Shown here: positions 1-64,000 of the stretch, piece by piece
Layout of the letters: every line of letters begins with the position of its first letter
How positions within the stretch are numbered: the stretch's first letter is position 1
Virus record (IMG/VR): IMGVR_UViG_3300034101_006325
Coordinates: 136,304-200,303 of that record
Reading direction: 5' to 3' (one strand)
From: a virus
Lineage: Duplodnaviria; Caudoviricetes
Length of the DNA stretch: 64,000 nucleotides
Notes under the pieces: model-generated
Database searches by the model: none
What the model was told of the DNA's origin: nothing
Seen by the model: the letters and a program-made list of their open reading frames with translations, nothing else
Made by a program: the position numbers and the translations under genes

Positions 1-80
1 GCAGCTAATTTTTGTCTACCGTAGTCTGTCAATACCGCATCTAAAATTATATTATTGGTTGAATTATCTAACCATCCCAT
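1..80 (-). CDS. Partial CDS (5' end; runs off the window), jumbo-phage putative structural protein, N-terminus MGWLDNSTNNIILDAVLTDYGRQKLA
   Basis: Manual reverse translation from ATG at 80, preceded by GAGG. Its N-terminus resembles that of ORF 8350..9417 (DN..x.LDxxLTxxGR). Confidence 0.75.
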   Translation of the reverse strand, partial: MGWLDNSTNNIILDAVLTDYGRQKLA

Positions 81-136
81 TTTTTCCTCGCTATATAGTC
101 TAATATAAACTTAAAAAGTAAAAACGCTATAAAATA

Positions 137-2038
137 TTACGATTCATTTAAAATTAACAAACTATTGTCATTAGCCAAATTTTTCTCATCTTCTATGTTA
201 ATCTTCAATGAAGCTGTTTTTTGGTTTTGGGTATTAATGAATTGAATTTTATAGTGAGATTTACTCTGATTTGTTCCGACTAAATTCATTATTTTTTTAT
301 TTCTATCTATTAATTTGTAATAATCAGGACTAAAATAAATTTTTAGTTGTTTTGATGCTTTACCTGGATTAATTGTGTCTTTATAAAGATCGACTGATAA
401 CTTTAAATTGGGGTACGGTCTAGGGGCACCAGCTCTACTAATCAATTTTTTGGTTAATTTATTTTTAAAAAAATCAAAAGATACTTCAAATTGTGCACTG
501 TAGTTAGAAATTACTCCATGCGTATCAATTACAGCAATAGTATAAATGTATTTTGAAACAGTCAGTGTATCTATGTCAAGCTTAAAATCATCGTCATAGG
601 CGAATGTATGGGGATAGTCATCTAAAGAAACATAATTGGCATATTGATTTGAATTTGCCACATTGCCATCAATAACTTCTCCTGTAGGATATTTGACAAT
701 TGACTTGTCAAAATGTCTTTGATAAATTAATTCAAAAGGTTCATAAATATTTCTTCGTCTGAATACCTGAAATTGCCCTACATCTCTTTGAGCGCTAACA
801 GGATAATTCCAAGTAATCTTCAGCCTTTTCTTTCTATAGTCCCAACTAAAATCAATTTGCGATGGAGGTTCTGGTGGCAAAGTATCTTTTTCTGAAATTA
901 CTTTTACTGCTACGGGATTTGAGGCGATTAAATAACCAACGTACCGTAATTCATTAAAATCTTTTAAATATGCAGGTATCACAATTTGACAAATTGTTCT
1001 TATAACATAATGATAAATTGCGTTGTATTTAACGTTCACGTCGACAATTGAACCAATCTCGAAATTTTCTAGTGGAATTGTTTCAATTTTTATTAAATCT
1101 TGTCCTATCTGCTCATATTTGTCAATCGTATATCCCACCAATTTTTTTGTTGAAATGAGATTGTTAGAATCAATAGGAATATCAAAAATCTGAAAAGGCT
1201 GAATAAATTCTTCTAACTCTGATAGAGGAATTTTATGATTGTTGTAATATTTTTTAAATGCCTCCAGCGTACTTTGAGGAAGTTTAGTTTTTGCAAATAG
1301 ATCTGGAAGGGCTATTGCATTTAATTGTGTGTATAAGCTTTCTGAGTTTGCAAGAAGCTGATCAAAACCTGTTGTATCTTTTAATATTTTTCCTGTTTGG
1401 TCTGCGAATCTATATCCAAAAGTTTTATTTGGACGATCTCCTAATTTTTCAAGCGTCTCAATGGCTTTAGAAATTTTACTCTTTATTTCTTCTTTTTTTG
1501 ACTCTGTTCCACCTGCCAATTTGTAAAAATCTAAATATTTTTTTACATAATTGTCGATTATTCCTGTTTGACTCAAATTATTATTAGAATATAGATCTAT
1601 ATTACCGTCATTGTTGATATCAGCAGAAGCATCTTCTAAAGAATCAGTTGCAGAAAAAATGTAAGAAATATACTTTGATCCAATAAAATTTCCTTCATTT
1701 ACAATCTTTCTTAAATTTTCCTCAATTAATTTTGGAGAAATTCTAAGCTGACTAAACTGGTTATCAAATTCATTTAAATTAAAATCGGGAATTTCCCAAT
1801 TGAGTTTTATAAATCTAGGTACTCTAAGCGTAAAAGAAATATTTTCAGAATCTAATTCATCGACTTTTTTATCTCTATAAAAAGAAGGAATGATCGGTTT
1901 GTCACTTACAGATTCGTCTTCAGTGTAATAATTGTATGCAAAATTTCCAGTAAAATTTTTTACCTGTGGAATTTTAATCGAAGATATTGGATCTGAAGGA
2001 TCGGAAGAAATACTGTTGGCATTGAAGTTTATTGTCAT
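137..2038 (-). CDS. Putative virion structural protein with fibronectin type III-like domain
   Basis: 633 aa. FN3-like pattern PPEPPSQIDFSW...LKITWNYP...FQVFRR...YIYTIAVID..G; in a tightly packed minus-strand block. Confidence 0.55.
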   Translation of the reverse strand: MTINFNANSISSDPSDPISSIKIPQVKNFTGNFAYNYYTEDESVSDKPIIPSFYRDKKVDELDSENISFTLRVPRFIKLNWEIPDFNLNEFDNQFSQLRISPKLIEENLRKIVNEGNFIGSKYISYIFSATDSLEDASADINNDGNIDLYSNNNLSQTGIIDNYVKKYLDFYKLAGGTESKKEEIKSKISKAIETLEKLGDRPNKTFGYRFADQTGKILKDTTGFDQLLANSESLYTQLNAIALPDLFAKTKLPQSTLEAFKKYYNNHKIPLSELEEFIQPFQIFDIPIDSNNLISTKKLVGYTIDKYEQIGQDLIKIETIPLENFEIGSIVDVNVKYNAIYHYVIRTICQIVIPAYLKDFNELRYVGYLIASNPVAVKVISEKDTLPPEPPSQIDFSWDYRKKRLKITWNYPVSAQRDVGQFQVFRRRNIYEPFELIYQRHFDKSIVKYPTGEVIDGNVANSNQYANYVSLDDYPHTFAYDDDFKLDIDTLTVSKYIYTIAVIDTHGVISNYSAQFEVSFDFFKNKLTKKLISRAGAPRPYPNLKLSVDLYKDTINPGKASKQLKIYFSPDYYKLIDRNKKIMNLVGTNQSKSHYKIQFINTQNQKTASLKINIEDEKNLANDNSLLILNES

Positions 2039-2044
2039 AAATTT

Positions 2045-5000
2045 TCAGTATCCTTCAATTGTTACAAAATATTGGTCATAAGTAACTGCTGATACATTAT
2101 TTTGCCTTCTTTTATAAACAACATTTCCATTTGTGTCTAACCTATCAACAAGCTGATTATTGATGGCAAATCTGAGTGTTTCTGAGTCTGTTTGAATTTC
2201 ATCAACAAAAAAATCATCTGGATCAAATAATATATGGAATACTCTATCAAACTTTCTTATCTTTAACGTATTGTTGACTAATTCGCTAGGATTAATAGTT
2301 AAAAATGTGCTATTTGCTATTAATTTTTTGGTAGAGACGTTATTTGTATTCGTTGTTGGCGGATTAAAGAGTTGAGTCAATGTGGGTGGAGTTTGTACAA
2401 ATGAAGGACTTGATGTTGCTGTAGGAATTGAAGAAAAATTATCATAGATATTTTCATTAAAATCTACATCTGACAAGTATTTCAGATATTCTTCTGCAAT
2501 AAAACTATCAATGTGATTATTATTAATTTGATCAATAACGTCGCTCGATAAAAATGAATAATCTTGCAAAATATTTTGTTGATATTCAGGTTCTAATGTT
2601 CCATTTTTGAAAAGCCTAAGACCAACTTTTCCGTTTGAATAATCGACTTGATAAAATGGGAAAGCTTGACGATTTAAATACGGAGGATTGTCTGACATAA
2701 GCACATCTTTTATGTTATGTGGAATTGTATCGTAATTTTTAAGAATTTTTGTAGGGAATCTGTCCATATCAAAAACATAAGAAATAGGCTTGTGTATTAA
2801 TGTGCTTAGAAAGTTATCTATTCTAAACAAATTTATTCTTATTATTGACGATAATTTCTTTGAATTATTCGGATTATATTGTGAGACGTTTGCAGATAGA
2901 TACCTCACCAAATTTTGAGGAATTCCAACCGACATTATCTTTTTGTTAAAAGAAACCTGTTCTGACCATTGTAGACCAGAATTAAACCATCTTTTTACAA
3001 ATAACTTCCAAGATACTAAAGAAGTGTCTTCTACTGGTAGATACCCTTCGAAAGTATTAGATTCTTTAAAGGAAGAAAAATAAAAAGTATCTTTTAAAAC
3101 TGATCTATCTGATCCTAAAGATGCATTTATGGCAGATTTAGAACGTTCATGCAGGTCTAAAAGCTTATTTTGTGTTAAAAGCAACTGCTCTTTTGTTATA
3201 AGATTTCTTTGGACCTGTGGGCCGCCTTCGCTTATTTTTGTTTCAAGGACAGCACCCATTAGATGAAAAATACTATTTTGCGTATTTGAAAGTATTTGTT
3301 TGAATTCATCAATTTGCTTTTTTAAACCTGCAACGTAGATAGCAAATCTATTAATATATTTTCTGTATAAATTGGCATAATTGTAAATTTTATTTTCACT
3401 GTTGACCATTACAGAATCAATTTTTAATCCACGAATTCCAGAAATTTGTTGATATTCTGATGGGGTAATAGTCTGAAGATCTTCGCTAGGAATAAATCCA
3501 AATTTTAATAAATCTTTGAAATTTGATTCTGTATTGGTTAATTTTCCTAATGAATTAAACTTACCAATTGATGCATCATAAATTTTACTTACAACAATAT
3601 AACCGTCAAATGAAACGATATCATATATTGCTTCAACATCTTGACCCACAACGTTTTTATAATCTACTATGTCTTTGTCAATAAATGATTTAACGTATGC
3701 TATTATTCTTTCTGGATTTGCTGCATGAACAATTAAACAACAAAGTTCAAATAAACCCGCCATAAAAGCTGTTCTTTGAATTCCTGAATATTGTGTAATA
3801 TAATCGTCTGAAGTTGTTTCTGGTTCATTTTTAAAAGGCGAATTGTACTTAGTAGTAATAATTCTTTCTGACTTCTTTTTAAATTTAGTAACTGAAAGTA
3901 TACTCAGCATCATTCTTGCTATGTTGTCAAGTATTGGTAAATTCCCTCCGCTAGACTTTAAATAATCTCTAATATCTTTTAATGTATGAAGTTTATTTGT
4001 GTCTAAATCGTCGGATTTAAGATCTGCTCTTTTTGATAAATTTTTATCTACTTCTTCTTTTTTTAATTGTGCTATTGTAGTAGAAAGTCTACTATAAATT
4101 TTCTCTGCAATTAATTCCTGAAATGTAAAAAAAGTCGTCTGATTGTTTAAGGTTATTGAATTAACAACAGACTCTGAAAATTTGGATCCGTTGATTCTTA
4201 AAGCAACATACAAAAAAAGCAGACTTCTAAGCTTTGGATCGCTCATTGATTTTGATATTAAAACTGCGCTGAAGTCTTTAAAGGCACCTACAGGCTGAGA
4301 AGTAATATAGCCTTCTTCATAATTTTCATTTCTTTTAAGAAGGTGAGACGGAGATAAAACTTCATTTTCAATTTTTCTTATCAAAACAATTGGTCTTGAA
4401 AAAGAATTAAAAGGATCATTATCATAACCAGAATTTTGTCCATTCTTAAATTTACTTAAATTTAAAACTTTTTCGCCAAGTGATCTATAGGGTCTTGGGT
4501 ATTGATCAAATGACATTTTCCCTGCAATCATTGACAACATTTTATAATTATTTCCCAGCCTTGACTGTAGTTTGCTGATCCTAGATGTGTCAAAACTAAA
4601 ATTCGAATATCTTAATGAACTTTCAATGTAATAATAAAAACCGGGTGAAAGTATTGCAAGTCTATCGGATGAACTGTTATCGCTAAAAATGTCGTCTCTT
4701 AAAAATTTATCTTCAAATGTTAGAACTTCAGTATTGTCATCCTCGACAACTTGGGACAAACTAATTAAAGAATTTTTATTACCGAGCGGGGTTGAATCAA
4801 TGTCTGTTATATCCTTTCCTGGCTGACCAATGAGATAATCCCATATATCTGAAAAATTTTCTTTATTACTTGGATAACCAAAATTATCAAGAATTCCTTG
4901 ATCCATATTGTTTGAGAATGACAACTCTTGACAGAGTAAATTTGATAATTTTGCTATAGAAGTTTCAATATCTTCTTCGGATGAAAAAACGGGCTCATTA

Positions 5001-5914
5001 AACATGGACCCATTCACAAAAAGATTGTTGGCTTGTGTCAAAAGCAAGTCCATATTATTTTCATCAATAACAAAATCATCACTAAAAATTGGTAGAATTT
5101 GTTTTTGAACAGAATTGAAATTAAATCTTTTTGTATTGCTGAGAAGAGAAGGTGTAATCAAATAAGGATCTTTGTAGTTATTTAAAAAATCAGGATTGTT
5201 AGGTATAAAAACATCGGATGCTTCAGACTGAAAAGAATAAGGCAAACCACCTTTTAATACTTCTTTTAGTTCTAAGCACATCTGTATCCATGTTTTTGTA
5301 GGAGTCCAGTTCAAAATATTTTCTTCACTTGTAAAAAGAACTTCAGCGACTGACATAGGATAGCCAAAGCTATCAGGATTTCCTATTCTAAATTTTTCAA
5401 TGACAGATCCGTCAAGTCGATATGTCGGATTAAATCTTCGTCTAATTTTTTCTAGTTGAGTTAAAAAATCTGTTATGTAATCAGAAAATTGTAGTGAACC
5501 TGTCTTAATAAAGTTTAAATTAGTAGTAACAAATTGATTTGTGCCGCCTGTTTGTCCTAAAGAAGGAACATTAATAGCTTCTAAATATTTGCTAAAATTT
5601 ATGAGCAATGAGTCTTGCTTTGCTTCTAGAATTTCGTAAAATGGACCTTTTAAATTGTTGTTGTCAAATTCAAGAGGTACAAAATTTGCTAGAGAGATTA
5701 TTTCAGGTTTTTTATTTTGAATACCAGTATTGACATAAAAAGGATCTGTTGAATTTTTTACTTTTTCTTCAAAAAAATTCTGCGAGTAATTTTGATTACT
5801 ATCATCGACTGGAAAATTAAAGTCTTTATTTGTTAAAAATGATCCTAACCCTGATTTTGAATTGGCATTTTTATTGCCTGCATGAACATTTCCTATTTTA
5901 GTACTTTTACCCAT
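2045..5914 (-). CDS. Large hypothetical protein, probably structural
   Basis: 1289 aa uninterrupted ORF, no enzymatic motif recognised. Function inferred from context only. Confidence 0.45.
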   Translation of the reverse strand: MGKSTKIGNVHAGNKNANSKSGLGSFLTNKDFNFPVDDSNQNYSQNFFEEKVKNSTDPFYVNTGIQNKKPEIISLANFVPLEFDNNNLKGPFYEILEAKQDSLLINFSKYLEAINVPSLGQTGGTNQFVTTNLNFIKTGSLQFSDYITDFLTQLEKIRRRFNPTYRLDGSVIEKFRIGNPDSFGYPMSVAEVLFTSEENILNWTPTKTWIQMCLELKEVLKGGLPYSFQSEASDVFIPNNPDFLNNYKDPYLITPSLLSNTKRFNFNSVQKQILPIFSDDFVIDENNMDLLLTQANNLFVNGSMFNEPVFSSEEDIETSIAKLSNLLCQELSFSNNMDQGILDNFGYPSNKENFSDIWDYLIGQPGKDITDIDSTPLGNKNSLISLSQVVEDDNTEVLTFEDKFLRDDIFSDNSSSDRLAILSPGFYYYIESSLRYSNFSFDTSRISKLQSRLGNNYKMLSMIAGKMSFDQYPRPYRSLGEKVLNLSKFKNGQNSGYDNDPFNSFSRPIVLIRKIENEVLSPSHLLKRNENYEEGYITSQPVGAFKDFSAVLISKSMSDPKLRSLLFLYVALRINGSKFSESVVNSITLNNQTTFFTFQELIAEKIYSRLSTTIAQLKKEEVDKNLSKRADLKSDDLDTNKLHTLKDIRDYLKSSGGNLPILDNIARMMLSILSVTKFKKKSERIITTKYNSPFKNEPETTSDDYITQYSGIQRTAFMAGLFELCCLIVHAANPERIIAYVKSFIDKDIVDYKNVVGQDVEAIYDIVSFDGYIVVSKIYDASIGKFNSLGKLTNTESNFKDLLKFGFIPSEDLQTITPSEYQQISGIRGLKIDSVMVNSENKIYNYANLYRKYINRFAIYVAGLKKQIDEFKQILSNTQNSIFHLMGAVLETKISEGGPQVQRNLITKEQLLLTQNKLLDLHERSKSAINASLGSDRSVLKDTFYFSSFKESNTFEGYLPVEDTSLVSWKLFVKRWFNSGLQWSEQVSFNKKIMSVGIPQNLVRYLSANVSQYNPNNSKKLSSIIRINLFRIDNFLSTLIHKPISYVFDMDRFPTKILKNYDTIPHNIKDVLMSDNPPYLNRQAFPFYQVDYSNGKVGLRLFKNGTLEPEYQQNILQDYSFLSSDVIDQINNNHIDSFIAEEYLKYLSDVDFNENIYDNFSSIPTATSSPSFVQTPPTLTQLFNPPTTNTNNVSTKKLIANSTFLTINPSELVNNTLKIRKFDRVFHILFDPDDFFVDEIQTDSETLRFAINNQLVDRLDTNGNVVYKRRQNNVSAVTYDQYFVTIEGY

Positions 5915-5932
5915 AATTCACTTCCGTCCGTC

Positions 5933-8353
5933 TTAAACAAGGTAGGCATTAAATTCTTCAGGTGACAAAGTCAAAGCATTGGATCTTTTTGCCGGTAAAA
6001 TATTAAAATCTTTAGTAATTCCTATCACATAGTATACCAAAGTTCCTCTATCTTCTTTTTCTAATTTTAGAATAACATCACGATTATGCAATGTTCCAAC
6101 AAAAGATTTTTTCTTAGCTACTTCTTTTATTAAAATAAAATGATCGTAATCATCTAAAGTACCTGTTAATTGCCAAGAAATTTTTACATGCTCCATGTCT
6201 ATTCTTCTAGCATCAACATTATTAATACCAAAAAAATTATTTAAACCTTGTAGAGTATATTCTTGTAGTATACCAATATTTTGGTCCGAAGATAGACCGA
6301 TAATAGTTCCATGAGTATCTTCTGCGTACATATGACCTGTTTGTAATACATAAGGTTGTCTCCAGATGTAAGGTCTATATGAATAAGTTCTAGGAACTAA
6401 AGTGCTATTGTTGTTGCTATTGTTGTTTCCTAAATTAATTTCAACAGTTTTAATCCTGTCCTTAAATACCGTTTCAATGTCTTTTAAAATTCCATGAACT
6501 TGATAGTTGTAGGAATTCGTAGGGTCAAGATCATCGATTCCTAATGCAGTCCTTGAAGAAAAATCATCTGAAAATTCAGCAGAATTGGTTGCACTGATTT
6601 GATTAAATTCCTCAATTTTTCCATTTTTTAAATTTGTTCTAACTACTTTAAAAAATAAAAATTTTGATAATTCGTCTGTTGAATTTTTAATTTCTTCTGC
6701 AAATAAACTATACAATTGACTATTGGTTAGTTCTCCTAAAATTTTATCTAATTCATTGGTTTCAACGGTTGAATTAATTGTAAATCTAAAAAAATGCTTA
6801 TTGTTTTCAATGCCTCTTAGCTGATTAGAAATATTAATTTTTATAATTTTGTTTTTAGAAAAATTAGCATGTCTATAAACAGTTGATTTTGACTGAACGA
6901 TTCCATGTGAGGTCAAATATTCAAGTGTATACTCGTAAACTTTATCTTCCTGAACTTCAGCATCAAAAATACTTTGTTGATCAGTATTAGGTTGAATAAA
7001 ATCAAAATCAATAAAATTTAATTCAACAGCAGTATTTTTTTGATTGCTGGTGTGAAGCATTCTTTTTTTAATTCTAAATTTAGATGCAAAAGTTGGAATA
7101 TTCCTTACAGTAACTAGGGCAGCATTTCCTATGCTTTTGACTATTAATGCTGATGTGTCTATTGTAAATGCATTGCAGTGTGCTATGCTTTTAAAAAAAG
7201 GACTATTGACATGATAAAGACTATTACCGACATAACATCGGTAAATGTCCACATAATTTTCAGGTTTATAGTCTATACCCGAGTAGACTGTTGCAGGTGA
7301 ATAATTTATATTCTTTTCTAGAAGACCTTTAAATAAGGATGGATCTCCTCTTCCTGACACTGATTTTTTTTGGATAATAACATTGTTAATATCTTCAGAA
7401 TTAAATGCAACCTTTAAATTTTTACCACCTATTTTTAAATTTGGAACTTGGCTGAGCTGTCTAGCATTAGTAATTAAAGTTGGTGCATCAAAAATCTTTC
7501 TAATTGAAAAAACAGGGGTAGGATTATCAATCTGATGAACATCAAATTGCACAGTCAAAGGTTTGTTGCAGTGAGATTTTGGAAGATCAACTGCATATCT
7601 AATAAATTTTTTGTCTGCAAAAATCTTTTTTTTAACTTTTTTGTAATAAAAATTTTCTTTTGAAAGAGAATCCAAAGCATCGTTAAAATAATAGTCACCT
7701 ATTTGTTTAATAGAGTGAATTGCAGAATTTGCAACTATATTCTCACCATTATTTTTAGATGTGTAAATATTGATAATTTCTGCAGGATCAATTTGATAAT
7801 TTGTTAATAAATTTAGTGCATTATTCTTATAATTTTTTTCATTAATTGGTCTATCTACCAGTGGCCCTGTTTTTGTTAAAAAATTACTATCATTGGTGCT
7901 TGTTATCTCTTCAAGAGTCTCTACAGTGTCATACAATCCTTCAATATTTGTTAGAATTGCTCCGTTTTTAATTTGCTCTTTATTGAGAGAAAGATTATAA
8001 CTAAAAGGAAAATTTTTACTAAAAATTTTACTTATTGCCTTCTTTTTTGCTTCCTGAACTTGAAGTTTGCTCTTTTGAAGCAAGTCATTAGCTTTTTTCT
8101 TGCCTGAGTTAAAATAACCAGTTCTGGCATTGTATAAATTGGCGCCAGCATCTTCTTCTTCTATTCCTTCGTTAATATCAGTAAAAACTGATATCTTTAC
8201 ATGATTTAGATCATTTTTGATAATGTCACTCTGAAGGTAACTTACTAAAAAACTAAATCTGTAGAAGGTATTTGTTTGAGAAACAAAAGAAGAAAAATAT
8301 TTTTCAATTCTTAGGACGTCATTTTGAGAAAATTTATTGGTAAAAACTTTCAT
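5933..8353 (-). CDS. Hypothetical protein with Ig/FN3-like beta-sandwich segments, probably structural
   Basis: 806 aa. Segments VKISW...YDHFILIKE, DKVYEYTLEY and NSYNYQVHG resemble FN3 strands; overlaps upstream gene (ATGA). Confidence 0.45.
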   Translation of the reverse strand: MKVFTNKFSQNDVLRIEKYFSSFVSQTNTFYRFSFLVSYLQSDIIKNDLNHVKISVFTDINEGIEEEDAGANLYNARTGYFNSGKKKANDLLQKSKLQVQEAKKKAISKIFSKNFPFSYNLSLNKEQIKNGAILTNIEGLYDTVETLEEITSTNDSNFLTKTGPLVDRPINEKNYKNNALNLLTNYQIDPAEIINIYTSKNNGENIVANSAIHSIKQIGDYYFNDALDSLSKENFYYKKVKKKIFADKKFIRYAVDLPKSHCNKPLTVQFDVHQIDNPTPVFSIRKIFDAPTLITNARQLSQVPNLKIGGKNLKVAFNSEDINNVIIQKKSVSGRGDPSLFKGLLEKNINYSPATVYSGIDYKPENYVDIYRCYVGNSLYHVNSPFFKSIAHCNAFTIDTSALIVKSIGNAALVTVRNIPTFASKFRIKKRMLHTSNQKNTAVELNFIDFDFIQPNTDQQSIFDAEVQEDKVYEYTLEYLTSHGIVQSKSTVYRHANFSKNKIIKINISNQLRGIENNKHFFRFTINSTVETNELDKILGELTNSQLYSLFAEEIKNSTDELSKFLFFKVVRTNLKNGKIEEFNQISATNSAEFSDDFSSRTALGIDDLDPTNSYNYQVHGILKDIETVFKDRIKTVEINLGNNNSNNNSTLVPRTYSYRPYIWRQPYVLQTGHMYAEDTHGTIIGLSSDQNIGILQEYTLQGLNNFFGINNVDARRIDMEHVKISWQLTGTLDDYDHFILIKEVAKKKSFVGTLHNRDVILKLEKEDRGTLVYYVIGITKDFNILPAKRSNALTLSPEEFNAYLV

Positions 8354-9417
8354 TGTTCCTCTTCTTCATCATCATTTCCAAATACAAGAGTAAAAATATT
8401 GACAAAACAGTCAGTTCCTGTATCGTCAGTTATGACTTTTCCTACATAGTATACTTTTTTGTCTGAAACAACAACATTTCTCGAATCATTGGCATAAATC
8501 TTTGCATCTATAACATCGAGTTTTTTTACTTCGCTGTTGTTAATTTCAAAAAATTGAGCAATTATTTCGTTGTCTTTTGAAGTAGGATCAAATATTACTT
8601 TTTTATATGAGTAATTTTTTAATTTTTCCTGCAAAATGTCGTATGTAACTTTAGTTGTTGGCCCCCATGGAGGGTAGTTACCTAAATTGTAATTTTTATT
8701 TCTTAATTCTAAAGAATTGGTTCTATCGATATTGGGGTCATTAATCTTTACAGTTGGTGGTAGATAGAGAAAATTTTCTACATTATTCAATTTATCATCA
8801 CTAAAAAGTGAGTCAATTGTATTGACATTTGTAGGATTTACTTTAGCAATTTCATCTTCTCTAAAATTTATTTCGAATTGTACTTCCTCAACATTTAATG
8901 CAAAATCTTGATCCTCAAAAATAGGATCAGCAGTTCCAAGTATACAAAGACTCTTAAAATTATCGAGTGAAGAAGTTAAGATTCCTTCAAGCAATGAAGC
9001 AAATTTTTGCCCATAAATTAATTCTTCTGTAAAACTGCCTTCAATACCAACGTCAGAAGAAAAGATTTGAGATCTTGCTTTTAATTTGCCATTTACAAAA
9101 GAAGTCCATGCTAAGCTGCTTGTGATGCTTCCAGTAACAGTTGTTGTCTCTAGCGTCGCATGCTGTCTAAAAGGTGAAAGTCTACCAGAATCATCTGCTT
9201 CAAATGTTATCTGATCATATGGCGCGTTAAATGCTTCAAAATACAGCTTGTCTGTAGGATCTAGATGACCATTCGCATCATCTCTTCTATAGACAAGCAT
9301 TCTATCGGAAAAAGTATAGTACTTTACCTCAAAAGTATTTTGAGACATTTGACGACGGCCTTCGTAGGTTAGAATGCCGTCGAGTACTCTAGATTTATTA
9401 TCTATAATTCCGCTCAT
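8350..9417 (-). CDS. Putative structural protein, paralogous N-terminus to ORF at 1..80
   Basis: Start refined to ATG 9417 (MSGIIDNKSRVLDGILTYEGRRQM); the track starts at TTG 9432. Confidence 0.55.
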   Translation of the reverse strand: MSGIIDNKSRVLDGILTYEGRRQMSQNTFEVKYYTFSDRMLVYRRDDANGHLDPTDKLYFEAFNAPYDQITFEADDSGRLSPFRQHATLETTTVTGSITSSLAWTSFVNGKLKARSQIFSSDVGIEGSFTEELIYGQKFASLLEGILTSSLDNFKSLCILGTADPIFEDQDFALNVEEVQFEINFREDEIAKVNPTNVNTIDSLFSDDKLNNVENFLYLPPTVKINDPNIDRTNSLELRNKNYNLGNYPPWGPTTKVTYDILQEKLKNYSYKKVIFDPTSKDNEIIAQFFEINNSEVKKLDVIDAKIYANDSRNVVVSDKKVYYVGKVITDDTGTDCFVNIFTLVFGNDDEEEEQ

Positions 9418-9464
9418 GATCGACCATAACAAATATTACTAATTACATAAAACTAACCCAGTAA

Positions 9465-10859
9465 TTATAGAATCTTTGAAGCAAGGGTCGCCAACTCACT
9501 TCTCTCACCCTTGAGAAGACTCACATGGCCAGCTATGGGGTAGTCTTTAAATTTTTCAATTGCATATGTTAGGCCATTAGTAAACACATCAACGTGTACG
9601 TTATCAATTTGTTCAATATCTCCAGTAAGAACTATTTTAGTACCATCACCAACTCGAGTGATGATTGTCTTTAGTTCGTGCATTGAAAGATTTTGAGCCT
9701 CATCAATGATGATATAAGCATTGGGAATTGAGCGGCCGCGGATGAATGTGATTGCCTCAATTTCGATGAGACCTTTTTCCTGGAGGAGTGAAAGGTAGTA
9801 TTCATCGTTTGACTTTGGTTTTCCGTTGGGGTCAACACCACTTGGAACTTTGCGACGGTGACCTTTCTTGCCACTCATTAGAAAGTTCATATTGTCACGG
9901 ATTGGTGCAATCCATGGCTCCATCTTTTCCTCAAGTGTGCCTGGAAGGAATCCAATGTCTTTGCCTACAGGTTGAACTGGCCGGGTAACAATGAGTTTGT
10001 CGTACTTAGGCTGACCACCCAGTCCTTTTAACTGTTCTAGCGCTGCAGCAATAGCAAGCAATGTTTTTCCTGTACCAGAAGGCCCCGTCAAAGTTAAAAG
10101 TTTAATATTGTCATCAAACAACAAATCATAAGAAAATGATTGTTCCTTATTTCTCGGCTTAAGACCAAATGCAGACTCAATCTTGGTAATTGGAACAAGT
10201 GGTTTTTCAGGATGCAAACATTTTGCAAGTGCTGATTTTATTGTTTTGCCATCTATTCCCGTAGTTTTTATGACAATAATTTGATTTGGGTAAAGTTTTC
10301 TATCGCCAATAAATTCATCAGGTATCCAAACCTGCTCTTCATGATAGAAACTATCGACATATTCTTCGGGTACCTCTAAAACTTCAACACCTCGATAGAA
10401 CTGCTCTTCATTGGCAGTTACTCTCATTTTTAAATAGTCTTCGCACTTAATTCCTAAAGAATCACATTTAATTCTAACATTAATATCTTTGGAGACGAGA
10501 ATACAATTTTCTTTCTCATGTTGTAATTGAAACATGAGCGCAATGATCATATTATCTGTTTTTGATGTTTGAAGTTCTTGTGGAAGTTTATTGGCCCATT
10601 CTGAATTAACTGAAACAATCCTTAGAGATCCTCCTTGAGGAAGACTTACACCATCAGTCAAACTTCCTTTGGAGCGCAAGTCGTCAAGAGACCTTGATAT
10701 TTGACGAGCGCCTTTTCCAACTTCATCCAATCGACTTTTATGACGGTCTAGTTCTTCTAAGACTGCCATAGGAATTATCAAATCATTGTCTTCAAAAGAA
10801 AAAATTGAATTTGAGTCGCTGAGTAAAACGTTTGTATCTAGGACGTATAATTTTTTCAT
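9465..10859 (-). CDS. phoH: PIN-PhoH (PhoH2/YlaK-type) ATPase/ribonuclease
   Basis: PIN motif VLDTNVLL plus acidic residues (EELD, TDN, SKDIN); Walker A GPSGTGKT; RGRS, IIDEAQN, GDIEQID, RSELA. Start refined to MKKLY. Confidence 0.93.
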   Translation of the reverse strand: MKKLYVLDTNVLLSDSNSIFSFEDNDLIIPMAVLEELDRHKSRLDEVGKGARQISRSLDDLRSKGSLTDGVSLPQGGSLRIVSVNSEWANKLPQELQTSKTDNMIIALMFQLQHEKENCILVSKDINVRIKCDSLGIKCEDYLKMRVTANEEQFYRGVEVLEVPEEYVDSFYHEEQVWIPDEFIGDRKLYPNQIIVIKTTGIDGKTIKSALAKCLHPEKPLVPITKIESAFGLKPRNKEQSFSYDLLFDDNIKLLTLTGPSGTGKTLLAIAAALEQLKGLGGQPKYDKLIVTRPVQPVGKDIGFLPGTLEEKMEPWIAPIRDNMNFLMSGKKGHRRKVPSGVDPNGKPKSNDEYYLSLLQEKGLIEIEAITFIRGRSIPNAYIIIDEAQNLSMHELKTIITRVGDGTKIVLTGDIEQIDNVHVDVFTNGLTYAIEKFKDYPIAGHVSLLKGERSELATLASKIL

Positions 10860-10872
10860 GCCTGTAATCATT

Positions 10873-10900
10873 ATATTATGCTTAAACAACAAAGTGTCAA
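10873..10900 (-). promoter_or_regulatory. Sigma70-like promoter for phoH
   Basis: TTGACA-N16-TAATAT on the minus strand just upstream of the refined start. Confidence 0.5.
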
Positions 10901-10927
10901 GTTTGTAATTTGAATTTAACTGATAAG

Positions 10928-11194
10928 ATGAAAAACAAGAAGCTAAAGATCATTCAAACAAACGAGACATGCTATAATCTTCATGAAAGACACAATGTGT
11001 CTTGTCACAAAAAGACTTGTAGTAGCTGGATTAACTATTCAGAATCTAAGAACTGTGCAATAATTGCTTCAAAGTCAGGTCCAAAGACCCTGCAAGAAAT
11101 TGGCAAGATCTATGGCCTGACTCGAATGAGAATCTGTCAAATAGAAAAAAATATCTACGAAAAAATAAAAAATATAATTCAAAATAATTTATGA
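10928..11194 (+). CDS. Stand-alone sigma-70 region 4 (HTH) protein with Cys-rich N-terminus
   Basis: TLQEIGKIYGLTRMRICQIEK matches the RpoD 4.2 consensus TLEEIG..FGVTRERIRQIE; 4 Cys upstream. ATG 10928 preferred over TTG 10910. Confidence 0.8.
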   Translation: MKNKKLKIIQTNETCYNLHERHNVSCHKKTCSSWINYSESKNCAIIASKSGPKTLQEIGKIYGLTRMRICQIEKNIYEKIKNIIQNNL

Positions 11195-11464
11195 TTATTT
11201 TTTTGTCTTTTTCGTTGATGTCTTGGGTGTTTTTTTGTCATCCAGAGTAGGTGTGCTTTCATTTACCAAATTTTTTTCTTGATTTTCAGATGATTTTGCT
11301 TGAAAAGCAAAATTTAATTTTTCTTGAAAATTTTCATCTTTAACTTCAGATTTATTTGGATCATTTAAAGACAACTTACCTTTTTCGTTAAGAACATAGT
11401 CTTTTGTTGGGTCTAAATCATTGGTAGCAATTTCTATCAATCTTGCTTTATTATGATGTCTCAT
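11195..11464 (-). CDS. Hypothetical protein, Lys-rich C-terminus
   Basis: ATG 11464 (MRHHNK) follows GAGAG and avoids overlap with the upstream gene; ends KKTPKTSTKKTKK. Confidence 0.5.
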   Translation of the reverse strand: MRHHNKARLIEIATNDLDPTKDYVLNEKGKLSLNDPNKSEVKDENFQEKLNFAFQAKSSENQEKNLVNESTPTLDDKKTPKTSTKKTKK

Positions 11465-11474
11465 AAAGATGCTC

Positions 11475-11678
11475 TCACTTATTTTCTTGCTTAGATGATT
11501 TTTCAAGTTCAATTGTAAGCTTGACGAGCTCTTTTGATTTTGTCTGAAGAGCTCTCAAACCTTTTCTAGCTCTAACTCCAGCTGCTGAAACGCCTCTTGC
11601 ATTTTTTGCAATATCAACTTCTAAAGCTTCAACTAAAGATTTAAGCTCATTCCACTTTAATAACACGTCATTTTCCAT
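11475..11678 (-). CDS. Histone H1-like nucleoid protein (Hc1 family)
   Basis: ELKSLVEALEVDIAKNARGVSAAGVRARKGLRALQ matches the Hc1 core (D..K...GN.AAG.RARK...L); SD GGAG. Confidence 0.75.
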   Translation of the reverse strand: MENDVLLKWNELKSLVEALEVDIAKNARGVSAAGVRARKGLRALQTKSKELVKLTIELEKSSKQENK

Positions 11679-11706
11679 TTAAGTAACTCCTATAATTGTA
11701 CATAGA

Positions 11707-13350
11707 TTATAAAACATCAAATTCTTTTGGAAACATTCTACTATTATTTTTATAGAATCTTTCCCAATCTGTGTCTAGTATATATGACACAGCATGGTCA
11801 GATTCATTCCTAATGGATCTACCAAGAGATTGTATGACAGACTTAGCAGTCATATATGGATACCAAAACTTATTTTTTTCCATTCTTTTCTTGACAACTA
11901 AATCTCCTAAATAAGGAAAAGGTATCTTGCAGATAATCTGAAATCTACTAAAATCATCGTATAAGTCTACGCCTTCCATCATTGAAGGGCTCAATAGAAC
12001 AGTAGGCTCAATACTTTGTAAGTGTTTTTTCAAAACTTCTTCTCTATTGAGAGAATCATGAATCATTAACCTTTCATTTAGAACATTCTCTTGAATGTAT
12101 TTAGCAACTTTATAATTGGTACAATGAATTATGCCTTTTTCTTTTGAATGTTTTTCTAATAGCATTCTGATAACTTCTGCAATCTTAGGAAGAGAAGCAT
12201 CAATGTTATTTTTAGACATTGATCCTACAGGCAAAAAGTGTATAGGCCTATTTTTAGCAGGAAAAGGCGACGGTATTGAAAGGTAAGCAACATCATCACT
12301 TTTTAGACCGATTGATTGACAAAAAATATCTTTATCAACAATTGTTGCTGACATTAAGAGAACCCTACCCCCTAATTTAAAAAAATAGTCATTTGAATAT
12401 TGAGATATATCAATAGGCTTAAATTCGTATTTTTTCCCTGCTTTTTTATTTTCAAAAGCAGGTATAACAATATTCATAACCCAATTGTCTGGTTTATATG
12501 ATTCTACAAATTGATCTAATTTACTCAGATGTTTTTCGAGCATTTCGTATTGCTTTGAGAAAACTCCGTATCCTTCTACATCTCCACTCAGTTTAACCAA
12601 TGATTTTTCAATATCATTGATGTATTTTTTTGCAGATTTTCTGTAAGAAGTTCTTATCCAATCAAAAATTGCTGATTGAGACTCGGACTTTGGCGGTCGA
12701 CATTTGAGTACATCTTTTGAAAATTTTTCTGAAAATGTTACTTCAATAAATTTTCCTAATTCTGACTCTACATTGTGTGCCTCATCAACAACTAACATGC
12801 CTCTAGGTTCAAGCTTGCCAGAATAAGTTGATTCAGCTAGCAAGTATGGAAAATTTGTTACTGCGAGTGGTGAATCAATAAATTCTTGTTTTTCTATTGA
12901 GTATTTGCACTGTTGTTTACAATGCTTTTGAAATTCTGTTCCATTGAGTTGTTTACCTAGTTTTGTTAGGATTCTTTTTGACTCTGCACATGATTGATCT
13001 GTATAAAAAGAACAAGTATAGTTGTTTGAAGATTTAATAGATTTAACTAGATTTTTATTAGTTTGTTCTCCAAAATCTCTCAAATATTGTTCTTGTAGAA
13101 TTTTTTGTGTAGTTACAATATAAGCACCAGTCAGTGGATCTCCTGCTTCATTTTTTACAGTATTGCCATGCATTTCCATATAACGTGCAATGGTAATACC
13201 AGTGGCAGACTTGCCTACTCCTGTACCAAGTTCAAGAATTACAGTTCTTTTTCCTTTCTCAAAAGCATCTATTGCAAATTCAATTGCTTTTTTTTGTTCA
13301 TTTCTTATTTTAGAAAAAGGAAAGTACTTTAAGTAATCATGAGTAGGCAT
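11707..13350 (-). CDS. DinG/XPD-family ATP-dependent DNA helicase
   Basis: Motifs GTGVGKS, VVDEAH, MSAT, EGVD, QSLGRSIR; four Cys between motifs Ia and II (candidate Fe-S ligands). Confidence 0.9.
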   Translation of the reverse strand: MPTHDYLKYFPFSKIRNEQKKAIEFAIDAFEKGKRTVILELGTGVGKSATGITIARYMEMHGNTVKNEAGDPLTGAYIVTTQKILQEQYLRDFGEQTNKNLVKSIKSSNNYTCSFYTDQSCAESKRILTKLGKQLNGTEFQKHCKQQCKYSIEKQEFIDSPLAVTNFPYLLAESTYSGKLEPRGMLVVDEAHNVESELGKFIEVTFSEKFSKDVLKCRPPKSESQSAIFDWIRTSYRKSAKKYINDIEKSLVKLSGDVEGYGVFSKQYEMLEKHLSKLDQFVESYKPDNWVMNIVIPAFENKKAGKKYEFKPIDISQYSNDYFFKLGGRVLLMSATIVDKDIFCQSIGLKSDDVAYLSIPSPFPAKNRPIHFLPVGSMSKNNIDASLPKIAEVIRMLLEKHSKEKGIIHCTNYKVAKYIQENVLNERLMIHDSLNREEVLKKHLQSIEPTVLLSPSMMEGVDLYDDFSRFQIICKIPFPYLGDLVVKKRMEKNKFWYPYMTAKSVIQSLGRSIRNESDHAVSYILDTDWERFYKNNSRMFPKEFDVL

Positions 13351-13358
13351 ACTAAACT

Positions 13359-13388
13359 GTTATACAACAGTCAACTGATATTTTGCAT
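13359..13388 (-). promoter_or_regulatory. Candidate phage promoter ATGCAA-N18-TATAAC
   Basis: Same spacing and similar -35 as motifs at 58826, 60992 and 61638; directly upstream of the helicase ATG. Confidence 0.5.
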
Positions 13389-13399
13389 TTAGCAAATTA

Positions 13400-13993
13400 T
13401 CAATTTTCACCAATGACTTTGTCAACAATTCCTAGCTTCACAGCTTGTTCCGGAGTCAAAAAACAGTCATGTCCTGCTTTCATCAGGTCGTCAATTTCTT
13501 CTTTTTTCATTGTTGTTTCTGAAAGAAGTGCTGATGTCATGAGTTCCTGAAGTCTTGTAAACTCTTTCATCTCATTCATTGCTTCAAAAACATTGCCAAT
13601 TACTCCACCTGAAATTGGATGTATCATGATCCTTGCAGACTTACCAATCATTCGCTTGCCTTTAACACCAGAAGCTAAAAGAAGAACTCCGGCTGACATG
13701 ACCTTGCCTAAGGCAATAGTGTGAACTGGGCATGGCAAGAATTTGATGGTATCATAGAGCGAAAACATCTCGTCGACTGATCCACCATACGTAGAAATTA
13801 CAAGATGAATTGGCTTGTGATTTTGATTAGCCAATTGAAGCATTTGAACTATTACATTGCAAATAGAAGCTTCATTGACTTCTCCGTGTAGAACGACCAA
13901 CCTGGCATCTGGACCTGATTGAGAAGACGTTGTATAAATAATTTCTTCTAAACTATTAGATTTACCACTTTTAATATTAGTAGGTCTTCCCAT
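13400..13993 (-). CDS. clpP: ATP-dependent Clp protease proteolytic subunit
   Basis: ISTYGGSV, GKVMSAG (Ser), RIMIHP (His), HDCFLTPEQA (Asp), A..LGIVDKV; catalytic triad appears intact. Confidence 0.92.
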   Translation of the reverse strand: MGRPTNIKSGKSNSLEEIIYTTSSQSGPDARLVVLHGEVNEASICNVIVQMLQLANQNHKPIHLVISTYGGSVDEMFSLYDTIKFLPCPVHTIALGKVMSAGVLLLASGVKGKRMIGKSARIMIHPISGGVIGNVFEAMNEMKEFTRLQELMTSALLSETTMKKEEIDDLMKAGHDCFLTPEQAVKLGIVDKVIGEN

Positions 13994-14226
13994 TACTTTG
14001 TTCCTTCATAGACGTGAGTCATATTGATATTAGGGTTCATTTCTTTTAAAATTGATGTTAATTCTTGCATCTTTTCGACATCTTCTAGTTCTAATGCAAG
14101 ATAATACATAATAAGCCATCTTTGTCGTTCAGTTATTCCAAAATTATTTATTTCTAAAATAATTTTCCTTGCTTGATTATTTTCTTCAGCAAGTTTATCT
14201 GACATAGTTTGTCCATATGAATTCAT
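13993..14226 (-). CDS. Hypothetical protein
   Basis: 77 aa, overlap-coupled to neighbours. Confidence 0.55.
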   Translation of the reverse strand: MNSYGQTMSDKLAEENNQARKIILEINNFGITERQRWLIMYYLALELEDVEKMQELTSILKEMNPNINMTHVYEGTK

Positions 14227-14696
14227 GAAATAACTCCTGAAGATCTTGTGAAATTCTCTACTTTACAAATTGATTCTCCTAGAATTCTAATATATTTTCC
14301 GTATATTTCATCATTTTCAGCGTCTGTAGATAGAACAACATAGTTACCCCATTGTTTATTTTCTACTATAAACTGAACTGATTCCCAAGTAGCTAAATCA
14401 GCATTATTGGCTTCAAGTATCGATGAAAAATTTGAATGAAGAGAAGGTTTAATATCTTCTAATTTAATTAAAGAATTCATATTTTCTTTGCCTGTCTGAA
14501 TCTCAGACTTGCATATGTCGACTATTTTATGAATAACTCCACAATTGTTGCATTGTGAATATTTTGTTTCAATAGTTTGATCTTCTTCATTCAAAACAGA
14601 AAAAACTATGAAATGATGCGGTGGTGGATTTTGCCTCTGTTTAAATTGAGGTAAAATACAACGACATTTTATTAAATGTTTTTGACCAATTTTCAT
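14223..14696 (-). CDS. Hypothetical protein, possible Zn-binding
   Basis: 157 aa; CRC, CNNC and a further Cys; coupled overlaps. Confidence 0.55.
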   Translation of the reverse strand: MKIGQKHLIKCRCILPQFKQRQNPPPHHFIVFSVLNEEDQTIETKYSQCNNCGVIHKIVDICKSEIQTGKENMNSLIKLEDIKPSLHSNFSSILEANNADLATWESVQFIVENKQWGNYVVLSTDAENDEIYGKYIRILGESICKVENFTRSSGVIS

Positions 14697-14905
14697 CTTT
14701 TGGTAATGTACTCTATATTTTTCTGGAAGTTACTAATTCCTCTATGGTAACTTTGTTCTATTGAATTGTCTATGACTTCTAAGAGTTTATTTAATTGCTC
14801 TGAATTTAATCCCAAGTTCATTTCAATGACATTATTTTTTGTAACATCCTTGGAATAATTGACAAGATTTAGTACTTCTTTTGAAATTTTATCTAAATGA
14901 TTCAT
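14693..14905 (-). CDS. Hypothetical protein
   Basis: 70 aa; ATGA overlap with the next gene. Confidence 0.55.
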   Translation of the reverse strand: MNHLDKISKEVLNLVNYSKDVTKNNVIEMNLGLNSEQLNKLLEVIDNSIEQSYHRGISNFQKNIEYITKR

Positions 14906-14945
14906 GTTGTAAAGATAAATTTAATTACTAAAAAATGTGTGTAAA

Positions 14946-16091
14946 CTAACAAATAATTCCTCCGATGTCTGAAAGTACATTGAGATATTTCTTTGAATAA
15001 AAATTACCAGAATGAACGCTGGCTAGAGGATAAATTTCATTTTCAAATTCGGCAATACCATAGTTTAAAGCTGATTTAAAGCTTCTAATTGCATTATCTA
15101 ATTGATAATATTCTTTTGATTTTTCTTTTGAGTTTGGTATTTTAATTGAAATTTGATTTTGACCTAGTCTTTGAATTCTTTTTCTTATAGTCTCTTCGAT
15201 TAAGTTATTTTCTGATTCTATAATTTTTTGCTGTAAATTTTTGATATGATTGTCAACAAAAATTGATCGATTATTTATCAATATTCCTTCTTTTGATAGA
15301 CTGATTTTTTCGATTCTTTTTAAGTTTTCTATTGATATGTTGCTTATTAAATTTCCTTTTTGGGTATTGATGACATCAGAATTGCAACAAACAGCTATGT
15401 CATTAAGCAGATTAATTCCTTCTAAATCAAATTTAACTGCTATTGGAATAATTTTTAGAGTTTTTCTATCAAAATTAACTTTTAAAGTATGAATAACTTC
15501 ATCAGAAAAACCTCTGGCAAAAATTACATAGTATTCTTCTGTCTTTGCAGTCAATTCAAGAAAATGATGAATTTCAGAAACTGATTCTACAAAACCGTCT
15601 ATCAAAGAAACTTTGACATCAAAAAATAAATTTTCTTTGATTAAAAATAACGAAGTTATTCCTTCGAAAAAGAAACCATTAGTAACTTCAATATAAGAAG
15701 TATTTGAATTAGAAGTATCTAAAGTTATCTTGGAATGTATTGAAGATAATTTAATTGATTCTAAAATCAAATTTTTAAGTTTGGCGTCGCCAATTTTAAC
15801 GATATGATCAATATCATTTTTTTTAAAAAGTCTAGATCTATAATTTTGTGTATTGATATTTTTTATATTTTCAAAAAAAAATTTTGAAGAATAAGGAGAA
15901 GTTCTTTCAGAACAGATCAAATGCTCTGATAAAATATCAAAAATAACTTTTTGTGGAATTGTTAGAGAATTTCTAAGACTTTTTAAGTTTTGTAAATTAA
16001 TTCTATCATCTTTAAAAGAAGATTCTATTACTAGATTTTCAATAATCTTCTTTTCTTTATTGATAAATTCTTGTTTGTATAGATTTTCCAC
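14946..16091 (-). CDS. Degenerate GroEL/Cpn60-like protein (apical domain recognisable, ATP-binding motifs absent)
   Basis: IFARGFSDEVIHTLKVN...LLNDIAVCCNSDVINTQKG...LKRIEKISL aligns with GroEL IIAEDVEGEALATLVVN...MLQDIATLTGGTVISEEIG...LGQAKRVVI; no GDGTTT motif; 381 aa; GTG start. Confidence 0.7.
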   Translation of the reverse strand: MENLYKQEFINKEKKIIENLVIESSFKDDRINLQNLKSLRNSLTIPQKVIFDILSEHLICSERTSPYSSKFFFENIKNINTQNYRSRLFKKNDIDHIVKIGDAKLKNLILESIKLSSIHSKITLDTSNSNTSYIEVTNGFFFEGITSLFLIKENLFFDVKVSLIDGFVESVSEIHHFLELTAKTEEYYVIFARGFSDEVIHTLKVNFDRKTLKIIPIAVKFDLEGINLLNDIAVCCNSDVINTQKGNLISNISIENLKRIEKISLSKEGILINNRSIFVDNHIKNLQQKIIESENNLIEETIRKRIQRLGQNQISIKIPNSKEKSKEYYQLDNAIRSFKSALNYGIAEFENEIYPLASVHSGNFYSKKYLNVLSDIGGIIC

Positions 16092-16126
16092 AAATCTATA
16101 TTTTAACTATTGATATAATATGTACA

Positions 16127-16690
16127 CTATTTTAATATAACAAAAGTGTAAATAACTTTAAACATTACTGTAATTATTCCACCTCCAACTGCTGCTAAAA
16201 ACCATTTAGCTAAACCTACAGTTGAAGTTTTAAACTTATCTAAGTTTTCTATAGAATTTTGTATATCATTAATCTTTAAATTAAATTTATCACCATTATT
16301 TTCATTTTGTTCAAATAATTTTTCTTTTTGTTCTTTCCACGATGACAGTTCAACAACTTGCTTTTCAACTTCTGAAATTGAAGCATTTTGATCAACTTTA
16401 TTTATAGTGATTCTGGCAAAAAGTCCATCGTCTGGGTCGTAGATTGCATCATGAATTTTATCAACTTTATTGGCAATAATATTTTGATTATTTTCAATAC
16501 TGTCAATTTTATACAACAATTTATCAAAGCCGCCATTTAAAGCTGCACTTCTTTCAAGTTTTTGTTGTATATTTTGAAGAAGACGTTGTGAGATGATAGG
16601 ATCTTCTTCACTGTCATCATGAATAAATTTTTGAGCCTGACGAACAGTTTTTTTGTTCATTTTCTTCTCTTTTAAATATAAGTTGAACAT
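16127..16690 (-). CDS. Coiled-coil protein with C-terminal transmembrane segment (XhlA/holin-like topology)
   Basis: Heptad-rich body; hydrophobic tail WFLAAVGGGIITVMFKVIYTFVILK. Confidence 0.45.
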   Translation of the reverse strand: MFNLYLKEKKMNKKTVRQAQKFIHDDSEEDPIISQRLLQNIQQKLERSAALNGGFDKLLYKIDSIENNQNIIANKVDKIHDAIYDPDDGLFARITINKVDQNASISEVEKQVVELSSWKEQKEKLFEQNENNGDKFNLKINDIQNSIENLDKFKTSTVGLAKWFLAAVGGGIITVMFKVIYTFVILK

Positions 16691-16775
16691 TAAAATTTCT
16701 TAGATATTTTATAAATTTTTATTAAATAAAATTTACTAAATATACTAAATTTAAATAATAAGAGTAAGAGATAGT

Positions 16776-18692
16776 ATGACTAATCTAAATTTTAAAGAAA
16801 ATATTTTTGGTGTTAAGAGTAAGCTGGATCCAGAGGCTCATGTAATTGTTGTCGCAGATTTATTTGTAGAAGATTATGTGGGAGGAGCGGAATTAACCAC
16901 TGAAGCCTTAATCAATACTTCTACATTAAAAATTCAAAAAGTTAGAAGCAGAGATGTCAACATAGAAATGCTTCGTGAAGGAGTTTCCAAGTTTTGGGTA
17001 TTTGGAAATTTTGCGGGTCTTAACCCTCAATTATTACCAACAATTATTGGTAATCTTAAATATACAGTTCTTGAATACGATTACAAGTATTGCAAATATC
17101 GATCCCCAGAAAAACATTTGTCAGTTACAAAATCTTCATGTGACTGTCATGAACAAATGAATGGCAAGTTGGTTTCAGCATTTTATTATGGTGCCACTTG
17201 CTTATGGTGGATGTCGGAAGCTCAAAAAGAAAAGTATCACAGCATTTTTCCTTTCCTGGCGGAAAAATCAAACATAGTTTTGTCCAGCGTTTTTTCTAGA
17301 GAAACACTCGGAAGAATTAAGTTTCTTAGAGAAAAGTTTAAAAATGAAGAAAAGAAAGGGTGGATTGTCCTAGGATCTGATTCATGGATCAAAGGCGCAG
17401 ATGCTGCAAAGAATTGGTGCGAAGAAAACAATAAAGATTATGAGGTTGTGTGGGGATTATCTTATGAAGAACTTTTGGCAAAATTGTCAGTATCAGAAGG
17501 ATTTGTTTATCTACCCCTTGGAAAAGATACATGCCCCCGCATGGTTATAGAAGCAAAGTTGTTAGGATGCAATCTTCATCTTAATGAAAATGTCCAGCAT
17601 AAAGACGAAGAGTGGTTTAATACTGACAATCTAGACGAGATAGAAGAATATCTTTATGCTGCGCCAGATTTATTTTGGAATGCAATAAGGACAATAATAA
17701 GTTATAAGCCAAAGATAAGTGGTTACACGACAGTTTATAATGCAGAATCGCAAGGTTATCCTTTTGTTGAGACTGTTAAGTCTATGTTAGGATTTTGTGA
17801 TGAAGTATGCGTTTTGGACGGAGGGTCAACAGACAACACGTACAGCATTCTTCAAGAATTAGCAAAAAATGACGACAGAATAAAATTGTCTGTACATAGA
17901 ATTAACTTTGAATCACCCGACTATGCTAGAGAATCAGACGGGATGCAAAAAGCAAGAGCAAGAGATCTTTGTACGGGAGAATTTTGTTGGCAAATGGATT
18001 GTGATGAAGTAGTACACGAAGAAGATTATGAAAAAATCATAGACCTTTGCAAAAAATTTCCAAATGGTATAGATCTAGTCTGTCTTCCTGTGGTTGAATA
18101 TTGGGGAGGACCTAACAAAGTAAGAGCTGATATTATGCCATGGAAGTGGCGTTTAAGTAGAAATAAGAAGAACATTACACATGGTGTCCCAAGAGATGCT
18201 TCTTTGTTAGGTGAAAATAATTTAATATCAAGCGATGGCTGTGACATTGTGGACAGAGAAACAAATGAAAGAATTCAAAGCATTAATTTTTACAATGCTC
18301 AGATTGACACGATACGAAGAATGGCTGTTTCAGGTAACGCCGAGGCATTGAGCAAATATGAGACTTGGTACAATGCAGTCTCAGAAAATATACCTACAGT
18401 ATATCATTACAGCTGGTATGACATGGAAAGAAAAATTAGACTTTATAAAAATTATTGGTCTAAATTTTGGATAAATCTCGTTGGTAAGCAATACGAAGAC
18501 ACCGCAGAAAACAATATGATGTTTGATGTTCCTTGGCATCAAGTAACAGACGAGATGATTAAGGAAAGAGCGAAGGAATTTTCTGACAAATTAGGCGGCT
18601 GGATTTGGCATAGAAAATGGGACGGAGCTACAATCACACATTCTGTGAATATAAAAAGATCTCAGCCAAAGATCATGTTGGAGAAAAAATGA
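16776..18692 (+). CDS. Bifunctional glycosyltransferase (N-terminal GT4-like/GT-B, C-terminal GT2/GT-A)
   Basis: DTCPRMVIEAKLLG (GT4 E-x7-E-like); ISGYTTVYN, VLDGGSTDNT, QMDCDE (GT2). Confidence 0.8.
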   Translation: MTNLNFKENIFGVKSKLDPEAHVIVVADLFVEDYVGGAELTTEALINTSTLKIQKVRSRDVNIEMLREGVSKFWVFGNFAGLNPQLLPTIIGNLKYTVLEYDYKYCKYRSPEKHLSVTKSSCDCHEQMNGKLVSAFYYGATCLWWMSEAQKEKYHSIFPFLAEKSNIVLSSVFSRETLGRIKFLREKFKNEEKKGWIVLGSDSWIKGADAAKNWCEENNKDYEVVWGLSYEELLAKLSVSEGFVYLPLGKDTCPRMVIEAKLLGCNLHLNENVQHKDEEWFNTDNLDEIEEYLYAAPDLFWNAIRTIISYKPKISGYTTVYNAESQGYPFVETVKSMLGFCDEVCVLDGGSTDNTYSILQELAKNDDRIKLSVHRINFESPDYARESDGMQKARARDLCTGEFCWQMDCDEVVHEEDYEKIIDLCKKFPNGIDLVCLPVVEYWGGPNKVRADIMPWKWRLSRNKKNITHGVPRDASLLGENNLISSDGCDIVDRETNERIQSINFYNAQIDTIRRMAVSGNAEALSKYETWYNAVSENIPTVYHYSWYDMERKIRLYKNYWSKFWINLVGKQYEDTAENNMMFDVPWHQVTDEMIKERAKEFSDKLGGWIWHRKWDGATITHSVNIKRSQPKIMLEKK

Positions 18693-19045
18693 AAAATATC
18701 CATGAGTCAATCAGTAATCTTTTGACTGTTAAATTAAATTCATACAAAGAAAAATCCCTTAATAAAGAAATTTGCATAAAAATATATCAGGATATATTTG
18801 ATTGTTTTGTCAATTTATTTCAAGAATCAAATATCAAAATTTCAAATGAATCAATGAATTTATTATCACAAATGTATTATGACGCTGTCAAGATTAATTC
18901 AACGCAGGATCTAGATCCAGGAATCTTTGATAAAAGAGCATCAATAAAAAATATTGAAACCAAAGAATTGGCTCTTTTAGCAACTATGTTAAATGGTACT
19001 GTTTTTTCTGAACCTATAATTTATGAGATAAAGAGGCGATCTTGA
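18689..19045 (+). CDS. Hypothetical protein
   Basis: Start refined to ATG 18689 (ATGA overlap with upstream stop). Confidence 0.6.
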   Translation: MKNIHESISNLLTVKLNSYKEKSLNKEICIKIYQDIFDCFVNLFQESNIKISNESMNLLSQMYYDAVKINSTQDLDPGIFDKRASIKNIETKELALLATMLNGTVFSEPIIYEIKRRS

Positions 19046-19890
19046 TAATTGTCACAAATGACTACGGATGTGGCACATCTTCATCTATAATAGACTACAA
19101 TTTACAAAATTATTGCATAGTATCAGAAGAAAATTGGGAACATGTTTTTGATTTAGATGATGATGTTCTTTTGGTAGGTCATGATTTTCTTTTCTACATG
19201 TGGGATACACAAGAAAAAGTAGAAAGATGGAAGAAATTTCAACATGCTAAAATTTTATGGTGTTTTGAAAGAGTAGATGCCATATTTGCCGAATGGCTGG
19301 CAAAAAGTCATTTTAGCATAAAAATGGCATCACAATTTGTTGATTCCATCTATGCTTGCGATGAAGATGATTGCAACAAATATGGATTTAAATGGTTGCC
19401 TCAGTGGGCATCAAATAAATTTTATGAAAAAAGAGGCATTAATCCTACAAAAGGAAACACCATACTCTTTAGCGGCCAAGCAGGAAAAATTGAATACAAA
19501 CCAAGAACTGCTCTTCTGCAACAAATTTTTCATGACAAAGATATTAAAGATTTGTTTTATATTAGCAACATAACAAGAGAACTGACATGGGATCAATACA
19601 TTGACAACTTTCTTAGTTATAAAATAATACTAAACCCCGTGGGAACTCTTAAGGCATTAAACACAAGAGCTTATGAAGCTCTTTATTCAGGAAGAATTCT
19701 TCTTCAACACACGGCAGGCGAATATAAAAGACACGAAGAAATGTTGTCAGAAACTCCTCATGTATTATTTTTTAAAAATTACGACGAATTAAAACAAAAA
19801 ATAAAACAAATAGATTTGTGTAAAATAAATGCCGATTTAGCATTTAAAGACAATAATCTTGTTGAACGTCTTCAAAGAATAAAAATTTAA
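19042..19890 (+). CDS. Glycosyltransferase, CgeB/YkvP-like (GT-B)
   Basis: LFSG...YKPR...YKIILNP...NTRAYEALYSG matches the N.R.FE..A.G motif; TTG start overlapping upstream stop. Confidence 0.7.
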   Translation: MIIVTNDYGCGTSSSIIDYNLQNYCIVSEENWEHVFDLDDDVLLVGHDFLFYMWDTQEKVERWKKFQHAKILWCFERVDAIFAEWLAKSHFSIKMASQFVDSIYACDEDDCNKYGFKWLPQWASNKFYEKRGINPTKGNTILFSGQAGKIEYKPRTALLQQIFHDKDIKDLFYISNITRELTWDQYIDNFLSYKIILNPVGTLKALNTRAYEALYSGRILLQHTAGEYKRHEEMLSETPHVLFFKNYDELKQKIKQIDLCKINADLAFKDNNLVERLQRIKI

Positions 19891-19904
19891 TTATATAAAA
19901 ATTC

Positions 19905-20519
19905 ATGACAAATCAATGGCAAAATTATTTAAACAGTAATTGCAAAATTATTGCAACAATATCGACAAAAAATAATGCAAATTCAATTTATGAATGCATA
20001 AAAAAAACACTGCCGCATTTTGAGGCAGTGTTTGTTATAGACAATGGATCTTCTGACGATACTCAAAAAGAAATTTACAAATTTATAAGAAGAGAAAGAA
20101 GTAAAAATTTATTTATTTTTGATTATTCTCATAATAAACATTGGCAAACACTACCAGAAAGTGAAATACTTGACTTGTCAAGAATGAAAGCAAATGAGTT
20201 TATTGCTACATCTATGATTAATGTACCTCACTTGTGGGCATCTTTAAGACCTAACATTATGCTTGGCCCAAATACAAGAGAATTAATTTTAGAAAATTGT
20301 TTTAATTGGACAAAGCCCGAATTAAATCATAATTTTTATAGAACATCAAATGGCAATTGGTCAGTGTCAATTACTTTTAAACAAGGAAAGCTGATGGTGG
20401 GACCAGATTCTGCCAATCCGGCTGAACCTTGCTTTTATTTAAAAAATGAAGAAAATATATTGAAAACAAAATTTGATGAAAGTCAACATTCGTCTATTAT
20501 AATTGGAGAAGAAGTATGA
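19905..20519 (+). CDS. GT2-like protein (short, possibly degenerate)
   Basis: N-terminal GT2 pattern ISTKN..IYECI...FVIDNGSSDDT; no clear DxD. Confidence 0.55.
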   Translation: MTNQWQNYLNSNCKIIATISTKNNANSIYECIKKTLPHFEAVFVIDNGSSDDTQKEIYKFIRRERSKNLFIFDYSHNKHWQTLPESEILDLSRMKANEFIATSMINVPHLWASLRPNIMLGPNTRELILENCFNWTKPELNHNFYRTSNGNWSVSITFKQGKLMVGPDSANPAEPCFYLKNEENILKTKFDESQHSSIIIGEEV

Positions 20520-21421
20520 GAATAATGGTAACTGGGGGCAGAGGTTTTATTGGCAGCCATTTTGTGGAATTAGCTCTTCAAAATAATCATACAATTATTG
20601 ATGTTGATTTAATGACATATTGTTCAAATAGTTCTCTTCCGTGGGATAATCATGAAAATTACAAACATCTTAAACAAGACATTGTTGATATTAAGCATCT
20701 TCCCTTTTGTGATGTAGTTGTAAACTTTGCTGCAGAAACTCATGTTGATAATTCAATTACTTACTCTCTAGACTTTGCAAGAACTAATTTTAATGGAGTT
20801 CATAATCTTCTTAACCTCATTAGAGGAAAAGTTTATGAAAGGCCATATTTCGTCCAAATTAGCACGGATGAAGTTTATGGCGACATAAAAGAAGGAGAAT
20901 TTAATGAGTCAAGTCCTTTAAAACCCTCCAATCCATATAGCGCAACCAAAGCAGCTGCGGAACATTTAGTGACCAGTTACTCAAGAACATATGGCATCGA
21001 TTATCTCATTACAAGAAGTTCAAACAATTACGGACCTCGCCAGTATGAAGAAAAGCTGATATCTAAAACAATTAGCTGTTTAAAAGAAAATAGAAAAATT
21101 CCTCTTCATGGAGATGGGTCTTACCTTAGAGACTGGATTTATGTTAAGGATAATGCAAAAGCTATTCTTGAATTAGTTGAATCAAATATAAAAAATGAAA
21201 CTTTTAATATTTCTGGCGATCTTCACCTGAGTAACAAAGAAGTCGTAATGCAAGTATGCAATTGGCTTGGTATTTCTAACTGGGAAGATCGTGTTGTTTA
21301 CACTGAGAATAGGCTCGGGCAAGATTTAAGATATTCAATAACAAGTAATAAATTAAAAGAATTTGGAATTAGAATTCCTAAAAAAGAAAAATTGCACAAT
21401 TTTTTAGAGGATATTAAGTGA
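20516..21421 (+). CDS. rfbB: dTDP-glucose 4,6-dehydratase
   Basis: VTGGRGFIG, NFAAETHVDNS, QISTDEVYG, PYSATKA, SSNNYGPRQYEEKLI, RDWIYV. Confidence 0.92.
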   Translation: MRIMVTGGRGFIGSHFVELALQNNHTIIDVDLMTYCSNSSLPWDNHENYKHLKQDIVDIKHLPFCDVVVNFAAETHVDNSITYSLDFARTNFNGVHNLLNLIRGKVYERPYFVQISTDEVYGDIKEGEFNESSPLKPSNPYSATKAAAEHLVTSYSRTYGIDYLITRSSNNYGPRQYEEKLISKTISCLKENRKIPLHGDGSYLRDWIYVKDNAKAILELVESNIKNETFNISGDLHLSNKEVVMQVCNWLGISNWEDRVVYTENRLGQDLRYSITSNKLKEFGIRIPKKEKLHNFLEDIK

Positions 21422-22317
21422 GAAATTATTGCACTTTAGGAGATCACAGATACCTTCCACAGTTAATATGTCTGATCGATTCAATTATTGAAAATTTTAA
21501 TCATGAATATAAAATTCATGTATTGTGTCTTGATGATAAAGTTTTTAATTGCTTAGATAAGAAATACAAAAATATAAATCTGTATCCAATCAATAAGATT
21601 GAAGAAGATTTTAGCATTAAGGCTTTGAGATATCTTCCCGCAGGCCAAGAAGCAATTTCAAATGCTATGTCTTCCAATAAAGACCCGCAATTTGTTCAAT
21701 TTTGCTGGGCTTTAGCTCCATGCTTTACCGATTGGGTTATGCAACGAATAAAACAGTCTTGCACGTATGTCGATGCAGATCTTTTTTTCTTCAATGACAC
21801 AAGTCAATTTTTTAATGAATTAGGAAAAAAATCAATAGGATTGGTTAGACATAGAATCGATTACATCTATACTAGTGGAGAATTTAATGTAGGAATTGTG
21901 CATTTTGAGCATGATGGTCCCGGCAGATCTGCACTAAAATTTTGGTGTGATGCAATGAAAAATCCTAGAAATCAATACTCTCTAGGCTATGGAACTTGCG
22001 GTGATCAAAAATATCTCGAAGCAATTAATTCCATTTATAGAGATGATGTTTCTATTGTTGATAAAAATTTTGGTCATCTCGCACCTTGGAATATAACATT
22101 TCATAAGTACGAAAATGATAAAATTATATGGAACAACACGCAGCAGGACTTGGTGTACTTCCATTTTGCTCACTTTGTAGTTGAAGAAAATGGTTACAGA
22201 GGATCATATAAAAATGAATGGATATGGGGTGATCCTGTTAATCATGATTCTTATGTTAAAAAACTTTATGATCTTTATTATAAAAAAATGATTGAATCCA
22301 TCAAGGAGACTTTATGA
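21418..22317 (+). CDS. GT-A fold glycosyltransferase (GT8-like)
   Basis: YVDADLFFF (DxD), FNVG, DQKYL, HFAH; GTG start with overlap. Confidence 0.7.
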   Translation: MRNYCTLGDHRYLPQLICLIDSIIENFNHEYKIHVLCLDDKVFNCLDKKYKNINLYPINKIEEDFSIKALRYLPAGQEAISNAMSSNKDPQFVQFCWALAPCFTDWVMQRIKQSCTYVDADLFFFNDTSQFFNELGKKSIGLVRHRIDYIYTSGEFNVGIVHFEHDGPGRSALKFWCDAMKNPRNQYSLGYGTCGDQKYLEAINSIYRDDVSIVDKNFGHLAPWNITFHKYENDKIIWNNTQQDLVYFHFAHFVVEENGYRGSYKNEWIWGDPVNHDSYVKKLYDLYYKKMIESIKETL

Positions 22318-23195
22318 AAATTTCTGCAGCAATGATTGTTTTAAACGGTGACCATGTGTTGCAACAATCTTTAGCAAGTATTTATAATTTTGTTGATGAG
22401 ATTGTAATTGCAGAAGGTCCTGTTAAATTTTGGCAGTCTAAAGGGATCACAAAATCTACAGACAACACATTGGAAATAATAAAAAGCTTTCATGACCCTT
22501 CCAGAAAAATCAAATTAATTTCTTCTCAATATGAAGAAAAGAACGAGCAATTCACGGCAGCATTAAATTTATTGTCAAGTAATCCAAATTATCTTCTACA
22601 AGTCGATGCAGATGAGGTATGGACCGAAGAATCTTTAAAAAATCTTAAAAATTTATTACAAGATAGGCAACCAGTATCTGTAGGCATCCATTCAAATACT
22701 TTTGTTGGAGGATTTGACAGAGTCATCTCAGGCTTTGAAGAAAATACAGATAATTTTTTAAGAGTTTTTAAATGGGAAGATGAATGCAAATTTATAACAC
22801 ATCGACCGCCAACTATTAGATACAAAGATGGCAATCAAACAAGAGGTAAAAATCACATAGATTCAGACGAAGCAAGAGATTATTACAATATCTCAATGTG
22901 TCATTATTCTTATGTGTGGCCTTCTCAAGTCAAATCAAAAATAGAATATTACAAAGCTAAAGTCTCTATGCAAAATTGCATACCTGATTTTTATGAAAAT
23001 TACTGGCTCCCGTGGACTAAATCAACAACAATTGAAGAAAAATGGGAAATTGAAAAAAGAATAATGGGAATGCATGAATTTAGACCTGAAGTTAGAGGAC
23101 CAGCATTTACTAAAGAATTTAAAGGTACGCATCCAATACAAATTACCAACAATAAATTAAATTTATTAAATAGAATTAAGAAAGAAATAGAATAA
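22314..23195 (+). CDS. GT2-family glycosyltransferase
   Basis: ISAAMIVLN, VDEIVIAEG, STDNT, QVDADEVW, MCHYSYV. Confidence 0.75.
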   Translation: MKISAAMIVLNGDHVLQQSLASIYNFVDEIVIAEGPVKFWQSKGITKSTDNTLEIIKSFHDPSRKIKLISSQYEEKNEQFTAALNLLSSNPNYLLQVDADEVWTEESLKNLKNLLQDRQPVSVGIHSNTFVGGFDRVISGFEENTDNFLRVFKWEDECKFITHRPPTIRYKDGNQTRGKNHIDSDEARDYYNISMCHYSYVWPSQVKSKIEYYKAKVSMQNCIPDFYENYWLPWTKSTTIEEKWEIEKRIMGMHEFRPEVRGPAFTKEFKGTHPIQITNNKLNLLNRIKKEIE

Positions 23196-23936
23196 ATGGT
23201 TGCTTCATCTTATGCTATAGGAACAAATCCGTGGAATAGAGATGATATGATAAGTCATCTTAAAGAATTTTTAAATATTTATAAAAACAAACCAATAGAT
23301 GACAACAGTGGGGGACAAAAAGCTGCTCAACTTTTTTATTCATGGTATGTTGTAAAAAAAATTAAACCAAAAATTATTATTGAAAGCGGAGTATTTAAGG
23401 GACAAGGAACATGGGCATTTGAACAAGCTTCACCCGAATCTGAACTAATATGTTTAGATCCGTATTTGGAAAAATGGGGCGGTTATAGATCAAAAAAACC
23501 GCAATATCTTCAAAAAGATTTTAAAGAAATTAATTGGGACCACATTGAAGATAAATCTAATGTTTTGTGTTTTTTTGATGATCATCAAAATGCATTTAAT
23601 AGAATAGTTCAAATGAAACTTTTTGGTTTTAAAGTTGCAATGTTTGAAGATAACTACCCAGAAGGGCATGGAGACTGTTTATCTTTAAAGAAAATATTTG
23701 AAAATTCAGAGGCCTATCAAATATTGCCAGAATTAACATGCAAAGATTATCTTGAAAAAGTTGTAAAATGCTATCATGAACTTCCGCCTATTTGTTCTCT
23801 AGCAAAAACAAGATGGAATACTGAATGGAACGATTATCGTTCTAACAAACCCTTGCTTGAAGAATTAAATGATGAATTAGTTATTTTTCAAGATGAAATG
23901 GATCAGTATACTTGGATAAATTATGTTGAGTTATAA
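23196..23936 (+). CDS. Class I SAM-dependent methyltransferase-like protein
   Basis: IIIESGVFKGQGTW, ICLDP, FFDDH; found in a glycan cluster. Confidence 0.5.
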   Translation: MVASSYAIGTNPWNRDDMISHLKEFLNIYKNKPIDDNSGGQKAAQLFYSWYVVKKIKPKIIIESGVFKGQGTWAFEQASPESELICLDPYLEKWGGYRSKKPQYLQKDFKEINWDHIEDKSNVLCFFDDHQNAFNRIVQMKLFGFKVAMFEDNYPEGHGDCLSLKKIFENSEAYQILPELTCKDYLEKVVKCYHELPPICSLAKTRWNTEWNDYRSNKPLLEELNDELVIFQDEMDQYTWINYVEL

Positions 23937-23953
23937 TGTAAAGAGTTATTGCT

Positions 23954-24556
23954 ATGAGTTGGCAAGAGTCTGATAAAATTGTAGATCAAATGATCAGAGG
24001 ATCCAATGGATCTCTGTGGGGATTTAAATTAGAACAATCAAGTCATTTTCCTATTCTAGAAAAATTATTAAAAATCTCAGGACAAAAAGATCTACTTGTT
24101 GACATTGGATGTGGAGCAGGAGATGTTTCACGTTCTTGGAATGGAGATTATCTTGGAGTTGATTTAGACTGGGTTATAAAAAGAGTATCAAGAATTTGCA
24201 ATCCTAGTAAAACTTTTTTAAGTCTAGACATTACGTCTAAAGATACTTTTTATGATATTCCTAAATCTAATTGTTTGCTAATGAATGCATTTCTTGACGT
24301 TCAAGAAAATCCTTTAGAAGTTCTTGAAAAATTTTGTAGACAAGTTGATACAAACTGGATAATTGTTCATAGGCAAAGAATAAGGAATATTGAAAAAACA
24401 AAAATTGAATATGTTCCTGGCTACGGCGGTTCTTTAATACCTTCTTCTGTTATTTCTTTTAAAGAAATAAATGATATTAAACAAAAATATTCTAAAGAAT
24501 TTTTAATTGGATTGTGGGAAAATGATTGGTATTCATTTGCAATGAGAATCAAATAA
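23954..24556 (+). CDS. Class I SAM-dependent methyltransferase
   Basis: LVDIGCGAG, YLGVDL; stop overlaps the aminotransferase start (TAATG). Confidence 0.75.
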   Translation: MSWQESDKIVDQMIRGSNGSLWGFKLEQSSHFPILEKLLKISGQKDLLVDIGCGAGDVSRSWNGDYLGVDLDWVIKRVSRICNPSKTFLSLDITSKDTFYDIPKSNCLLMNAFLDVQENPLEVLEKFCRQVDTNWIIVHRQRIRNIEKTKIEYVPGYGGSLIPSSVISFKEINDIKQKYSKEFLIGLWENDWYSFAMRIK

Positions 24557-25617
24557 TGAAATTTGTAGATCTACAATTTGAAAATAAAAATGCAAAACTA
24601 TCATCAAAAAATAGTTTTAAACTTATTGAAAAAACTGGAAAGTATCTTCTTGGAGAATATTTAGAAAATTTTGAAAATCAATTTGCTAAGGATCAAGATA
24701 AAAAATATTGCATAGGCGTAAAAAATGCGACGGATGCGCTTGCAATATCATTTAAAGCTCTTGGATCAGAAAATAGAACCGTTATTATTCCTCAATTTGG
24801 TGCATATCCTACTGTGATGGCAGCGATTCAAGCTAATTCAAAAAATATAATAGCTGCTCCCGTAGATGAAACTTTATGTCTTAATCTCGAGGATGTTAAA
24901 ATACCAGATAATAGCATAATCGTTCCTGTCAATCTATTTGGAAATGAATCAAATTTAACTTACTTAAGAAAAAGAGCAGATGAAACAAATAGTCATATTG
25001 TAGAAGACTGTGCTCAATCAACAGGAATTCCTAATAATAATCTAAGTGATGTCTCTATTCATAGTTTTTATCCTACTAAACCGCTTGGTTGTCAAGGAGA
25101 TGGCGGGGCAATTCTCACGAATGATGAAAGAATTGCTAAATTCTGTAAACAAGCAAGATTTTATGGTCTTAATGATGGAATAATTGATTCCTGGGGTTTT
25201 AATAGTAGAATGGACGAGTGGCAATCCTGCTTTTTAACATCAAAACTATCATACTATAGAAATTTAAATGACACTAGAAAAGAAAATGCAAATTTATACA
25301 ATCAAATTCTAAATAAGAGCATTAGATACACAGAAAATTGCGTTTATCATCAGTATGTAAGTCTTTGGAAGGATAGAAAGTATATTCAAAAAAAATTATC
25401 AGAAAAAGGCATTCCTACGATGATTCATTACCCTAAAATGTTAATTGATATGCCATACCTTCGGGACAAAGTTAAATTTGTCAATGAGTGTCCAAGAGTT
25501 TCTGATTATATTCTGTCAATTCCAGTGGGGCCACATCTTACAAATCAAAATATTAAAAAAATAAAAAAAGAAATCAATAGCTTAAAGAGTAATTTAATTG
25601 ATTTTAAAGAAATTTAA
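24556..25617 (+). CDS. DegT/DnrJ/EryC1/StrS PLP-dependent sugar aminotransferase (FdtB-like)
   Basis: NATDAL, PVNLFG, VEDCAQS, SFYPTKPLGCQGDGGA (PLP Lys), NSRMDEWQ, VYHQY; start refined to MKFVDL. Confidence 0.9.
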   Translation: MKFVDLQFENKNAKLSSKNSFKLIEKTGKYLLGEYLENFENQFAKDQDKKYCIGVKNATDALAISFKALGSENRTVIIPQFGAYPTVMAAIQANSKNIIAAPVDETLCLNLEDVKIPDNSIIVPVNLFGNESNLTYLRKRADETNSHIVEDCAQSTGIPNNNLSDVSIHSFYPTKPLGCQGDGGAILTNDERIAKFCKQARFYGLNDGIIDSWGFNSRMDEWQSCFLTSKLSYYRNLNDTRKENANLYNQILNKSIRYTENCVYHQYVSLWKDRKYIQKKLSEKGIPTMIHYPKMLIDMPYLRDKVKFVNECPRVSDYILSIPVGPHLTNQNIKKIKKEINSLKSNLIDFKEI

Positions 25618-25656
25618 AATTTCTTTTTGACACTACGCTAAAAAGACTATCATAAA

Positions 25657-26622
25657 ATGAAAAAAGCATTTATCACAGGAATTACAGGACAAGACGGATC
25701 ATACTTGACAGAATTACTCCTTCAAAAAGGATATTCTGTAATTGGAATAAAAAGAAGAACTTCTGTATTAAATACTTCCAATATAGATCATCTATATGAA
25801 AATCCTAATCTTAAACTTTTTTATGGAAACATGAATGATGTTGGATCAATGTACCGATTGCTTTCAGAACATCAGCCCGATGAAGTTTACAATTTAGCAG
25901 CTCAATCACATGTAAGAACATCGTTCGATGTGCCAGAAGAAACAGTTGATGCAGTTGCAATGGGAACAATGAGATTATTAGAAGCTTGTAGGAATATTGT
26001 TCCAAAAGTCAAGTTTTATCAAGCTTCTTCTTCTGAAATGTTTGGAGATAATACTGAAGAATTAAAAAATGAAGACACGAGAATGTCTCCCGCATCACCT
26101 TACGCTGCCGCAAAACTTTTTTCACATAATTTAGTTAGAAATTACAGATTAGGTTATGGAATGCACGCATCGTCAGGAATTCTTTTTAATCATGAATCAC
26201 CACGGAGAGGTGAAACTTTTGTTACAAGAAAAATTACGAGAGCTGTTGCTAGAATAAAGCTTGGAAAACAAAATATTTTAAAACTTGGAAACATGGATTC
26301 ATATAGAGACTGGGGATTCGCTGGAGATTATGTCGAAGCTATGTGGCTTATGTTACAACAAGATACTCCTGATGATTATGTTATTGCTACGGGTGAAACA
26401 CGTACAGTCAGAGAATTTGTTGAAAAAACATTTGAATTGGCAGGTTTAGATTATAAAAAATATATTCAGATTGATCCTAGACTTTATCGACCCCACGAAG
26501 TACCTCATCTTCTAGGCGATGCTTCAAAAGCTAAAAAAATATTAGGATGGAAACCAAAACATACTTTTGATGATTTGATAAAATTAATGTATGAGTCAGA
26601 TCTAAAAAATGAACTTATTTAA
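25657..26622 (+). CDS. gmd: GDP-mannose 4,6-dehydratase
   Basis: AFITGITGQDGSYL, YNLAAQSHV, QASSSEMFG, SPYAAAK, LFNHESPRRG, RDWG. Confidence 0.95.
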   Translation: MKKAFITGITGQDGSYLTELLLQKGYSVIGIKRRTSVLNTSNIDHLYENPNLKLFYGNMNDVGSMYRLLSEHQPDEVYNLAAQSHVRTSFDVPEETVDAVAMGTMRLLEACRNIVPKVKFYQASSSEMFGDNTEELKNEDTRMSPASPYAAAKLFSHNLVRNYRLGYGMHASSGILFNHESPRRGETFVTRKITRAVARIKLGKQNILKLGNMDSYRDWGFAGDYVEAMWLMLQQDTPDDYVIATGETRTVREFVEKTFELAGLDYKKYIQIDPRLYRPHEVPHLLGDASKAKKILGWKPKHTFDDLIKLMYESDLKNELI

Positions 26623-26647
26623 TGAATAAATTTAAATACAGTAAACT

Positions 26648-27019
26648 ATGTTAAATTTTGATGATTATACACGTGCAATCGACGATAGAGGGAAATTATT
26701 TGCATTTAATAAATTGCAACAGTTTGATATAAAAAGAGTCTATTTAATAGAACCAGAAAAAAATATCTGGCGCGGAAAACACTTTCATAAAGAATGCACA
26801 CAAATAGTTCTAGTATTCAATGGAGAATTATTTTGCAAAGTCATTAATGAAAATACAAAAGAAGTGAATGAATTTGTGATGCCCGCAGGGACATCTTTTT
26901 GTCAGACTCCTGGTCTAGCTTTTTGTTTTAAAGCAAACTTAGAAGATACCAAAATCTTAGTTCTCTCTAATAGAGAATTTGATAAAAATGATTACTATGA
27001 GGTATCACTAGGTGTCTAG
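26648..27019 (+). CDS. fdtA: FdtA/QdtA-type cupin, dTDP-4-keto-6-deoxyhexose 3,4-ketoisomerase
   Basis: DDRGKL, IKRVYLI, RGKHFHK, LVLSNREFD.YY. Confidence 0.75.
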   Translation: MLNFDDYTRAIDDRGKLFAFNKLQQFDIKRVYLIEPEKNIWRGKHFHKECTQIVLVFNGELFCKVINENTKEVNEFVMPAGTSFCQTPGLAFCFKANLEDTKILVLSNREFDKNDYYEVSLGV

Positions 27020-27650
27020 CATCATAACAAACTCTTGGAATTCTTTTTCAGAAGAATATTCTAAAAATTATTTGAATGATGCTGATTCAGTACTTCCCAA
27101 GACTCTTTCAAATTTTATATTTAAAGAATTTAATACACCTAATTTAATCGATATAGGTTGCGGGAACGCTAGATTCTACAATTATTTGCTAAATGAAAAA
27201 AGAGATTTTAGCTATGAAGGTTTTGATATATCAGCCCCACTCATAAATGCAGCTAAAATTAAATATGAAAAAAATAAAAATTTTTATTGCAAACTAGTTG
27301 ATTCTAGTCTGTCTGATCTAAGACAAATAAATAAAAAATTTGATATAGCTGTATGCACACATCTTGTAGAACTTTGTGAATCGCCAGAAAATCTTTTTTA
27401 TACAATGACAAATTTGTCAGATACAGTCGCTGTAATATGGTATGAGTATCCAAGATTTGAATATACGCAGTTAGAAATTAGAAACTACGTAAGTCATGAC
27501 ATGCAAGAAAAAAAGATAATTACTCCTTATCTTAGAAATAGATATTCAAAATATTATTTGAAATTTTTAATGGATCGTTTCAGCCTTAAATCAATTCATA
27601 AAATTTCCATATCTGAAAAAGATGTTTTAGAAATTTATAAAAAAATATGA
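27012..27650 (+). CDS. Class I SAM-dependent methyltransferase
   Basis: LIDIGCGNA, YEGFDIS, FDIAVCTHLVE; GTG start overlapping fdtA. Confidence 0.8.
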   Translation: MSSIITNSWNSFSEEYSKNYLNDADSVLPKTLSNFIFKEFNTPNLIDIGCGNARFYNYLLNEKRDFSYEGFDISAPLINAAKIKYEKNKNFYCKLVDSSLSDLRQINKKFDIAVCTHLVELCESPENLFYTMTNLSDTVAVIWYEYPRFEYTQLEIRNYVSHDMQEKKIITPYLRNRYSKYYLKFLMDRFSLKSIHKISISEKDVLEIYKKI

Positions 27651-28225
27651 GAAAAGAAACGTTACAGATTATAAAAAATCTGAATAAAAATTTTAAAGGT
27701 GAATATGTTTATGATATGGGTGGCGGCTACAATCCCGTAACTTCTGACATTGTTGGAAATAAAAAAATAAAAGTAGTCGACTATTTTTCAGGGCCAAAAG
27801 TAGACATTATTGACGATCTAACAAAATTAAATTCGATAGAATCGAACTCTGTTGATAATATTTTTTGCTCTGATGCACTAGAACATGTAATTGAACCCTG
27901 GAATGCAATCAAACAATTTCATAGAGTTTTAAAAAATGATGGCATATTGTTTGTTACTGTTCCTTTTATTTGGCATTTTCATGGTCATGAAATTCAAAAA
28001 GAAAATTGGAAAAGTAGGGTTGATTTTTGGCGATTTACACCACAAGCACTAGAGTCTTTGTGTTTTAAGTATTTTGAAAAAATTGATTGCAATTGGGACT
28101 TGGAACCGCCTCTTGGTCCCCAAGAATTACCAATATGGCGTTGCGGCGTATATTACATGGGCAAAAAACTTTCAAGTATAAGAAAAGAAGATTATACACT
28201 AGAAATAACTAGAGACAATTGGTAA
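27647..28225 (+). CDS. Methyltransferase type 11-like
   Basis: YDMGGG, SVDNIFCSDALEHV, RVLKNDG, VPF.W..H, DFWRFT. Confidence 0.8.
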   Translation: MRKETLQIIKNLNKNFKGEYVYDMGGGYNPVTSDIVGNKKIKVVDYFSGPKVDIIDDLTKLNSIESNSVDNIFCSDALEHVIEPWNAIKQFHRVLKNDGILFVTVPFIWHFHGHEIQKENWKSRVDFWRFTPQALESLCFKYFEKIDCNWDLEPPLGPQELPIWRCGVYYMGKKLSSIRKEDYTLEITRDNW

Positions 28226-29295
28226 ACATGGCTTGTATTATTAAAATACCTGACGAAAACTCAAAAGGTGTCGTTACATTCACCACACAAGAAAGAGACA
28301 AATTAATTTTTAATGATAAAGCAATTTTTGAAAAAATTGTTACTTTAAAAAAAGATTATATAGTTGGTCTTCATCACAATTGGCATGATTACAACTTTAG
28401 ATATCATCCTTTGTTTGATTTTAGTATGGCTGGGGAGGGAGATCTTGGCAATTCGGAAGTTCCTCTTATAACTTTAGATGCATGCAATTTCATTCCAGAA
28501 GAATTTCATTCATCGACAGGAGAAAAATTTTGGGATGTAGTCTATGTTACACGTGCTGTCTATTTTAAAAGAGTCGATCTTTTCTTCAAGGCTATAAAGA
28601 AAATTTATGACACAGGTAAAAAAATAAAAGTATTACTTGTTTGTTGCATCCCTCCAGAAGATGCAACTCCTAAAAATGTTATTGAAGACTATCTTTCAAC
28701 TTTTAACGAAGAAGAAAGAAAATATTTTACTTTTCTACCATTAACACATGATTATCCTTTTTGTCTAGATCCGGCATCAATAGGATTTTTTTATAGATCC
28801 TCAAAGATATTTGCCCACTTTGCTAATGATGAAAGAAGATGCAGAGTAGTAGCAAATGCCGCTGCAACATGCATGCCAATAGTTTGTATGTCTGACCCTG
28901 CTTCAATTATTCCAGAACATTTAAAAAAGCCACCATACTGTTATATTGTTAAAAGTGATGATGATTTTTCAAATAAAATTATTCAATCACTTAATGAATA
29001 TGATGAAAATAAAAATTTATTTGAATTATCAAAACATTTTAGTGTAAAACATACAAAACAAGAACTTAAACAACAATTAGAAAAATTTTTAAAAATTTCA
29101 AAAGATAAAATGTTAGATTCTTCTTTTAATTTTTTTAATCTTGACATTAGACTTGGAAGACATCACAGCATCAGCTACGGACCAAATAAAGTCAATATGT
29201 CTTTAGATGAATTTTCTAAAATATTGCTTGATAAACAAAATTTAAGTTTAATATGGGATTCTTCTTGTAAAGATTTTGAAAAGAAAATTTCATGA
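28219..29295 (+). CDS. Glycosyltransferase, GT4-like
   Basis: WDVVYVTR...KRVDLF, YRSSKIF, RVVANAAATCMPIV; start may be 28228. Confidence 0.6.
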   Translation: MVNMACIIKIPDENSKGVVTFTTQERDKLIFNDKAIFEKIVTLKKDYIVGLHHNWHDYNFRYHPLFDFSMAGEGDLGNSEVPLITLDACNFIPEEFHSSTGEKFWDVVYVTRAVYFKRVDLFFKAIKKIYDTGKKIKVLLVCCIPPEDATPKNVIEDYLSTFNEEERKYFTFLPLTHDYPFCLDPASIGFFYRSSKIFAHFANDERRCRVVANAAATCMPIVCMSDPASIIPEHLKKPPYCYIVKSDDDFSNKIIQSLNEYDENKNLFELSKHFSVKHTKQELKQQLEKFLKISKDKMLDSSFNFFNLDIRLGRHHSISYGPNKVNMSLDEFSKILLDKQNLSLIWDSSCKDFEKKIS

Positions 29296-29363
29296 ATCAA
29301 AATCATTTTGATCCAAATTAAAATGGGACAATTGTTTGTTAATTCCTATAAGTAAGAAATTAT

Positions 29364-30059
29364 ATGCATAATATTCATTTAAATTCAATTAATGAAAAAG
29401 GTTATGCATTAATTCCTAATTTTTTAGGAAGCAATGAAGTCAAAAATTTAAAAAATAGCTTATTCAAAATATACAGCAACTATAGATTAGGTGATCAGAT
29501 AGAAATACCCGGAATGTCTACGCCTAAGCAATATAGTACTGGAAAATCCATGAGAATTTATCCTCCTGCATATTGTAATTTTTCTGAAATTGAAAATTTT
29601 AAGAAAGATTGGCTCACACAACTTACTGATGCTTTTTTTGAAGGAGCAAATAATAAAGGACTTCAAGTATTTTCTTCATATGAAACATTGTCTTACAGAG
29701 AAGTCAACGAATTACCTAGAAATTCTCACATGCACGTAGATCCATATCATTCTCTTAAATTTTTTAGTTATTTGACTGATACAACCAAAGAGAATGGCGC
29801 ACTTCAATTAATTCCGGGTACAAGCTGGATTGGCAAAAAAATAAGAAAAGAAAACAGCATTAATGAACTATTGACCAGCGATTTATATACCTTTAAAAAA
29901 AGCAATTATTATAATTCTGATCTTGAAAAAGAAACTACTTTTATCGAAGGTAAAGCTGGCGATCTAATAATTCTAGATACAGATACTGTGCATTGTGGGG
30001 GTATTCTTGTAAAGCCAGGGCTAGAAAGACTTACAATAATCTATCACAATAGGAAATAG
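29364..30059 (+). CDS. Phytanoyl-CoA dioxygenase-like 2OG-Fe(II) oxygenase
   Basis: EKGYALIPNFL, HVD, YLTDTTKENGALQLIPGT, AGDLIILDTDTVHCG, distal Arg. Confidence 0.85.
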   Translation: MHNIHLNSINEKGYALIPNFLGSNEVKNLKNSLFKIYSNYRLGDQIEIPGMSTPKQYSTGKSMRIYPPAYCNFSEIENFKKDWLTQLTDAFFEGANNKGLQVFSSYETLSYREVNELPRNSHMHVDPYHSLKFFSYLTDTTKENGALQLIPGTSWIGKKIRKENSINELLTSDLYTFKKSNYYNSDLEKETTFIEGKAGDLIILDTDTVHCGGILVKPGLERLTIIYHNRK

Positions 30060-30060
30060 T

Positions 30061-30660
30061 ATGAAAACTTGTGCCATTGTAGGAAATTCTTCTTGTTTAT
30101 TGGATAAAAGTTATGGAAGTTTTATCGATAGTCATGATGAAGTTATAAGATTTAACATGGCACGAACAAGAGGATTTAAAAAATATGTTGGAACAAAAAC
30201 GACAATAAGATTTTGTAATCAACACATTGTTATGTCCAATTTTTCAGACGATTATTTAAAAGAACAGCTTAAAGTCTTTCCAGAATGGGACAATAAAGAA
30301 ATTCTAACGTGGGAAAAACAAAAATTATTTTTTAAATATAGCAAAGAGCTTAAAGGAACAGAGCTTGAATCTCAGTTGTTTTCTAAAAACAATGAGATTT
30401 ACTACATAAGTGATTTAGAAATAATAAAATTAAAAAGAAAATTAAATGTAGAACCTACAATGGGGTTAGTGGGATTAGATTATGCTTTGACATTTTTTAG
30501 TACAATAAATTGCTTTGGTTTTGATTTTTATAAAAATCAAAACAGATCTTTTCATTATTTTGAAAAAACAATACCTTATAAATCTTGCCATGATCATAAA
30601 GAAGAAAAGAAATTCTTCAAAGATGCTGAAGAATCAGGAAAGATAAAAATTTATAGATGA
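30061..30660 (+). CDS. GT29-family sialyltransferase-like protein
   Basis: Sialylmotif L (CAIVGNSSCLLDKSYGSFIDSHDEVIRFNMA...VGTKTT), S-like (PTMG...INCFGFDF), III (HYFE), VS-like (HDHKEE). Confidence 0.85.
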   Translation: MKTCAIVGNSSCLLDKSYGSFIDSHDEVIRFNMARTRGFKKYVGTKTTIRFCNQHIVMSNFSDDYLKEQLKVFPEWDNKEILTWEKQKLFFKYSKELKGTELESQLFSKNNEIYYISDLEIIKLKRKLNVEPTMGLVGLDYALTFFSTINCFGFDFYKNQNRSFHYFEKTIPYKSCHDHKEEKKFFKDAEESGKIKIYR

Positions 30661-31283
30661 AAATATTGATTCCTGCACGAATGGGATCCAAAGGATTCCC
30701 TAAAAAAAATAGAATTTTATTTGATTATACTGCTAGAATTATTCCTAAAGATTTCATTAAAAATACAGTAGTTTCGACAGATGACCCTGAAATTGTCAAA
30801 ATGGCTGAATCTTATAATTTCTTAGTTCATCATCGATCAGAAGAATTATCAAGAGATGAAACTTCTACAAAAGAAGTAGTTGAATCTTTTTTAAAACAAG
30901 AAATTATTGATGATAATTCAAAGTTAACAGCGCTTTTATATTTGACTTATCCGCAAAGAAAATGGGATGATGTTGTCAGAGCAAAAGAATTGATTGATAG
31001 CTCTAAATCAAAATCTTTGCTATGTGCATTTGACATCGAGGCACATCCATTTTTAATGGCATTTGAAATGCCAGGTCATAGAGGAAAACAATTATATAAA
31101 CACAATTTATATAGAAGACAGGATTATCCTAAATGTTTTGAAATATCACATTTTGTATGTATGTTTTATGACGATGAAGTAAAAAATTTAAATAATAATC
31201 TCTATAATGAAGACACATATTTTATGAAATGTAATAAAAAGGTAGATGTTGATCTACTAGAACATTTTTTAAAAATACAATGA
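30657..31283 (+). CDS. neuA: CMP-nonulosonate (acylneuraminate) cytidylyltransferase
   Basis: IPARMGSKGFPKKN, VSTDD, R.EELSRDETS, LTYPQR, RRQD, DVD. Confidence 0.88.
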   Translation: MKILIPARMGSKGFPKKNRILFDYTARIIPKDFIKNTVVSTDDPEIVKMAESYNFLVHHRSEELSRDETSTKEVVESFLKQEIIDDNSKLTALLYLTYPQRKWDDVVRAKELIDSSKSKSLLCAFDIEAHPFLMAFEMPGHRGKQLYKHNLYRRQDYPKCFEISHFVCMFYDDEVKNLNNNLYNEDTYFMKCNKKVDVDLLEHFLKIQ

Positions 31284-32098
31284 AAAAAATTAAAATTATT
31301 GCAGAAATTGGAATAAATCACAACGGCAGTGTTGAGTTGGCAAAAAAGATCATTGCAGTGTCTGCAGCAGCAGGCTGTGATTATGTTAAATTTCAAAAAA
31401 GAAACCCAGATGTATGTGTACCAGAAGATCAAAAATTAAAAGTTAGGTCTACTCCGTGGGGAGAAATGACGTACATTGACTATAAGAAAAAAATTGAATT
31501 TGAAAAAGAACAATATGATGAAATTGACAAATTTTGCAAACAATTAGGCATTAAATGGTTTGCGTCTGCGTGGGATTTATCTTCTCTTGATTTTTTAAAA
31601 AGATATTCAGATGTTGTAAAGATTCCATCAGCACTTATTACAAATGAAGAACTTTTATTGAATGCAAGAAAAAAATTTGATTTTCTTTTAATATCAACTG
31701 GCATGAGTACTGAGTCTGAGGTAGAAAATGCAGTTAAAATTTCAAATCCCGATGTAATTTTTCATACTAACTCAAGTTATCCTAGCAAAGTTGAAGATTT
31801 AAATTTAAACTACATAAAACATCTAAAAAATAAGTTTAATAGAACGGTGGGTTATAGTGGACATGAATTTGGACTTGTTACAACATTTGCAACTGTACCT
31901 TTGGGTGTCGAATGGATAGAAAGACATGTCACTTTAGATAGAGAAATGTGGGGATCTGATCAAAAATCATCTGTAGAACCATCGGGTATTTACAAGCTTG
32001 TCAAAGGAATACGGGATATAGAAAAATCATTAGGAAGTATTGGGCCAAGAGTAATTTGTAAAGAAGAATTAGAAAAGAAAAAATCACTTAGAGGTTGA
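31280..32098 (+). CDS. neuB: Nonulosonic acid synthase (NeuB/NANS family), short form without C-terminal antifreeze-like domain
   Basis: IAEIGINHNG, VKFQKR, FASAWD, KIPSA, ISTGMS, GYSGHE, IERHVTLD, GSDQ; 272 aa. Confidence 0.92.
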   Translation: MKKIKIIAEIGINHNGSVELAKKIIAVSAAAGCDYVKFQKRNPDVCVPEDQKLKVRSTPWGEMTYIDYKKKIEFEKEQYDEIDKFCKQLGIKWFASAWDLSSLDFLKRYSDVVKIPSALITNEELLLNARKKFDFLLISTGMSTESEVENAVKISNPDVIFHTNSSYPSKVEDLNLNYIKHLKNKFNRTVGYSGHEFGLVTTFATVPLGVEWIERHVTLDREMWGSDQKSSVEPSGIYKLVKGIRDIEKSLGSIGPRVICKEELEKKKSLRG

Positions 32099-32406
32099 AT
32101 GTGTTAATTTACGTAGATATTGATGAAACAATCTGCAATACGCCTGACGATAGAAACTATTTAAAGTCTACACCCATAAAAAAAAATATAAAAATTATAA
32201 ATTCTCTTCATGAAAAAGGCCATCAAATTGTTTATTGGACTGCAAGAGGAACAGTCACAGGAATTGATTGGTCAAATGAAACTATTAGACAGTTAGACGA
32301 ATGGGGTGTCAAAAGAACAAAAGTTCTTTTTGGAAAGCCAGCATATGATTTATTCATATGCGACAAAGCGATTAATTCAAATGTTTTTTTTAATTTAACT
32401 CAATAA
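32095..32406 (+). CDS. HAD-superfamily phosphatase (capsule-biosynthesis type)
   Basis: YVDIDETIC (DxDxT), WTARG, GKPAYD..ICDKA; TTG start overlapping neuB stop. Confidence 0.8.
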   Translation: MNVLIYVDIDETICNTPDDRNYLKSTPIKKNIKIINSLHEKGHQIVYWTARGTVTGIDWSNETIRQLDEWGVKRTKVLFGKPAYDLFICDKAINSNVFFNLTQ

Positions 32407-32419
32407 GGCATATTAATTT

Positions 32420-32926
32420 ATGATCAAACTTTTACCGATGATGCAATTGGAAGAGCTAAATCTTCTCGAAAAATATCTTGATAAAGAAAAAGTGATTTGC
32501 GAATACGGCTCAGGCGGTTCTACAAATTGGCTTTCAGAAAGAACCAAATTTGTATATTCAATAGAACACAACAAAGAGTGGTATGATAAAACAAAAAGTA
32601 GTTTGTCAAATAGAGAAAATGTAGAAATTTTTTATGTCCCAAGTTTTAATTGGGACCCAAGCACCGAAGGAAATATTGATAGTTTTGAAAACTACATTAA
32701 TATGCCAGGAACTTTAAATATAGATTTTTCTTTCTTTTTAGTGGATGGCAGAGCTAGAGTTGACTGTTGCAGGTTTATATCAAAAAAATTTCCAACAGCT
32801 ATTATTGCTTTTCATGACTATACCAATAGAGCAAATGATGTTGAGCACAATTATTCAAGAGTCTTAGAACATTTAACTTTAATTGAAACCTGTAAAACTC
32901 TTGCAATTTTTAAAAAGAAAGTCTAA
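32420..32926 (+). CDS. Class I SAM-dependent methyltransferase-like protein
   Basis: ICEYGSGGST, SIEHNKEW, LVDGRAR, FHDY. Confidence 0.7.
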   Translation: MIKLLPMMQLEELNLLEKYLDKEKVICEYGSGGSTNWLSERTKFVYSIEHNKEWYDKTKSSLSNRENVEIFYVPSFNWDPSTEGNIDSFENYINMPGTLNIDFSFFLVDGRARVDCCRFISKKFPTAIIAFHDYTNRANDVEHNYSRVLEHLTLIETCKTLAIFKKKV

Positions 32927-32946
32927 ATAAAATAAAAATTATTCTA

Positions 32947-32976
32947 ATGAACTAAGAGACACAACCATCTTATATT
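32947..32976 (+). promoter_or_regulatory. Candidate promoter ATGAAC-N18-TATATT
   Basis: Intergenic, 18-bp spacing as in the putative phage class, weaker -35 match. Confidence 0.3.
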
Positions 32977-32983
32977 TGAGTCA

Positions 32984-33799
32984 ATGGAATCAAATCTGTC
33001 ATTAGAAACTTTACCTACAGGAAAACCTCATGTTTCATTTTCTGAGGTAAAGTTATGGAAAGAATGTTCTTTTAGACATCATCTTGTTCATGTCAAAAAA
33101 ATTGATTTATCTAAGCCCTCGCCCGTTTTAGATTTTGGCACAGCTGTTCATGCTTCTTGTGAAAAATATCTTTTGACAAGAGAGATGGACTACCAAGTAG
33201 CTTTTAAACATTTGGACGATGCCTGGAAAAAACATGAAGGAATTGTAGAATTCAATGCTTTGTCATTGGAAAAAGCAAAGCAAGAAGCTACACAAATTCT
33301 TTTAGAAGTGCCTGCTTTTCTCGACAAAGAATTTCCAGGATGGGAAGTCGTTGATGCTGAACATCAGCTTTATGAAGCAGTTGAAGGCCATCCTCACGCT
33401 TTCAAAGGATTCATCGACGGAGTTATAAAAGCCAAAGGGAAAAGAGGTGAGACAATCTATTGGATTCTGGATTGGAAGACAACGATTAGAGGCTGGCTTA
33501 GAGAAAAAAGATCTGATGAAATGGTTAAGTCACAATTGGCACTCTATAAAAACTACTGGTGTCAAAAAAATCCTGAAATTCAATTTAAAGATGTCAGATG
33601 CGGTTTCGTCCTTTTAAAAAAATCTGCAAAACCAGGAGAACATTGTGAACTTTTTTCTGTTTCACTTGGAGAAGTTCCTATTAAAAGGTCTTTAAAGGTC
33701 GTTAGCAATATGCTTACTTCTGTAAAGAGAGGTATTGCTTTGAAAAATAGAGACTCTTGTACTTATTGTGAATACAAAAATACCAATCATTGCACATAA
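32984..33799 (+). CDS. PD-(D/E)XK nuclease, Cas4/RecB-like with Fe-S Cys
   Basis: KGFIDG, LDWKT, QLALY; one N-terminal Cys (KEC) plus C-terminal CTYCEYKNTNHC. Confidence 0.85.
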   Translation: MESNLSLETLPTGKPHVSFSEVKLWKECSFRHHLVHVKKIDLSKPSPVLDFGTAVHASCEKYLLTREMDYQVAFKHLDDAWKKHEGIVEFNALSLEKAKQEATQILLEVPAFLDKEFPGWEVVDAEHQLYEAVEGHPHAFKGFIDGVIKAKGKRGETIYWILDWKTTIRGWLREKRSDEMVKSQLALYKNYWCQKNPEIQFKDVRCGFVLLKKSAKPGEHCELFSVSLGEVPIKRSLKVVSNMLTSVKRGIALKNRDSCTYCEYKNTNHCT

Positions 33800-33825
33800 T
33801 TTATTTTTGATAGCATTAATTTTTA

Positions 33826-33855
33826 TTACAACTTTTAAAAAGTTGGTAATATAAC
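33826..33855 (+). promoter_or_regulatory. Candidate promoter TTACAA-N18-TATAAC with near-palindromic spacer
   Basis: ATTACAACTTTTAAAAAGTTGGTAAT is an imperfect inverted repeat; lies upstream of the GT4 pair. Confidence 0.4.
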
Positions 33856-33859
33856 GTGG

Positions 33860-35107
33860 ATGAAGAAAAAAACGATTTTAATGCTATCAGATCATCCTTT
33901 GTCTACTTCAGGCGTAGGCACACAGGCAAGATGGTTAATAACAGGTTTAATCAACACTGGTAAATATAGTTTTAGATGTTTTGGTGGTGCTGTTAGACAC
34001 GATAACTACGATCTTAACGTAGTAAGTCCTGATTTTGTCATTAAACCGACAAATGGTTTTGGTGATAGAAATCTTTTAAGAAAAACTCTAGCACAATTAA
34101 AACCCGACGCTCTTCTTCTCTTTACGGATCCAAGATTTTTTATTTGGACTTGGGAAATGGAGGATGAGATTCACCAAGTCTGTCCTATTGCTTATTGGCA
34201 CTTATGGGATAATGGACCTTGGCCGGAATTTAATAGGGCACTATACGCGTCCAATGATTTGATCAATTGCATTAATTATCCGACCTATGAGATGGTCAAA
34301 GAACGTTTTCCAGATAGGACAAATTATATTCCACATGCTGTCCCAAAGGATCTTTACTATCCTTTACCTGACGAAGAGGTAAAAAACTTTAAAAGAAATC
34401 TTTTAGGCAAAGATAAAGAAGATCATTTTGTTGTGGGATATGTTAGTAGAAATGCCCGTCGAAAAATGCCAAGTGACATTATTGTTTCTTGGAAAATGTT
34501 TATTGATGAGCTAAAGAAAAAGCATGGGCACACAAAAGCCAGTCTTGTCATGCATACAGAGCCTTTAGATCCGGAAGGACCTAACTTACATCATGTATTA
34601 GATTCATTGGACGCGAAAGATCATGTTGTTTTTTCTAATAAACGTGTAAATTTTCAAGAAATGAATGTGATATACAACATATTCGATACAATCGTTAATA
34701 GAAGCTCTAATGAAGGTTTTGGACTTCCTACACTAGAAACAATGATGTGTGGCAAACCAATTATTGCAATAAAGACAGGCGGTTTAACGAGACAAGTCGA
34801 AGATCCTGATACGGGTTTTCAACACGGCATAGCGTTGGAACCTGAAATAAAGTCTTTGGTGGGAAACCAAATGGTTCCTTACATTTATGAAGATTTCATA
34901 AGCCACAAAACTTTGGCAGATGCATTTATGAAAATGTACGAAATGGGTCCTGAAAAAAGAAAAGAACTTGGACAAAAAGCAATGCAGCATGCGCACAAAA
35001 ATTACAATATTGACAATATGATAAAAGATTGGGATTCTTCTTTGACCAAATTAATTGACAATTGGCAAGAAGGCAAAAACAAGAGATGGACGCACGAGGA
35101 GATTTGA
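33860..35107 (+). CDS. GT4-family glycosyltransferase
   Basis: SDHP...SGVGTQ, YIPHAV, SRNARRK, NEGFGLPTLETMMCGKPII. Confidence 0.88.
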   Translation: MKKKTILMLSDHPLSTSGVGTQARWLITGLINTGKYSFRCFGGAVRHDNYDLNVVSPDFVIKPTNGFGDRNLLRKTLAQLKPDALLLFTDPRFFIWTWEMEDEIHQVCPIAYWHLWDNGPWPEFNRALYASNDLINCINYPTYEMVKERFPDRTNYIPHAVPKDLYYPLPDEEVKNFKRNLLGKDKEDHFVVGYVSRNARRKMPSDIIVSWKMFIDELKKKHGHTKASLVMHTEPLDPEGPNLHHVLDSLDAKDHVVFSNKRVNFQEMNVIYNIFDTIVNRSSNEGFGLPTLETMMCGKPIIAIKTGGLTRQVEDPDTGFQHGIALEPEIKSLVGNQMVPYIYEDFISHKTLADAFMKMYEMGPEKRKELGQKAMQHAHKNYNIDNMIKDWDSSLTKLIDNWQEGKNKRWTHEEI

Positions 35108-35108
35108 A

Positions 35109-36281
35109 ATGAAAAAAGCAATTCTTAGAGGACCTTCTCTCACACAATCCGGTTATGGCGTTCATTGTAGACAAGTTGCATCTTGGCTCTTGTCAAAAAA
35201 AGATTGGGATGTCAAATTCCAAGCTCTGCCATGGGGAGATACCCCGTGGTTATTAAATGAAAAATCAAATGATGGTTTGATTGATAGAATTATGAAGAAT
35301 ACTGTGGACCTATCTGACAGTAATTCTAATTATGACATCTCCTTTCAATTACAGCTTCCTAATGAATGGGATCACAAACTTGCAAAATACAATGTTGGAA
35401 TGACTGCAGGAATTGAAACTGATATTTGCAATCCTGTGTGGATAGACTGCTGTAATAAAATGGATTTAGTCATAGTTCCTTCAAAGCACGCAGAAAATTC
35501 ATTAAAAAATTCAGGAAAAATTAACACACCAATTCAAATAGTACCAGAATCGTTTTGCAATGAAATTTTAGACGAAACAAGCACAGATCTTTTGAAAAAT
35601 TTCCCTACATTTAGCACAAATACTAATTTTCTGGTATTTGGACAGATTACAGGGGACAATCCCATGAATGATAGAAAGAATATTTTCTTCACTATTAAAT
35701 GGTTTTGTGAAGTCTTCAAAGATGATCCTGATGTAGGTCTTGTAATAAAGACAAATATCGGTAGAAATACTCAGATTGATAAAAAGAAAACGTTAGAATT
35801 GATGTCAATCATTGTAAAAGAATGCAGAAAAAGTCAATTTCCTAAAATTCATATTATTCATGGTGACATGACAGACAAAGAAGTTGCTGCGTTATACAAG
35901 CATCCTCAGATTAATGGATTTATTTCCCTAACAAGAGGAGAGGGATATGGCCTACCCCTGTTGGAAGCAGCAGCTAGCGGGCTACCAGTTATTGCCACAG
36001 GTTGGTCGGGACATATGGACTTTTTATCCCGAGGAAAGTTTATTGAAATAGACCACGATGTGAAAAAAATACATGCATCAAGAGCAGACAATAAACTATT
36101 CATGCCTGAAGCAAAATGGGCTGAAGCAAATGAAGATGACTTCAAGAAAAAAATCGTAAAATTTAAAAATTCTCAAGCAAAACCCAAAGAATGGGCAAAA
36201 GAATTAGAATTAATCATTAAAGAAAATTATAGTCAGGAATCAATTTTTAAATACTATGACAAAGTAGTTGAAAATATATGA
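35109..36281 (+). CDS. GT4-family glycosyltransferase
   Basis: SGYGVHCR, IVPSKH, RKNI, RGEGYGLPLLEAAASGLPVIATGWSGH; start refined to MKKAIL. Confidence 0.88.
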   Translation: MKKAILRGPSLTQSGYGVHCRQVASWLLSKKDWDVKFQALPWGDTPWLLNEKSNDGLIDRIMKNTVDLSDSNSNYDISFQLQLPNEWDHKLAKYNVGMTAGIETDICNPVWIDCCNKMDLVIVPSKHAENSLKNSGKINTPIQIVPESFCNEILDETSTDLLKNFPTFSTNTNFLVFGQITGDNPMNDRKNIFFTIKWFCEVFKDDPDVGLVIKTNIGRNTQIDKKKTLELMSIIVKECRKSQFPKIHIIHGDMTDKEVAALYKHPQINGFISLTRGEGYGLPLLEAAASGLPVIATGWSGHMDFLSRGKFIEIDHDVKKIHASRADNKLFMPEAKWAEANEDDFKKKIVKFKNSQAKPKEWAKELELIIKENYSQESIFKYYDKVVENI

Positions 36282-36580
36282 TTTTAATTTTATTGACTGC
36301 CTTACTAATTTCTGTGAGTTCTCTTCTTTTTATAAGTGTCAAAAAAAATCTGGAATACATGGAGTTAATTGATGGGCTAGAAGAAAATTTAAAAGATTCA
36401 ATAGAATTATTAAACGAATACTATGTCAAAATAGACAAAAAATCAAAATTAGAACTTTTTTTGGATGAGCCAGTCACAAGAGAGCTGGTTGAAGACATTA
36501 GGGGTTCAAAAAAAGCCGTTAAAAATGCGGCTGAAAAACTTTCTATTTACTTAGAAGAAACAGATGAAAATGACCAATGA
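36278..36580 (+). CDS. Membrane-anchored coiled-coil hypothetical protein
   Basis: N-terminal hydrophobic stretch MILILLTALLISVSSLLFISV. Confidence 0.55.
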   Translation: MILILLTALLISVSSLLFISVKKNLEYMELIDGLEENLKDSIELLNEYYVKIDKKSKLELFLDEPVTRELVEDIRGSKKAVKNAAEKLSIYLEETDENDQ

Positions 36581-37307
36581 AATTAAGGCAGCAATAAAAA
36601 AGAGATCTGAAAAAAAGCAAGATCCTCTAAAGATGTATTTTAACTCCGACACCCATAATGCAATTGTTAAATTTCAAGAAGAAAAAAGCAAATTAGAAAA
36701 AGATAAAATTTATGTGCAAGAAATTTTACCTTCATTTGAAAAACTTGTTGAAAACTTAATCAACATTCATAAATTTACAGGCCTCTATGATACATACGAA
36801 GACTTAAAAAATGATTGTGTTAATTTTTTATTTGAGACAATAACTAAATTTGATGCGTCTAGAGGCACAAATGCTTTTTCATATTTTAATGTTGTTGCAA
36901 AAAATTGGCTGATCATAAAAACAAAACAAAAGAATCAAAAAACAAAAAAGAATGTAAGTCTTGATGATGAAAATTCTTTAAGCAATCATGAAAAAGAAAT
37001 GATTGATGATTATTATTCTGTTCCTTCTCAAGACTATCTTCTGGAAACATTTGGATCTTCTGACGAAATTTTAAAAATTCTTTATGAGATAAGAGGAATT
37101 ATAAAAACAGAGAATGAGTTATTGTGCATTAATTCGATCATAACAATTTTTGAAAATATCGATGACATTGACTTGCTCAATAAAAATGCTATACTCCTCT
37201 ACATGAGAGAACTTTCAGGTTTTAGTCCAAAACAATTAACAACTGCAATGCAGTCTGTCAAAAAATATTATAAAAGAATAAAACATGAAAACTTAGAAAG
37301 AGACTAA
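36564..37307 (+). CDS. Divergent sigma factor-like protein (candidate late sigma, gp55-like)
   Basis: YEDLKNDCVNFLFETITKFDASRGTNAFSYFNVVAKN resembles sigma region 2 (EDL...KFD..RG..FS.Y); directly precedes the baseplate genes. Confidence 0.6.
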   Translation: MKMTNEIKAAIKKRSEKKQDPLKMYFNSDTHNAIVKFQEEKSKLEKDKIYVQEILPSFEKLVENLINIHKFTGLYDTYEDLKNDCVNFLFETITKFDASRGTNAFSYFNVVAKNWLIIKTKQKNQKTKKNVSLDDENSLSNHEKEMIDDYYSVPSQDYLLETFGSSDEILKILYEIRGIIKTENELLCINSIITIFENIDDIDLLNKNAILLYMRELSGFSPKQLTTAMQSVKKYYKRIKHENLERD

Positions 37308-37308
37308 G

Positions 37309-37674
37309 ATGAAACTTGAAGAAGGAATGATAGGGATTACAGAGATTAATCTCGAAGAAAAAGTCAGAGACTTTTCAAGTCTTCTGGATCAGATAGACGG
37401 TCTTTCCGATAAAAAGAAAAAATTGTGGAAAGAAATATATGAAAATGCTGTGTACGATCGTCAAAATGCATACACGCTTTTCGTTAAATTAGTAAAAATT
37501 GTTGAAGAAAAAAGCACAGAACATGCTATACACGGAAAATCTTTGTCATCTTACATTGAAAAGATGAGCAAAGCTAATGATCAGCTGATTAGACTATCTG
37601 AATTAATAACAAAAGCTGATAAGTCTAATGATGAAATAGATGCAGAAGACATGTTTAAAAAAATTAATGGATGA
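37309..37674 (+). CDS. Hypothetical helical protein
   Basis: 121 aa, tightly packed in the operon. Confidence 0.55.
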   Translation: MKLEEGMIGITEINLEEKVRDFSSLLDQIDGLSDKKKKLWKEIYENAVYDRQNAYTLFVKLVKIVEEKSTEHAIHGKSLSSYIEKMSKANDQLIRLSELITKADKSNDEIDAEDMFKKING

Positions 37675-37680
37675 AATTAT

Positions 37681-39174
37681 ATGCCAACAATGTCAAAAGA
37701 TACATTTTCACCATTACTTCCTGTAAATATTTCTCACGATCAATACGGAGATCTTGACTTAAAGCTAACAAACCATATTTCAGTACCACAACCAACATTT
37801 TTTAAAGTTGTAGTATTAGAAGTAATTTCTGATCCTATTGTTTGTCAAGATGTTAAAAGATTAGACACATGGAAAAATATTCTTGGAGTTTCTAATTCTG
37901 TTTACGAAAAAATACTTCCAAGAAATACAATTATTGGTCAAAAAATTTTATCAGGAAAATCTCCGCTTGAGAGACCCATGTACATTTTTCCATTTTTTTC
38001 ATCGCACTTGTCATTGCCATGTAAGCCTGGTGAAGTAGTTTGGGCCATGTATGAAGATCCCAATGCAAAAATTAAAGATATTGCTTATTGGCTTAGTAGA
38101 GTAGCAGAACCTCATCATGTAGATGATGTTAATCATACACATAGTCCTAGGCAATTGGACTCTTCATATTTTACTGGATTTAGAGAGAAAGTTGCAGGAA
38201 CTGATACGATAGCCTACGAACTACAAAATTATCAAATGGCACAAACAATACAAGGCTCAAGAGCGCCATACGACGAAAAAACAAAATTTATTTCAGTGCC
38301 AGGAATTGATAGAGATGATATAATTTTTGAATCTTTAATAACAAAAATGGATGCATCACAGAGCTGCATTTTTGAATCAGTTCCAAGATTTAAAAAAAGA
38401 CCAGGAGATGTAGCACTCGAAGGAAGCAATAACACTTTGGTCGTTCTTGGGACCAATAGAACAGATGTTGCTGCACTTTACCCACCTGGCCAACCTTCTC
38501 AGCAGTTTGATAAAGACAAATTTTCTGGTTGTATTGATATTGTTGCGGGCCGAGGAATGACGACTTCAACAGGTGGCACTCCTGTATCAACTACTAATAT
38601 ACTAAGAGGAGACCCGATAAAGCAAGAAATTAATAAGTCTCTTAGAGAAGAAGAATTTACTCCAATGGAGGGAGATCCTGATTATGATTTAGACAGAAGT
38701 AGAATCCTCATTTCACAAAAAAATGTTGTCGATGCTGTCTTTTCAACTGATCCACATCTTTCTCTTCCTTCAGTTAATATGTCAGAAGGTAGTTCAAGAG
38801 CTTCTATTGCAATTAAATCTGATAAAATTAGATTAATAGCAAGGTCAGATATTTCTATTATCGTTACTGACTATGAAGAAGTAACAGAAAGTGATAATTC
38901 TTCTGGTTATCTTAAGAGCAAATTTTCTTACGAAGAATGGGCTTCAATTACAATAAAAAGGGACGGAAATATAATTTTTTCTCCCGGTAAAAAAGGATAT
39001 ATCAAACTAGGCGGAGATGATGCAAACAAGGCCCTTCTTTGCACAGATTTGCCTGCTACAGCGGATAATGGCAATGTAAGTTATTCTGAAGGAATTATAT
39101 CAACAGGAGCGGATAAAATAGGGACTGGTGCGCCAACTAATGGTACTTTTGCAACTAAGATTTTGGTCAAATAA
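37681..39174 (+). CDS. Baseplate central spike/hub (gp5/VgrG-like)
   Basis: OB-fold-like PCKPGEVVW, PGDVALEGSNN, SDKIRLIAR, IKLG; lies upstream of gp25 and gp6. Confidence 0.6.
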   Translation: MPTMSKDTFSPLLPVNISHDQYGDLDLKLTNHISVPQPTFFKVVVLEVISDPIVCQDVKRLDTWKNILGVSNSVYEKILPRNTIIGQKILSGKSPLERPMYIFPFFSSHLSLPCKPGEVVWAMYEDPNAKIKDIAYWLSRVAEPHHVDDVNHTHSPRQLDSSYFTGFREKVAGTDTIAYELQNYQMAQTIQGSRAPYDEKTKFISVPGIDRDDIIFESLITKMDASQSCIFESVPRFKKRPGDVALEGSNNTLVVLGTNRTDVAALYPPGQPSQQFDKDKFSGCIDIVAGRGMTTSTGGTPVSTTNILRGDPIKQEINKSLREEEFTPMEGDPDYDLDRSRILISQKNVVDAVFSTDPHLSLPSVNMSEGSSRASIAIKSDKIRLIARSDISIIVTDYEEVTESDNSSGYLKSKFSYEEWASITIKRDGNIIFSPGKKGYIKLGGDDANKALLCTDLPATADNGNVSYSEGIISTGADKIGTGAPTNGTFATKILVK

Positions 39175-39179
39175 AAATT

Positions 39180-40733
39180 ATGACAAAAACTATGCAAGAC
39201 TACGGAATCTTGGATGCCAATGAAGAGTTGGTAGAAAGAGCCACACAAATTTTTTTTGATCATAGAAGACACATTCTTTTGACAGGCAAATCCAAGCACA
39301 AATTTTTAAATTTTGCAGGAGTCAAAGATGAAGAAATGGCCAAAATTGAGATTGAAGATAAGGACAAATACCAGACTTATCATGCTAATTGGATTGAAGG
39401 AATCTTAAAAATATCATTAAGACATTTGAACCTTGATTCCAATTTTTCAAGAAAAACTTACGATCCTGCTGCTTTAGCACCTGACGTAGGAAAACCTGTT
39501 CCGCCTTTAGACTATGATTCGTCTGTAAAATTTTTTATAATTCCTGAAAGCATGTCTGCAAAAGCTGTTCTTTTGTGTTTAGGATTTGACATATCACAAG
39601 TTCAGCAAAAACAACCAGAAATTGAAGCAAAAATAAAGCCGCATCCAGAACCCGCGTATCCACAGCCAGATCCACCCAGCCCTGAAAATCCAGATTTTCA
39701 GTATACAGACGAAGTAACAGGTCTAAAAGGAAGACAAAAACAAATTCTAGATGGAATAAAAAAATCTTTTAATGACTTTGTACAAAAAATTTCAGATGAC
39801 AAAGAATTAGCAAAATTATCAACATTAGGACCGGTTTATTTTTATCAATCAGCAGGACAGCTACTAATTGATAATTTGCCACCACCCGGTGATCCTAATC
39901 TTGCTTCTACTGCTTACGCAAATTACGGTGCGCTAATTTCAACAATCGTTAAACCTTTTGTTGCTTCGGCGCTTGGCGTAATCGGTGGATCTTCGGAGTC
40001 AGGTGTAGTTGGTGGATTAGGAGCAAAAGAACCTGATCAAGTAAAAACCCCTGTCACACAAAATTTTTCGAAAGATTCAATAGTCATTGCTATAGGAATG
40101 GAAGAGAATACATCTCCACCTTTTAGAAGAAAACTATTTAACATTTGTAAAGAATTAAAGATCAATGCTGACGCCTTGGCCGTCATAATAGCAAATGAAT
40201 CTGCTGCTTCATTTTCTCCTAGTGTAAGAAGCGGTGAAAACATAAAACCCAAGCCAGGCGGAGGAAAATATACTTGGGGAGAAACTAACAGTCTTTACAA
40301 AGACAATGAAGGACCAGCTGTAGGTTTAATTCAATTTACAAGCATAGCAATAAAAGAATTAAATCAAAAATTTCCAACTTCATTTGATCCTCCACTGACA
40401 AAAGAAGTTCTTGGGAAAATGACAGCTGTCGAACAATTAGACGTTGTCAAACTTTATATTAAAAATTGTATCGGTACATTTAAGGATCCCCTTACTGATC
40501 CTGCTGACGTTTATATTGCAATATTTTTACCACAAACATTAAAAAATAAAAATAAGCCTGTGCTTGCAACAAAAGGTGATGAAACAAAAGCATGGGAGAA
40601 CAATAAGGGATTTAGAACAGGCGACGAAATTCTTAGACAAACTTTTGTAGATTTTATGGAGAAAAAACTATCATCCGCAAGACTTCGTGGAAGAATTTAT
40701 TGTGATGTACAAAAAACTTTTAAAAGTAGGTAA
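39180..40733 (+). CDS. Baseplate-associated protein with C-terminal lytic transglycosylase (lysozyme-like) domain
   Basis: LAVIIANES (catalytic Glu), AVGLIQF, MTAVEQLDVV..Y, DVYIAIF.P; N-terminal about 300 aa unknown, Pro-rich linker. Confidence 0.75.
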   Translation: MTKTMQDYGILDANEELVERATQIFFDHRRHILLTGKSKHKFLNFAGVKDEEMAKIEIEDKDKYQTYHANWIEGILKISLRHLNLDSNFSRKTYDPAALAPDVGKPVPPLDYDSSVKFFIIPESMSAKAVLLCLGFDISQVQQKQPEIEAKIKPHPEPAYPQPDPPSPENPDFQYTDEVTGLKGRQKQILDGIKKSFNDFVQKISDDKELAKLSTLGPVYFYQSAGQLLIDNLPPPGDPNLASTAYANYGALISTIVKPFVASALGVIGGSSESGVVGGLGAKEPDQVKTPVTQNFSKDSIVIAIGMEENTSPPFRRKLFNICKELKINADALAVIIANESAASFSPSVRSGENIKPKPGGGKYTWGETNSLYKDNEGPAVGLIQFTSIAIKELNQKFPTSFDPPLTKEVLGKMTAVEQLDVVKLYIKNCIGTFKDPLTDPADVYIAIFLPQTLKNKNKPVLATKGDETKAWENNKGFRTGDEILRQTFVDFMEKKLSSARLRGRIYCDVQKTFKSR

Positions 40734-40766
40734 TAAATTACATCAAAACTTTAATTAGAATTGAAG

Positions 40767-41237
40767 ATGTCAAATTATAAATTCAAAAGCGTTGGAACGA
40801 CCGCACAAAAAAGGTTCGAAGAAACAGTAGATGTTTCAGTGGTTCCGATTGGAATTAGAACACCGCTTCAGCTGGATGATTCAGGTGAAGGGCTTCTTTC
40901 AATGAATTATAATAATGCCGAACAAATTGCAGATAATTTAAGAAATTTATTAATGACAAACTGGGGTGAAAGACTGGGCCTTTATGATTTTGGCGCCAAT
41001 CTCAGACCTCTCACGACAGAATACTCAAGTCAAGATGCATTTGATGAAGAAGCAATTGCTAGAATAAGAAATGCAGTTTCAAAATGGATGCCTTATATAG
41101 AATTAAATAATTTTGAATCAAGCTTTGAAAGATATGAAAATAGGAGCACAGCAATAATTTATATAAAAGTTACTTACAATATTCCGAGCTTAAATGCTTA
41201 TGATCAGAAAATTCAAGTCAATTTATATGTAATATGA
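40767..41237 (+). CDS. Baseplate wedge protein, gp25/GPW-like
   Basis: QIADNLRNLLMTNWGER..YDFGANL, I.NAVSKWMPYI; start refined to ATG 40767. Confidence 0.88.
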   Translation: MSNYKFKSVGTTAQKRFEETVDVSVVPIGIRTPLQLDDSGEGLLSMNYNNAEQIADNLRNLLMTNWGERLGLYDFGANLRPLTTEYSSQDAFDEEAIARIRNAVSKWMPYIELNNFESSFERYENRSTAIIYIKVTYNIPSLNAYDQKIQVNLYVI

Positions 41238-41246
41238 AGTAAAGCC

Positions 41247-43103
41247 ATGGCCGTAGACAATAAAAAAAATACAACAGATGTTAGACAAAGAAGATACCTC
41301 GGAAGAGACTTCGATTCCTTTCGATCTACTCTACTCGATTATGCACGTCAATATTATCCAAATAAAATTCAAGATTTTTCAGAGTCATCTGTTGGCGGTC
41401 TTTTTTTGGACATGGCATCATATGTGGGCGACAATTTATCATTTTATTTAGACCATCTATACGGAGAACTAAATTACGAAACTGCTGTAGAGACGTCAAG
41501 CATAGAAAATGCTCTTAATTTAGCAAATATACCAATCAATGGAACAGCAGCTGCCACTGTCAATGTCTCGGTTTATATAGAAATACCAGTTTTAAATGAT
41601 GGAGATGTAAGTCCAAATGTGAATCTTCTTCCAATTATTAAAGCAGGAACTAAATTCCTATCAAATGCAGGAATTGAATTTACACTTATAGAAGATATAG
41701 AATTTGCTTATGACGAATTAAAAAATGGAAATTATATTCTTCATCCCAAAGCAGTAAAAATTGTTAGTAAGACTAACAACCTAGGACAACCCACATCTTA
41801 TATCCTAGTTCATAAAGGAATTTGCACATCTGCATCTGAGCGTACAGACACATTTAAAATTGGCAACTTTATTCCTTTTAGAAGGCTCACATTGACACAA
41901 TCAAATGTAACTGAAATTGTAAAAATTTATGATGATTTTGGAAATGATTATTATGAAGTAAGTGCATTGACTAACGATGTCGTCTACAAAAATGTTTTAA
42001 ATAAATCATATGATTCATCTTTAGTAAAAGATGGTTTAAAAGTGATACCTGCACCATATAGATTTATAAAAAGAACACGTCTTGAAGATAGAAAAACCAT
42101 TCTAACATTTGGAGGAGGAAATGCCAATACTCTCGAAGATGATATCATCCCAGACCCTTCGGAATTTGCTATTTCATTTCCATATTCCAAAACTTTTTCA
42201 AGAGTGTCAGTCAATCCTGAGAAATTATTAACAACAAATACATTAGGAGTTGCTGCTGCAGATACCACCGTTACAGTAATTTATAGACACGGAGGCGGTC
42301 TATTCCATAATGTGGGCCCTGGTTCAATAACAAGCGTTTCTAATTTGATTATAGAATTCCCAAAAAATCCTGTTAATTATGATGTCAATAGAATTAGAAA
42401 TACAATCGAAGTATTAAATGATGAATTCGCATCTGGCGGTGAAGATGCTTTAACAATTGACGAACTGGCTGCATTAATTCCTACTGTAAAAGGCTCGCAA
42501 GAAAGAATTGTAACTAAAGAGGATCTCTTGGCGAGAGTTTATACAATGCCGTCAAATTTAGGCAGGGTATTTCGTGCAGCAATTGTGAACAGTCCTACAA
42601 ATCCATTAGCAACTCAGCTTTACATTGCTTCAAGAGATTCTAACGGATTTTTAATTCCATCGACCGATACATTAAAATCAAATATTAAAAAATATCTCAA
42701 TTCTTATAGAATGATATCGGATTCAATAGAAATTCTTGATTCTCAAGTTGTCAATCTTCAATTAAAATTTTCTGTTGTAGTAGATCCTTCTCTCAATAAA
42801 TCAACAGTCCTAACAGAAGTCTTAAGAAAGTTACAAAATAAATTTTCCTTAAGTAAAATGTATATTGACCAGCCAATCATAATATCAGAAGTTGTAAATT
42901 TAATATTTACAGTTCAAGGAATTATCGCTGTAGACGACGTTATGTTTACTAATATTAGTAATATAACAAATAATAGAGTGTATAGCGACGTAATTCATGA
43001 TGTAAAAGCTTATACAAAAAGACAATTTGTTTTTCCACCAACGGGCGGAATTTTTGAAATAAGATACCCAGATGTTGATATTATTGCAAAGGTTGTGACA
43101 TAA
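41247..43103 (+). CDS. Baseplate wedge protein, gp6/baseplate J-like
   Basis: RDFDSFR..L, DMASYVGD.LSFYLD, FGGG, GGEDA, RIVTKEDL. Confidence 0.85.
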   Translation: MAVDNKKNTTDVRQRRYLGRDFDSFRSTLLDYARQYYPNKIQDFSESSVGGLFLDMASYVGDNLSFYLDHLYGELNYETAVETSSIENALNLANIPINGTAAATVNVSVYIEIPVLNDGDVSPNVNLLPIIKAGTKFLSNAGIEFTLIEDIEFAYDELKNGNYILHPKAVKIVSKTNNLGQPTSYILVHKGICTSASERTDTFKIGNFIPFRRLTLTQSNVTEIVKIYDDFGNDYYEVSALTNDVVYKNVLNKSYDSSLVKDGLKVIPAPYRFIKRTRLEDRKTILTFGGGNANTLEDDIIPDPSEFAISFPYSKTFSRVSVNPEKLLTTNTLGVAAADTTVTVIYRHGGGLFHNVGPGSITSVSNLIIEFPKNPVNYDVNRIRNTIEVLNDEFASGGEDALTIDELAALIPTVKGSQERIVTKEDLLARVYTMPSNLGRVFRAAIVNSPTNPLATQLYIASRDSNGFLIPSTDTLKSNIKKYLNSYRMISDSIEILDSQVVNLQLKFSVVVDPSLNKSTVLTEVLRKLQNKFSLSKMYIDQPIIISEVVNLIFTVQGIIAVDDVMFTNISNITNNRVYSDVIHDVKAYTKRQFVFPPTGGIFEIRYPDVDIIAKVVT

Positions 43104-44611
43104 TGTATAAATCAATTAAGTCAGACAAAGACACTTACATTACAAATAAATATGTCGCTGGCGTTCAATCAGTAAGCGGCAACGTTGGCATTGCCGGTTC
43201 GTTGGATCTATTTAAACTTTATGGCATAACAAACATTACTAGCGGTTCAACAAAACTTCCTCAGACAGAATTAAGTCGTTTATTAATTCATTTTGATATT
43301 GATCAAATTAAAGATTTAATTTCTTCGGGTAAAATAGACATAACAGACTCAAGTTTTAAATGTTATCTTTCACTAAAAGATGTTTACGGAGGTCAACCTA
43401 CTCCTAGTAATTTTACATTAGAAGTTTATCCTTTGTCTGCGTCTTTTATAGAAGGTTTTGGCAAAGATTCATCATATTACTCTGACAAAGATTCATCAAA
43501 TTTTTTATCTTCATCCTACGGAGTGCCATGGAACGGAGAAGGATGTTCTGTTCCATGTTTTTCAACAGGATCCGGAGATTATATAACTTCTTCACTTACA
43601 ATTGCTACTTCATCAGCAAGTCAATATTTCAAAACGGGTGAAGAAGATCTGTTGGTAGATGTAACAAAAATAATATCTGCAACAGTAATAAATGATTTGC
43701 CCGATCAAGGTTTTAGAATATCATTTAGTCAACAGCAGGAGAATGATACTAATACATACTTTGTCAAAAGATTTGGAAGTCGTCAATGTTATGATGAAAC
43801 CAAACAACCAGAATTAATAGTAAAATTTGATGATTCAATAGAAGATGATTCATCAAATTTTTTCATTGAAAAACAGGCAAATATATTTTTATACAGCTAC
43901 AATGATTATCTGCCAGACAATTTGTTGTCTGGCAGTACCTCTTTAACAGGTAGCAATTGTTTAAAATTAGAACTTCAAACAGAAGTTTCAGGCATCGGAA
44001 AATATTCCCTAGAATTTTCAGAATCGCAATACTTGAGAGGTCAAAATTATCTAACGGGTGTTTATCAATCTTACGTGTCTGCCTCGCTTTTTGATGTAAA
44101 TTTAAAACAAGTCTTTGACTTAACTGGCTCAATAATTTTTACTCCCATATGGAAATCACTTGATGGAACAATTGCATTTGCGACAGGCAGTAAAATTACA
44201 GCCAATTCTCCGCAAAGAACTTCAACTAGATTTTCAAAAAAGAACTTTAACGTATCAACAATTTTATTAAATGATGAATTTAAATTAAATCAGCTGATAA
44301 ATGTAAGAGTCAACATATTCGAAGGAGACGATCCATCTGTAATTGCAAAAAGATTGCCTATAACAAATCTTAGTAAAATTGTTAAAAATGCATATTATGC
44401 TGTAAGAGACATTGCTAGCAATGTTTACGTAATTCCTTTTGACAATGTAGATAATTCAACTAAAATTTCAAGTGATTATGAAGGCATGTATTTTAACTTC
44501 GATACATCGCCCCTAGTCAAAGGAAAAAACTATGTATTTGACATCATGTTAATGTTAGATAATGTTGAGAAAAAATATTTAGATTCATCAAATCATTTTA
44601 GAATAACATAA
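43103..44611 (+). CDS. Putative baseplate/tail structural protein
   Basis: 502 aa; KDTYIT...SRLLIHFD N-terminus; Ser/Gly-rich; in the baseplate operon. Confidence 0.55.
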   Translation: MYKSIKSDKDTYITNKYVAGVQSVSGNVGIAGSLDLFKLYGITNITSGSTKLPQTELSRLLIHFDIDQIKDLISSGKIDITDSSFKCYLSLKDVYGGQPTPSNFTLEVYPLSASFIEGFGKDSSYYSDKDSSNFLSSSYGVPWNGEGCSVPCFSTGSGDYITSSLTIATSSASQYFKTGEEDLLVDVTKIISATVINDLPDQGFRISFSQQQENDTNTYFVKRFGSRQCYDETKQPELIVKFDDSIEDDSSNFFIEKQANIFLYSYNDYLPDNLLSGSTSLTGSNCLKLELQTEVSGIGKYSLEFSESQYLRGQNYLTGVYQSYVSASLFDVNLKQVFDLTGSIIFTPIWKSLDGTIAFATGSKITANSPQRTSTRFSKKNFNVSTILLNDEFKLNQLINVRVNIFEGDDPSVIAKRLPITNLSKIVKNAYYAVRDIASNVYVIPFDNVDNSTKISSDYEGMYFNFDTSPLVKGKNYVFDIMLMLDNVEKKYLDSSNHFRIT

Positions 44612-44621
44612 AGTTAAAGTC

Positions 44622-47600
44622 ATGACAGTCAATTACAACTCCCCTTACATTCCTTCATTTTTAAAGTCTGCTTTGCAGGACTCAAAGCCGGTATTTTTGA
44701 CTTTTAGTGACATTATAGACACAAATGTTACAAGTACTTCTTCTTTCAAATATGAGCCAATAAATTTTCCATTAAAAAATACACAACAACTCAATATAGA
44801 CTGGGAAAATTTTGAAAATCACACATTTTTCTCTTCAGCAGAAGTAAAAGTTAACGTTGCTTTTGATCAGATAATTAATGGTTTTCCTTTTGACGGAACA
44901 AAAGCAGAAGTAGAAAGATTTTTTGAAAAAATAACGGGATTTGAAAATTGGCTATTTAATCAATTTCCTAAATTCAGTGGCTATTTACATTTTTCTGGTA
45001 CCCAGGTCAACGAGGATCCTTCAAATGGATTCGATCCGCTTTTAGGCACGTGGATAAAAACTGCTGATTCATCTGGGTGGCTTTATCCCGACTTGTCTAC
45101 AAAGAAAACTGCAAATTCGCATTTAAACATAGATGTAAAAAAATCATTCACCATAGAAGCACAAGTCTTCATACCTGATCAGATCAATGATCGTCAAGTT
45201 ATTCTTCAAAAATCTTCCAGCGATAAAACACAATCGTATACTTTTCACTTGGAACCTTCTACTTCTAACGTTGTAGACGCATTTTTTACAATAAACTCCG
45301 GGAGTACAAATAACTTTGTCAGTGCATCTCTAAAAAAAGGCAAATTTAATCATGTGTGCATGACACTTAATAAAGAAACTGGAAAAAATCTCATGCAATT
45401 TTTTGTTGATGAAGAACTAATAACTACATCGAACAAAGATAAATTTTTTGGGACAATGGATGACAAATCTGAACTTTACATAGGGTCAGGATCATCATTC
45501 TACAAAGAGTCAACATTATTCTATCCTCAGCAAACATTTAGCGGTTCAATTGATGAATTAAGAATTTTTCAGTCAACAAGAACAATTGCACAGCAGAAAA
45601 TTTATGCAACAAAAGGCCTTTATGCCTCTAATGAACTAAAACTATATTATAGATTTAACGAACCAAACTCGCTATTTTCTAACACGCTTGCTGATGAAAT
45701 AAACTCTATAGTTTTAGACAGCTCAGGAAATGCATTACATGCAAATATTTCAAATTACGATCTAAGTCTTAGAAAATCAACGGACGAAGATCCGCTTAAT
45801 CCTGTAAAAAACGAGAGAAAAGAATTTAAAATAACACTTTTCCCGGGCAATCAAGATGTCATAGATTTAAATACAAGATTGTTGCAATCTGCAAGTCTTT
45901 ATGATCAGGAAAATCCAAATCTTATAACTAAACTAATTCCTAGACATTATTTGAGAGCAGGTGCGCTTTCAGAAGGCTACCCAGAAAGAAAAATTATAGG
46001 TTTTACAGGAGATCCTTACCAAGGAGAAGGATTGCCGGGGACATCAAAGCTAGGATCAACACAAATAATGTTAACATTTTTGTATATATGGTCAAAATTT
46101 TTTGACGAAATCAAATTATTTGTTGATTCATTTAAAACACTTAGAACAGTTGATTATGATAAGATCGATACAGTCCCAGATAATTTTTTAAATGATTTTA
46201 TCAGATCATACGGCGTTTACCTTCCTCCATTTTTCAATGGTTCAAATATAAAGCAATACGTCGATGCAGAAGATATTACTGAGGTAGGCATCAGCAATTA
46301 TTCATTAAAAGAAGTTCAAACTCAAATTCTTAGAAGAATTTTGGTAAATATTCCCGATATCTTGAGATCAAAAGGCACTCAGCACAGCATAAGAGCTTTT
46401 CTTCGTTCTGTCGGGATAGATCCTGACAATAGTGTTAGGATCAGAGAATTTGGTGGGCCAAGCGTAAGAAATATTTCTTCAAATAGAGAAACAAGAACAG
46501 ATGTAATTGCATCAGCTAACTGTGTGACTTCTTCGCTTGTACTCTCAAATTATTTAACTGCATCAAGGATAGAACCTGGTTATCCTGAAATATCTGGTAT
46601 TTTTGTTGATGGTGTATCCAACAATCCTAACGATGGACTTCTTACATCTGGCTCATGGACATTTGAGGGCCTCTACAAATTTGGACCAAATAATTTAAAG
46701 AAAATAGACAAAGATCAATCTTTATTTAGACTTGAAACAACAGGATCTGCTGCAACTTCAAAAAATGGTGTAATTGTTAACGTAGTTGCTCCCATTAATT
46801 CTGGCTCAGTCTATGCATACATTAGGCCCGGCATGTCTACAAATTCGCCTATGTTGACCTTGTCGGTGCCTGCAAATATTTTTAATGGTGATTCTTGGAA
46901 TATTTCTGTCGGTTGTGACAGAAATGATTCAATTGACAGCTTTGTTTCTTCTTCATACTTTTTAAGAGCAGCAAATCAAAATGCAGGAGAAATAAATGAC
47001 ATTTACACAACATCTTCGTTTTTTTATGAAAAATATAGTTCAGAAAACAATGCTCTACAATCGCTAGATAGTTCTTATAATGCATCTGGCTCTTTCATAA
47101 AGATCGGCGGAAATCAATCACCACCAGCAAGTTCAATGGGCTACGTATTTTTAAATGATACTCTTACAGCTCCAATTGTTGCAAGATCATATCAATATGT
47201 TGGTCAAGTTAGCAATTTGAAGTTTTGGTCAAAAGGTATAAAAGAAAATGAATGGAGAGAACACGTAAGAAATCACAAGTCTGTAGGAGTAGAAAATGCT
47301 CTCCTGAATTACAATTACGTGTCAAATTTGAGCGGATCCTTCGAAAAATTAAGAATTCATACAATTTTAAAACAAGAAAATTTATATGCAGACAATTCCG
47401 GAGAAATTGTATTCTTAGATTATAGCCAGAACAACTTTCATCTAACAGGGTCAGGATTTGATTCAGAGCAGCGTGTATTAATTGGAGACATAATTCCTTA
47501 TAGCTACTTAAGCCCTTATTTTGATGAATATTCTACGTCGGAAAAAGTAAGAATTAGAAGCTTTACAAATGAAGAAAATTTAATAGATGCTCCTTGGGCA

Positions 47601-48080
47601 ACCATAGCACCGCTTTACGAATTGTCGCCTGAAGATGTCTCAAATGACGATCCTCGTCTTTCAATAGAATTTTCTTTAATAGACTCTCTCAACAAAGACA
47701 TTATTACAATGTTTTCAGATTTAGATCAAATAGGAAACATTATCGGCAGCCCAGAGCTTATGTTCTCACCTGATTATCCAGGTCTTGAAAAATTAAGAGA
47801 CGTATATTTTAACAGAATATCAGATAAGCTAAATTTTAGAGGATTTTTTGAATTTTACAAATGGTTTGACTTGTCAATTAGCACCTTTATTGAGCAACTT
47901 GTTCCAAGAAAAACTCATTTTAGAGGAACAAATTTTGTCGTAGAATCTCACATGCTCGAAAGAAGCAAAAAAGAATATCATCACGTCGATGGTTACTTAG
48001 GCGATTCAATCAGAGGATATATTGCTGACAAAGACCTAATACAATTACAATTAATTTCTGGCGAAATTAATAAGTACTGA
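44622..48080 (+). CDS. LamG/concanavalin-like domain baseplate protein (gp7/P2 I-like motif)
   Basis: FTIEAQV, FNHVCMT, FVDEE, FSGSIDELRIF (LamG); ILRSKGTQHSIRAFL. Confidence 0.7.
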   Translation: MTVNYNSPYIPSFLKSALQDSKPVFLTFSDIIDTNVTSTSSFKYEPINFPLKNTQQLNIDWENFENHTFFSSAEVKVNVAFDQIINGFPFDGTKAEVERFFEKITGFENWLFNQFPKFSGYLHFSGTQVNEDPSNGFDPLLGTWIKTADSSGWLYPDLSTKKTANSHLNIDVKKSFTIEAQVFIPDQINDRQVILQKSSSDKTQSYTFHLEPSTSNVVDAFFTINSGSTNNFVSASLKKGKFNHVCMTLNKETGKNLMQFFVDEELITTSNKDKFFGTMDDKSELYIGSGSSFYKESTLFYPQQTFSGSIDELRIFQSTRTIAQQKIYATKGLYASNELKLYYRFNEPNSLFSNTLADEINSIVLDSSGNALHANISNYDLSLRKSTDEDPLNPVKNERKEFKITLFPGNQDVIDLNTRLLQSASLYDQENPNLITKLIPRHYLRAGALSEGYPERKIIGFTGDPYQGEGLPGTSKLGSTQIMLTFLYIWSKFFDEIKLFVDSFKTLRTVDYDKIDTVPDNFLNDFIRSYGVYLPPFFNGSNIKQYVDAEDITEVGISNYSLKEVQTQILRRILVNIPDILRSKGTQHSIRAFLRSVGIDPDNSVRIREFGGPSVRNISSNRETRTDVIASANCVTSSLVLSNYLTASRIEPGYPEISGIFVDGVSNNPNDGLLTSGSWTFEGLYKFGPNNLKKIDKDQSLFRLETTGSAATSKNGVIVNVVAPINSGSVYAYIRPGMSTNSPMLTLSVPANIFNGDSWNISVGCDRNDSIDSFVSSSYFLRAANQNAGEINDIYTTSSFFYEKYSSENNALQSLDSSYNASGSFIKIGGNQSPPASSMGYVFLNDTLTAPIVARSYQYVGQVSNLKFWSKGIKENEWREHVRNHKSVGVENALLNYNYVSNLSGSFEKLRIHTILKQENLYADNSGEIVFLDYSQNNFHLTGSGFDSEQRVLIGDIIPYSYLSPYFDEYSTSEKVRIRSFTNEENLIDAPWATIAPLYELSPEDVSNDDPRLSIEFSLIDSLNKDIITMFSDLDQIGNIIGSPELMFSPDYPGLEKLRDVYFNRISDKLNFRGFFEFYKWFDLSISTFIEQLVPRKTHFRGTNFVVESHMLERSKKEYHHVDGYLGDSIRGYIADKDLIQLQLISGEINKY

Positions 48081-48089
48081 AACAAACTT

Positions 48090-49010
48090 ATGGCCAATTT
48101 TCAGAGAAATTATTATTCAACTGATCAGCAAATCGACGCCTTAAAACTAAAATGGTTCGATGAAGGGCCAGTAGTCAGACTTTTAGAACAAACACCTGTT
48201 AATTCTCAAGGAATTAATACAAAAAAATTCGATCCTTTTAGACAAGGAACAGAGATTAGACAAGAAAAACACAGTTTTGGAAGTGCTGCAAAAATTACAC
48301 CAGGTACACCTGGTCATTTAATAAGTCCTGTATGTTTTGGTGTCAATAATTTAGATATTATTTCAGAAGATGAATACTACGATGTAGATAATTTTAATCC
48401 TGTAGACTTTATAAGAGCACAAGAGAAAGAGACAGATCTTTCAAAAATTTTTACATTTCCTATTGTCACTGCTGATTCTAATCAGCTTGAAAATTATCTT
48501 TTAAACGGAATAATAGAACCTTTTTCAATTAGACCTGTTGCATCATTTTATTCAATAGAACACCCATTCGAATCAAGAACAATTCGTGGAAATTTATTGG
48601 ATGGTAATATCGATCGTTGGTATAGATCAAGCGATCAAATTGTTACAATTGATGATTATCTTGATCTTGTCAATGACGAGTGGTATTATGACTCTTTTAA
48701 ATTTTACGAAGAAATATATGCAAATAATAAAATTCCTATCGCATATAAATTAAATCTTGATGACAATGATTACGTAAACAGTAATTTCAATAAATTTTCT
48801 GCTTTTAATGATTCAAAAATTTATCTACAATCAGCAGGAATAACTGTAGAAACTCATGGACAAGATATGATAAATGTGTTTTCAATAATGACTGGTTCTG
48901 CGTACAACTATGTTCCGCCTGGAAAAAAATGTTTTTCGACAGGATTTGATTTTGACAACGAAGGTATAAGCGGTCTAGATTCTCTAGCATTTGGAGGTTT
49001 AACCTATTAA
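48090..49010 (+). CDS. Putative structural protein
   Basis: 306 aa in the baseplate operon; no motif recognised. Confidence 0.45.
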   Translation: MANFQRNYYSTDQQIDALKLKWFDEGPVVRLLEQTPVNSQGINTKKFDPFRQGTEIRQEKHSFGSAAKITPGTPGHLISPVCFGVNNLDIISEDEYYDVDNFNPVDFIRAQEKETDLSKIFTFPIVTADSNQLENYLLNGIIEPFSIRPVASFYSIEHPFESRTIRGNLLDGNIDRWYRSSDQIVTIDDYLDLVNDEWYYDSFKFYEEIYANNKIPIAYKLNLDDNDYVNSNFNKFSAFNDSKIYLQSAGITVETHGQDMINVFSIMTGSAYNYVPPGKKCFSTGFDFDNEGISGLDSLAFGGLTY

Positions 49011-49011
49011 T

Positions 49012-51990
49012 ATGTCATCTCCAAAATTATTAAGACAGCAGCCAGAAAAACTTCTAAAAAATTATGTAGTTTCTATTGAAAAGTTACACGAAGAGCCAAA
49101 AACTTTTTCAGATAATTCTTTTATTGAAAATGATTTTGTAATTCCAGGTGATTCAACTTTAATGAATAGATATGCAGATTCTTTGCCTATTGGATTTAAC
49201 ATAAAAATTAATGGAATTACTTACAATAAATTCTCAATTGCAGGATCTGGCTGGCTGCTCTTAAAGGATCCTGCAGGTGGAACAACGGGAGCTAATTTTT
49301 GGCATGACGTTCTCAATTCTGGTGGTTTTAGAAGTATTTCTTCTAACAACGAAATAAAAAATTTATTTTCTTATAACCACATACTAATAGCACCTTGGTT
49401 TGATCAGCAAAGGCAAATTGTAAAAGATATTTCAACTTTACAGTCATCGATATTCTCAGGAATAATTACACCGACTATTGCTGAAAGAATTGCACAAGGA
49501 AAAGATGAATATTCTTGGCCATTTGACTCTCTTGATAGAGGCGTTCGTTATAAAAACTTTTATGATAATATCAAGGGAAAATGCTTGGTAGTTAGATGGA
49601 CAAATGCTGATCAAGCATACGATCATAGACTTAAATTTGAAGTTAAATTATATGAGAATGGCAGAATAGAATTCCTTTACTGGCCCTTAAAAAAATATGT
49701 AGAAACGCCAGTTACCGCCACAGGTTTGACATCCACAGCAGGAATATTTTGGTCTGGCCCTACTGGGCCTTGGTCTAGCGGAGCGAATAGTTTTAGAGAT
49801 ATTTCACCTTTATTCTCATATAATTCTTTATCAAGAAATCTATCTGAATTAGGTGGAGCACCTTACGATTCAACTTATACAGAGTCAGGAAAAAATTATT
49901 CGTGGAAGATGAGCATAGATAATTGGCCAAAAAATGGTGCAATTGTGACATTTACGCCCCCTGTAAATTTAAGAAAATTCTTGCCCAGAAAAATTTTAGC
50001 GTCTAGCGCAAAATCCTTTTTAAGAGAACCGGGCTTATTTGATGATAGAAAAGCAATAGATTTTTATCATGAAACAGTTAAAAATGTACATTATCCCTCC
50101 AATTTACCCGCAAGACTTGCAGGAGATACTGGCACTACAAATATTTTAATTAACCAACAGTTTTTTACGAGTGGAAGTTTAAAAGCAGTCGGTTCTATAA
50201 GTTCAACAAATATAAATGATCTTTATGATCAGATTGAAAGGGATCCTCTACAGCAAATTACGAACAGACCATTTAACGAATCAGAAAAAATCTATGATGA
50301 TTCAACGGAATTTTATACAACGGGATCATCATTTGAGCTGTTTGGGCCTGATTTTACAAGTCCTCTAAAATCTAAAAGGCAATTTAACATTAAACTACCT
50401 GTAACAAAGCAAGTAACAATGCCCCCGTTAGAATCATCAATTTATTATTATGATTCTAACGAAAAAGCATGGAGGCAACCTGCACCAGACGACATAAGAC
50501 AACCAGAAAGTACATCAGTTTTACACGAAAGACTAACTGATCCAACTTACTTTGGTCCCGATAGTCGTTATTATTATTACAAGATTACAGAAACTGCTAG
50601 AGGATTTGATGCGGTTGGAAGAAAAGTTGTGTCAGGTTCAAAGTTATTAGATCTAGACCCATCTTTGCCTGCAGATTACGGATTAACACCCGACCAAAAA
50701 ACTTTTCAAACTGACCCACTAATAGGACTGCTTGTTAATGATCTTGAAAATTCTTTAAACGATGTCAATATATTATTTAACAGCGCCTTAGAAAAAAAGT
50801 ATTCGAAGAGTCTTACAGACAATCCGGACTATTATCCAAAAGAAGGGCAAGGAATTAATTTTACAACAGACATACCCTTTTTAATTGAAAAAATAGTTGT
50901 AGAGTTTCCATTCTATGCTGAAAATGAATGGTTTAAAGATGTAACTACTTGCAACAAAGCTTTTGGCGATTCAGCTCCTATAAATGGAATTCCATCGGGC
51001 GCAATAGACTTTGGTGGGCCTGGCTTAACTTTTAGTTTGCTGTGTTCAAGAAGAGCCCCAGGTGTGTCATATACTGATATTATTGCGTCAGGAACTGTGA
51101 CTCATACGCTAGATGATCAAGCCAGTGTTCGAGTTTATAAAGAACCTGGCATGAACTATTGCAGCATACGTCCTGTTGGATTTAGATCCTTTTCTAATCC
51201 TTCTACAGTAATTAGCGGAACTTTTGATGGTTCTACATTTAAATTTGACGGAAAAGTTAAACTTGAATTGACTCCCTCCGCTGCAGGAGGACTTACATTT
51301 GCCAGAGAAGATAGACACCTCCAGAATAGCTCTCCATCGCACATAACAAGTAATCGTGCTAAAGTAAAAAGTCTTTTGACACAAAAAAAATTACAAGTCA
51401 AAGGTGAGGGTCCAATAGTTCCGTGGAATGAATCTATTTTATATTCACCAGCACCGCTTGTAGGTTATGCATATAGAAAACCTTACGTGTTTATACAACA
51501 AATAAGTCCTTTATCAAGAGGAACAACAGGACTAGAATTTAATGGAAATAGTCCTATTGGCGGAACAATAGCATATGTGAATACTGAAGAAACAATTGAT
51601 AATCCCTTGTATATAACCGATAATTCAAATGATCTCCCTGCAGATGTAACAACACTAATAAATTCAAATGAAAAATTTGATGCAGTGTGTGTATATTCTA
51701 CAGTTGATTCTCGCCCTGCACCATATTTGATTATGCCAGGTGATAAAATAACATTGGCGATATCAAAAACAAGACCAGTCATATATAAATCATTGAAAAC
51801 AGCTGCATCTGTTGGATCTTCTGTAGTTGTACCACCTGGCATCACTGTTTACCCTGAATACGATGTTGCAAATCATTATCAGACTTATTTGCTGTCAGGT
51901 AGTCATGACACTGTCATGCTAAATTCAGGAACAATAGATATTACTTTCTTTGGCAGTTACCTTCAAGAAGGCAGAGAATATCACACATGA
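49012..51990 (+). CDS. Putative structural protein with nidogen-like N-terminal domain
   Basis: YNKFSIAGSGWL...IAPWFD...VVRW...FEVKLYENGRIEFLY pattern; 992 aa. Confidence 0.5.
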   Translation: MSSPKLLRQQPEKLLKNYVVSIEKLHEEPKTFSDNSFIENDFVIPGDSTLMNRYADSLPIGFNIKINGITYNKFSIAGSGWLLLKDPAGGTTGANFWHDVLNSGGFRSISSNNEIKNLFSYNHILIAPWFDQQRQIVKDISTLQSSIFSGIITPTIAERIAQGKDEYSWPFDSLDRGVRYKNFYDNIKGKCLVVRWTNADQAYDHRLKFEVKLYENGRIEFLYWPLKKYVETPVTATGLTSTAGIFWSGPTGPWSSGANSFRDISPLFSYNSLSRNLSELGGAPYDSTYTESGKNYSWKMSIDNWPKNGAIVTFTPPVNLRKFLPRKILASSAKSFLREPGLFDDRKAIDFYHETVKNVHYPSNLPARLAGDTGTTNILINQQFFTSGSLKAVGSISSTNINDLYDQIERDPLQQITNRPFNESEKIYDDSTEFYTTGSSFELFGPDFTSPLKSKRQFNIKLPVTKQVTMPPLESSIYYYDSNEKAWRQPAPDDIRQPESTSVLHERLTDPTYFGPDSRYYYYKITETARGFDAVGRKVVSGSKLLDLDPSLPADYGLTPDQKTFQTDPLIGLLVNDLENSLNDVNILFNSALEKKYSKSLTDNPDYYPKEGQGINFTTDIPFLIEKIVVEFPFYAENEWFKDVTTCNKAFGDSAPINGIPSGAIDFGGPGLTFSLLCSRRAPGVSYTDIIASGTVTHTLDDQASVRVYKEPGMNYCSIRPVGFRSFSNPSTVISGTFDGSTFKFDGKVKLELTPSAAGGLTFAREDRHLQNSSPSHITSNRAKVKSLLTQKKLQVKGEGPIVPWNESILYSPAPLVGYAYRKPYVFIQQISPLSRGTTGLEFNGNSPIGGTIAYVNTEETIDNPLYITDNSNDLPADVTTLINSNEKFDAVCVYSTVDSRPAPYLIMPGDKITLAISKTRPVIYKSLKTAASVGSSVVVPPGITVYPEYDVANHYQTYLLSGSHDTVMLNSGTIDITFFGSYLQEGREYHT

Positions 51991-53294
51991 CGCACAAATA
52001 TAATTCTGAAAATGTATTTGAAGTAATTGGAGATTACCCCGTTGTCGATCAATTTGATGTTCTTTATTCAAATTTGCTTTCGGGATCTATCTTTGACTCA
52101 TATGTCACGGGTGCCTTATTTTATAAAACAAATATTTTTGAAGGACTAACACCTACAATATTTGGAGAAAGAGGTGAGGCATTTAGTAGGCTTGGAGTCT
52201 CTAGTGACAAACTTCCTTTCCCGTCAGGATCTTCTAGCACAAGTTATTCATTGCAACCGTGGAGAGAAAGAGCAGGAATTATTAGAAACATTAGAATCTT
52301 TTCTAATGACGAAAGATTCTATGATTCAATGCAGCCACTTTTTTCAGAGCTGTATGGGAAAATTGACGGAGACATATCAGAATATTCAAATCAAACTGCT
52401 CTAATTGCGCTAGGCAATCCTTATTCGCCTACTTTTAATTACACAAATTCAACATTTAGAGGAAGCTTTCCATTTGAACCTAAATACTCAGGAATAGAAA
52501 GAACAAAAAGGCAAATTTCATACAACGCCAATATTGATAGTTCGGGTAATCCACTGGATGATGAGACGATCTGTAAAAAAGTCGTAGTTTATGAACAAAA
52601 TGTAAGAGAATTTTTATGGACCAATGGATTTAGCGGACAAGTATTAAATGAAATTGACGCATCCAAAATTTTATTTGGTTTTGGTGATAGAATTGAAAGG
52701 TACAAAGAAATAGTCAACGTGCCACCAGCGCCGCCTTACGTCGCGCATTATGGAGAAAAATATCTTCCTGATTTTAGAGCATATCACGACCCAGGAATTT
52801 TGAGTTACTGTGTATCTCCTATAATTAGAGGCTGGAAGTATGGTCTTATTGATGGTAACCCACACTACACATCTGCAGTTTATAGAAGAGACAGATACGG
52901 TCAAGTTAGAGACATGCTTGAGCAAAGGCAAATAGCATTTACAGTAAAAGATCCTGGTAATTCCATATATTTTTATCCTGACAACTTTACGTCAGATGAA
53001 CCACCAGCTGTCCAAAAAGGAACAAGCGAAGGATCATTAGAAGATCTTACTGGCGATCATGCCGTTTTTATCAAGTTTATTAAACAAAAAGTAATTAATA
53101 ATAAACTAGTTAACATTGCGGTAAGTCCAGATCTGACGTGGTCTTCAAATTTAAGCACATATGCAACATCTTCTTTACCTTATTATGACGCAGTTCCAAA
53201 GAATAGACCACTTGGTACAGTCATTACAAATATACAAAATGTAACTTTGACATTACAACCTGACGCTTTCGGCAACATAACAATTACGAGCTAA
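51987..53294 (+). CDS. Putative structural protein
   Basis: 435 aa, last gene of the plus-strand block; ATGA overlap. Confidence 0.45.
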   Translation: MTHKYNSENVFEVIGDYPVVDQFDVLYSNLLSGSIFDSYVTGALFYKTNIFEGLTPTIFGERGEAFSRLGVSSDKLPFPSGSSSTSYSLQPWRERAGIIRNIRIFSNDERFYDSMQPLFSELYGKIDGDISEYSNQTALIALGNPYSPTFNYTNSTFRGSFPFEPKYSGIERTKRQISYNANIDSSGNPLDDETICKKVVVYEQNVREFLWTNGFSGQVLNEIDASKILFGFGDRIERYKEIVNVPPAPPYVAHYGEKYLPDFRAYHDPGILSYCVSPIIRGWKYGLIDGNPHYTSAVYRRDRYGQVRDMLEQRQIAFTVKDPGNSIYFYPDNFTSDEPPAVQKGTSEGSLEDLTGDHAVFIKFIKQKVINNKLVNIAVSPDLTWSSNLSTYATSSLPYYDAVPKNRPLGTVITNIQNVTLTLQPDAFGNITITS

Positions 53295-53773
53295 TTGATG
53301 TATTGATTGTTAAAGAGCGTATCTCTTAAAAAATCTTCGTCAGAATAGTCGTCTCTTTCAGCGAAAAGTTCATCAAGATCAAACTTGTGTTTTGATTTTT
53401 CGTTCAAAAGAGTTGTCCTATAATCTTTAAGAGTTCTTGTTTTAAATTCAATATCACCACTTAAAATCCAGCCGTCTTGAATCCCTACTACAAATTTATT
53501 CTTTTCAATTGATGACATATTTTTGCAAAGTCTAACGAAGTTGGTTTTGAAAAGCAAATCATTATTTTCATAAATAAGTTCATATCCTCTCCACTCAACT
53601 TCCATAAATTCACCTTTTTTTAAATGAATTGTATTTCCAAGAGATGCATCTAAGCTTTTTTGTTCTCTTAACGACGAGTCGAACAACCAAACATATATCG
53701 ACTCTGTTGAATTAAAAATATTAAAAGACTTGCCAGAAGAACCTTTGGGTATGCTAATTCTAACTTTTTTCAT
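53291..53773 (-). CDS. Hypothetical protein
   Basis: 160 aa, convergent with the structural block. Confidence 0.55.
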   Translation of the reverse strand: MKKVRISIPKGSSGKSFNIFNSTESIYVWLFDSSLREQKSLDASLGNTIHLKKGEFMEVEWRGYELIYENNDLLFKTNFVRLCKNMSSIEKNKFVVGIQDGWILSGDIEFKTRTLKDYRTTLLNEKSKHKFDLDELFAERDDYSDEDFLRDTLFNNQYIN

Positions 53774-53777
53774 TTTA

Positions 53778-54161
53778 TCACAGCAATCTTAAATTTTTAG
53801 TAACCTGGTTAATAACTTCAGAATTGTCTGGTCCAAGCGCAATACAAGTCAAAGCTCCCAAAATGTCATCATTGTTATTTAGATTTCTAACTGGATATAC
53901 TCCAATTCCTTCGAACTCGGCTTTTAGAATTAGTTCTTTTAAATCTTCTTCAGAGTCAACGCCCATAATAGACTTTTCAAAAGTGCCATTCAACCAGAGA
54001 GCCTCTTCGTTGGATAGTTTGACATTAATAACGTCATTTCTTTCAGATTCATTATTGTCCAGTAAAAATCCCATTGAAGCTGTAGCAACCTGAGCAGCAA
54101 GTTCACTTTTACGAAGCTTCAAGTCTTTTCTAACCACTATAACCTGTTTAACTTCTTTCAT
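53778..54161 (-). CDS. Pth2-family peptidyl-tRNA hydrolase-like protein with degenerate active site
   Basis: KQVIVVRKDL, AAQ, conserved Trp, VDSEEDL, TCIALGP; KGK becomes KSE, AQxxHA becomes AQVATA, DAGxT becomes NLNNN. Confidence 0.8.
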   Translation of the reverse strand: MKEVKQVIVVRKDLKLRKSELAAQVATASMGFLLDNNESERNDVINVKLSNEEALWLNGTFEKSIMGVDSEEDLKELILKAEFEGIGVYPVRNLNNNDDILGALTCIALGPDNSEVINQVTKNLRLL

Positions 54162-54195
54162 GGGACACCTTCCTATTAATTTACATGAATTAAAT

Positions 54196-54642
54196 TCATA
54201 TAATTTCTTCTAACTTTATTCTTTTTCTTTCTTCCATGAGAATTTTACCAAGCCAATTTTCACCAACTCCTTTGCAGACACCCCAGAAATGATCGTTCCA
54301 CTTATTATTAAGTATTAATTCGTCGTCATTCGTTGACAGAAGCATGGGTCGTAAAAAAGGATTTTCAAACTTTTCTCTTATTAAGATCTTCATCACATCA
54401 ATCTTAATTTGTTCCCAATTTTCTCGAACAAGAATTGTCTGTCCCAATTTTTTTGCTTCACCCGGTGTTTTTGCATTTCTAATTACTTTTCTAATTTTTT
54501 CATCAGTAGTTTTTGAAGCTTGGTATGCATGTTCAACTGTCGAATACAAAAATCCCTCGAACCTTATGGTCGAGGGATAAAAATTAGAAAGAAAATCGTA
54601 ACCTGACTCTTTTGTGAATCTATCAATTATCTTTTTTTCCAC
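54196..54642 (-). CDS. NADAR (YbiA-like) family protein
   Basis: FLSNFY, TVEHAYQASK, AKKLG, KF.N..L...LL.T, DHFWG, GENWLGKILM. Confidence 0.9.
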   Translation of the reverse strand: MEKKIIDRFTKESGYDFLSNFYPSTIRFEGFLYSTVEHAYQASKTTDEKIRKVIRNAKTPGEAKKLGQTILVRENWEQIKIDVMKILIREKFENPFLRPMLLSTNDDELILNNKWNDHFWGVCKGVGENWLGKILMEERKRIKLEEII

Positions 54643-55210
54643 AATTTATTTTAGGCAAAATTTTGTATTTACCTTCGTAATATAGTGATTTTAACAGATT
54701 TGTATAACTCTCCACGTTAGAGTCGTAATAGTTGCAATTTTTAAGGCTAATAGCAGCTATTGCAGGATGCCCTGCGTCAAATGCATTAAGTGCGCTACTG
54801 CATTTGTTAATAATTCTCCAATAAGATGATCCACTCTCTTCAAGAGACTTAAAAGATCGATAAGGCCAGCCTCTCCTGAGATGATAGTAATATTCTTGAT
54901 TCATCTTAAATGGCCCCTGATTTCCCAAGTTATTATTCCAGACTTTTTTACCTCGACTATTTTCTAATGAAATTTGCGCCCAAGACATTGAAAGCCTGTT
55001 GGCATTAGGAATTTTTTTATATTCTGCTATATGTGAATTACACAAAGTTTCCATAATTTTTTCTTGAGTAACAGGAGTTAAAACTTTGTCAACTCTATAG
55101 ATCTGATCAAGACCGTATGGATCAAATCTTTCTGTTGTAACAAAAGAAGAAAAATTATCAAACAGTATAAATGAAAATGCTGTATAAAATAACTTTACTG
55201 TAGAAATCAT
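54623..55210 (-). CDS. Glucosaminidase/GH73-like lysozyme-fold hydrolase with hydrophobic N-terminus
   Basis: WAQISLEN.RG...WNNNLGN, YRSFKSLEES...Y, LK..NYY...Y. Confidence 0.6.
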   Translation of the reverse strand: MISTVKLFYTAFSFILFDNFSSFVTTERFDPYGLDQIYRVDKVLTPVTQEKIMETLCNSHIAEYKKIPNANRLSMSWAQISLENSRGKKVWNNNLGNQGPFKMNQEYYYHLRRGWPYRSFKSLEESGSSYWRIINKCSSALNAFDAGHPAIAAISLKNCNYYDSNVESYTNLLKSLYYEGKYKILPKINCGKKDN

Positions 55211-55221
55211 AATTGAGTCTT

Positions 55222-55261
55222 AAAAATAAAAAAATCGGCCGGTGCAGAGGCACCGGCCGAT
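55222..55261 (-). terminator. Rho-independent terminator of the lipoprotein gene
   Basis: Perfect 12-bp stem ATCGGCCGGTGC/GCACCGGCCGAT (55234-55261), 4-nt loop, followed by a T-tract on the minus strand. Confidence 0.9.
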
Positions 55262-55272
55262 GAAAAGAAAAA

Positions 55273-55503
55273 TCACTTAGCTGATGAAGCAGGAACAGCA
55301 GATGAAACAGGTGCAGCAGGAGCTTCAACTGATGCCGTCGCCGATGCTGTTACCACTGCTGTTGGTGCTGCCGATGCTGAAGGTGCTGCCTCAACATCTG
55401 CAACAACTGCCGTTGCAGATTCTGCAGCGCCGGCGCCCTTGTCAGAATTTACGCAACCAATCATCGACAAAACTAACATTGTAACAAACAATACATTCTT
55501 CAT
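55273..55503 (-). CDS. Small Ala/Ser/Pro-rich lipoprotein
   Basis: Basic N-terminus, hydrophobic core, lipobox-like MIG-C17; SD GGAG; low-complexity mature part. Confidence 0.75.
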   Translation of the reverse strand: MKNVLFVTMLVLSMIGCVNSDKGAGAAESATAVVADVEAAPSASAAPTAVVTASATASVEAPAAPVSSAVPASSAK

Positions 55504-55549
55504 AACAAATTATCTCCGTAATATTCCTGTAAAGCAGGTGTCGATAATT

Positions 55550-55578
55550 ATAATACAAAGTATCTAAGTGTATTACAA
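55550..55578 (-). promoter_or_regulatory. Sigma70-like promoter of the lipoprotein gene
   Basis: TTGTAA-N17-TATTAT. Confidence 0.5.
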
Positions 55579-55670
55579 AAATTCTATTTACTAAAAGTAG
55601 AAAATAGAGTTAATTTGATTATATTTAGTCAAAGTAATGTTCTAGTAAAAATAGAACTAACTTTATACAC

Positions 55671-56969
55671 ATGGCAACAATAGACAAAAAAATTCTTAAT
55701 GATAGACAAAGAGCTAGAAAAGTCTATGGTTCAATAAGAAGAGTGCCGGACATAGTTACATATGCATTATCAGATGCGGAAAGTGAAGCTGCAGTGCTTA
55801 AATTAGACTGGAAAGAATCTGTTAGAGTAGCTTCTACAACAAACATCTCACTGGCCCCAGGATCAGTGACAGCAATTGATGGTGTTACGCTTGCTGTGGA
55901 TGATCGAATTCTTTTAAAGGATCAAACTGCTGCTTCAGAGAATGGAATTTATATTTATGCGGGATCTTCGCCCGATACATGGACAAGAACAACTGATGCC
56001 GTCCCAGGCACAACTCTTACTTGTGGCGCAACAACTTATGTTGAAGATGGCACTGTTAATGAAGGATCAAAATGGATCCTTTCGACAAAGAATCCTATTT
56101 CTGCAGGCACCAATAAAGTTTGGGAGCTTTTCAATTACTGGTTGACTTCGAACGGACAAATGAAAACAGCATTGCCTGTTTCAATTGGTGCAGACTATCC
56201 TGAGAATATTGGCGAAGACGTATTCTTTTACGTGAGTGGTTCAAAAATGTCGGGCGGTCCGTCTTTGTTGGAAACCAATCTTTCTGTTTTTGGCGGCGAT
56301 GTTTTAATAAGTGGGTCTCTCGATCTCGTCAGAGGCGAAGGATTATTTGGAAACTTTTTGGAAATTAGCGGGTCGATCGCAGTCACAACAGGATCAATAT
56401 ATGCTCAAGATGCTGATACAGGTGACTACACCTTTTTTGTTAGTTCAAGTTCAGGAAACACTGGCATCAAAGGCAATCTTGAGGTCACAGGTTCAATTAC
56501 AGCAAATACTGGCCTTTCGGGATCACTTACAAAACTATCGGATGGAACATCGTATCTAATCGCAGGCACTAATATTACGATAACATCATCATCCAATGGA
56601 CCGGTCACAATTTCTGCTACAGGTGGCGGGGGTGGAGGTGGTTCTCCTGCAGGTGGAAGCGAAGAAATTCAATTCAATACAGGCGGATCGTTCGCTGCTT
56701 CTTCCAACTTAAAGTTTAGTCCATCAAATGTTCTTAAAGTGACTGGGTCAGTCAGCGTAATGGGTCCTGTTTTACCGAGCTTAGACAGCACTTATGACTT
56801 AGGATCTTCTGCACTAAGATGGGCAAATGTCTATACAGGAGATTTGCATCTTAAAAATGATCGAGGCGACTGGACGTTGATAGAAGAAAGCGATTACATC
56901 ACAATTAGAAATAACAAGACACATCAGGTCTTTAAACTTCTAGTAGAACCACTCACGAATAATGATTGA
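55671..56969 (+). CDS. Tail-fibre/decoration-like protein
   Basis: LDWKESVRVA...IDGVTL..DDRILLKDQT.ASENGIY domain; Gly/Ser-rich shaft; C-terminal YDLGSS..RWANVYTGDLHL..DWTLIEE seen in phage fibres. Confidence 0.75.
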   Translation: MATIDKKILNDRQRARKVYGSIRRVPDIVTYALSDAESEAAVLKLDWKESVRVASTTNISLAPGSVTAIDGVTLAVDDRILLKDQTAASENGIYIYAGSSPDTWTRTTDAVPGTTLTCGATTYVEDGTVNEGSKWILSTKNPISAGTNKVWELFNYWLTSNGQMKTALPVSIGADYPENIGEDVFFYVSGSKMSGGPSLLETNLSVFGGDVLISGSLDLVRGEGLFGNFLEISGSIAVTTGSIYAQDADTGDYTFFVSSSSGNTGIKGNLEVTGSITANTGLSGSLTKLSDGTSYLIAGTNITITSSSNGPVTISATGGGGGGGSPAGGSEEIQFNTGGSFAASSNLKFSPSNVLKVTGSVSVMGPVLPSLDSTYDLGSSALRWANVYTGDLHLKNDRGDWTLIEESDYITIRNNKTHQVFKLLVEPLTNND

Positions 56970-57007
56970 ATTATTCGGTAATAATTGCAACATCTAATTA
57001 TTAAAGA

Positions 57008-57451
57008 TTATTCTAAAGTTGTTTCTTCGTCAACAGAAGACCAAGAATAGTCGTCTTCTAGACGATAAGATCCGACGTATTTATGGGGACAATTCTCTCC
57101 CCACTCTTGAGGAGAGATTAAAGAAAAATACGTGTCATTTTGACCTCTATCATAGAGATAGTATGTGTGTCCTGGCCTTTTGATGAATTGACAGCTTGCT
57201 CGGTGTAAGTCAAAATTTTTTTGTGATTCCATTATAATTTTTCTGGCTTCTTTCTGAAGATTTTTGATTTGATCGACTATGACTGTCAATTTTGCTTTTT
57301 CTACAAGAGATAGAAATTTTTCTGCTTCTTTATAGACTTCTAGTTGATTTACTGGCTCAAATTTGGCAGAAATTCTGCTAATAGGATAAGAAGAATCCTT
57401 ATTGCTCAAAACAATTGATGAATTATCTTTTTGATTAAATTTTTGAGACAT
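57008..57451 (-). CDS. DUF2452-like protein
   Basis: KLTVIVDQI..LQKEARKI, CQF...PGHTYYLY, SLISPQEWG, GSYRLE.DYSW. Confidence 0.75.
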   Translation of the reverse strand: MSQKFNQKDNSSIVLSNKDSSYPISRISAKFEPVNQLEVYKEAEKFLSLVEKAKLTVIVDQIKNLQKEARKIIMESQKNFDLHRASCQFIKRPGHTYYLYDRGQNDTYFSLISPQEWGENCPHKYVGSYRLEDDYSWSSVDEETTLE

Positions 57452-58805
57452 TGTTAACTTCCAGAGATTTTAGATAATTCTGACCGACAGCAATAATCTT
57501 TTGATCAACGTCTCGAAAGTCTCGCACTCTCAAAAATACAGGGAATCTAACCTTTCCATCCTTTGTCAGGCCATCCTTCGTCATAGGATCAGGTTGACCT
57601 TCAACCTCTACAATTTTACCAATCCATGAATTTGGATCAATTCCAATTTCTGTCTTTAATTTGTCGGTATAACCTCCGCCGACCCGAGTGACAATGCCAT
57701 TTGACATTACAACTTCAAATCCTCCCCACAAACCTTCTCGCTTTGAGCCTCGATTTCCCAAATAATGACCAACGATCATTCCTTCATACGTCGCGACGGG
57801 CTTCATTTTAACGACAGCATCTGATCTTTTAAAAGAATAATTTGCATTTAAATTCTTGATCATGATGCCTTCATAACCTTTGCTCATGCAATTTGAGTAA
57901 AATTGCAGTAGTTCTTTCTCATTGGCGACAGTCTCACCAAAAACATTTATAATTTTTTTGCAATTCGTCTTTTCGATCAGCTCCGCAGCAAGAGCAATTC
58001 TGTCCAACAAAGAAAGAGAACATTGTTGATCACGCCAATCGTCGAAAGCCATTGCGTCAAATACATGATAAAACATGTTGTCATCATTTTTGTTTGTCTT
58101 GTAAGACATTACGACCGAAGCAGATTCATTCCAGTCTGATCCCATTACCTCGCCGTCGAGAACAAAATTGTCCCAATCACTTTTTTCAATTGCATTTTTA
58201 ATTTGAGGAAGTGTTTCAATCACCGATCCACTCCGGGTAAACATGGTAACGTTTCCATCATTTTTTACGATGATGCATCGAAGTCCATCCAACTTGGGCT
58301 CTACTCTTACGGGATAATCAATAACTTCATCAATGACAATACCTGTAGTGACATCATGATGTGTCTTTAGACTTTCTGCAAGCTGTACAGAAAATCCAAC
58401 TATTGTATTTGGCCAAGTCTTATTAATGGTTGCTTCTTGGACACCGCACCTCAAATTTTTAAGAATAATTCTTTGACACCATTTTTGCTGAAGCTGTGTA
58501 AGCTTTGAAAATTGAGAAACAACTGAATCTTTTGCAGTATTTCCTGTAATTTTTCTTGTCGAAAGAGTGTTAATAATAAAATCTAAAAAATCTTCAACAG
58601 CATCATTGTCAGACATGCCAATTGAATCTGCAATAGCAATTGGCATTTTAAATTTATTGATGTAAAAATTGCTGTAAGGATCTCCTACAGCAATAAACAC
58701 CTTCTTCAACAATTCATTTTTACTATTTTCTTCAAGAACCTGTTCTTTAAAGAGTCTAGAATTATTTGATTCAAGAAATTCCAAAATTTCAATTACAGAA
58801 GTCAT
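57435..58805 (-). CDS. lig: ATP-dependent DNA ligase
   Basis: EPKLDGLR (adenylated Lys), LDGEV, YHVFD, EGIMIK, VKMK, FPVF.R.R; N-terminal DNA-binding domain. Confidence 0.95.
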   Translation of the reverse strand: MTSVIEILEFLESNNSRLFKEQVLEENSKNELLKKVFIAVGDPYSNFYINKFKMPIAIADSIGMSDNDAVEDFLDFIINTLSTRKITGNTAKDSVVSQFSKLTQLQQKWCQRIILKNLRCGVQEATINKTWPNTIVGFSVQLAESLKTHHDVTTGIVIDEVIDYPVRVEPKLDGLRCIIVKNDGNVTMFTRSGSVIETLPQIKNAIEKSDWDNFVLDGEVMGSDWNESASVVMSYKTNKNDDNMFYHVFDAMAFDDWRDQQCSLSLLDRIALAAELIEKTNCKKIINVFGETVANEKELLQFYSNCMSKGYEGIMIKNLNANYSFKRSDAVVKMKPVATYEGMIVGHYLGNRGSKREGLWGGFEVVMSNGIVTRVGGGYTDKLKTEIGIDPNSWIGKIVEVEGQPDPMTKDGLTKDGKVRFPVFLRVRDFRDVDQKIIAVGQNYLKSLEVNNVSKI

Positions 58806-58813
58806 TTAACCTC

Positions 58814-58865
58814 TTTGACATGTCAAATATAACATGACACAGCTTGACATTGCACGTCAAGCTGT
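58814..58865 (-). promoter_or_regulatory. Promoter GTGCAA-N18-TATATT flanked by two TTGAC/GTCAA inverted repeats
   Basis: 14-bp palindrome TTTGACATGTCAAA (58814-58827); 10-bp inverted repeat ACAGCTTGAC-N7-GTCAAGCTGT (58839-58865). Confidence 0.6.
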
Positions 58866-58868
58866 TGA

Positions 58869-59264
58869 TTAGAAGTTTCCTTTTTTATTTTTTGATTTTG
58901 AGTAATATTTCACAGGTAAAACGTTAGATTCAACTTCTTCTTTTTCCTGATGATCTACTTGTGGAGAAAGTTGCTCATGTCCTGCAAATGAGTCAACTTG
59001 AATTTTTTCACCAGAATCTTTAACTAATTGTGGTGGGTCCAAAACAACGACACCTTCTTGTGGAGAAGAATAATTTTCACCAATAGACTTTTTAAATAAG
59101 TCTTCGTCGGGAGGAGCAACTCCCATATTGCTACACATAGAAAGAAGCGTGTTGTAGGAAACAATTCCTGAATTTTTCAGGAAGTCTTTTAGACTTGTTC
59201 TTCTTTTTTTTAGAAGATCCATTAATTTAATAGGGGGTAGTCCTCTAACAGTATAGTTTGACAT
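58869..59264 (-). CDS. Hypothetical protein
   Basis: 131 aa ORF in the minus-strand block. Confidence 0.55.
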   Translation of the reverse strand: MSNYTVRGLPPIKLMDLLKKRRTSLKDFLKNSGIVSYNTLLSMCSNMGVAPPDEDLFKKSIGENYSSPQEGVVVLDPPQLVKDSGEKIQVDSFAGHEQLSPQVDHQEKEEVESNVLPVKYYSKSKNKKGNF

Positions 59265-59284
59265 ATTGATCTCTACAGTAAGTA

Positions 59285-59575
59285 TTAGTCACATTTGTCT
59301 TGAAGACTATGCAAAATGTCTGCAATTGCACTCTGGAATTCAGGCGATCGTGCGACGTTTTTAATTCTTTCGTCTGAAAGACCCAAGCTCCACCTTTCAT
59401 CAAATTCTTCGGCAAATTTATTCATCACACGCAGGACATAATTCCTTGCAGAGGAATGATTCATGGTAAAACCTAGCTGTGTCATAATGTCGGCAATTTC
59501 ACGATAATTTACACCTTCGTCTTCGACGACTGTAGCATATCCTTTTGAAAATTGTGTGCCTTTTTTTACAACCAT
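59285..59575 (-). CDS. HTH DNA-binding protein, sigma region-4/ECF-like
   Basis: EGVNYREIADIMTQLGFTMNHSSARNYVLRVMNKF; ATG 59575 with SD GAGAGGA. Confidence 0.6.
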   Translation of the reverse strand: MVVKKGTQFSKGYATVVEDEGVNYREIADIMTQLGFTMNHSSARNYVLRVMNKFAEEFDERWSLGLSDERIKNVARSPEFQSAIADILHSLQDKCD

Positions 59576-59576
59576 T

Positions 59577-59807
59577 TTAGTCCTCTCTATCGTAAATTCT
59601 AAATGTTTTGGCAAAACGATTCTGCTGAATACCCAACAATCTTTTATTCAAATCACCATGAATGTCTTGCTCTGGGTCTTTTCTAATTCTGTCCATTTTT
59701 AGAAAGATATTATTCAAAGACGCTGTAATATTTCTTAGAATATTAATTTGATAAATTAAGCATAATAAAATTAAAAAATTAACTAAAGTCGACACTAGAC
59801 TCAACAT
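59577..59807 (-). CDS. Small membrane-anchored protein
   Basis: N-terminal hydrophobic helix; TAATG overlap with the sigma gene stop. Confidence 0.6.
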   Translation of the reverse strand: MLSLVSTLVNFLILLCLIYQINILRNITASLNNIFLKMDRIRKDPEQDIHGDLNKRLLGIQQNRFAKTFRIYDRED

Positions 59808-60604
59808 TACCTCAAACCTTTACCTGAAATTATATCAAGTTTTTCTGTGTCTGTGACTGTATACAAAGTATCTTCAATATCTTCTGTTAGACCAAATCGA
59901 AGTCTTAAAATTGCTGCTTCTTTAGCTGACAAATTTGAAAGAACATTTTTTACAACATTCATTAATTCTTTCTTTGCAAGAACTTCAAATGGATTTAAAT
60001 TTTCGTTAAGATCTTCTAATTTATCTTCAAGTGTTGAGTCTTCTGAATCAGAAAGAATTGGCTGATTAAGCGAAATTACATTTCTACCCGAATGAATTGT
60101 TGCCTTTACAACAGACTCAGAAACCTCAATCATAGAAGAAAGTTCTTCTGACGTAGGTTCAGAACCCATTTCATCCTTGTAATTGTTCATTGCTTCGATC
60201 ATTTTCCTTTGAGCCGAAGCAGCATGAGCAGGCAATCGAATAATCTTTTTTCGCTTTAAGACATATTGACTAATTGCCTGCTTAATCCACCAAGTCGCAT
60301 ATGTTGAAAAACGAAAACCTTTCTTCCAGTCAAATCTTTCGATTGCCTTGAGCAATCCTAGATTTCCTTCCTGAATAAGATCTTCTAGCGGAATGTTGTG
60401 GCTCTTCTGTTTTTTTGCAACATAAACAACCAGCCTAAGGTTGGACTCAGCCAATTTTTTGCGAGCACTAATAGACTCCTTGCCACCTTTTTCATATTTT
60501 TGAAAAAGATCAACAAGCTGCTCGTGTGTCAATTGTGGGTAGGATTGAAGAGAATTAAGATAGTTCGTAATTGAACTATTCGTATTTGTTATTTTTTCAA
60601 ACAT
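59807..60604 (-). CDS. RpoD-like sigma-70 factor lacking region 4.2
   Basis: Region 1.2 (NYLNSL..YPQLT), 2 (SNLRLVV..AKK, DLIQEGNLGLLKAIERFDWKKGFRFSTYATWWIKQAI), 3 (IRLP, SLNQPI), 4.1 (LSAKEAAILRLRFGL), then ends without the HTH; start refined to ATG 60604. Confidence 0.92.
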   Translation of the reverse strand: MFEKITNTNSSITNYLNSLQSYPQLTHEQLVDLFQKYEKGGKESISARKKLAESNLRLVVYVAKKQKSHNIPLEDLIQEGNLGLLKAIERFDWKKGFRFSTYATWWIKQAISQYVLKRKKIIRLPAHAASAQRKMIEAMNNYKDEMGSEPTSEELSSMIEVSESVVKATIHSGRNVISLNQPILSDSEDSTLEDKLEDLNENLNPFEVLAKKELMNVVKNVLSNLSAKEAAILRLRFGLTEDIEDTLYTVTDTEKLDIISGKGLR

Positions 60605-60608
60605 TAGA

Positions 60609-60968
60609 TTAGTTGAGGATTCTTGATTCAACATCATCGGTGCCTTGTGTTTCAAATGAACTGTCATAGACCTCACCACCTCTAGCAACAAAATCTCTCA
60701 TATATGCTTCATGCTTTTCAGCCCTTGTTTGCCTAATTTGCTTCTCTCGCTGAAGATAAGCGAGCTCAACTTCCCAAAGCATAGGGTCCAGCTTTGCATC
60801 AGAAACTCTAACCTTTTCGTTCTCGAGCCTCACCATTCTCTCAGAAAGAAGCTCATCTGAATAATATCCAATGTCGTCCATGCAAACGACCTCGGGTGCT
60901 GGAAATGTCTTGGACCCACGAAATGTTGATTCGGTGCTCTGCTGATTGTTCTTATTCTTCTTTGACAT
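60609..60968 (-). CDS. Hypothetical coiled-coil protein
   Basis: 119 aa; SD AAAGG. Confidence 0.55.
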   Translation of the reverse strand: MSKKNKNNQQSTESTFRGSKTFPAPEVVCMDDIGYYSDELLSERMVRLENEKVRVSDAKLDPMLWEVELAYLQREKQIRQTRAEKHEAYMRDFVARGGEVYDSSFETQGTDDVESRILN

Positions 60969-60991
60969 TTTTACCTTTTCTTGGTTTGTTT

Positions 60992-61021
60992 AAAATAATA
61001 GACACACAGTAAACTTTGTAC
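60992..61021 (-). promoter_or_regulatory. Candidate phage promoter GTACAA-N18-TATTTT
   Basis: Shares -35, spacing and the spacer TGTGTC with the ligase promoter; upstream of the operon containing the truncated sigma. Confidence 0.5.
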
Positions 61022-61033
61022 ATAGGGGAAAAA

Positions 61034-61390
61034 TTACATGAGAATTGTTCCCCACTCATTCGGGCCGATTGTATAGATTACTTTTCTAACTCCCGCTGTT
61101 TTCATTCTTCTTTGACACCTTTCACAGGGTCTAGCCATGGCCCATTCTCTAGTTGCTTTGCTTACTCTTGCAACCCAAACATGAGAATCAAGTGTTAATT
61201 TTCTCACAACTCTAGCCTCTGCATGAGCCTCTGGAGTGACATCAGTCGCAGCAATATTTCTTGCTGAAACAATTACACCATCATTTCTCATGCCCACTGC
61301 GCCTAAGTGAAAGCTTCTATTGTCGTGACGACTACACCCTTCTGATGCAACTGTTGCCGCAAGAGTTAACATTCGCTTGTCAATCGACAG
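61034..61390 (-). CDS. Cytidine/deoxycytidylate deaminase-family protein
   Basis: FHLGAVG, HAE, PCERC zinc motifs. First ATG is at 61372; CTG 61390 has the well-spaced SD GAGGAG. Confidence 0.8.
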   Translation of the reverse strand: MSIDKRMLTLAATVASEGCSRHDNRSFHLGAVGMRNDGVIVSARNIAATDVTPEAHAEARVVRKLTLDSHVWVARVSKATREWAMARPCERCQRRMKTAGVRKVIYTIGPNEWGTILM

Positions 61391-61393
61391 AGT

Positions 61394-61624
61394 CTATCTC
61401 CTCTTTTTTTGTTCCTGCTCAAGTGTCTTGAGCGATTGCTTTTTACACCACTCTTCACCAGATGATTGCGATGTGATCGCAGGACCCCACTTAGAAGTGG
61501 TAATCAATGCTGTTCCTTCATACACTTCAAGAAGTGCACCAGCATCATCAATTCTAAGATAAATTGTCCAAGATCCGCTGATATAACTGTGGTAACCTTC
61601 GCTAATTTCTTCCCAATTGCTCAT
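61394..61624 (-). CDS. Hypothetical protein
   Basis: 76 aa; SD GAG; upstream promoter motif. Confidence 0.55.
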   Translation of the reverse strand: MSNWEEISEGYHSYISGSWTIYLRIDDAGALLEVYEGTALITTSKWGPAITSQSSGEEWCKKQSLKTLEQEQKKRR

Positions 61625-61637
61625 GGCTAACTCTTAT

Positions 61638-61667
61638 ACTTTATACTATGACAAAGTTACTTTGCAC
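61638..61667 (-). promoter_or_regulatory. Candidate phage promoter GTGCAA-N18-TAAAGT
   Basis: Same class as 58826 and 60992; spacer holds the inverted repeat CAAAGT-T-ACTTTG. Confidence 0.5.
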
Positions 61668-61710
61668 AATTTAAATTTTGAAAAATCATTTATGATTTAT
61701 ATTTAAATTT

Positions 61711-62436
61711 ATGAGAACGTTCAACGTCATCAACAAATCTACCAACGTTTCCGAAGCAGATTTGAACCTGATGGTTGAAGCCTGTAGAATACAGTTGAAT
61801 CAACATGCAGCCCCACTCCTGGAAAGGATGCCGTGGGAGATAAAGGTAGGTGGTAATGATGGATTCCCCGTTGTTCTTATTGACTCTCCAGATGTTGCTG
61901 GTGCTCTTGGATACCATACGCAAGATCCTGACGGAAGAGTTTGGTGTAGAGTTTTTACGGACCCGCTATTGAAGCACGGCGGAACGGTGTTAAAAGGAAC
62001 TCATGCCGTTTCTACCGTGTTATCCCATGAAATACTTGAAACCTTCTATAACCCGTACATCAACCTGTGGTCAAACAGAGGAGATCACACGTTCGTTGCA
62101 TTAGAACTCTGTGATCCTGTGCAAGGAGATTCATACGATGTTGATGTCAATGGTACACCAGTCACAGTTTCAAACTTTGTTCTTGAGGCATGGTTTGATA
62201 GAGAGATGGGTAAGGCAGGTAGATTTGACTACATGAACATATTGAAAAAACCGTTGGACATGTCAAAAGGTGGCTATACCATTATTTTTAACAGTCAAAC
62301 GGGAGAAGTTAAATCCGTCTTCGCAAGCAAAGAAGGAGAAGATTTACATAATATTCTCAAACCAGGTCACTCTGCGTCGAGATCTTCAAGAAATAAGTCT
62401 GACTGTGCTATCAAGAAAGATCTTCCAACTTATTAG
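61711..62436 (+). CDS. Putative zinc metallopeptidase-like protein (HExxE)
   Basis: ALGYH, STVLSHEILETFYNP, ELCDPV, VSNFV..AWF. Confidence 0.5.
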   Translation: MRTFNVINKSTNVSEADLNLMVEACRIQLNQHAAPLLERMPWEIKVGGNDGFPVVLIDSPDVAGALGYHTQDPDGRVWCRVFTDPLLKHGGTVLKGTHAVSTVLSHEILETFYNPYINLWSNRGDHTFVALELCDPVQGDSYDVDVNGTPVTVSNFVLEAWFDREMGKAGRFDYMNILKKPLDMSKGGYTIIFNSQTGEVKSVFASKEGEDLHNILKPGHSASRSSRNKSDCAIKKDLPTY

Positions 62437-62627
62437 TCACTTTTTGATGAGTAGTTATCTGCAGCCCATCCTCCGCCTTTAAGAACAAAACCGCTGCCCC
62501 CAGAAATCAATCTTTTTAAAGATCTTTCTGAGCCGCACTTCGGACAATCACTGAGAGGATTTTCTTTGATGGACTGCTCGATTTCAAATTTCTTTTCACA
62601 ATTCTTGCAAAAATAATCGTATGTCAT
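62433..62627 (-). CDS. FmdB-family zinc-ribbon regulatory protein
   Basis: YDYFCKNC...DCPKCG...KRLIS..GFVLKGGGW..D.Y. Confidence 0.9.
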   Translation of the reverse strand: MTYDYFCKNCEKKFEIEQSIKENPLSDCPKCGSERSLKRLISGGSGFVLKGGGWAADNYSSKSD

Positions 62628-63412
62628 ACTGATCCTTCTCTACTCGGTAATGAAAATTTTGTGGGAAAAATAACAGAAAGACTGTAGACTGGTGGTACAC
62701 CAGGCTGTCTGACATTTGACAATGTGCCTCCTGATGATGCAAGATGACAAACACTAGGATCAGTTAAAACTTCTGAAAATTTTCGAGGAACTCCGTCTAT
62801 CCAGCATTCTTGAGAAACAAGCTGACAAATTTGGGAGTAATCAGAATGTTTCATGTCATGAGCACATGCATTCGGCTGAATAACAGATACGGCAACCCCA
62901 TTTAAATTATTTTGCTTCGATGCAGCTGGATGTCCTTTTATTCCTTTGTAATTTGTTCCAATAAAATGCCACCCATAATTGCAAGATTTTTTAGGGTTCA
63001 TGTCCAGCTTTTTATCAAGAATCCAGTGTTTTCCAGGAGAGGCGACCAAACCACTAATCGTGGATCCAATTTTTTTATCTACCTGTTTACTATGCTTTAT
63101 CATGGAATCAACTGTCGAGGAAATCGTCATTGGACAAGGCTCGACGCGATGTACAGCATTTATAAACATCAAGTCTGCTACGTGAGCCGTCAAAAGTGAT
63201 GCATTGAAAATATCAGCAAGTTTTTGCTGTAATTCTGCTGATACGTTCACTCTAATACCGTCGATCTTCAACGCATCCTGCATGACATTAAATCGAATTG
63301 TTTTTCCTGATGCAGAATATTCAAGAGGAACCCATTGCGCATCAAAATTACCTGCCACGACCTGCTCATAAATATATTTTTCTCTATCAGAAATTTTTTC
63401 AGGAAATGTCAT
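62624..63412 (-). CDS. Conserved uncharacterised protein (YGWH / HxDYSQ motifs), possible cell-wall enzyme
   Basis: GKHW, NYGWH, IQP, H..HSDYSQ..LV; start refined to ATG 63412 to avoid overlap with the HNH gene. Confidence 0.5.
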   Translation of the reverse strand: MTFPEKISDREKYIYEQVVAGNFDAQWVPLEYSASGKTIRFNVMQDALKIDGIRVNVSAELQQKLADIFNASLLTAHVADLMFINAVHRVEPCPMTISSTVDSMIKHSKQVDKKIGSTISGLVASPGKHWILDKKLDMNPKKSCNYGWHFIGTNYKGIKGHPAASKQNNLNGVAVSVIQPNACAHDMKHSDYSQICQLVSQECWIDGVPRKFSEVLTDPSVCHLASSGGTLSNVRQPGVPPVYSLSVIFPTKFSLPSREGSV

Positions 63413-63475
63413 GAATCTAACTATAAAGTTTAGATTATAAGTTTTGAACTGTACAATTTTATATTTATCTTTTAT

Positions 63476-63868
63476 ATGATTCTGAACCAAATAAAACATT
63501 TCTCGAGAGTCGCACACTCTTTAGTACGAGAAAGTTCAAAATCAAAAAAAAGATCCACACATTGGAACTATATTAGAGATCAATTTATTGAAGTAAATCC
63601 TTATTGTGAAGCGTGTGGCGCCTCAGAAAAACTCCAGGTTCATCACATAATCCCGTTCTCTAATCGACCTGACCTTGAATTGGTGGATTCAAATTTAATT
63701 GTGCTTTGTATGAGTATTAATGAGTGCCATTTTCTACTTGGTCACGGTGGATCTTTTAAGACTTACAACCCAAATGTCGCGCAAGACGCAAGGAACTTCA
63801 GAAATCAAGACGACTCACACATTAGACAGTTAATTGTTGAAAATGCAATGAAGAATCGGCTAGACTAG
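63476..63868 (+). CDS. HNH endonuclease
   Basis: CEACG, LQVHHIIP, NLIVLC, CHFLLGH. Confidence 0.88.
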   Translation: MILNQIKHFSRVAHSLVRESSKSKKRSTHWNYIRDQFIEVNPYCEACGASEKLQVHHIIPFSNRPDLELVDSNLIVLCMSINECHFLLGHGGSFKTYNPNVAQDARNFRNQDDSHIRQLIVENAMKNRLD

Positions 63869-63999
63869 TCTGAAGATGTTTCCTCGCCTTCTTCGGGCTT
63901 CTTGGGAATCATTCCTAGATATTCAAGAGCATCAGCGGGACGTCCGGGATCACCCTCAGCACCGGGAGATCTGCCAGGCGATTTGTACCAGTAGCTCTG
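63865..63999 (-). CDS. Partial CDS (3' end), hypothetical
   Basis: Open frame ...QSYWYKSPGRSPGAEGDPGRPADALEYLGMIPKKPEEGEETSSD* entering from the window edge; its stop overlaps the HNH stop (CTAG). Confidence 0.6.
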   Translation of the reverse strand, partial: QSYWYKSPGRSPGAEGDPGRPADALEYLGMIPKKPEEGEETSSD

Positions 64000-64000
64000 T

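Follow-up and report, generated by a model that had tools for sequence, protein, structure and literature searches.

Sigma factors appear in textbooks as single polypeptides, and in the few split sigmas known to us, all ECF-like or T4-like, the division falls between domains 2 and 4. The stretch of viral DNA analysed here (the window), the terminal 64 kb of a record of 200,303 bp with a completeness of about 61%, raises the question whether an RpoD-like sigma might instead be broken within domain 4. It codes for a small protein resembling region 4.2 (10928-11194, plus strand) and, in a distant gene, for a sigma that ends short of that region (59807-60604, minus strand). The original prediction had proposed that the former is the missing half of the latter, and we re-examined this proposal using profile searches, structure prediction and the gene-neighborhoods of related viral genomes.

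The smaller gene comprises 88 codons of protein, from an ATG at 10928 to a stop codon ending at 11194. Its product is recognized by the Pfam Sigma70_r4 model (PF04545) with an e-value of 1.6e-8 (34.3 bits; gathering cut-off 24.1) over residues 52-81, corresponding to profile positions 20-49 of 50, and in NCBIfam the same stretch matches the extreme C-terminus of the RpoD, RpoS, RpoH and FliA models. Matches to region 4 are the sole type obtained from either database; there is no region 2 on the polypeptide, and the helices of region 4.1 (PF04545 positions 1-19) are also absent, as the match begins at position 20. The ORF and the Pfam match thus agree with the earlier description of a stand-alone RpoD-type region 4.2 protein, whose helix-turn-helix (HTH; residues 52-88; 11081-11191, plus strand) is concordantly delimited by Pfam, the family profile, the helices of a structural model and solved sigma4 structures. 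In a joint alignment the 88 residues further run in parallel with the whole sigma4 domain of RpoD, which forms its final ~86 residues, and a cysteine-bearing head takes the position of region 4.1.

The sequence of the recognition helix is TRMRICQIEK. Since the profile of the family aligns with residues 571-600 of E. coli sigma70, T65-R66-M67-R68-I69-C70-Q71 of the small protein correspond to T583-R584-E585-R586-I587-R588-Q589, which upholds the residue mapping proposed earlier, including the replacement of E585 by methionine and of R588 by cysteine; the equivalents of R584, R586 and Q589 are retained. Genetic and structural data on sigma70 have established that R584, E585, R588 and Q589 contact the bases of the -35 hexamer. 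The two substitutions, which are invariant, predict an altered -35 specificity. Hence, while the small protein shares with the sigma4 domain of RpoD/SigA the region 4.2 HTH, in both sequence and structure, and the colinearity at the C-terminus, it differs from it in standing alone without regions 2 and 3, in bearing a four-cysteine head in lieu of region 4.1, and in the E585M and R588C changes.

The larger gene (59807-60604 or, with an alternative boundary, 60691; minus strand) encodes an RpoD-like phage sigma with regions 1.2 to 4.1 and a conserved non-HTH tail, which lacks the recognition helix. In this protein Pfam detects region 2 with an e-value of 5.8e-21, region 3 with one of 7.5e-9, and of region 4 just profile positions 1-18; it aligns with residues 329-576 of the 613 residues of sigma70 and stops about 35 residues short of the RpoD C-terminus. 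Because the small protein covers positions 20-49 of the region 4 profile and residues 571-600 of sigma70, the two proteins are complementary, and the small protein indeed holds, as had been claimed, almost exactly the segment that the sigma lacks. The relatives of this sigma form a large family of proteins of 260-290 residues without PF04545, in which region 4.1 is invariant (K.EA.IL.L.FG) and is followed by a conserved C-terminal tail of about 20 residues (Y.V[TS]..EA..I.SG.GLT). This tail contains none of the -35-contacting residues, although it can be loosely aligned with the start of region 4.2. We considered a frameshift, an intron or a lost exon as the cause of the truncation and rejected them because the entire family ends alike and with the same conserved tail; judged by this shared ending, the truncation is an evolved state and not a sequencing break.

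To assess how regularly the two genes occur together, as the original prediction had recommended for jumbo phages, we collected 80 viral loci with the small gene, the longest contig measuring 369 kb. The truncated sigma was recovered in 8 of the 15 long related viral records carrying the small gene and in all four of those whose completeness is 90% or more (289-369 kb), the records without it being fragments of 29-60% completeness. The window belongs to a clade of uncultivated jumbo phages of 300-370 kb. Each of the four near-complete genomes codes for one region 2 protein above the Pfam cut-off, namely the truncated sigma, and one significant region 4 HTH, namely the small protein; two polypeptides thus share out the functions of regions 2 and 4. 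The most divergent genome, G008, conforms to this pattern even though its sigma is just 37% identical to that of the window. Both proteins represent conserved families and not an accident of assembly. No homologue of a beta-type RNA polymerase subunit was found in the four near-complete genomes; hence, the core polymerase of the host must be used. The two genes are far apart, being separated by 49 kb in the window and by about 80-170 kb in its relatives, and belong to different transcription units.

A word-indexed search for the small protein retrieved 312 clusters of 80-95 residues with 50-95% identity, and an exhaustive profile search of 1.84 billion representative sequences yielded 407 members at 50% clustering, 96 of them with e-values of 1e-10 or better. 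With more than 300 clusters of close homologues, its conservation is far past chance. Among the best 150 of the 407 representatives essentially all are 41-146 residues long, and a Rosetta-stone search of these 150 found neither a second matched domain nor a length suggestive of fusion to a sigma. On these searches the family, with over 400 sequence clusters, is confined to phages and stand-alone. One further metagenomic protein, P0316, consists of 508 residues in seven near-identical repeats and matches the family profile with E=1.7e-12; it has a low-complexity appearance and is probably a translated DNA repeat and not a relative. The recognition helix distinguishes three subfamilies, with the signatures TRMR[IV]CQIE (that of the small protein), SFVR[VI]KQIE and the canonical TRER[VI]RQIE. 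Among close relatives of the small protein the RMRICQ.EK helix is invariant in genomes ranging from 30% to 56% GC. A tblastn search of the 50,697 deposited phage records in INPHARED returned no match for the small protein or for the SFVR subfamily; at least 33 of these records code for RpoD-like sigmas with an intact region 4.2, and none of those has the small protein, a negative correlation in favour of a split sigma.

The residues invariant among close relatives are C15, C26, C31, W34, N42, C43, G51, T54, L55, G59, L64, R66-M-R-I-C-Q71, E73 and K74; in the wider family this still holds for C15, C31 and C43, whereas the conservation of C26 is 90% or higher. The four cysteines (10970-11056 from codon C15 to C43, plus strand), delineated by the alignments and fold searches, are spaced as C-x10-C-x4-C-x11-C and presumably coordinate a metal, be it Zn or an Fe-S cluster. 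A zinc module formed by four cysteines and a histidine had been proposed earlier: its cysteines hold, being invariant in the close family, and its histidine does not, as the histidines of the head vary across the family alignments and none is conserved. The zinc-binding anti-sigma (ZAS) domain is defined by an H-x3-C-x2-C motif, which is absent from the small protein with its different cysteine spacing and unconserved histidines. WhiB-like (Wbl) proteins, which bind sigma4, have a domain with a four-cysteine Fe-S site; the small protein has no match to the Pfam Whib family, and Wbl-sigma4 complexes were recovered in our fold searches solely through their sigma4 chains.

AlphaFold2 modeled the small protein with a mean pLDDT of 92.4 and a pTM of 0.72 when supplied with a diverse alignment of 145 sequences, which raised the head from the pLDDT of 50-60 obtained with close homologues only. 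The model comprises a helix at residues 15-21, a knuckle-like stretch near C26, C31 and W34, a second helix at 44-49, and the HTH helices at 55-62 and 66-87. Searches with Foldseek and an exhaustive VIA-align comparison superimposed the HTH on sigma4, LuxR and ECF domains over 34-47 residues with rmsd values of 0.4-2.7 Å, the range for sigma4 structures being 1.0-2.7 Å. Every match to a sigma4 or other HTH structure covers residues 52-88, with low-Z matches extending back to about residue 31. The head fold has no known counterpart outside the family in the searches of pdb, pdb_via_wide, afdb_clusters and atlas, and the complete fold was found only in unnamed small AFDB proteins and viral ESM Atlas clusters, including an AFDB cluster of 258 residues that bears it at the N-terminus. 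The small protein is thus predicted to fold autonomously, as a sigma4-type domain in which a head stabilised by a putative metal replaces region 4.1.

We also modeled residues 195-265 of the sigma together with the small protein and Zn, alongside three controls. This returned an ipSAE of 0.58 (0.55-0.60 over three runs) versus 0.01 for the best control, which we rate as weak support. Of 80 solved complexes 58 attain this ipSAE mark, as do 2 of 110 mismatched pairs, with scores of up to 0.60 coming from only 7 of the 80 solved complexes and from both mismatches that passed the mark. The contacts agreed by at least 94% between runs, with a pLDDT of at least 74 for the partner. Because sigma and small protein together look like an intact sigma4, their likeness to solved sigma4 structures may have added to the score. 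The complex prediction with the truncated sigma that had been suggested as a check thus lends weak support to the pairing.

As the small protein and a helix-less sigma occur together, these phages may assemble a sigma from separate pieces. Under this proposal, the single detected sigma of the phage, which keeps regions 1.2 to 4.1 and has lost the -35 recognition helix, would be used with the RNA polymerase core of the host; and the small protein, which we infer to bind RNA polymerase or the sigma, would read -35-type DNA in trans, so that the two polypeptides together would constitute one sigma factor with an altered -35 specificity. To this reading, a split sigma in which -35 recognition is supplied in trans beside a helix-less sigma on the host polymerase, we assign a probability of about 40%. 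The idea of a missing half survives in the complementarity of the two proteins and in their co-occurrence in all four near-complete genomes; it does not survive literally, since a domain predicted to fold alone (pLDDT 92) is not a missing half-domain and has no need of the orphan region 4.1 of the sigma. Further observations argue against a split sigma: the genes lie 49 kb or more apart in separate transcription units, unlike those of the known split sigmas; a different small gene, described below, is much more tightly tied to the sigma gene; and the wider family of four-cysteine sigma4 proteins is not limited to phages with a truncated RpoD.

The established two-subunit sigmas are SigO-RsoA, Sig7-Sig8 of Tn916, gp55-gp33 of T4 and gp33-gp34 of SPO1 (bioRxiv 10.64898/2026.10.01.756105). 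In Bacillus subtilis SigO-RsoA and in Sig7-Sig8 the region 2 and region 4 functions likewise reside on separate polypeptides, which are ECF-like, split between sigma2 and sigma4 and encoded by adjacent genes. The phage pair differs from them in that its larger part is RpoD-like and extends over regions 1.2-4.1, the break falls inside sigma4, the genes are at least 49 kb apart, and the small part has a metal head. The adjacency of sigO-rsoA and sig7-sig8 is not seen for the small gene, the neighbor of the sigma gene being instead an ORF at 59285-59614. The T4 gp55-gp33 and SPO1 gp33-gp34 pairs, which act in late phage transcription, combine a sigma devoid of sigma4 with a second small protein on the beta flap, and resemble our case in that a sister subfamily of the four-cysteine proteins occurs in phages with a gp55-like sigma. 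T4 gp33, however, is no reader of DNA and has no sequence relationship to the small protein, which keeps a complete and invariant recognition helix. Iyer et al. (2021; PMC7824862) noted in group 2 jumbo phages a "minimal sigma factor" that consists of a single HTH domain and is proposed to bind promoters and the beta flap; it is likewise a small one-HTH protein of phages without their own RNA polymerase, but neither a four-cysteine head nor pairing with a helix-less RpoD was described for it. Aquatic jumbo phages termed moraphages have also been described, with a sigma factor in their core but lacking RNA polymerase (PMC12619734). None of the split or minimal sigmas above unites a break of an RpoD-like sigma within domain 4 with a free-standing, metal-capped region 4.2, altered -35 contacts and unlinked genes.

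The gene context of the small protein bears on a different explanation, namely that it is an independent sequence-specific regulator, whose sigma4-derived HTH would bind operators such as that in its own promoter, and no subunit of a sigma at all. The locus has the order PhoH (minus), small gene (plus), Hc1-like histone (minus) and helicase (minus), which leaves the small gene as the lone gene on the plus strand; of the 80 loci, 79 have PhoH, 76 have Hc1 and 64 have the helicase. The adjoining Hc1 gene (11475-11678, minus strand) codes for a chlamydial-type histone H1-like protein (Pfam E=5.7e-10), which is unusual in a phage. Upstream of the small gene lies a promoter-like element (10882-10911, plus strand) consisting of TTAAACA (10882-10888), a spacer of 17 nt and TAATTT (10906-10911), the latter ending 16 nt 5' of the ATG. 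A near-consensus sigma70-type promoter facing phoH (TTGACA-16-TAATAT, 10 of 12 matches; 10873-10900, minus strand) overlaps the spacer of this divergent element. A heptamer of the form TT[GA][TA]ACA is present 5' of the small gene in 48 of the 80 loci versus 21 of 390 control windows, mostly followed by TAnnnT after 15-17 nt, and is rare in the remaining intergenic DNA of the two genomes in which we carried out promoter discovery, the window's own 200-kb genome G000 (30% GC) and its complete 369-kb relative G005 (56% GC). Such a distribution is expected of an operator, and the fixed gene-neighborhood with its own promoter-like region, the autonomous fold that is predicted and the divergence of the recognition helices by subfamily (TRMRICQ, SFVRVKQ and TRERVRQ), as in specific DNA binders, point in the same direction. 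The distance of 15-17 nt between the heptamer and TAnnnT fits a -35 element equally well, though, and a regulator would leave unexplained both the one-to-one association with a sigma that lacks exactly this helix and the invariance of region 4.1 in that sigma. We regard this explanation as possible but somewhat unlikely. Within the heptamer T..ACA is conserved, and variation is confined to the TTG half, the one E585 and R588 would contact; this is what the two substitutions would lead one to expect if the small protein read its own -35 element, a reading made post hoc.

A wider target of the small protein was not apparent from the promoter searches. The k-mer, dyad and anchored analyses of G000 yielded mostly AT-rich noise, and no genome-wide promoter class with a common -35 element was found in both G000 and G005, nor any clade-wide -35 motif. 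The only intergenic motif found to be common to the two genomes is nnGATACTTA, which is -10-like and has no evident -35 element. It occurs as TGATCGATACTTA or in the nnGATACTTA form just 5' of gene starts at 95799 in G000 (genome coordinates) and at 4742, 160397 and 187183 in G005. It is a candidate for a clade-specific -10-type promoter without a -35 element, and as such would be in keeping with a sigma that can do without a -35 reader. G005 further contains 13 sites of the form GTGAAA-N18-TAGGAT (loci L091-L109, e.g. G005:C1:59673-79000), 12 of which are followed by an ATG 5-8 nt on, suggesting that a group of clustered small genes yields leaderless transcripts. Since G000 has just 2 such sites versus 4.9 expected, this class is absent there and was rejected as a conserved target. 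In G000 we also observed the 8-mer TATATTTG, which corresponds to the Bacteroidota -7 box in its TAnnTTTG form; it is about nine-fold enriched in intergenic DNA (8 of 23 copies).

The neighbor of the sigma gene suggests another explanation, whereby the true substitute for region 4.2 is the product of the ORF at 59285-59614 (minus strand; probable start 59575, 96 residues), and the co-occurrence of the small gene merely reflects a shared core genome of the clade. This second small, conserved HTH-like protein belongs to a family of 96-109 residues with the core GYATV..DEGVNYREIAD.M.E.GF.MNHSSARNYVLRVM.KF, invariant from GVNYREIAD on, and is encoded 3' of the truncated sigma in all 88 of 88 loci. 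The family is confined to the truncated-sigma clade, being absent from the gp55-type phages, and is as conserved as the small four-cysteine protein. In G008 its start overlaps the stop of the sigma gene (TAATG), an arrangement typical of translational coupling. Its core resembles the end of region 4.1 and the HTH of ECF sigma4 domains, and its language-model neighbors in the Atlas are viral Sigma70_r4 clusters (0.77-0.86). With this linkage it is a strong rival or additional partner of the sigma, and as a candidate in no way inferior to the small protein. Its likeness to sigma4 is, however, not significant: the match to region 4 of SigR has an e-value of 0.19, a Pfam scan of 37 members of the family detected no HTH family, and an hhalign comparison with the four-cysteine family gave a probability of 3%. 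Nor would it explain why the sole bona fide RpoD-type region 4.2 persists as a separate invariant gene, and we consider this account unlikely. Between the two genes in the window is an ORF of 76 residues (59577-59807, minus strand) with a hydrophobic N-terminus, whose ATG overlaps the sigma stop (TAATG); tblastn recovered no match to it in related loci, and ORFs similar to it (DLN.RL..Q..FA) occupy the gap between the sigma and HTH genes in L187 and L190.

The distribution of the wider four-cysteine family bears on both the split sigma and a further alternative. The SFVR[VI]KQIE sister subfamily resides in phages of about 185 kb, whose only sigma-like gene matches the PHROG of T4 gp55-type late sigmas. 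According to the literature the gp55 family is devoid of sigma4, although the C-terminus of the gp55-like sigma of these phages looks HTH-like by eye. This clade may represent a generalisation of our proposal, with phage sigmas devoid of sigma4 accompanied by a sigma4 in trans; alternatively, the four-cysteine family may work independently of a truncated RpoD. Occurrence beside different kinds of sigma, RpoD-truncated and gp55-like, is also what one might expect of a mimic of sigma4, which would displace region 4 of the primary sigma of the host from the beta-flap tip or from -35 DNA by competition, thereby shutting down or redirecting -35-dependent host transcription, as an appropriator or decoy functionally akin to T4 AsiA or gp33. 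Distant members such as P0344, of the canonical type, are about 45% identical to true RpoD sigma4 domains and share the LRKLRHP tail with them (the identity in P0344 extending over 80% of the protein), and T4 gp33 offers a precedent for a small phage protein that replaces sigma4 on the flap. Yet a pure decoy would need no invariant DNA-facing helix that departs from the host consensus (E585M, R588C). The helices of region 4.1, which form much of the flap-tip pocket in solved holoenzymes, have moreover been swapped for an unrelated head, and neither Pfam nor PHROG indicates a likeness in sequence to AsiA, MotA or gp33; a mimic of this kind thus appears quite doubtful.

It is also conceivable, albeit very improbable, that one helix-less RpoD-like sigma core is served by interchangeable sigma4 modules in trans, namely the four-cysteine protein and that encoded at 59285-59614, whose exchange would retarget -35 recognition, with the metal site as a possibly redox- or Zn-sensitive switch. 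An appropriator or anti-sigma acting like T4 AsiA/MotA, the alternative raised in the original prediction, shares with our proposal a possible redirection of the -35 side during infection, but found no sequence support, as Pfam and PHROG gave matches to sigma factor families only and no AsiA or MotA occurs among the fold-search matches (a distant kinship being possible), and AsiA remodels the sigma4 of the host without replacing it.

The arrangement described here spans hundreds of protein clusters and genomes of 30% to 56% GC in widespread, uncultivated phages of 300-370 kb. If the small protein and the truncated sigma do not cooperate, the former would still establish a large, phage-specific family of DNA-binding proteins that derive from sigma4 and have a new head fold, and the latter would be a natural case of initiation independent of the -35 element. 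If, in contrast, they cooperate as a split sigma, domain sigma4 would be suppliable in trans, and the pair would provide a natural system for uncoupling -35 reading and flap docking from the rest of the sigma, as well as a compact, orthogonal promoter-recognition part for engineering.

Follow-up and report, generated by a model that had tools for sequence, protein, structure and literature searches.

A lake jumbo phage carries a soluble glycan-biosynthesis locus with a conserved frame and an exchangeable cassette

A jumbo phage from a lake carries a 19.5-kb run of sugar-making genes whose products are all soluble (positions 16776-36281 of the window, that is, of the whole 64,000-nucleotide stretch that was analysed). 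A fixed frame of glycosyltransferase (GT) genes encloses a cassette that differs among related phages, and no export genes were found. (The source contig is 200 kb long and ~61% complete; the genome size implied by CheckV is ~330 kb.) As the best reading, to which we give somewhat less than an even chance, we propose that the acceptor of the glycan is phage virion proteins, which would be glycosylated in the cytoplasm. The features of the locus are listed in Table 1.

Table 1. Genes of the glycan locus and its right border (window coordinates; a single number is a gene start).
Feature	Position	Strand	Basis
Left frame GT, 638 aa, two-domain (GT-B-like N-terminal half, GT2 C-terminal half)	16776..18692	+	Pfam, atlas
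142-aa protein, conserved in relatives	18617..19045	+	sequence comparison
Cassette part 1: GT1-like, GT2-like, RmlB-like 4,6-dehydratase, GT8-like, GT2, two methyltransferase-like	19042..24556	+	Pfam, NCBIfam, atlas
GT1/GT4 family GT	19042	+	Pfam, weak
GT2	19905	+	Pfam, weak
RmlB-like SDR	20516	+	Pfam, NCBIfam
GT8-like	21418	+	language-model atlas 0.98
GT2	22314	+	Pfam
Methyltransferase	23196	+	atlas
Methyltransferase	23954	+	Pfam, weak
Cassette part 2: DegT aminotransferase, Gmd, FdtA-like cupin, two SAM methyltransferases	24526..28225	+	Pfam, NCBIfam
DegT aminotransferase	24526	+	Pfam
Gmd, GDP-mannose 4,6-dehydratase	25657	+	equivalog, 453 bits vs cut-off 415
FdtA-like cupin	26648	+	Pfam
SAM methyltransferases	27012 and 27647	+	Pfam
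Cassette part 3: GT4-like transferase and PhyH-family 2OG dioxygenase	28219..30059	+	Pfam (28219, Glycos_transf_1 at 4.6e-7; 29364, PhyH at 1.5e-9)
Cassette part 4: nonulosonate module and 168-aa protein	30061..32926	+	Pfam, NCBIfam, PDB
GT29, sialyltransferase-like	30061	+	Pfam E 3.5e-27; ST6Gal1 structures (PDB) 1.5e-10
CMP-sugar synthetase	30657	+	Pfam, NCBIfam
NeuB without C-terminal domain	31280	+	Pfam, NCBIfam
Small HAD phosphatase	32095	+	Pfam, NCBIfam
Right frame gene 1, PD-(D/E)XK nuclease	32984..33799	+	Pfam PDDEXK_1 6e-17
Right frame gene 2, GT4-415, retaining GT-B glycosyltransferase	33860..35107	+	Pfam 1.3e-12
Right frame gene 3, GT4-390	35109..36281	+	Pfam 2.5e-8
100-aa acidic protein, N-terminal membrane anchor	36278..36580	+	hydropathy 2.75 over residues 1-19
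gp55-like late sigma factor, conserved right neighbour of locus	36564..37307	+	PHROG 234, E 2.2e-5

The locus comprises 24 open reading frames (ORFs) on one strand, most of them translationally coupled, with 4-8 nt stop/start overlaps at 19045/19042, 20519/20516, 21421/21418, 22317/22314, 27019/27012, 27650/27647, 28225/28219, 30660/30657, 31283/31280, 32098/32095 and 36281/36278. These co-oriented ORFs confirm the island of overlapping glycan-biosynthesis genes described in an earlier sequence-only reading, and much of the inventory given there was recovered: nine GT genes by Pfam and the language-model atlas (about nine had been claimed), which hold 10 GT domains, the four deoxy/amino-sugar enzymes (20516, 24526, 25657 and 26648), the nonulosonate module (NeuB, HAD phosphatase, CMP-synthetase and GT29) and the dioxygenase. 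Methyltransferases numbered four rather than about five (27012, 27647 and, weakly, 23954 by Pfam; 23196 by the atlas). The nuclease is the sole non-glycan gene.

Throughout ~36 related contigs the frame genes are present, with the 638-aa GT at the left and the nuclease and two GT4 genes at the right, and the central cassette varies between these fixed flanking GTs, as had been predicted. No gene of the region is better conserved than GT4-415, with 62-96% identity within the clade; GT4-390 is 53-90% identical among relatives and the nuclease 45-88% identical in 31 related loci; the corresponding values (the near-identical relative L010 excepted) are 35-57% for the adjacent 497-aa protein and 46-69% for the gp6-like baseplate wedge protein. 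The frame GTs belong to the core and surpass the structural proteins in conservation; a host-conversion gene would not usually be core. In the 638-aa GT, residues 319-449 match Pfam GT2 (E 2e-11), there is a weak match to chondroitin synthase in its second GT2 domain, and residues 1-305 fall with viral clusters in the atlas, part of them with Glycos_transf_1; the protein is 62% identical in L008 and 53% in L009, and its left-edge position is kept in both. The 142-aa ORF beside it, for which a Pfam search returned no family, has homologues in 4 of ~36 related loci and is 52-67% identical in L008, L009 and L034, its place in the locus varying.

Cassette genes, at 30.2% GC compared with 34-36% for the frame genes, mostly lack homologues in the ~36 related loci (the few exceptions include the small HAD in L007 and L009 and a distant NeuB-like gene in two loci), and 162 cassette ORFs from 17 loci fell into 96 families, 66 of them singletons. 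For cassette part 1 no homologues were found in 36 related loci (at least half the query length, E<=1e-8) save for the RmlB-like gene, which has SDR-family matches at only 23-26% in 7 loci. Part 2, a predicted methylated amino-dideoxyhexose pathway, has an identical gene order in the closest relative, and copies of Gmd that are 77-80% identical occur in 8 related loci. Part 3 is common only to the two closest relatives, L010 and L011, which also carry the nonulosonate module. (A more distant module, with five GT29 paralogues, is found in the huge phage LR756508.1.)

These genes may encode a lineage-wide soluble glycan assembly line in which the frame is fixed and the cassette exchangeable. The frame, consisting of the 638-aa GT and a GT4 heterodimer with both subunits catalytically intact, would attach and extend a conserved inner glycan on a conserved acceptor, and the cassette would draw on host pools for three kinds of donor: a GDP-linked, probably N-methylated amino-dideoxyhexose (Gmd, cupin isomerase, aminotransferase and two methyltransferases), a 4-keto-6-deoxyhexose derivative made by the RmlB-like enzyme, and a CMP-nonulosonate made by NeuB, phosphatase and CMP-synthetase. 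Six further GTs would transfer the cassette sugars onto the glycan and the GT29-type enzyme would set a nonulosonate cap, with the virion protein or proteins being glycosylated before or during assembly. (We infer both the identities of the sugars and the order of action.)

The two GT4 proteins, both with an EX7E motif, are predicted to form a heterodimer. In particular, a model of the GT4-415/GT4-390 complex scored 0.84, a mark that 51 of 78 solved complexes and 2 of 108 mismatched pairs attained, whereas the best control scored 0.00; model runs had at least 97% of contacts in common, with a partner pLDDT of at least 91. The score may reflect likeness, because a solved GT4-GT4 heterodimer, GtfA-GtfB, exists. 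That adjacent GT4-type pair is a cytoplasmic protein O-GlcNAc transferase for serine-rich repeat adhesins in which GtfB is catalytically inactive, whereas EX7E is kept in both phage proteins (at residue 285 of GT4-415, and in 35-36 of 36 homologues of GT4-390). Neither GtfA nor GtfB was a specific sequence or fold match among the top matches listed and, unlike in the adhesin system, a search of the phage for a serine-rich acceptor or a Ser/Thr-rich tract found none; candidate sequons showed no enrichment across its proteins. (For GT4-390, a start at 35055 was replaced by 35109, most likely the correct one, which gives 390 aa as in relatives.)

GT4-415 has 4430 homologues, the best 120 clusters of which are each at least 71% identical, and its AlphaFold model adopts a GT-B fold (pLDDT 85), closest to those of MshA, sucrose-phosphate synthase and chlorovirus B736L. 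The fold matches are enzymes that use small soluble acceptors (MshA, BshA, sucrose-phosphate synthase, OtsA) and do not point to a protein acceptor, which is consistent with an improbable alternative: that the nuclease-GT4-GT4 unit and the variable cassette sit side by side but serve separate targets, the GT4 pair making, for example, a glycoconjugate (soluble or lipid) that infection requires, and the cassette modifying another target. The presence of the GT4 pair together with a glycan cassette in every inspected clade member and in immuto, Mel-JY01 and LR756508.1 argues against such a division, as does the left frame GT, which bounds the cassette at the opposite side. Separate targets would fit the nuclease having its own conserved promoter, the conserved hairpin upstream of GT4-415, the position of the immuto glycan genes downstream rather than upstream of the GT4 pair, and the situation in phage RM378, where a GT4-415 homologue is placed with replication genes and the 17 kb inspected contain no annotated glycan genes.

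DNA had also been put forward as a possible substrate. The GTs would then act on a modified base, in the manner of T-even phages and of the 5hmC-glycan clusters described by Pyle et al., and the adjacent nuclease would break down unmodified host DNA. We consider this highly improbable. In immuto, where the orthologous triad is accompanied by a glycan cluster, LC-UV-MS/MS detected canonical dA, dC and dT, with non-glycosylated fdPreQ1 replacing dG (PMC10516641); because immuto DNA shows no glycosylated base, a DNA acceptor is disfavoured. It is true that LPS-related phage GTs put mono- to trisaccharides on 5hmC (bioRxiv 10.1101/2023.12.21.572611), that the linkage of nuclease and GT4 pair is maintained in the clade, immuto and Mel-JY01, and that there are weak matches to the GT4-conflict family. 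However, no thymidylate-synthase/hydroxymethylase family member scored above cut-off on the contig (nor did Tet_JBP match there, in a search run without a positive control), ten GT domains and a nonulosonate cap are far more than any known DNA glycan would need, neither GT4 enzyme is basic (pI 6.6 and 8.5), and T4-type DNA GTs are missing from the top fold matches.

The sequence-only reading reasoned from missing export genes to a cytoplasmic phage substrate. The premise was borne out. Island proteins have no transmembrane segments (maximum 19-residue hydropathy 1.28), no window ORF of at least 60 aa has two or more hydrophobic segments, and none of 186 cassette ORFs from 19 relatives is multi-pass. 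Moreover, searches of the 200-kb contig (~61% complete) for Wzx, Bac_transf, WecA-type, Wzy, ABC_tran and GtrA returned nothing significant, and among 8 relatives Wzx, Bac_transf and WecA-type were not found in five partial genomes nor, together with GtrA, in three complete ones. The conclusion is not supported as argued, because carrier, flippase and ligase could all come from the host, and because LPS, LOS and capsule GTs likewise lack transmembrane segments; solubility does not discriminate, since the same holds for GTs acting on lipid-linked intermediates. Virion proteins remain the best guess for the acceptor.

A strong rival, though in our view less probable than the virion reading, is that the locus remodels the host envelope, with phage GTs acting on undecaprenyl-PP-sugar or lipid A-core intermediates at the cytoplasmic face of the inner membrane and host flippase, ligase, Lpt or capsule machinery exporting the altered glycan, so that phage export genes are not required. 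The cell surface would then be altered during a long infection and superinfecting phages blocked. Such host O-chain modification is the published reading for the LPS clusters of cyanophages (P-SSM2-type) and of jumbo phages (Iyer et al. 2021, PMC7824862) and for the hypervariable host recognition cluster that pelagimyophages and cyanomyophages carry (Zaragoza-Solas et al. 2020, PMC7029224). Like the island, these clusters combine co-oriented SDR dehydratases/epimerases, cupin isomerases, methyltransferases and many paralogous GTs, are polymorphic among related phages and lie in or beside the structural region, and their acceptor, too, is a proposed one. The island differs in its lineage (related to Flavobacterium phage immuto and probably to the moraphages), its conserved core frame of two-domain GT, nuclease and predicted GT4 heterodimer, its lack of tail-fibre genes and its nonulosonate module with a eukaryote-type GT29. 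It also resembles bacterial O-antigen and capsule loci in having conserved flanks around a swappable, lower-GC centre of NDP-sugar genes and GTs, but lacks their initiating phosphoglycosyl transferase, flippase, polymerase, chain-length regulator and ABC exporter. Other features in line with an envelope target are LOS/LPS-type families in relatives (GT25, GT10, GT11, WbqC), the conserved membrane-anchored 100-aa protein translationally coupled to GT4-390, and a conserved sigma70-like promoter (TTGAAC-N16-18-TATAAT-like) before the nuclease-GT4-GT4-sigma unit, which fits pre-late expression. An envelope target sits less well with frame GTs conserved above structural proteins, with several GT families that sit in mostly viral atlas clusters, with the failure to find initiating transferase, flippase, ligase or GtrA in the related genomes searched, and with orthologues in phages whose hosts span phyla with different envelopes. 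Of note, the nuclease-GT4-GT4 triad, with glycan genes downstream, occurs in phages of Flavobacterium (immuto) and Microcystis (Mel-JY01), and its presence across host phyla therefore fits a phage-intrinsic acceptor.

The island had been described as running into the baseplate genes without a strand change. Baseplate genes do follow, the first at 39180, but the 100-aa membrane protein (coupled on both sides, to GT4-390 and sigma, and conserved in 5 relatives) and the gp55-like regulator (54-96% identical among relatives) intervene. The arrangement is weak evidence for late co-expression, which it does not demonstrate because the regulator comes next after the GT pair. In immuto, Microcystis phage Mel-JY01 and LR756508.1 the counterpart of the GT pair, or the glycan genes, lie away from the baseplate, and in cultured relatives the pair is found among replication, lysis and nucleotide-metabolism genes, not virion genes. 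A precedent for a place within the structural module, in favour of the virion reading, is Pontimonas phage phiPsal1, which has a distant homologue, at 25% identity, with a GT2 and a methyltransferase between capsid and neck genes.

Virus-encoded cytoplasmic virion glycosylation is known from chloroviruses (capsid N-glycans) and mimiviruses (fibril glycans); chloroviruses place variable decoration on a conserved core glycan, and Megavirinae have clade-specific clusters. Like these viruses, the phage combines NDP-sugar enzymes, soluble GTs and methyltransferases without membrane machinery, and one of the folds closest to GT4-415 is that of B736L, a chlorovirus GT4. Mycobacteriophages also glycosylate their virions in this way (Freeman et al. 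2023, as cited in PMC12619734), with far fewer genes than the ~23 of the island. In all three groups the virion glycan is proven chemically, whereas here it is predicted from the genes. The moraphages are jumbo phages from aquatic habitats, with genomes that reach ~307 kb. Their predicted hosts are Bacteroidota, they carry chaperone genes and an Hc1 histone-like gene, and four putative GT orthogroups belong to the genes that at least 80% of their genomes share (Perez-Hernandez et al. 2025, PMC12619734). The phage studied here shares with them an Hc1 homologue, a GroEL-like gene and a similar implied size; the moraphage paper finds GTs to be core, and neither the frame/cassette locus nor a nonulosonate module is described in it. 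If virion proteins are indeed the acceptor, then related phages would differ in serotype-like, strain-specific virion coats.

Searches of Pfam, NCBIfam and the PDB, together with language-model searches, largely upheld the gene content that the sequence-only reading had given the glycan island. In particular, nine glycosyltransferase (GT) genes account for ten GT domains. Also present are a true GDP-mannose 4,6-dehydratase (Gmd), an RmlB-like dehydratase, a DegT aminotransferase and an FdtA-type cupin, as well as four methyltransferases, one PhyH dioxygenase and a nonulosonate module made up of GT29, CMP-synthetase, NeuB and HAD genes. With its two SDRs, FdtA cupin and ten GT domains, the island qualifies as an LPS-type cluster of the sort described in jumbo phages and cyanophages (Iyer 2021, PMC7824862; Zaragoza-Solas 2020, PMC7029224) and, like those clusters, it is polymorphic between related phages. 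The GT29 gene product is predicted by profile to be a member of the sialyltransferase family; the gene matches PF00777 (E 3.5e-27, model positions 55-270 of 272, with the sialylmotif L region included) and, in the PDB, the ST6Gal1 and ST3Gal1 structures at 1e-10. NeuB is without the C-terminal part of its model (positions 3-272 of 329 are covered) and is directly followed by a small phosphatase. Because we found no ManNAc-forming enzyme in the island, we infer that a nonulosonate route through a 9-phosphate, possibly to KDN, is plausible. (Note that a literature search on phage GT29, phage nonulosonate pathways, LR756508 and Mel-JY01 returned nothing directly relevant.)

Features of the glycan locus and its surroundings (window coordinates), with identities between relatives and the present phage
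Feature	Position (nt)	Strand	Identity in relatives	Remarks
Hc1 histone H1-like gene	11490-11672	-		66% identity to the PF07432-annotated gene of related locus L008
Upstream flank		-		PhoH, helicase, ClpP-like prohead protease, GroEL-like protein
TATATTT[AG] sites	16744 (-), 32971, 55620, 58831 (-), 61698			
Glycan island	16776-36281			
Variable cassette	19042-32926			
Sigma70-like promoter	32927-32983			Before nuclease gene
PD-(D/E)XK nuclease gene	32984-33799		45-88%	Within island
Nuclease/GT4-415 gap	33800-33859			Inverted repeat
GT4-415 gene	33860-35107		62-96%	
GT4-390 gene	35109-36281		53-90%	Final island GT; start most likely at 35109
100-aa protein	36278-36580			Acidic, N-terminal membrane anchor; just past island; overlaps GT4-390 and gp55-like sigma genes
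Downstream flank		+		gp55-like late sigma, baseplate hub, gp25-like and gp6-like wedge proteins
497-aa neighbour			35-57%	Near-identical locus L010 (85%) left out
gp6-like wedge protein			46-69%	
1152-aa protein	44622-48080		51-61%	After baseplate wedge genes; Laminin_G_3 (concanavalin A-like lectin) domain; candidate glycan-binding tail protein

It had also been predicted that the central genes would vary between fixed flanking GTs, and comparison of about 36 related loci supports this prediction: the order of the frame is constant while the cassettes differ. All of the inspected loci share the order variable cassette, PD-(D/E)XK nuclease, GT4-415, GT4-390 and 100-aa protein, to the right of which lie the gp55-like sigma, a 121-aa protein, the 497-aa protein and the baseplate genes. 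The left edge was reached in two loci, L008 and L009, where the 638-aa two-domain GT is 62% and 53% identical, respectively, to that of the present phage; in L008 it is preceded by the same minus-strand block of PhoH, helicase, ClpP and 383-aa genes. Homologues number in the hundreds for the 497-aa downstream protein and in the thousands for GT4-415, and the best 120 database clusters for GT4-415 are each at least 71% identical.

Between the frame ends, no homologues were found in the related loci apart from those of Gmd, the RmlB-like gene (23-26% identity in seven loci, which is the level of the SDR family), the small HAD gene (also in L007 and L009), the NeuB-like gene (distant, in two loci) and a PhyH-GT29-NeuA-NeuB-HAD block common to the two closest relatives, whose GT4-415 proteins are 96% and 87% identical to ours. 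Gmd is 77-80% identical in eight loci with otherwise unrelated cassettes, exceeding most frame genes, as might be expected if that one gene were under strong constraint or had recently been exchanged among cassettes. The cassettes of 17 non-redundant loci hold 162 ORFs that fall into 96 families, 66 of them confined to one locus. Their Pfam content comprises GT2, GT1/4, methyltransferases, Gmd and other SDRs, UDP-galactopyranose mutase, WbqC, nucleotidyltransferases and GNATs; single loci additionally encode GT10/GT11 fucosyltransferases and UDP-glucose dehydrogenase. A more distant version of the island is present in the uncultured phage LR756508.1 (484 kb), whose gp6-like wedge protein is 33% identical to its counterpart here. 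That locus (305506-346006) carries five GT29 paralogues, a GT10, two GT25, two carbohydrate sulfotransferases, Gmd, NeuB and a CMP-synthetase, a set of tools for glycans with sialyl, fucosyl and sulfate groups.

The window that holds the island is the final 64 kb of a linear virus contig from IMG/VR (200,303 bp); given its CheckV completeness of 61%, the whole genome would be that of a jumbo phage of about 330 kb. Metagenomes of lake water and fresh water from several studies contain DNA nearly identical to the contig, as does one viral-particle metagenome. An Hc1 histone-like gene is a trait reported in the recently named moraphages (PMC12619734), and the Hc1 homologue, GroEL-like chaperone gene, core GTs and lake habitat seen here would fit an affinity with that group. 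Megablast of the island against GenBank phages gave no match; cultured phages lack a homologue of the GT8-like gene, and to the 638-aa GT they offered no more than a short GT2 match, and related-locus searches seeded with the 497-aa protein or GT29 gave no close relatives. GC content falls along the contig, from 40-51% in most of the initial 120 kb to 30-37% in the final 80 kb, within which the entire window lies; this shift is large for a single phage genome. Although the shift may reflect a chimeric assembly, the relatives keep the same synteny from PhoH to the baseplate.

Export and initiating genes had been reported as missing from the sequence, and the profile searches bear this out. No significant match was obtained on the contig for Wzx (PF01943), Wzy (PF04932), ABC_tran (PF00005), the initiating phosphoglycosyl transferases PF02397 (Bac_transf) and PF00953 (WecA-type), or GtrA (PF04138). 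Because the contig is incomplete, relatives were added to the search: five partial relatives (about 680 kb in total) have no Wzx, Bac_transf or WecA-type genes, and these families and GtrA are likewise absent from the three complete genomes with homologous glycan genes, namely those of the cultured Flavobacterium phage immuto, the cultured Microcystis phage Mel-JY01 and LR756508.1. Multi-pass ORFs are absent from the window, multi-pass membrane proteins were found among none of 186 cassette ORFs scanned from 19 related loci, and the 19-residue Kyte-Doolittle hydropathy of the island proteins never exceeds 1.28. (A pair of multi-TM ORFs outside the window, at contig 33976-36072 on the plus strand, was considered as transporters and rejected as artefacts, being antisense to a gene for a 1185-aa DnaE and belonging to no Pfam family.) Thus, the island shares with Wzx/Wzy- or ABC-dependent polysaccharide loci its NDP-sugar enzymes and GTs, conserved flanks and variable centre, but the initiating transferase, flippase and polymerase or ABC exporter expected of such loci were not found on this 61%-complete contig. 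The island also differs from GtrABC-type seroconversion modules, which pair a GtrA flippase with membrane GtrB/GtrC, in that it has no GtrA and no transmembrane proteins.

A sigma70-like promoter (TTGAAC, a spacer of 16-18 nt and a TATAAT-like element) precedes the nuclease gene and, when compared with the homologous sites in L005-L011, is conserved in at least four of six phages. Its position suggests that the nuclease, the GT4 pair, the 100-aa protein and the gp55-like sigma form one unit apart from the cassette. The gap between nuclease and GT4-415 holds an inverted repeat, CAACTTTT..AAAAGTTG, followed by GGTAATATA, that is conserved in most relatives. Conservation in relatives extends to the 100-aa protein, the only anchored one, which might either serve as an anti-sigma-like regulator or tether the GT pair to the membrane. 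Contig-wide, 14 start codons are preceded, at a distance of 9-82 nt, by the motif TATATTT[AG], which in 12 cases is intergenic. The motif resembles the -7 promoter element of Bacteroidota, TAnnTTTG, and would fit a Bacteroidota host. Note that a scan for sigma70 promoters and terminators returned counts at chance level (105 versus 101.5 expected) and that 8-mer counting gave no clear phage promoter.

GT4-415 was modelled with the fold of a retaining GT-B transferase (pLDDT 85), the nearest folds being MshA, sucrose-phosphate synthase, GlgM, chlorovirus B736L, HepE and BshA; fold searches of the PDB and BFVD gave only generic GT-B/GT4 neighbours, which do not point to an acceptor. Both GT4 proteins keep the EX7E signature (for GT4-390, in 35-36 of 36 homologues). 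A complex model of the two, for which the best control gave 0.00, scored 0.84, a mark that was attained in 51 of 78 complexes of solved structure and in 2 of 108 mismatched pairs; because a GT4-GT4 heterodimer, GtfA-GtfB, has been solved, this pass may reflect likeness. At least 97% of contacts were common to the runs and partner pLDDT was at least 91. The modelling supports a predicted GT4-415/GT4-390 heterodimer.

As to what is glycosylated, we tentatively favor virion proteins, without placing the chance as high as even. We do so because the enzymes of the frame belong to the core genes and show extreme conservation, because the nuclease-GT4-GT4 triad is kept in Flavobacterium and Microcystis phages, the hosts of which have different envelopes, and because several of the GT families are mainly viral. 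Moreover, in a small actinophage the interval from capsid to neck genes contains a distant homologue together with a GT2 and a methyltransferase, and there are precedents for virus-encoded cytoplasmic glycosylation of virions. Like the mycobacteriophage, chlorovirus and mimivirus-type systems, the island encodes soluble GTs and its own donor synthesis and no membrane machinery, a likeness that here is one of genes. Counting against a virion acceptor, a scan of all contig proteins for Ser/Thr-rich windows found no mucin-like acceptor, the candidate sequons hydrophobic-[ST]-G-x-T, DGY and D[ST][AILVMT] are not enriched in the virion proteins of this phage, and the GT4 pair of the cultured relatives lies outside the virion module.

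The host envelope is a possible, though less probable, acceptor. This is the published reading of similar clusters (PMC7824862; PMC7029224), and it would make export genes of the phage's own unnecessary; also in keeping with it are an architecture like that of O-antigen loci, LOS-type families among the relatives, the coupling of a membrane-anchored 100-aa protein to the locus and the conserved promoter before the nuclease gene. A split function seems rather unlikely. DNA as the acceptor is very improbable, and a small share of the probability is given to none of these readings. Phage immuto has orthologues of the triad (nuclease 26%, GT4-415 32% and GT4-390 32% identity) followed by a GT2, aminotransferases, a methyltransferase, a mannosyltransferase, an epimerase and another GT, yet LC-UV-MS/MS of its DNA revealed dA, dC, dT and, in place of dG, fdPreQ1, with no glycosylated nucleoside reported (PMC10516641). 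The hydroxymethylase family PF00303 reached only a sub-threshold 12.6 bits on the contig, and PF12851 (TET/JBP) had zero matches in a search of this incomplete contig that lacked a positive control.

If virion proteins are the acceptor, the observations could be joined in a wider reading that, taken as a whole, we consider quite unlikely: a clade-wide system of serotype-like virion coats. The conserved heterodimeric GT4 enzyme would act as a primer that places the beginning of the glycan on a virion protein; its completion would fall to the exchangeable cassettes, in the present phage with a nonulosonic-acid cap added by the eukaryote-type GT29. The coat might then serve as a first adhesin, or as bait for the glycan-binding surface proteins of a glycan-foraging Bacteroidota host, such that cassette exchange would set host range.

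Phage glycan islands of the same general kind are already known from sequence. What is new is a frame that is defined (the two-domain GT, the nuclease and the predicted GT4 heterodimer) and belongs to the core, a quantified turnover of the cassette, the nonulosonate/GT29 cassette, and the use of the published DNA chemistry of immuto against DNA as the acceptor. Since the GT4-415 family counts thousands of metagenomic proteins, the locus is abundant in freshwater jumbo phages and one of their major features. The choice between virion and envelope can be tested now, since two cultured phages, immuto and Mel-JY01, have glycan genes together with the orthologous nuclease-GT4-GT4 unit. Should the envelope prove to be the acceptor, this would be the first case of a core, lineage-wide phage machine that rewrites the cell surface during lytic infection. 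Should it be the virion, phages of this kind would possess glycan serotypes that can be exchanged, sialylated ones included. This would surpass any phage glycosylation system so far characterised, and the locus would open phage-host recognition, particle stability and resistance to grazing in lakes to genetic study.

Follow-up and report, generated by a model that had tools for sequence, protein, structure and literature searches.

Can a phage make, activate, and transfer a sialic-acid-like sugar with enzymes of its own? The question is raised by six genes in a 64,000-nt window, the whole stretch of DNA analysed here, which covers positions 136,304 to 200,303 of the IMG/VR record IMGVR_UViG_3300034101_006325; this record of a large freshwater-lake phage comprises 200 kb and is only about 61% complete. 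An earlier sequence-only reading had described six co-oriented, mostly abutting genes, and this layout was confirmed to the nucleotide: the six open reading frames span 29364–32926, all on the plus strand, separated by 1 nt at the first junction and 13 nt at the last and overlapping by 4 nt at each of the three between. Of the family assignments, five proved right, and the sixth, a methyltransferase, holds at the level of the fold only.

29364..30059, plus strand: PhyH-family Fe(II)/2-oxoglutarate dioxygenase, 231 aa (Pfam PF05721, 1.5e-9)
30061..30660, plus strand: minimal soluble GT29 sialyltransferase-like enzyme, 199 aa (Pfam PF00777, Glyco_transf_29, 3.5e-27)
30657..31283, plus strand: NeuA-type CMP-nonulosonate synthetase, 208 aa (Pfam PF02348, CTP_transf_3, 8.6e-11)
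31280..32098, plus strand: NeuB-family nonulosonate (possibly 9-phosphate) synthase, 272 aa (Pfam PF03102, 2.7e-65)
32095..32406, plus strand: mini HAD-superfamily sugar-phosphate phosphatase, 103 aa, TTG start (phrog_1238, 1.5e-23)
32420..32926, plus strand: class-I SAM methyltransferase-like protein, 168 aa (ESM Atlas model, GSGGS motif)

A TM-like segment is absent from all six proteins, and the block probably represents a soluble, cytoplasmic pathway that synthesises a nonulosonic (sialic-acid-like) sugar, activates it, and transfers it in the course of infection.

The transferase is a GT29 enzyme reduced to its core. The protein begins at sialylmotif L, has neither membrane anchor nor stem, and contains all four sialylmotifs (L, S, III, and VS) within 199 residues; alignment A1 shows no variation at the motif residues G8, N9, S10, R30, N32, P132–G135, C151, H165–E168, H177, and E182. 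In the PDB, its profile retrieves pig ST3Gal-I, ST6Gal1, and ST8SiaIII, and the AlphaFold model (pLDDT 96.6) best matches human ST6GalNAc2, ST8SiaIII, and pig ST3Gal-I (E 5e-11, TMq 0.65–0.73), with GT42 CstII as the next structural match after the mammalian GT29s. CMP-sialic acids are the donors of those GT29 enzymes whose function is known; the transfer of other acid sugars has reportedly been proposed for plant GT29-like proteins, a point against the predicted pathway. An exhaustive profile search retrieved 1611 representative clusters of mini-GT29s of 190–260 aa at E<1e-10, a family far larger than the 23 bacterial GT29-like sequences, 19 of them alphaproteobacterial, listed by Petit et al. 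(2018, Sci Rep 8:2946; PMC5811610), who mention neither phages nor viruses. The phage protein resembles those bacterial sequences in being a prokaryote-associated putative enzyme with sialylmotifs L, S, III, and VS from an aquatic setting; it differs in being phage-encoded, in lacking an N-terminal extension at only 199 aa, and in having the genes for its putative donor pathway and a paired dioxygenase beside it.

The donor would be supplied by NeuB and NeuA. The phage NeuB consists of a TIM barrel only, without the SAF domain, and scores 215 bits on NCBIfam NeuB_NnaB and 162 bits on PseI; its PDB matches include the pseudaminic acid synthase PseI (8h2c, the best single-sequence match), the SAF-less 6ncs, and Neisseria meningitidis NeuB. 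Residues E9, K37, H195, E214, and H216 correspond to E25, K53, H215, E234, and H236 of the N. meningitidis enzyme, whose E134 is replaced by L119. Arg314 of the N. meningitidis SAF domain contacts the substrate (PMC8208679) and has no counterpart in the phage NeuB because this domain is absent. NeuA matches NCBIfam PseF (3.4e-14, residues 4–189) and, over its full length, the CMP-Neu5Ac synthetases of Vibrio cholerae (6ifd, 9e-14) and N. meningitidis (1eyr, 4e-6); no KdsB structure was found among its PDB matches at E<0.1. The NeuB and NeuA scores lie well below the NCBIfam equivalog cut-offs and, with the leucine in place of E134 and the missing R314, would speak against the predicted pathway.

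The mini-HAD scores weakly in Pfam (3e-3) and matches PDB entry 9iqw at 5e-9, or at 3e-20 when its profile is used. Its DxDxT motif (D8, D10, T12), T49, K81, D85, and D90 show no variation across 41 viral homologues, and its model (pLDDT 93.8) matches 9iqw with a TMq of 0.90 at 31% identity. This nearest solved relative, AfhF of phage HY126, is also a phage sugar-phosphate phosphatase, but its substrate is D-arabinose 1,5-diphosphate instead of a nonulosonate 9-phosphate, which argues against the pathway; its pathway context also differs, whereas the mini-HAD here is tied to NeuB and NeuA.

The two remaining genes differ in how firmly they belong to the block. The HxD motif (H124, D126), distal histidine (H210), and arginine (R222) of the dioxygenase are invariant across 12 homologues, its neighbours in the Atlas are PhyH clusters, mainly viral, and its gene lies directly 5' of the GT29 gene in every relative, including a distant 187.7-kb contig (L009), where the PhyH abutting the GT29 gene is 38% identical. 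The methyltransferase-like protein has a glycine-rich GSGGS motif and zero matches in Pfam; the neighbours of its Atlas model (pTM 0.92) are of the Methyltransf_24, IRX15/GXM-like, and O-methyltransferase types (TM 0.71–0.88). Its inclusion in the module stands only in part: the gene adjoins the HAD gene in one independent run, and L009 encodes a 29%-identical homologue (3e-17) immediately before NeuA–NeuB, but the gene is missing in the nearest relatives (L002, L006), where a dehydrogenase or epimerase occupies the slot. It is a variable member of the module, not a conserved one.

The five core genes (PhyH–GT29–NeuA–NeuB–HAD) occur in the same or nearly the same order on independent metagenomic contigs at 50–86% amino acid identity, with the HAD position shifting within the block, and four additional runs, each from a different study, contain near-identical DNA pieces. 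As this order recurs on independent contigs and parts of the set are found in two unrelated huge phages, the linkage is not due to chance. The 484-kb phage LR756508.1 encodes Gmd, NeuB (53% identity), HAD (42% identity), four GT29 paralogues, and one NeuA. In L009, where the methyltransferase-like, NeuA, and NeuB genes form a second block apart from the PhyH–GT29 pair, the module adjoins replication genes, not structural genes; the late-gene context is therefore not conserved, a further point against the pathway. A gene-neighbourhood survey of IMG/VR, suggested in the sequence-only reading, revealed an arrangement that is not rare but widespread in uncultured viral contigs, with the NeuB type of this phage on at least 162 of them; the module recurs in many uncultured phages and is not a one-off. 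The NeuB–HAD–GT29 association is virus-specific: when the 80 top viral loci of this NeuB type were set against the 80 top loci from cellular genomes, a mini-HAD lay within 10 kb of NeuB in 58 viral and 3 cellular loci (Fisher p = 4.5e-21), and a GT29-like gene in 22 viral and no cellular loci (Fisher p = 9e-8). NeuA-like genes were present in 58 of these 80 viral loci, and of 45 whole viral records, 14 have a Pfam GT29 match, among them three of the four complete ones.

These associations bear on whether the genes form one sialylation pathway at all. The mini-HAD, the GT29-like enzyme, or both might act on a different sugar (for example Kdo-type acids or, as for AfhF, pentose phosphates), or the island might modify DNA or make a secondary metabolite instead of a surface glycan. 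The identity of the closest characterised HAD relative and the very high frequency of this small HAD family across phages generally are consistent with such a role, and clusters of sugar genes in jumbo phages that include 2OG oxygenases, HADs, and O-methyltransferases have been interpreted as secondary-metabolite or capsule-decoration systems (PMC7824862). This is improbable given how strongly, and how specifically in viruses, HAD and GT29 cluster with NeuB and NeuA; it is further weakened by a NeuA that resembles CMP-Neu5Ac synthetases rather than KdsB and by the absence of KdsA/KdsB from the annotated island and the relatives' flanks. The CMP-sialic acid donors of characterised GT29 enzymes argue in the same direction.

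The genes are present as described, but the six-gene module is not an isolated unit; it is a sub-block of a soluble glycan-building island of about 20 kb (16776–37307), just upstream of late and baseplate genes.

16776..29295, plus strand: upstream part, with GT2 genes, RmlB-like 4,6-dehydratase, DegT aminotransferase, Gmd, FdtA-like ketoisomerase, three methyltransferases, and GT4 (Pfam, NCBIfam)
25657–26622, plus strand: Gmd (Pfam, NCBIfam)
32984..37307, plus strand: downstream part (Pfam, PHROGs)
32984–33799, plus strand: PD-(D/E)XK nuclease (Pfam, PHROGs)
33860–36281, plus strand: two GT4 genes, followed by a small ORF (Pfam, PHROGs)
36564–37307, plus strand: late-sigma-like gene (Pfam, PHROGs)
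from about 39180: baseplate genes (Pfam, PHROGs)

The upstream part is syntenic in L002, and the downstream part in L002 and L006. With its RmlB/LegB-like dehydratase and PseC/LegC-like aminotransferase, the island could be thought to feed a legionaminic, pseudaminic, or other diamino-type nonulosonate, in keeping with 8h2c and PseF as the best single-sequence PDB match of NeuB and the best NCBIfam match of NeuA. This is very improbable: neither an N-acetyltransferase nor PseG was found among the annotated island genes, the hydrolysing 2-epimerase (Epimerase_2) was not found, the FdtA-like ketoisomerase next to DegT instead suggests a 3-amino-3,6-dideoxyhexose pathway, and the dehydratase and aminotransferase are unlinked to NeuB in L009, L011, and most viral loci. 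We also know of no role for a phosphatase in the legionaminic and pseudaminic acid pathways.

The block had also been called self-contained, which does not hold as it stands, since the 200-kb record contains neither a NeuC/GNE-type enzyme (Epimerase_2) nor a complete legionaminic/pseudaminic acid upstream set. The module would be self-sufficient only if NeuB took a host central metabolite such as mannose-6-phosphate, and the Gmd gene implies a mannose-phosphate pool. Epimerase_2 is likewise missing from 36 of the 45 related viral records, three of the four complete ones among them, and this absence, together with Gmd, favours a phosphorylated, NeuC-independent route; the nine records with both a NeuC-like gene and this NeuB type count against it. 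In some of these (L022, L030, and L031, at least) a HAD-like gene also lies near NeuB, so the HAD is not simply a NeuC substitute.

Those nine records, in some of which the NeuC-like gene adjoins NeuB, would also suit an animal-like route to Neu5Ac, in which NeuB would form Neu5Ac-9-phosphate from ManNAc-6-phosphate or use free host ManNAc, with HAD, NeuA, and GT29 in the roles of NANP, CMAS, and the transferase. The higher NeuB_NnaB score, the proximity of NeuA to CMP-Neu5Ac synthetases, and the parallel with the eukaryotic architecture agree with this route. It is nevertheless unlikely, as neither a NeuC/GNE-type enzyme nor an N-acetyl-sugar kinase was seen in the incomplete 200-kb record, and the SAF domain that provides the substrate-contacting Arg314 in N. 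meningitidis is lacking (PMC8208679). The phage set parallels the animal pathway (the Neu5Ac/Kdn-9-P synthase NANS, the HAD phosphatase NANP, CMAS, and Golgi GT29) in its four enzyme families and the logic of their order, and its GT29 retains the fold and the VS-motif catalytic histidine. It differs in a NeuB without the antifreeze-like SAF domain, a capless 103-aa HAD of another subfamily, a soluble GT29 without type-II membrane anchor or stem, and a predicted all-cytoplasmic set in one operon-like block. To our knowledge, neither ManNAc nor ManNAc-6-P is a general metabolite of bacteria, a further difficulty for Neu5Ac.

For the preferred nonulosonate pathway, mannose-6-phosphate, giving Kdn-9-phosphate, is tentatively proposed as the NeuB substrate. 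This proposal is modelled on the Bacteroides thetaiotaomicron Kdn pathway, which comprises a Kdn-9-P synthase and a Kdn-9-P phosphatase (structures 3e81 and 4hgo). Both pair a prokaryotic NeuB homologue with a HAD phosphatase independently of NeuC, but the phosphatase of B. thetaiotaomicron belongs to the KdsC-type HADs and is only a remote structural match to the mini-HAD (TMq ~0.43), and no GT29 is known to be involved there. We infer the order of the steps, the sugar, and the acceptor as follows. The SAF-less NeuB would condense PEP with a hexose or hexose-6-phosphate from host metabolism, the mini-HAD would remove phosphate from the product or the substrate, NeuA would produce the CMP-sugar, and the minimal GT29 would move the sugar to a glycan built by the surrounding glycosyltransferases, while the dioxygenase and methyltransferase-like protein may tailor the acceptor or the acid sugar. 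The NeuB–HAD–NeuA–GT29 logic put forward previously is coherent, with conserved synteny behind it. Virion proteins, considered because the island is co-oriented with late-sigma-like and baseplate genes, and a host envelope glycan are about equally plausible acceptors, leaving a smaller chance for other targets.

In the literature searched, no paper describing a phage GT29–NeuB module was found, in line with the earlier impression that none had been characterised, and a term search of PMC9614988, PMC7824862, and PMC7029224 returned no mention of a nonulosonate pathway or a phage GT29. Bacterial NeuABC clusters with GT38, GT42, GT52, or GT80 (E. coli K1, N. meningitidis, Campylobacter jejuni) likewise place NeuB and NeuA homologues beside a sialyltransferase, and the phage GT29 fold is related to GT42 CstII, but these clusters use NeuC, free ManNAc, a SAF-containing NeuB, and non-GT29 transferases, without a phosphatase. 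Myxoma virus encodes a GT29 alpha-2,3-sialyltransferase, but this enzyme depends on host CMP-Neu5Ac. The phage GT29 is a stripped-down relative of animal sialyltransferases, encoded beside genes expected to make and activate a sialic-acid-like nine-carbon sugar. Glycan genes are carried by chlorovirus and mimivirus (PMC9614988), and LPS or glycosyltransferase clusters by cyanophage and pelagimyophage (PMC7824862, PMC7029224); like the present island, such viral machinery combines the virus's own sugar-nucleotide enzymes with glycosyltransferases, in phages often beside tail or host-recognition genes.

All six open reading frames of the proposed sialylation module that the sequence-only reading had placed at 29364–32926 lie on the plus strand at these coordinates; the first junction leaves 1 nt between the frames, the next three overlap by 4 nt each, and the last leaves 13 nt.

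Genes of the module
29364–30059, plus strand: PhyH dioxygenase, 231 aa (Pfam, 1.5e-9)
30061–30660, plus strand: Glyco_transf_29 (GT29), 199 aa (Pfam, 3.5e-27)
30657–31283, plus strand: CTP_transf_3, NeuA-type, 208 aa (Pfam, 8.6e-11)
31280–32098, plus strand: NeuB, 272 aa (Pfam, 2.7e-65)
32095–32406, plus strand: small HAD protein (mini-HAD), 103 aa, weak in Pfam (Hydrolase_3, 3e-3)
32420–32926, plus strand: 168-aa protein, no Pfam match

The linear IMG/VR virus record has 200,303 bp, of which the window is the final 64 kb (136304–200303), and a CheckV completeness of ~61%; ARAGORN finds no tRNA or tmRNA genes in the record. The GC content is 40–49% in the first ~120 kb of the record and 29–35% over most of the window (29.5% in the module and 26.5% in the GT29 gene), and the shift is gradual, without a sharp break. 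Transmembrane-like segments are absent from all six module proteins, and a promoter and terminator scan, with counts not above those of shuffles, gives no operon boundaries. When the module is compared with deposited phages by blastn, the sole match is 141 nt in NeuB.

Animal sialyltransferases belong to family GT29. The phage protein matches PF00777 at 95.9 bits (gathering cut-off 23) over profile positions 55–270 of 272, starting 3 residues ahead of sialylmotif L and stopping just past motif VS. It carries sialylmotif L (C4-A-I-V-G-N-S ... D23-x-H-D ... R30-x-N32), sialylmotif S (P132-T-M-G ... C151-F-G-F), motif III (H165-Y-F-E), and motif VS (H177 ... E182), and 8 close homologues of ~200 aa show the key residues of these motifs without any change, while their conservation is at least 90% among 70 more distant ones. 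The PDB matches of the family profile are pig ST3Gal-I, ST6Gal1, ST6GalNAc2, and ST8SiaIII; the motifs align to pig ST3Gal-I, and the catalytic VS-motif histidine corresponds to the VS histidine of that enzyme in the profile alignment. The AlphaFold model (pLDDT 96.6) adopts the GT-A variant 2 fold of solved GT29 enzymes, and its top 30 Foldseek matches are all mammalian GT29 structures (E 5e-11 to 1e-6, TMq 0.57–0.73), the best of which reach a TMq of 0.65–0.73, while the bacterial GT42 enzymes CstI and CstII rank after them. Because of these motif, profile, and model matches to mammalian GT29, the 199-aa protein is predicted to be a true GT29 catalytic core that dispenses with the eukaryotic anchor and stem.

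The type-II topology, with its N-terminal anchor and stem, is absent from the phage protein, which has no hydrophobic segment, and the motif-L cysteine, which takes part in the L–S disulfide in Golgi enzymes, is substituted in 2 of the 8 close homologues. The anchor, the stem, and the L–S disulfide are a trait of the eukaryotic GT29 members, and not of the catalytic family. Expression of a soluble, anchor-less core of 199 aa is expected to be easy, and such a core would serve as a useful tool in enzymology and glyco-engineering. The linkage of the gene to NeuA and NeuB suggests that the phage enzyme may use a CMP-nonulosonate donor. Complex prediction for PhyH and GT29 (score 0.29; mark 0.32) gives no answer on their pairing.

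When 1.84 billion representatives were searched exhaustively with a profile, 1611 clusters matched at E<1e-10, and most of the top 150 are 190–260 aa long; the mini-GT29 type is therefore a large family, the members of which, where looked up, are metagenome-derived only and have no informative names. A locus search of IMG/VR and cellular genomes with the GT29 protein or the 8-homologue alignment found no confirmed relatives, its peptide patterns being too narrow; this null result reflects a limit of the patterns and not an absence of relatives, because the NeuB-based scan later showed many viral GT29 neighbours.

NeuB matches PF03102 at 220.7 bits across its TIM-barrel domain. Its residues E9, K37, H195, E214, and H216 correspond to the metal ligands and catalytic residues E25, K53, H215, E234, and H236 of N. 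meningitidis NeuB, while L119 sits where the meningococcal enzyme has E134. The C-terminal SAF (antifreeze-like) domain is absent from the phage protein, which stops at residue 272; SAF-less NeuBs occur in environmental bacteria (PMC8208679), and a solved one, 6ncs, is among the PDB matches. Among the NCBIfam equivalogs, NeuB_NnaB (TIGR03569 NeuB) scores 215 bits (cut-off 399.65) and PseI (TIGR03586) scores 162 (cut-off 340.25), and because both scores fall below the cut-offs, the substrate is not assignable from sequence. The ranking also depends on the method, with PseI first for the single sequence, and 3g8r and 6ncs first for the profile; naming the substrate was dropped, as the NCBIfam and PDB rankings shift in this way.

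The NeuA-type protein matches PF02348 at 42.5 bits (cut-off 22.6) and has an N-terminal P-loop-like motif, I-P-A-R-M-G-S-K-G-F-P-K-K-N. Residues 4–207 align to the Vibrio cholerae CMP-Neu5Ac synthetase 6ifd (9e-14), and the N. meningitidis and mouse CMP-Neu5Ac synthetases give further full-length alignments. No KdsB structure is among its PDB matches, and its score against the PseF equivalog, 53 bits, is under the cut-off of 205.7.

The motif residues of the mini-HAD (D8, D10, and T12 of DxDxT, T49, K81, and the acidic pair D85 and D90) are invariant across 41 viral homologues. It matches phrog_1238 (1.5e-23), scores 23.8 against TIGR01689, far under the cut-off of 162, and its model (pLDDT 93.8) has a Rossmannoid fold that matches PDB 9iqw, the D-arabinose 1,5-diphosphate phosphatase AfhF of phage HY126, with a TMq of 0.90 at 31% identity. 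Residues and model together identify the 103-aa protein as a predicted small, capless sugar-phosphate phosphatase, and its linkage to NeuB points to a possible action on a nonulosonate 9-phosphate.

PhyH matches PF05721 at 38.9 bits (cut-off 22), and its facial triad HxD...H (H124, D126, and H210) and 2-oxoglutarate-binding arginine R222 are invariant. The 168-aa protein has a glycine-rich motif, E-Y-G-S-G-G-S, and weak Erm-like matches in NCBIfam (E ~2e-3). Its ESM Atlas model (pTM 0.92) has class-I methyltransferase neighbours (TM 0.71–0.88), including Methyltransf_24, IRX15/GXM-like proteins, and O-methyltransferases, and Methyltransf_24 is found in 21–27% of the members of the clusters nearest to the model. 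The six-gene observation holds up and recurs, and as biochemistry the proposed pathway makes plausible sense; the tailoring roles of PhyH and of the methyltransferase-like protein are putative.

Metagenomic contigs that belong to the lineage of this phage (L002–L008) carry GT29 homologues that are 43–70% identical, and keep the synteny of the surrounding glycan gene island and the core PhyH–GT29–NeuA–NeuB–HAD. In L002 the HAD gene has shifted and follows GT29, ahead of NeuA. What fills the sixth slot differs from relative to relative, and may be a UDP-glucose/GDP-mannose dehydrogenase, an epimerase, or a GDP-mannose-dehydratase-like gene. In L009, a distant jumbo-phage-like contig of 187.7 kb that encodes tubulin, RecA, DnaB, and DnaE, PhyH adjoins GT29 directly (38% and 33% identity), and a homologue of the 168-aa gene, NeuA, and NeuB follow one another ~7 kb away. 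No mini-HAD is found in L009, and its NeuB (3553–5028) carries a C-terminal cupin domain with weak matches to Cupin_2 (1.7e-7) and Lyx_isomer (9e-7); the fusion may provide an alternative supply of the hexose substrate, for example as a mannose-forming isomerase.

Of 50,697 deposited phage records, the sole one in which GT29 was detected is that of LR756508.1, an uncultured huge phage of 484 kb, and this record has no annotation. Positions 312000–336000 of this phage bring together Gmd, a NeuB of 53% identity, a GIY-YIG gene, four GT29 paralogues, and a mini-HAD of 42% identity, with NeuA 14 kb upstream. The GIY-YIG gene, which is homing-endonuclease-like, lies between NeuB and the tandem or near-tandem GT29 array.

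The gene-neighbourhood survey of IMG/VR that the sequence-only reading had suggested was run through a NeuB alignment, and yielded at least 162 viral contigs with the same NeuB type. The best 80 of these (52–76% identical, with NeuB reading frames nearly all of 270–296 aa) formed the viral sample, which was dereplicated at 90% NeuB identity to 58 loci. The cellular sample consisted of the best 80 loci from 185,579 bacterial and archaeal species, with one genome per species, and its NeuBs are only 45–60% identical to the phage NeuB. Neighbours were sought within 10 kb of NeuB with HMMs built from our own alignments.

Genes near NeuB in viral, dereplicated viral, and cellular loci
NeuA-like: viral 58/80; dereplicated 24 strong and 20 weak of 58; cellular 27/80
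Mini-HAD: viral 58/80; dereplicated 43/58; cellular 3/80
GT29-like: viral 22/80; dereplicated 16/58; cellular 0/80
Gmd: viral 28/80; dereplicated 11/58; cellular 7/80

The viral and cellular counts differ with p = 4.5e-21 for the HAD and 9e-8 for GT29 (Fisher), and of 10 GT29 candidates that were sampled, 7 pass the gathering cut-off of Pfam. In whole records, Pfam GT29 is present in 14 of 45 viral ones, including three of the four that are at least 90% complete, and in none of 14 control cellular genomes. The neighbour counts therefore show that NeuB together with the mini-HAD, in part with GT29 as well, is a typically viral combination and no copy of a bacterial operon. The most similar cellular NeuBs (57–60%), on the Flavobacteriales and Legionellales MAG contigs L093 and L094, are both accompanied by a mini-HAD; the names of the two MAGs share one pattern (isolates SP71 and SP228), and the contigs may be phage contigs binned into MAGs.

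Neither Epimerase_2 (NeuC/LegG type) nor NTP_transferase was found in the 200-kb record. As NeuC is absent from 36 of 45 related viral records, including three of the four complete ones, and lies close to NeuB in the other 9, the viral NeuB family probably splits into NeuC-dependent and NeuC-independent subtypes. In five IMG/VR loci (L022, L030, L031, L035, and L045), NeuB is followed by a different NeuA subfamily, a lower-scoring HAD, and an SDR gene, with a NeuC-like Epimerase_2 on the same contig; this subtype probably represents a variant of Neu5Ac or legionaminic type. Specific to viruses, the pairing of SAF-less NeuB and mini-HAD suggests that the route depends on phosphate, does without NeuC, and starts from central sugar phosphates.

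Gmd requires a mannose-phosphate pool. Given the conserved HAD, the lack of NeuC, and the presence of Gmd, we tentatively prefer for the phage of the window a Kdn route, by which mannose-6-phosphate and PEP would be converted to Kdn-9-P, then to Kdn, and finally to CMP-Kdn. The formation of Neu5Ac from host ManNAc or ManNAc-6-P is unlikely. Diamino acids of the legionaminic or pseudaminic type are more improbable still: the island does encode an RmlB-like dehydratase, a DegT aminotransferase, and an FdtA-like ketoisomerase, but this set better fits, and suggests, a 3-amino-3,6-dideoxyhexose, and no N-acetyltransferase was seen in the island.

The module is part of a co-oriented island of ~20 kb (16776–37307) that comprises several GT2 and GT4 genes, two NDP-sugar dehydratases, an aminotransferase, a ketoisomerase, and at least three further methyltransferases.

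Genes of the island outside the module
16776, 22314, and, with a query, 19905: GT2 genes
19042: Glyco_trans_1_2-like gene
20516: RmlB-like dehydratase
23954, 27012, and 27647: methyltransferases
24526: DegT aminotransferase
25657: Gmd
26648: FdtA-like ketoisomerase
28219, 33860, and 35055: GT4 genes

A late-sigma-like gene at 36564–37307 (247 aa; weak phrog_234 match, 2.2e-5) lies between the glycan genes and the baseplate hub and wedge genes, and is kept in L002 and L006 (66–88% identity). This late-gene context fits virion glycosylation as the target, whereas published readings of similar phage islands favour the modification of host O-antigen or capsule (PMC7029224, PMC7824862), and the module of L009, unlike that of the window, adjoins replication genes. 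A PD-(D/E)XK nuclease gene (32984–33799) directly follows the module, occupies the same position in L002 and L006 (70–82% identity), and has no obvious tie to sugar chemistry.

Beyond eukaryotes, only a handful of uncharacterised bacterial GT29 sequences have been discussed, and the bacterial GT29-like sequences were published in 2018 with phages unmentioned (PMC5811610). The sequence-only reading was aware of no phage in which this complete arrangement had been characterised, and a full-text literature search, with most subscription journals outside its reach, likewise found no description of a phage GT29 or of a phage NeuB–NeuA–GT29 module; neither nonulosonates nor phage GT29 come up in reviews on jumbo phages, pelagimyophages, and the glycans of giant viruses. 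It is plausible that the module mediates nonulosonate biosynthesis and transfer through an unusual and eukaryote-like mix of enzymes (a 9-phosphate-type route and GT29) that is phage-borne. A far broader and rather doubtful proposal is that SAF-less NeuB, mini-HAD, NeuA, and mini-GT29, in many cases together with a paired PhyH, constitute a distinct virus-typical sialylation system by which large aquatic phages add a Kdn-like acid sugar as a cap to the glycans of their own virions, on tail or baseplate proteins, phages being a major overlooked reservoir and vehicle of GT29. If true, such a system would matter for the idea that eukaryotic sialyltransferases arose in prokaryotes, a widespread phage GT29 with its own donor pathway would mean that tailed phages are able to build sialic-acid-like glycans, and phage GT29 would offer a concrete path by which the family could spread horizontally.

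In lakes, adsorption, aggregation, or superinfection could be altered where virions or infected cells bear an acidic cap. Near-identical DNA pieces (0–9 differences each) come from one viral, one aquatic, and two lake-water metagenomes of four studies, and the best metagenomes for these pieces are all lake or freshwater. An independent 4-kb contig covers the HAD gene, the 168-aa gene, and the nuclease gene.

Follow-up and report, generated by a model that had tools for sequence, protein, structure and literature searches.

The locus consists of five tightly packed genes, encoding a PhyH-family dioxygenase, a sialyltransferase-like protein of family GT29, a CMP-nonulosonate synthetase, a NeuB-family synthase and a small HAD phosphatase, which lie in a much larger glycan island (Table 1). 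The window, by which we mean the whole 64,000-nucleotide stretch of DNA that was analysed, corresponds to bases 136304-200303 of a 200,303-bp IMG/VR virus record whose completeness is estimated at 61%, and it also carries baseplate hub and wedge genes, a phage-type helicase gene and a sigma gene. The source is an uncultured freshwater jumbo phage. The closest database phages for the baseplate and helicase proteins, among them the 484-kb "huge phage" LR756508.1, share only ~30% identity with it, and an INPHARED megablast search with the structural region gave no match. Lake-water metagenomes of several studies, as well as one viral-fraction metagenome, contain the window stretch at 99-100% identity, and no RNA dataset is among the sources listed for it. 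Metagenome reads over the stretch contain too few variants for a selection test; two of them fall inside the GT29 gene (one synonymous, one K86N). Two short-sided read joints end at position 32181.

Table 1. Features of the GT29 locus, with positions counted from the first nucleotide of the window.
Feature	Position	Strand	Remarks
Glycan island	16776..36281	+	24 same-strand genes, 19.5 kb; abuts baseplate genes
PhyH-family Fe(II)/2-oxoglutarate dioxygenase	29364..30059	+	H124-x-D...H210 triad intact
GT29 (sialyltransferase-like) gene	30061..30660	+	ATG to TGA, 199 aa, without TM segment or stem
Sialylmotif L	30070..30219	+	residues 4-53, CAIVGNS...IDSHDEVIRFN...TTIRFCN; aligned to ST6Gal1 and ST3Gal1
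Sialylmotif S	30454..30522	+	residues 132-154, PTMG...NCFGF; aligned to ST6Gal1 and ST3Gal1
Sialylmotif III	30553..30564	+	H165-Y-F-E168, aligned to HYWE of ST3Gal1
Sialylmotif VS	30589..30606	+	H177-D-H-K-E-E182 (H-x4-E form), aligned to VS of ST3Gal1
CMP-nonulosonate synthetase (CTP_transf_3)	30657..31283	+	42.5 bits; best PDB match CMP-Neu5Ac synthetase 6ifd, E 9e-14
NeuB-family nonulosonate synthase	31280..32098	+	272 aa, 220.7 bits, without C-terminal SAF domain
Small cap-less HAD phosphatase	32095..32406	+	DIDET (DxDxT) motif, ~100 aa, 1xpj/9iqw family

The first-pass annotation had described the product of the GT29 gene as a minimal, soluble, eukaryote-type sialyltransferase of this family with motifs L, S-like, III (HYFE) and VS-like (HDHKEE), and it had suggested the Pfam Glyco_transf_29 profile as a check. 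The reading frame has no overlapping ORF of 50 or more aa, and its product matches PF00777 (Glyco_transf_29) with an E value of 3.5e-27 and 95.9 bits (cut-off 23) over profile positions 55-270 of 272; in a search of the whole record the score was 94.1 bits. A Pfam scan of the protein at E values up to 0.1 returned nothing besides PF00777, and PHROGs and NCBIfam contained no family matching it. When the protein was compared with PDB sequences by phmmer, GT29 enzymes were the only hits (ST6Gal1, 1.5e-10; ST3Gal1, 6e-10; ST6GalNAc2; ST8Sia3), and a profile built from 67 short homologues matched ST3Gal1 with an E value of 8e-36, placing the histidines of motifs III and VS in register. The family assignment and all four motifs were therefore borne out, both by PF00777 and by the alignments to ST6Gal1 and ST3Gal1.

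Motif III is defined as (H/y)-Y-(Y/W/F/h)-(D/E/q/g) and motif VS as H-x4-E (PMC8433944). In close relatives of the phage protein, H165, Y166, E168, H177 and E182 are all invariant, as are G8, N9, S10, D23, H25, D26, R30, N32, G44, T47 and R50 of motif L. All 67 short homologues retain H165 and E182, while H177 and Y166 each reach a conservation of at least 90%; the catalytic and donor-binding residues are invariant in relatives down to ~30% identity. By analogy with solved GT29 enzymes, motif L would be the region that binds the CMP-sugar donor, and H177 of motif VS is the presumed catalytic base; GT29 enzymes are metal-independent and inverting, use a histidine base, and have motif VS implicated in catalysis (PMC8433944).

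The phage protein begins at motif L, with only three residues preceding it, and its highest 19-residue Kyte-Doolittle mean is 1.28, in the S-motif helix, indicating that it has no membrane segment. The earlier proposal of a protein with neither a transmembrane anchor nor a stem thus held up, as did the proposal that the S-motif cysteine is shifted and that the disulfide between motifs L and S may be absent. The canonical S-motif cysteine of ST6Gal1 aligns with F146, and C151 is found in the next strand, five residues downstream. Two close relatives have Ala or Ile in place of the L-motif cysteine, C4; because of this replacement, together with the loss of the canonical S-motif cysteine, the L-S disulfide is not conserved.

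An AlphaFold2 model built with 67 homologues has a mean pLDDT of 96.4, a pTM of 0.92 and seven strands. In a Foldseek search of the PDB, the 30 best matches were mammalian GT29 chains, followed by the GT42 enzymes CstI and CstII. VIA-align superimposed the model on residues 142-341 of pig ST3Gal-I (2WNB) with a Z score of 17.6 and an rmsd of 2.2 Å over 169 aligned residues, and across GT29 structures Z ranged from 15.5 to 17.6 at 20-27% identity. Comparison of a predicted structure with mammalian GT29 enzymes, which had been put forward as a second check, therefore returned the expected fold: the modelled protein is a GT-A variant 2 enzyme with a core made of a seven-stranded parallel sheet, of the GT29 type. 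Since residues 1-199 of the model align with 142-341 of ST3Gal-I, the phage protein is equivalent to the GT29 core, starting at motif L and ending at the C-terminus.

The GT42 enzymes CstI and CstII of Campylobacter jejuni are CMP-sialic acid transferases, soluble or peripheral, whose GT-A-like fold is related and whose base is likewise a histidine. They match the model less well than GT29 enzymes do (Z about 10.5 and rmsd ~3.9 Å, compared with 17.6 and 2.2 Å), and Pfam gives PF00777 only; membership of GT42 was ruled out on these grounds.

With the mammalian Golgi enzymes (pig ST3Gal-I 2WNB and human ST6GalNAc-II, ST8Sia-III and ST6Gal-I) the phage protein shares the GT-A variant 2 core, motifs L, S, III and VS, and the VS histidine. 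Unlike them, it has no cytoplasmic tail, transmembrane segment or stem, and it also lacks the ~80-95 catalytic-domain residues that precede motif L in those enzymes. Neither of the features by which eukaryotic Golgi GT29 enzymes are recognised, an L-S disulfide and a type II topology with a stem, was found in the phage protein, which is presumably cytoplasmic and unglycosylated. GT29 folds are also encoded by viruses of eukaryotes (poxvirus, herpesvirus and the Mimiviridae member ChoanoV1), but the pox- and herpesvirus proteins are vertebrate-like and 300-400 aa long, compared with 199 aa for the phage protein.

Relatives of the phage protein are numerous. An exhaustive phmmer search found 3560 representatives at E values of at most 1e-3 and 325 at or below 1e-10, and the best 150 of these are mostly 190-260 aa long and anchor-free. 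Seven metagenome homologues with 43-70% identity are all 198-204 aa long. The nearest ESM Atlas clusters, one of which has 473 members, consist of proteins of ~200 aa and are 78-100% Uroviricota. The small size that the first-pass annotation had singled out is therefore ordinary for this group. ESM Atlas also contains GT29 domains fused to a methyltransferase or to GT8. The best match in BFVD is an unnamed viral protein of 222 aa (TM 0.91, 36% identity), and in UniProt the automatic annotation already assigns GT29 to some proteins of "uncultured Caudovirales phage". Relatives were retrieved from at least 126 IMG/VR contigs with only two peptide patterns, taken from a broader alignment (patterns drawn from the close clade were too specific and retrieved no relative). 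In bacterial genomes, relatives occur at 63 loci in diverse taxa, including cultured Halomonas, Rhodovulum, Rhizobium, Ensifer and Helicobacter. A PhyH-GT29 pair, with 36% identity in GT29, is present on a contig of a Bdellovibrionales MAG (L009) on which only glycan genes are found.

These numbers contradict the premise, on which the earlier annotation had relied, that GT29 is the animal and plant family, and bacterial members had in fact been described. Petit et al. (2018, Sci Rep 8:2946; PMC5811610) reported 23 bacterial GT29 sequences that contain all four motifs and have neither a TM domain nor the L/S cysteines; from a sampling that did not include viruses they argued that eukaryotic GT29 came from bacteria, and they noted that the function of bacterial GT29 proteins is not predictable from GT29 phylogeny. 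The phage protein has the same combination of four sialylmotifs, no TM domain and no L/S disulfide cysteines, and by sequence it is a member of an anchor-less prokaryotic and phage branch of GT29, the bacterial part of which was thus already known (PMC5811610). It differs in that it is phage-encoded, in that it falls in a viral clade apart from the main bacterial-genome clade, and in that it starts at motif L, whereas many bacterial copies have 130-250 extra N-terminal residues or are multidomain proteins. Our search of the literature on phage or viral GT29 and on phage NeuB found no relevant paper.

The phylogeny with prokaryotic and viral sequences that had been proposed was carried out as two unrooted trees, one computed with FastTree from 187 domains and the other with IQ-TREE (LG+C20 PMSF, quick search) from 140. 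The window protein fell in a clade of 12 sequences (SH-aLRT 99), the others being P0011, two IMG/VR relatives (L087 and L088) and eight metagenome homologues from the window clade; 30 of the 44 bacterial-genome sequences group in a clade of their own (support 93). The contigs of P0011 and P0016 are too short to tell phage from bacterium. In both trees, plant and green-algal GT29 proteins (Calypogeia, Mesostigma) adjoin the huge-phage copies; no other eukaryotic sequences in the trees lie nearer to the viral groups. Because support for the deep branches of both trees is 76-88 and the trees are unrooted, we conclude only that the GT29 gene, as placed by these alignments, is part of a viral radiation and is not a recent eukaryotic acquisition. 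Within the prokaryotic world, the viral clade may be the group most closely related to plant and algal GT29. "Eukaryote-type" was therefore misleading as a label, because relatives are common in bacteria and phages and the gene itself lies in a viral clade.

The genes around the GT29 gene suggest what its product might do. A single nucleotide separates the PhyH stop codon from the ATG of GT29, and the remaining junctions are ATGA or TTGA overlaps: the CMP synthetase start overlaps the GT29 stop codon (ATGA), the NeuB start overlaps the CMP synthetase stop (ATGA), and the HAD gene overlaps the NeuB stop. Packed stop to start in this way, the five genes are, judging from these junctions, almost certainly co-translated. 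A NeuB/NeuA-type donor pathway, composed of a NeuB-family synthase and a CMP-nonulosonate synthetase, is thus encoded directly beside the GT29 gene. The PhyH protein, which weakly resembles the small-molecule hydroxylases DhiD and EctD, is probably a tailoring hydroxylase. The HAD enzyme, whose best solved relative is 9iqw and whose small-HAD family also includes 1xpj, is presumed to be a sugar-phosphate (nonulosonate-9-phosphate) phosphatase.

The arrangement is conserved. Independent contigs with a 50%-identical GT29 have the same arrangement of PhyH, GT29, (HAD), CMP synthetase and NeuB, and in these assemblies of 50-66 kb the synteny extends via a PD-(D/E)XK gene and two GT4 genes into structural genes. 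Four more distant IMG/VR relatives (L087, L088, L090 and L096; 35-39% identity) retain GT29, CMP synthetase, NeuB and PhyH in other orders, and PhyH accompanies GT29 both in these four and in L002-L009. Among 50 viral GT29 clusters, dereplicated at 80% identity, homologues of the CMP synthetase were found within 6 kb in 21, of NeuB in 13, of HAD in 11, and of NeuB and HAD together in 9; the corresponding numbers for 58 bacterial clusters were 10 for the CMP synthetase, 6 for NeuB and 0 for HAD. HAD is therefore present beside NeuB in 9 of the 13 NeuB-bearing viral clusters, while the NeuB-HAD pairing, and with it the linkage of GT29 to that pair, occurs in none of the bacterial clusters. In LR756508.1, five GT29-domain genes lie beside NeuB, HAD, Gmd and CMP synthetase genes.

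Sialic acids can be made by way of 9-phosphate intermediates, as they are in animals by NANS and NANP and in Bacteroides by a Kdn-9-phosphate synthase, a HAD phosphatase and a CMP-Kdn synthetase. The phage cassette has a corresponding trio of synthase, putative HAD phosphatase and CMP synthetase, and it differs from these pathways in that its NeuB is without a SAF domain and its HAD enzyme is a protein of only ~100 aa of the 1xpj/9iqw family. No NeuC-type UDP-GlcNAc 2-epimerase (PF02350, Epimerase_2) was matched in the 200,303-bp record, although control genomes gave matches; since the record is only 61% complete, this absence is weak evidence. Three points speak for a 9-phosphate route, which would give a Kdn-like (or Neu5Ac) product: the NeuB-HAD pairing is tight and phage-specific, no NeuC-type epimerase was found in the record, and mannose-6-phosphate, PEP and CTP would suffice. 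Caution is needed on the product, because NeuB reaches neither the Neu5Ac synthase nor the PseI equivalog cut-off of NCBIfam, and in PDB comparisons PseI is as near as any NeuB structure. It is needed on the route as well, because the HAD relatives with solved structures have different sugar phosphates as substrates. A Kdn-like sugar made via a 9-phosphate is therefore a tentative assignment, at somewhat below even odds.

From family, fold, motif conservation, gene coupling and conservation of the cassette, we infer that the GT29 protein is an active CMP-nonulosonate transferase of the cytoplasm, inverting and metal-independent, and that it caps a glycan built by the phage, a reading to which we assign a probability of about 0.7. 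Its neighbours in the operon would make the donor inside the infected cell: the short NeuB would condense PEP with a hexose (or hexose phosphate), the small HAD enzyme would take off the terminal phosphate, and the CMP synthetase would activate the nonulosonate product, with the PhyH dioxygenase probably hydroxylating either the sugar or its acceptor. By analogy with characterised GT29 enzymes, the transferase would bind the CMP-activated nine-carbon 2-keto-3-deoxy acid via motifs L, S and III, His177 of motif VS would act as the general base that activates the acceptor hydroxyl, and the sugar would be transferred with inversion and without a metal. The glycan itself would be put together by the other soluble transferases encoded in the 19.5-kb island, and the sugar added by GT29 would form its acidic cap. 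We know of no enzyme assay of a prokaryotic or phage GT29 protein.

What the cap is attached to is a separate question, and the composition of the island bears on it. The island encodes GT1, GT2 and GT4 transferases (the GT4 proteins being MshA-like), Gmd, an RmlB-like SDR, a DegT aminotransferase, an FdtA-like cupin and several methyltransferases. No transmembrane segment was predicted in any of its 24 proteins, none of which has a hydropathy window of 1.6 or more, and family-profile searches of the island recognised no priming phospho-glycosyltransferase, flippase or polymerase. Because the island is entirely soluble and lies beside baseplate genes, cytoplasmic glycosylation of virion proteins would fit, and a virion protein is a possible acceptor, if one that we propose with some doubt. 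The fuller scenario, in which the phage sialylates its own particle, with the soluble island building a capsid or tail glycan in the host cytoplasm and the disulfide-free GT29 enzyme capping it with a Kdn-like acid made from mannose-6-phosphate by NeuB, HAD and CMP synthetase, is speculative.

Alternatively, the same activity could be directed at the host envelope, adding the sugar to an LPS, capsule or S-layer glycan or to lipid-linked intermediates, for example to block superinfection. Bacterial GT29 genes occur in glycan clusters together with Gmd, DegT and GT1 genes, and the cytoplasmic transferases of O-antigen and capsule synthesis are likewise soluble, so the missing transmembrane segments are compatible with such a target. 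However, the lack of a predicted membrane segment in all 24 island proteins and of a recognisable priming phospho-glycosyltransferase, flippase or polymerase argues in the other direction, as does the position of the island against baseplate and structural genes in a conserved synteny. Neither point is decisive, and we consider a host-envelope target rather unlikely but a serious alternative.

A second alternative concerns the donor, which, in place of a nonulosonate, could be a 2-keto-3-deoxy acid of eight carbons or another acid of this class, such as Kdo or Dha. For plant GT29 proteins, the suspected donors are of the Kdo or Dha type and not sialic acid, and the plant and green-algal sequences of Calypogeia and Mesostigma are, as described above, those nearest to the viral groups among eukaryotes. 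Moreover, GT29 phylogeny does not predict function (PMC5811610). The co-translated synthase, however, belongs with its 220.7 bits to the NeuB family and not to KdsA, and the CMP synthetase matches CMP-Neu5Ac synthetases (E 9e-14) far better than it matches KdsB of NCBIfam (E 3e-4). A Kdo- or Dha-type donor is therefore improbable, and these neighbours are instead consistent with transfer of a nonulosonate.

It has also to be considered that the island, including GT29, could decorate phage DNA, building on a modified pyrimidine a glycan that ends in an acidic sugar cap. The small-HAD family to which the phage enzyme belongs includes the arabinose-bisphosphate phosphatase of the phage 5-hydroxycytosine arabinosylation pathway, a DNA modification, and GT4 MshA-like transferases such as those used in that pathway are present in the island. 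Nevertheless, the paper on 5-hydroxycytosine arabinosylation reports no nonulosonate on DNA, and the HAD gene studied here is coupled to NeuB and not to a kinase or a uridylyltransferase, making DNA a very improbable target. Equally improbable is that the locus encodes no working phage enzyme, whether because what is left of GT29 is decayed or lectin-like or because bacterial DNA was wrongly joined to a phage contig: GC content is indeed uneven (30-34% in the window compared with 40-50% over much of the remaining record, and 26.5% in the GT29 gene), but every catalytic motif residue is conserved across deep divergence, independently assembled contigs of 50-66 kb show the same order of genes across the island and on into the structural genes, the baseplate, helicase and sigma genes share the low-GC window, and the stretch is present in a viral-fraction metagenome.

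A transferase that caps a phage-built glycan with a nonulosonate would be of interest in several respects. Animal sialyltransferases are hard to produce in bacteria, because they depend on disulfides, on glycosylation and on the Golgi environment. A natural GT29 protein of 199 residues that has no cysteine bridge and is presumably active in the bacterial cytoplasm would be a minimal model of the catalytic core and a possible biocatalyst. Widespread freshwater jumbo phages have a full set of genes for the synthesis, activation and transfer of a sialic-acid-like sugar, which suggests that particles or infected cells are decorated with an acidic sugar; if the particles themselves are sialylated, this would be the first tailed phage with a nonulosonate coat and the first minimal GT29 enzyme open to assay. 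Finally, the existence of a large viral clade of GT29 proteins bears on the source of the eukaryotic members of the family.

The NeuB encoded in the window has no C-terminal SAF/antifreeze-like domain, and this short, SAF-less form resembles PDB 6ncs (290 aa), which was deposited as a sialic acid synthetase. In the PDB, the small HAD phosphatase comes closest to a "Capsule biosynthesis protein" (9iqw, E 5e-9) and to 1xpj, members of a small-HAD family that takes in AfhF, RB69 gp51 and DLP3 gp81, the sugar phosphatases with which phages carry out 5-hydroxycytosine arabinosylation (PMC13326640).

The ORF that follows the HAD gene has no match in Pfam or NCBIfam and is not kept in related cassettes, which hold a UDP-glucose dehydrogenase or epimerase gene in its place. 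Contigs from two different lake metagenomes contain joints that leave the GT29 (sialyltransferase-like) gene and re-enter the window inside the HAD gene; the sides of these joints are short (21 letters in the one reported) and their likeness is 85%, and they could be artefactual or could reflect related phages that carry a variant form of the cassette.

Features of the window and of the huge phage LR756508.1
Feature	Position	Product or extent
PhyH-type Fe/2OG dioxygenase	29364-30059	
GT29	30061-30660 (+)	199 aa
NeuB	31280-32098	272 aa
HAD phosphatase	32095-32406	roughly 100 aa
ORF after HAD gene	32420-32926	168 aa
Metagenome joints, exit	30339/30432	
Metagenome joints, re-entry	32181	
GT29-domain genes of LR756508.1	309194-326809	five genes (loci L072-L080)

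GC content is very uneven along the whole 200,303-bp record: it is ~30-34% over the greater part of the window and beyond about 125 kb, but much of the record's first 120 kb lies at 40-50% (49% at 65-90 kb, for instance). Either the jumbo phage is strongly mosaic or the record contains a mis-join.

Among ESM Atlas and representative matches, other phage GT29 domains are joined to methyltransferase or GT8 domains or are preceded by ~190-aa N-terminal extensions; the 396-aa representative P0010 is one of these fused or extended proteins. In the published, unannotated 484-kb "huge phage" LR756508.1, four of the five GT29-domain genes are near-tandem, the genes adjoin NeuB, small HAD, Gmd and CMP synthetase, and one match contains an in-frame TAG. 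In both trees, which are unrooted, the plant and green-algal GT29 sequences of Calypogeia fissa and Mesostigma viride cluster with huge-phage and IMG/VR sequences, apart from the main bacterial-genome clade (with weak support, 80-86).

In the subclade containing the window sequence, a PhyH-type dioxygenase accompanies GT29, NeuB and CMP synthetase, in varying gene order (loci L002-L009 and the IMG/VR relatives L087, L088, L090 and L096). The ESM Atlas clusters nearest to the window PhyH are 70-100% viral. We know of no precedent for a PhyH-type hydroxylase that tailors nonulosonates; the window PhyH may be such an enzyme.
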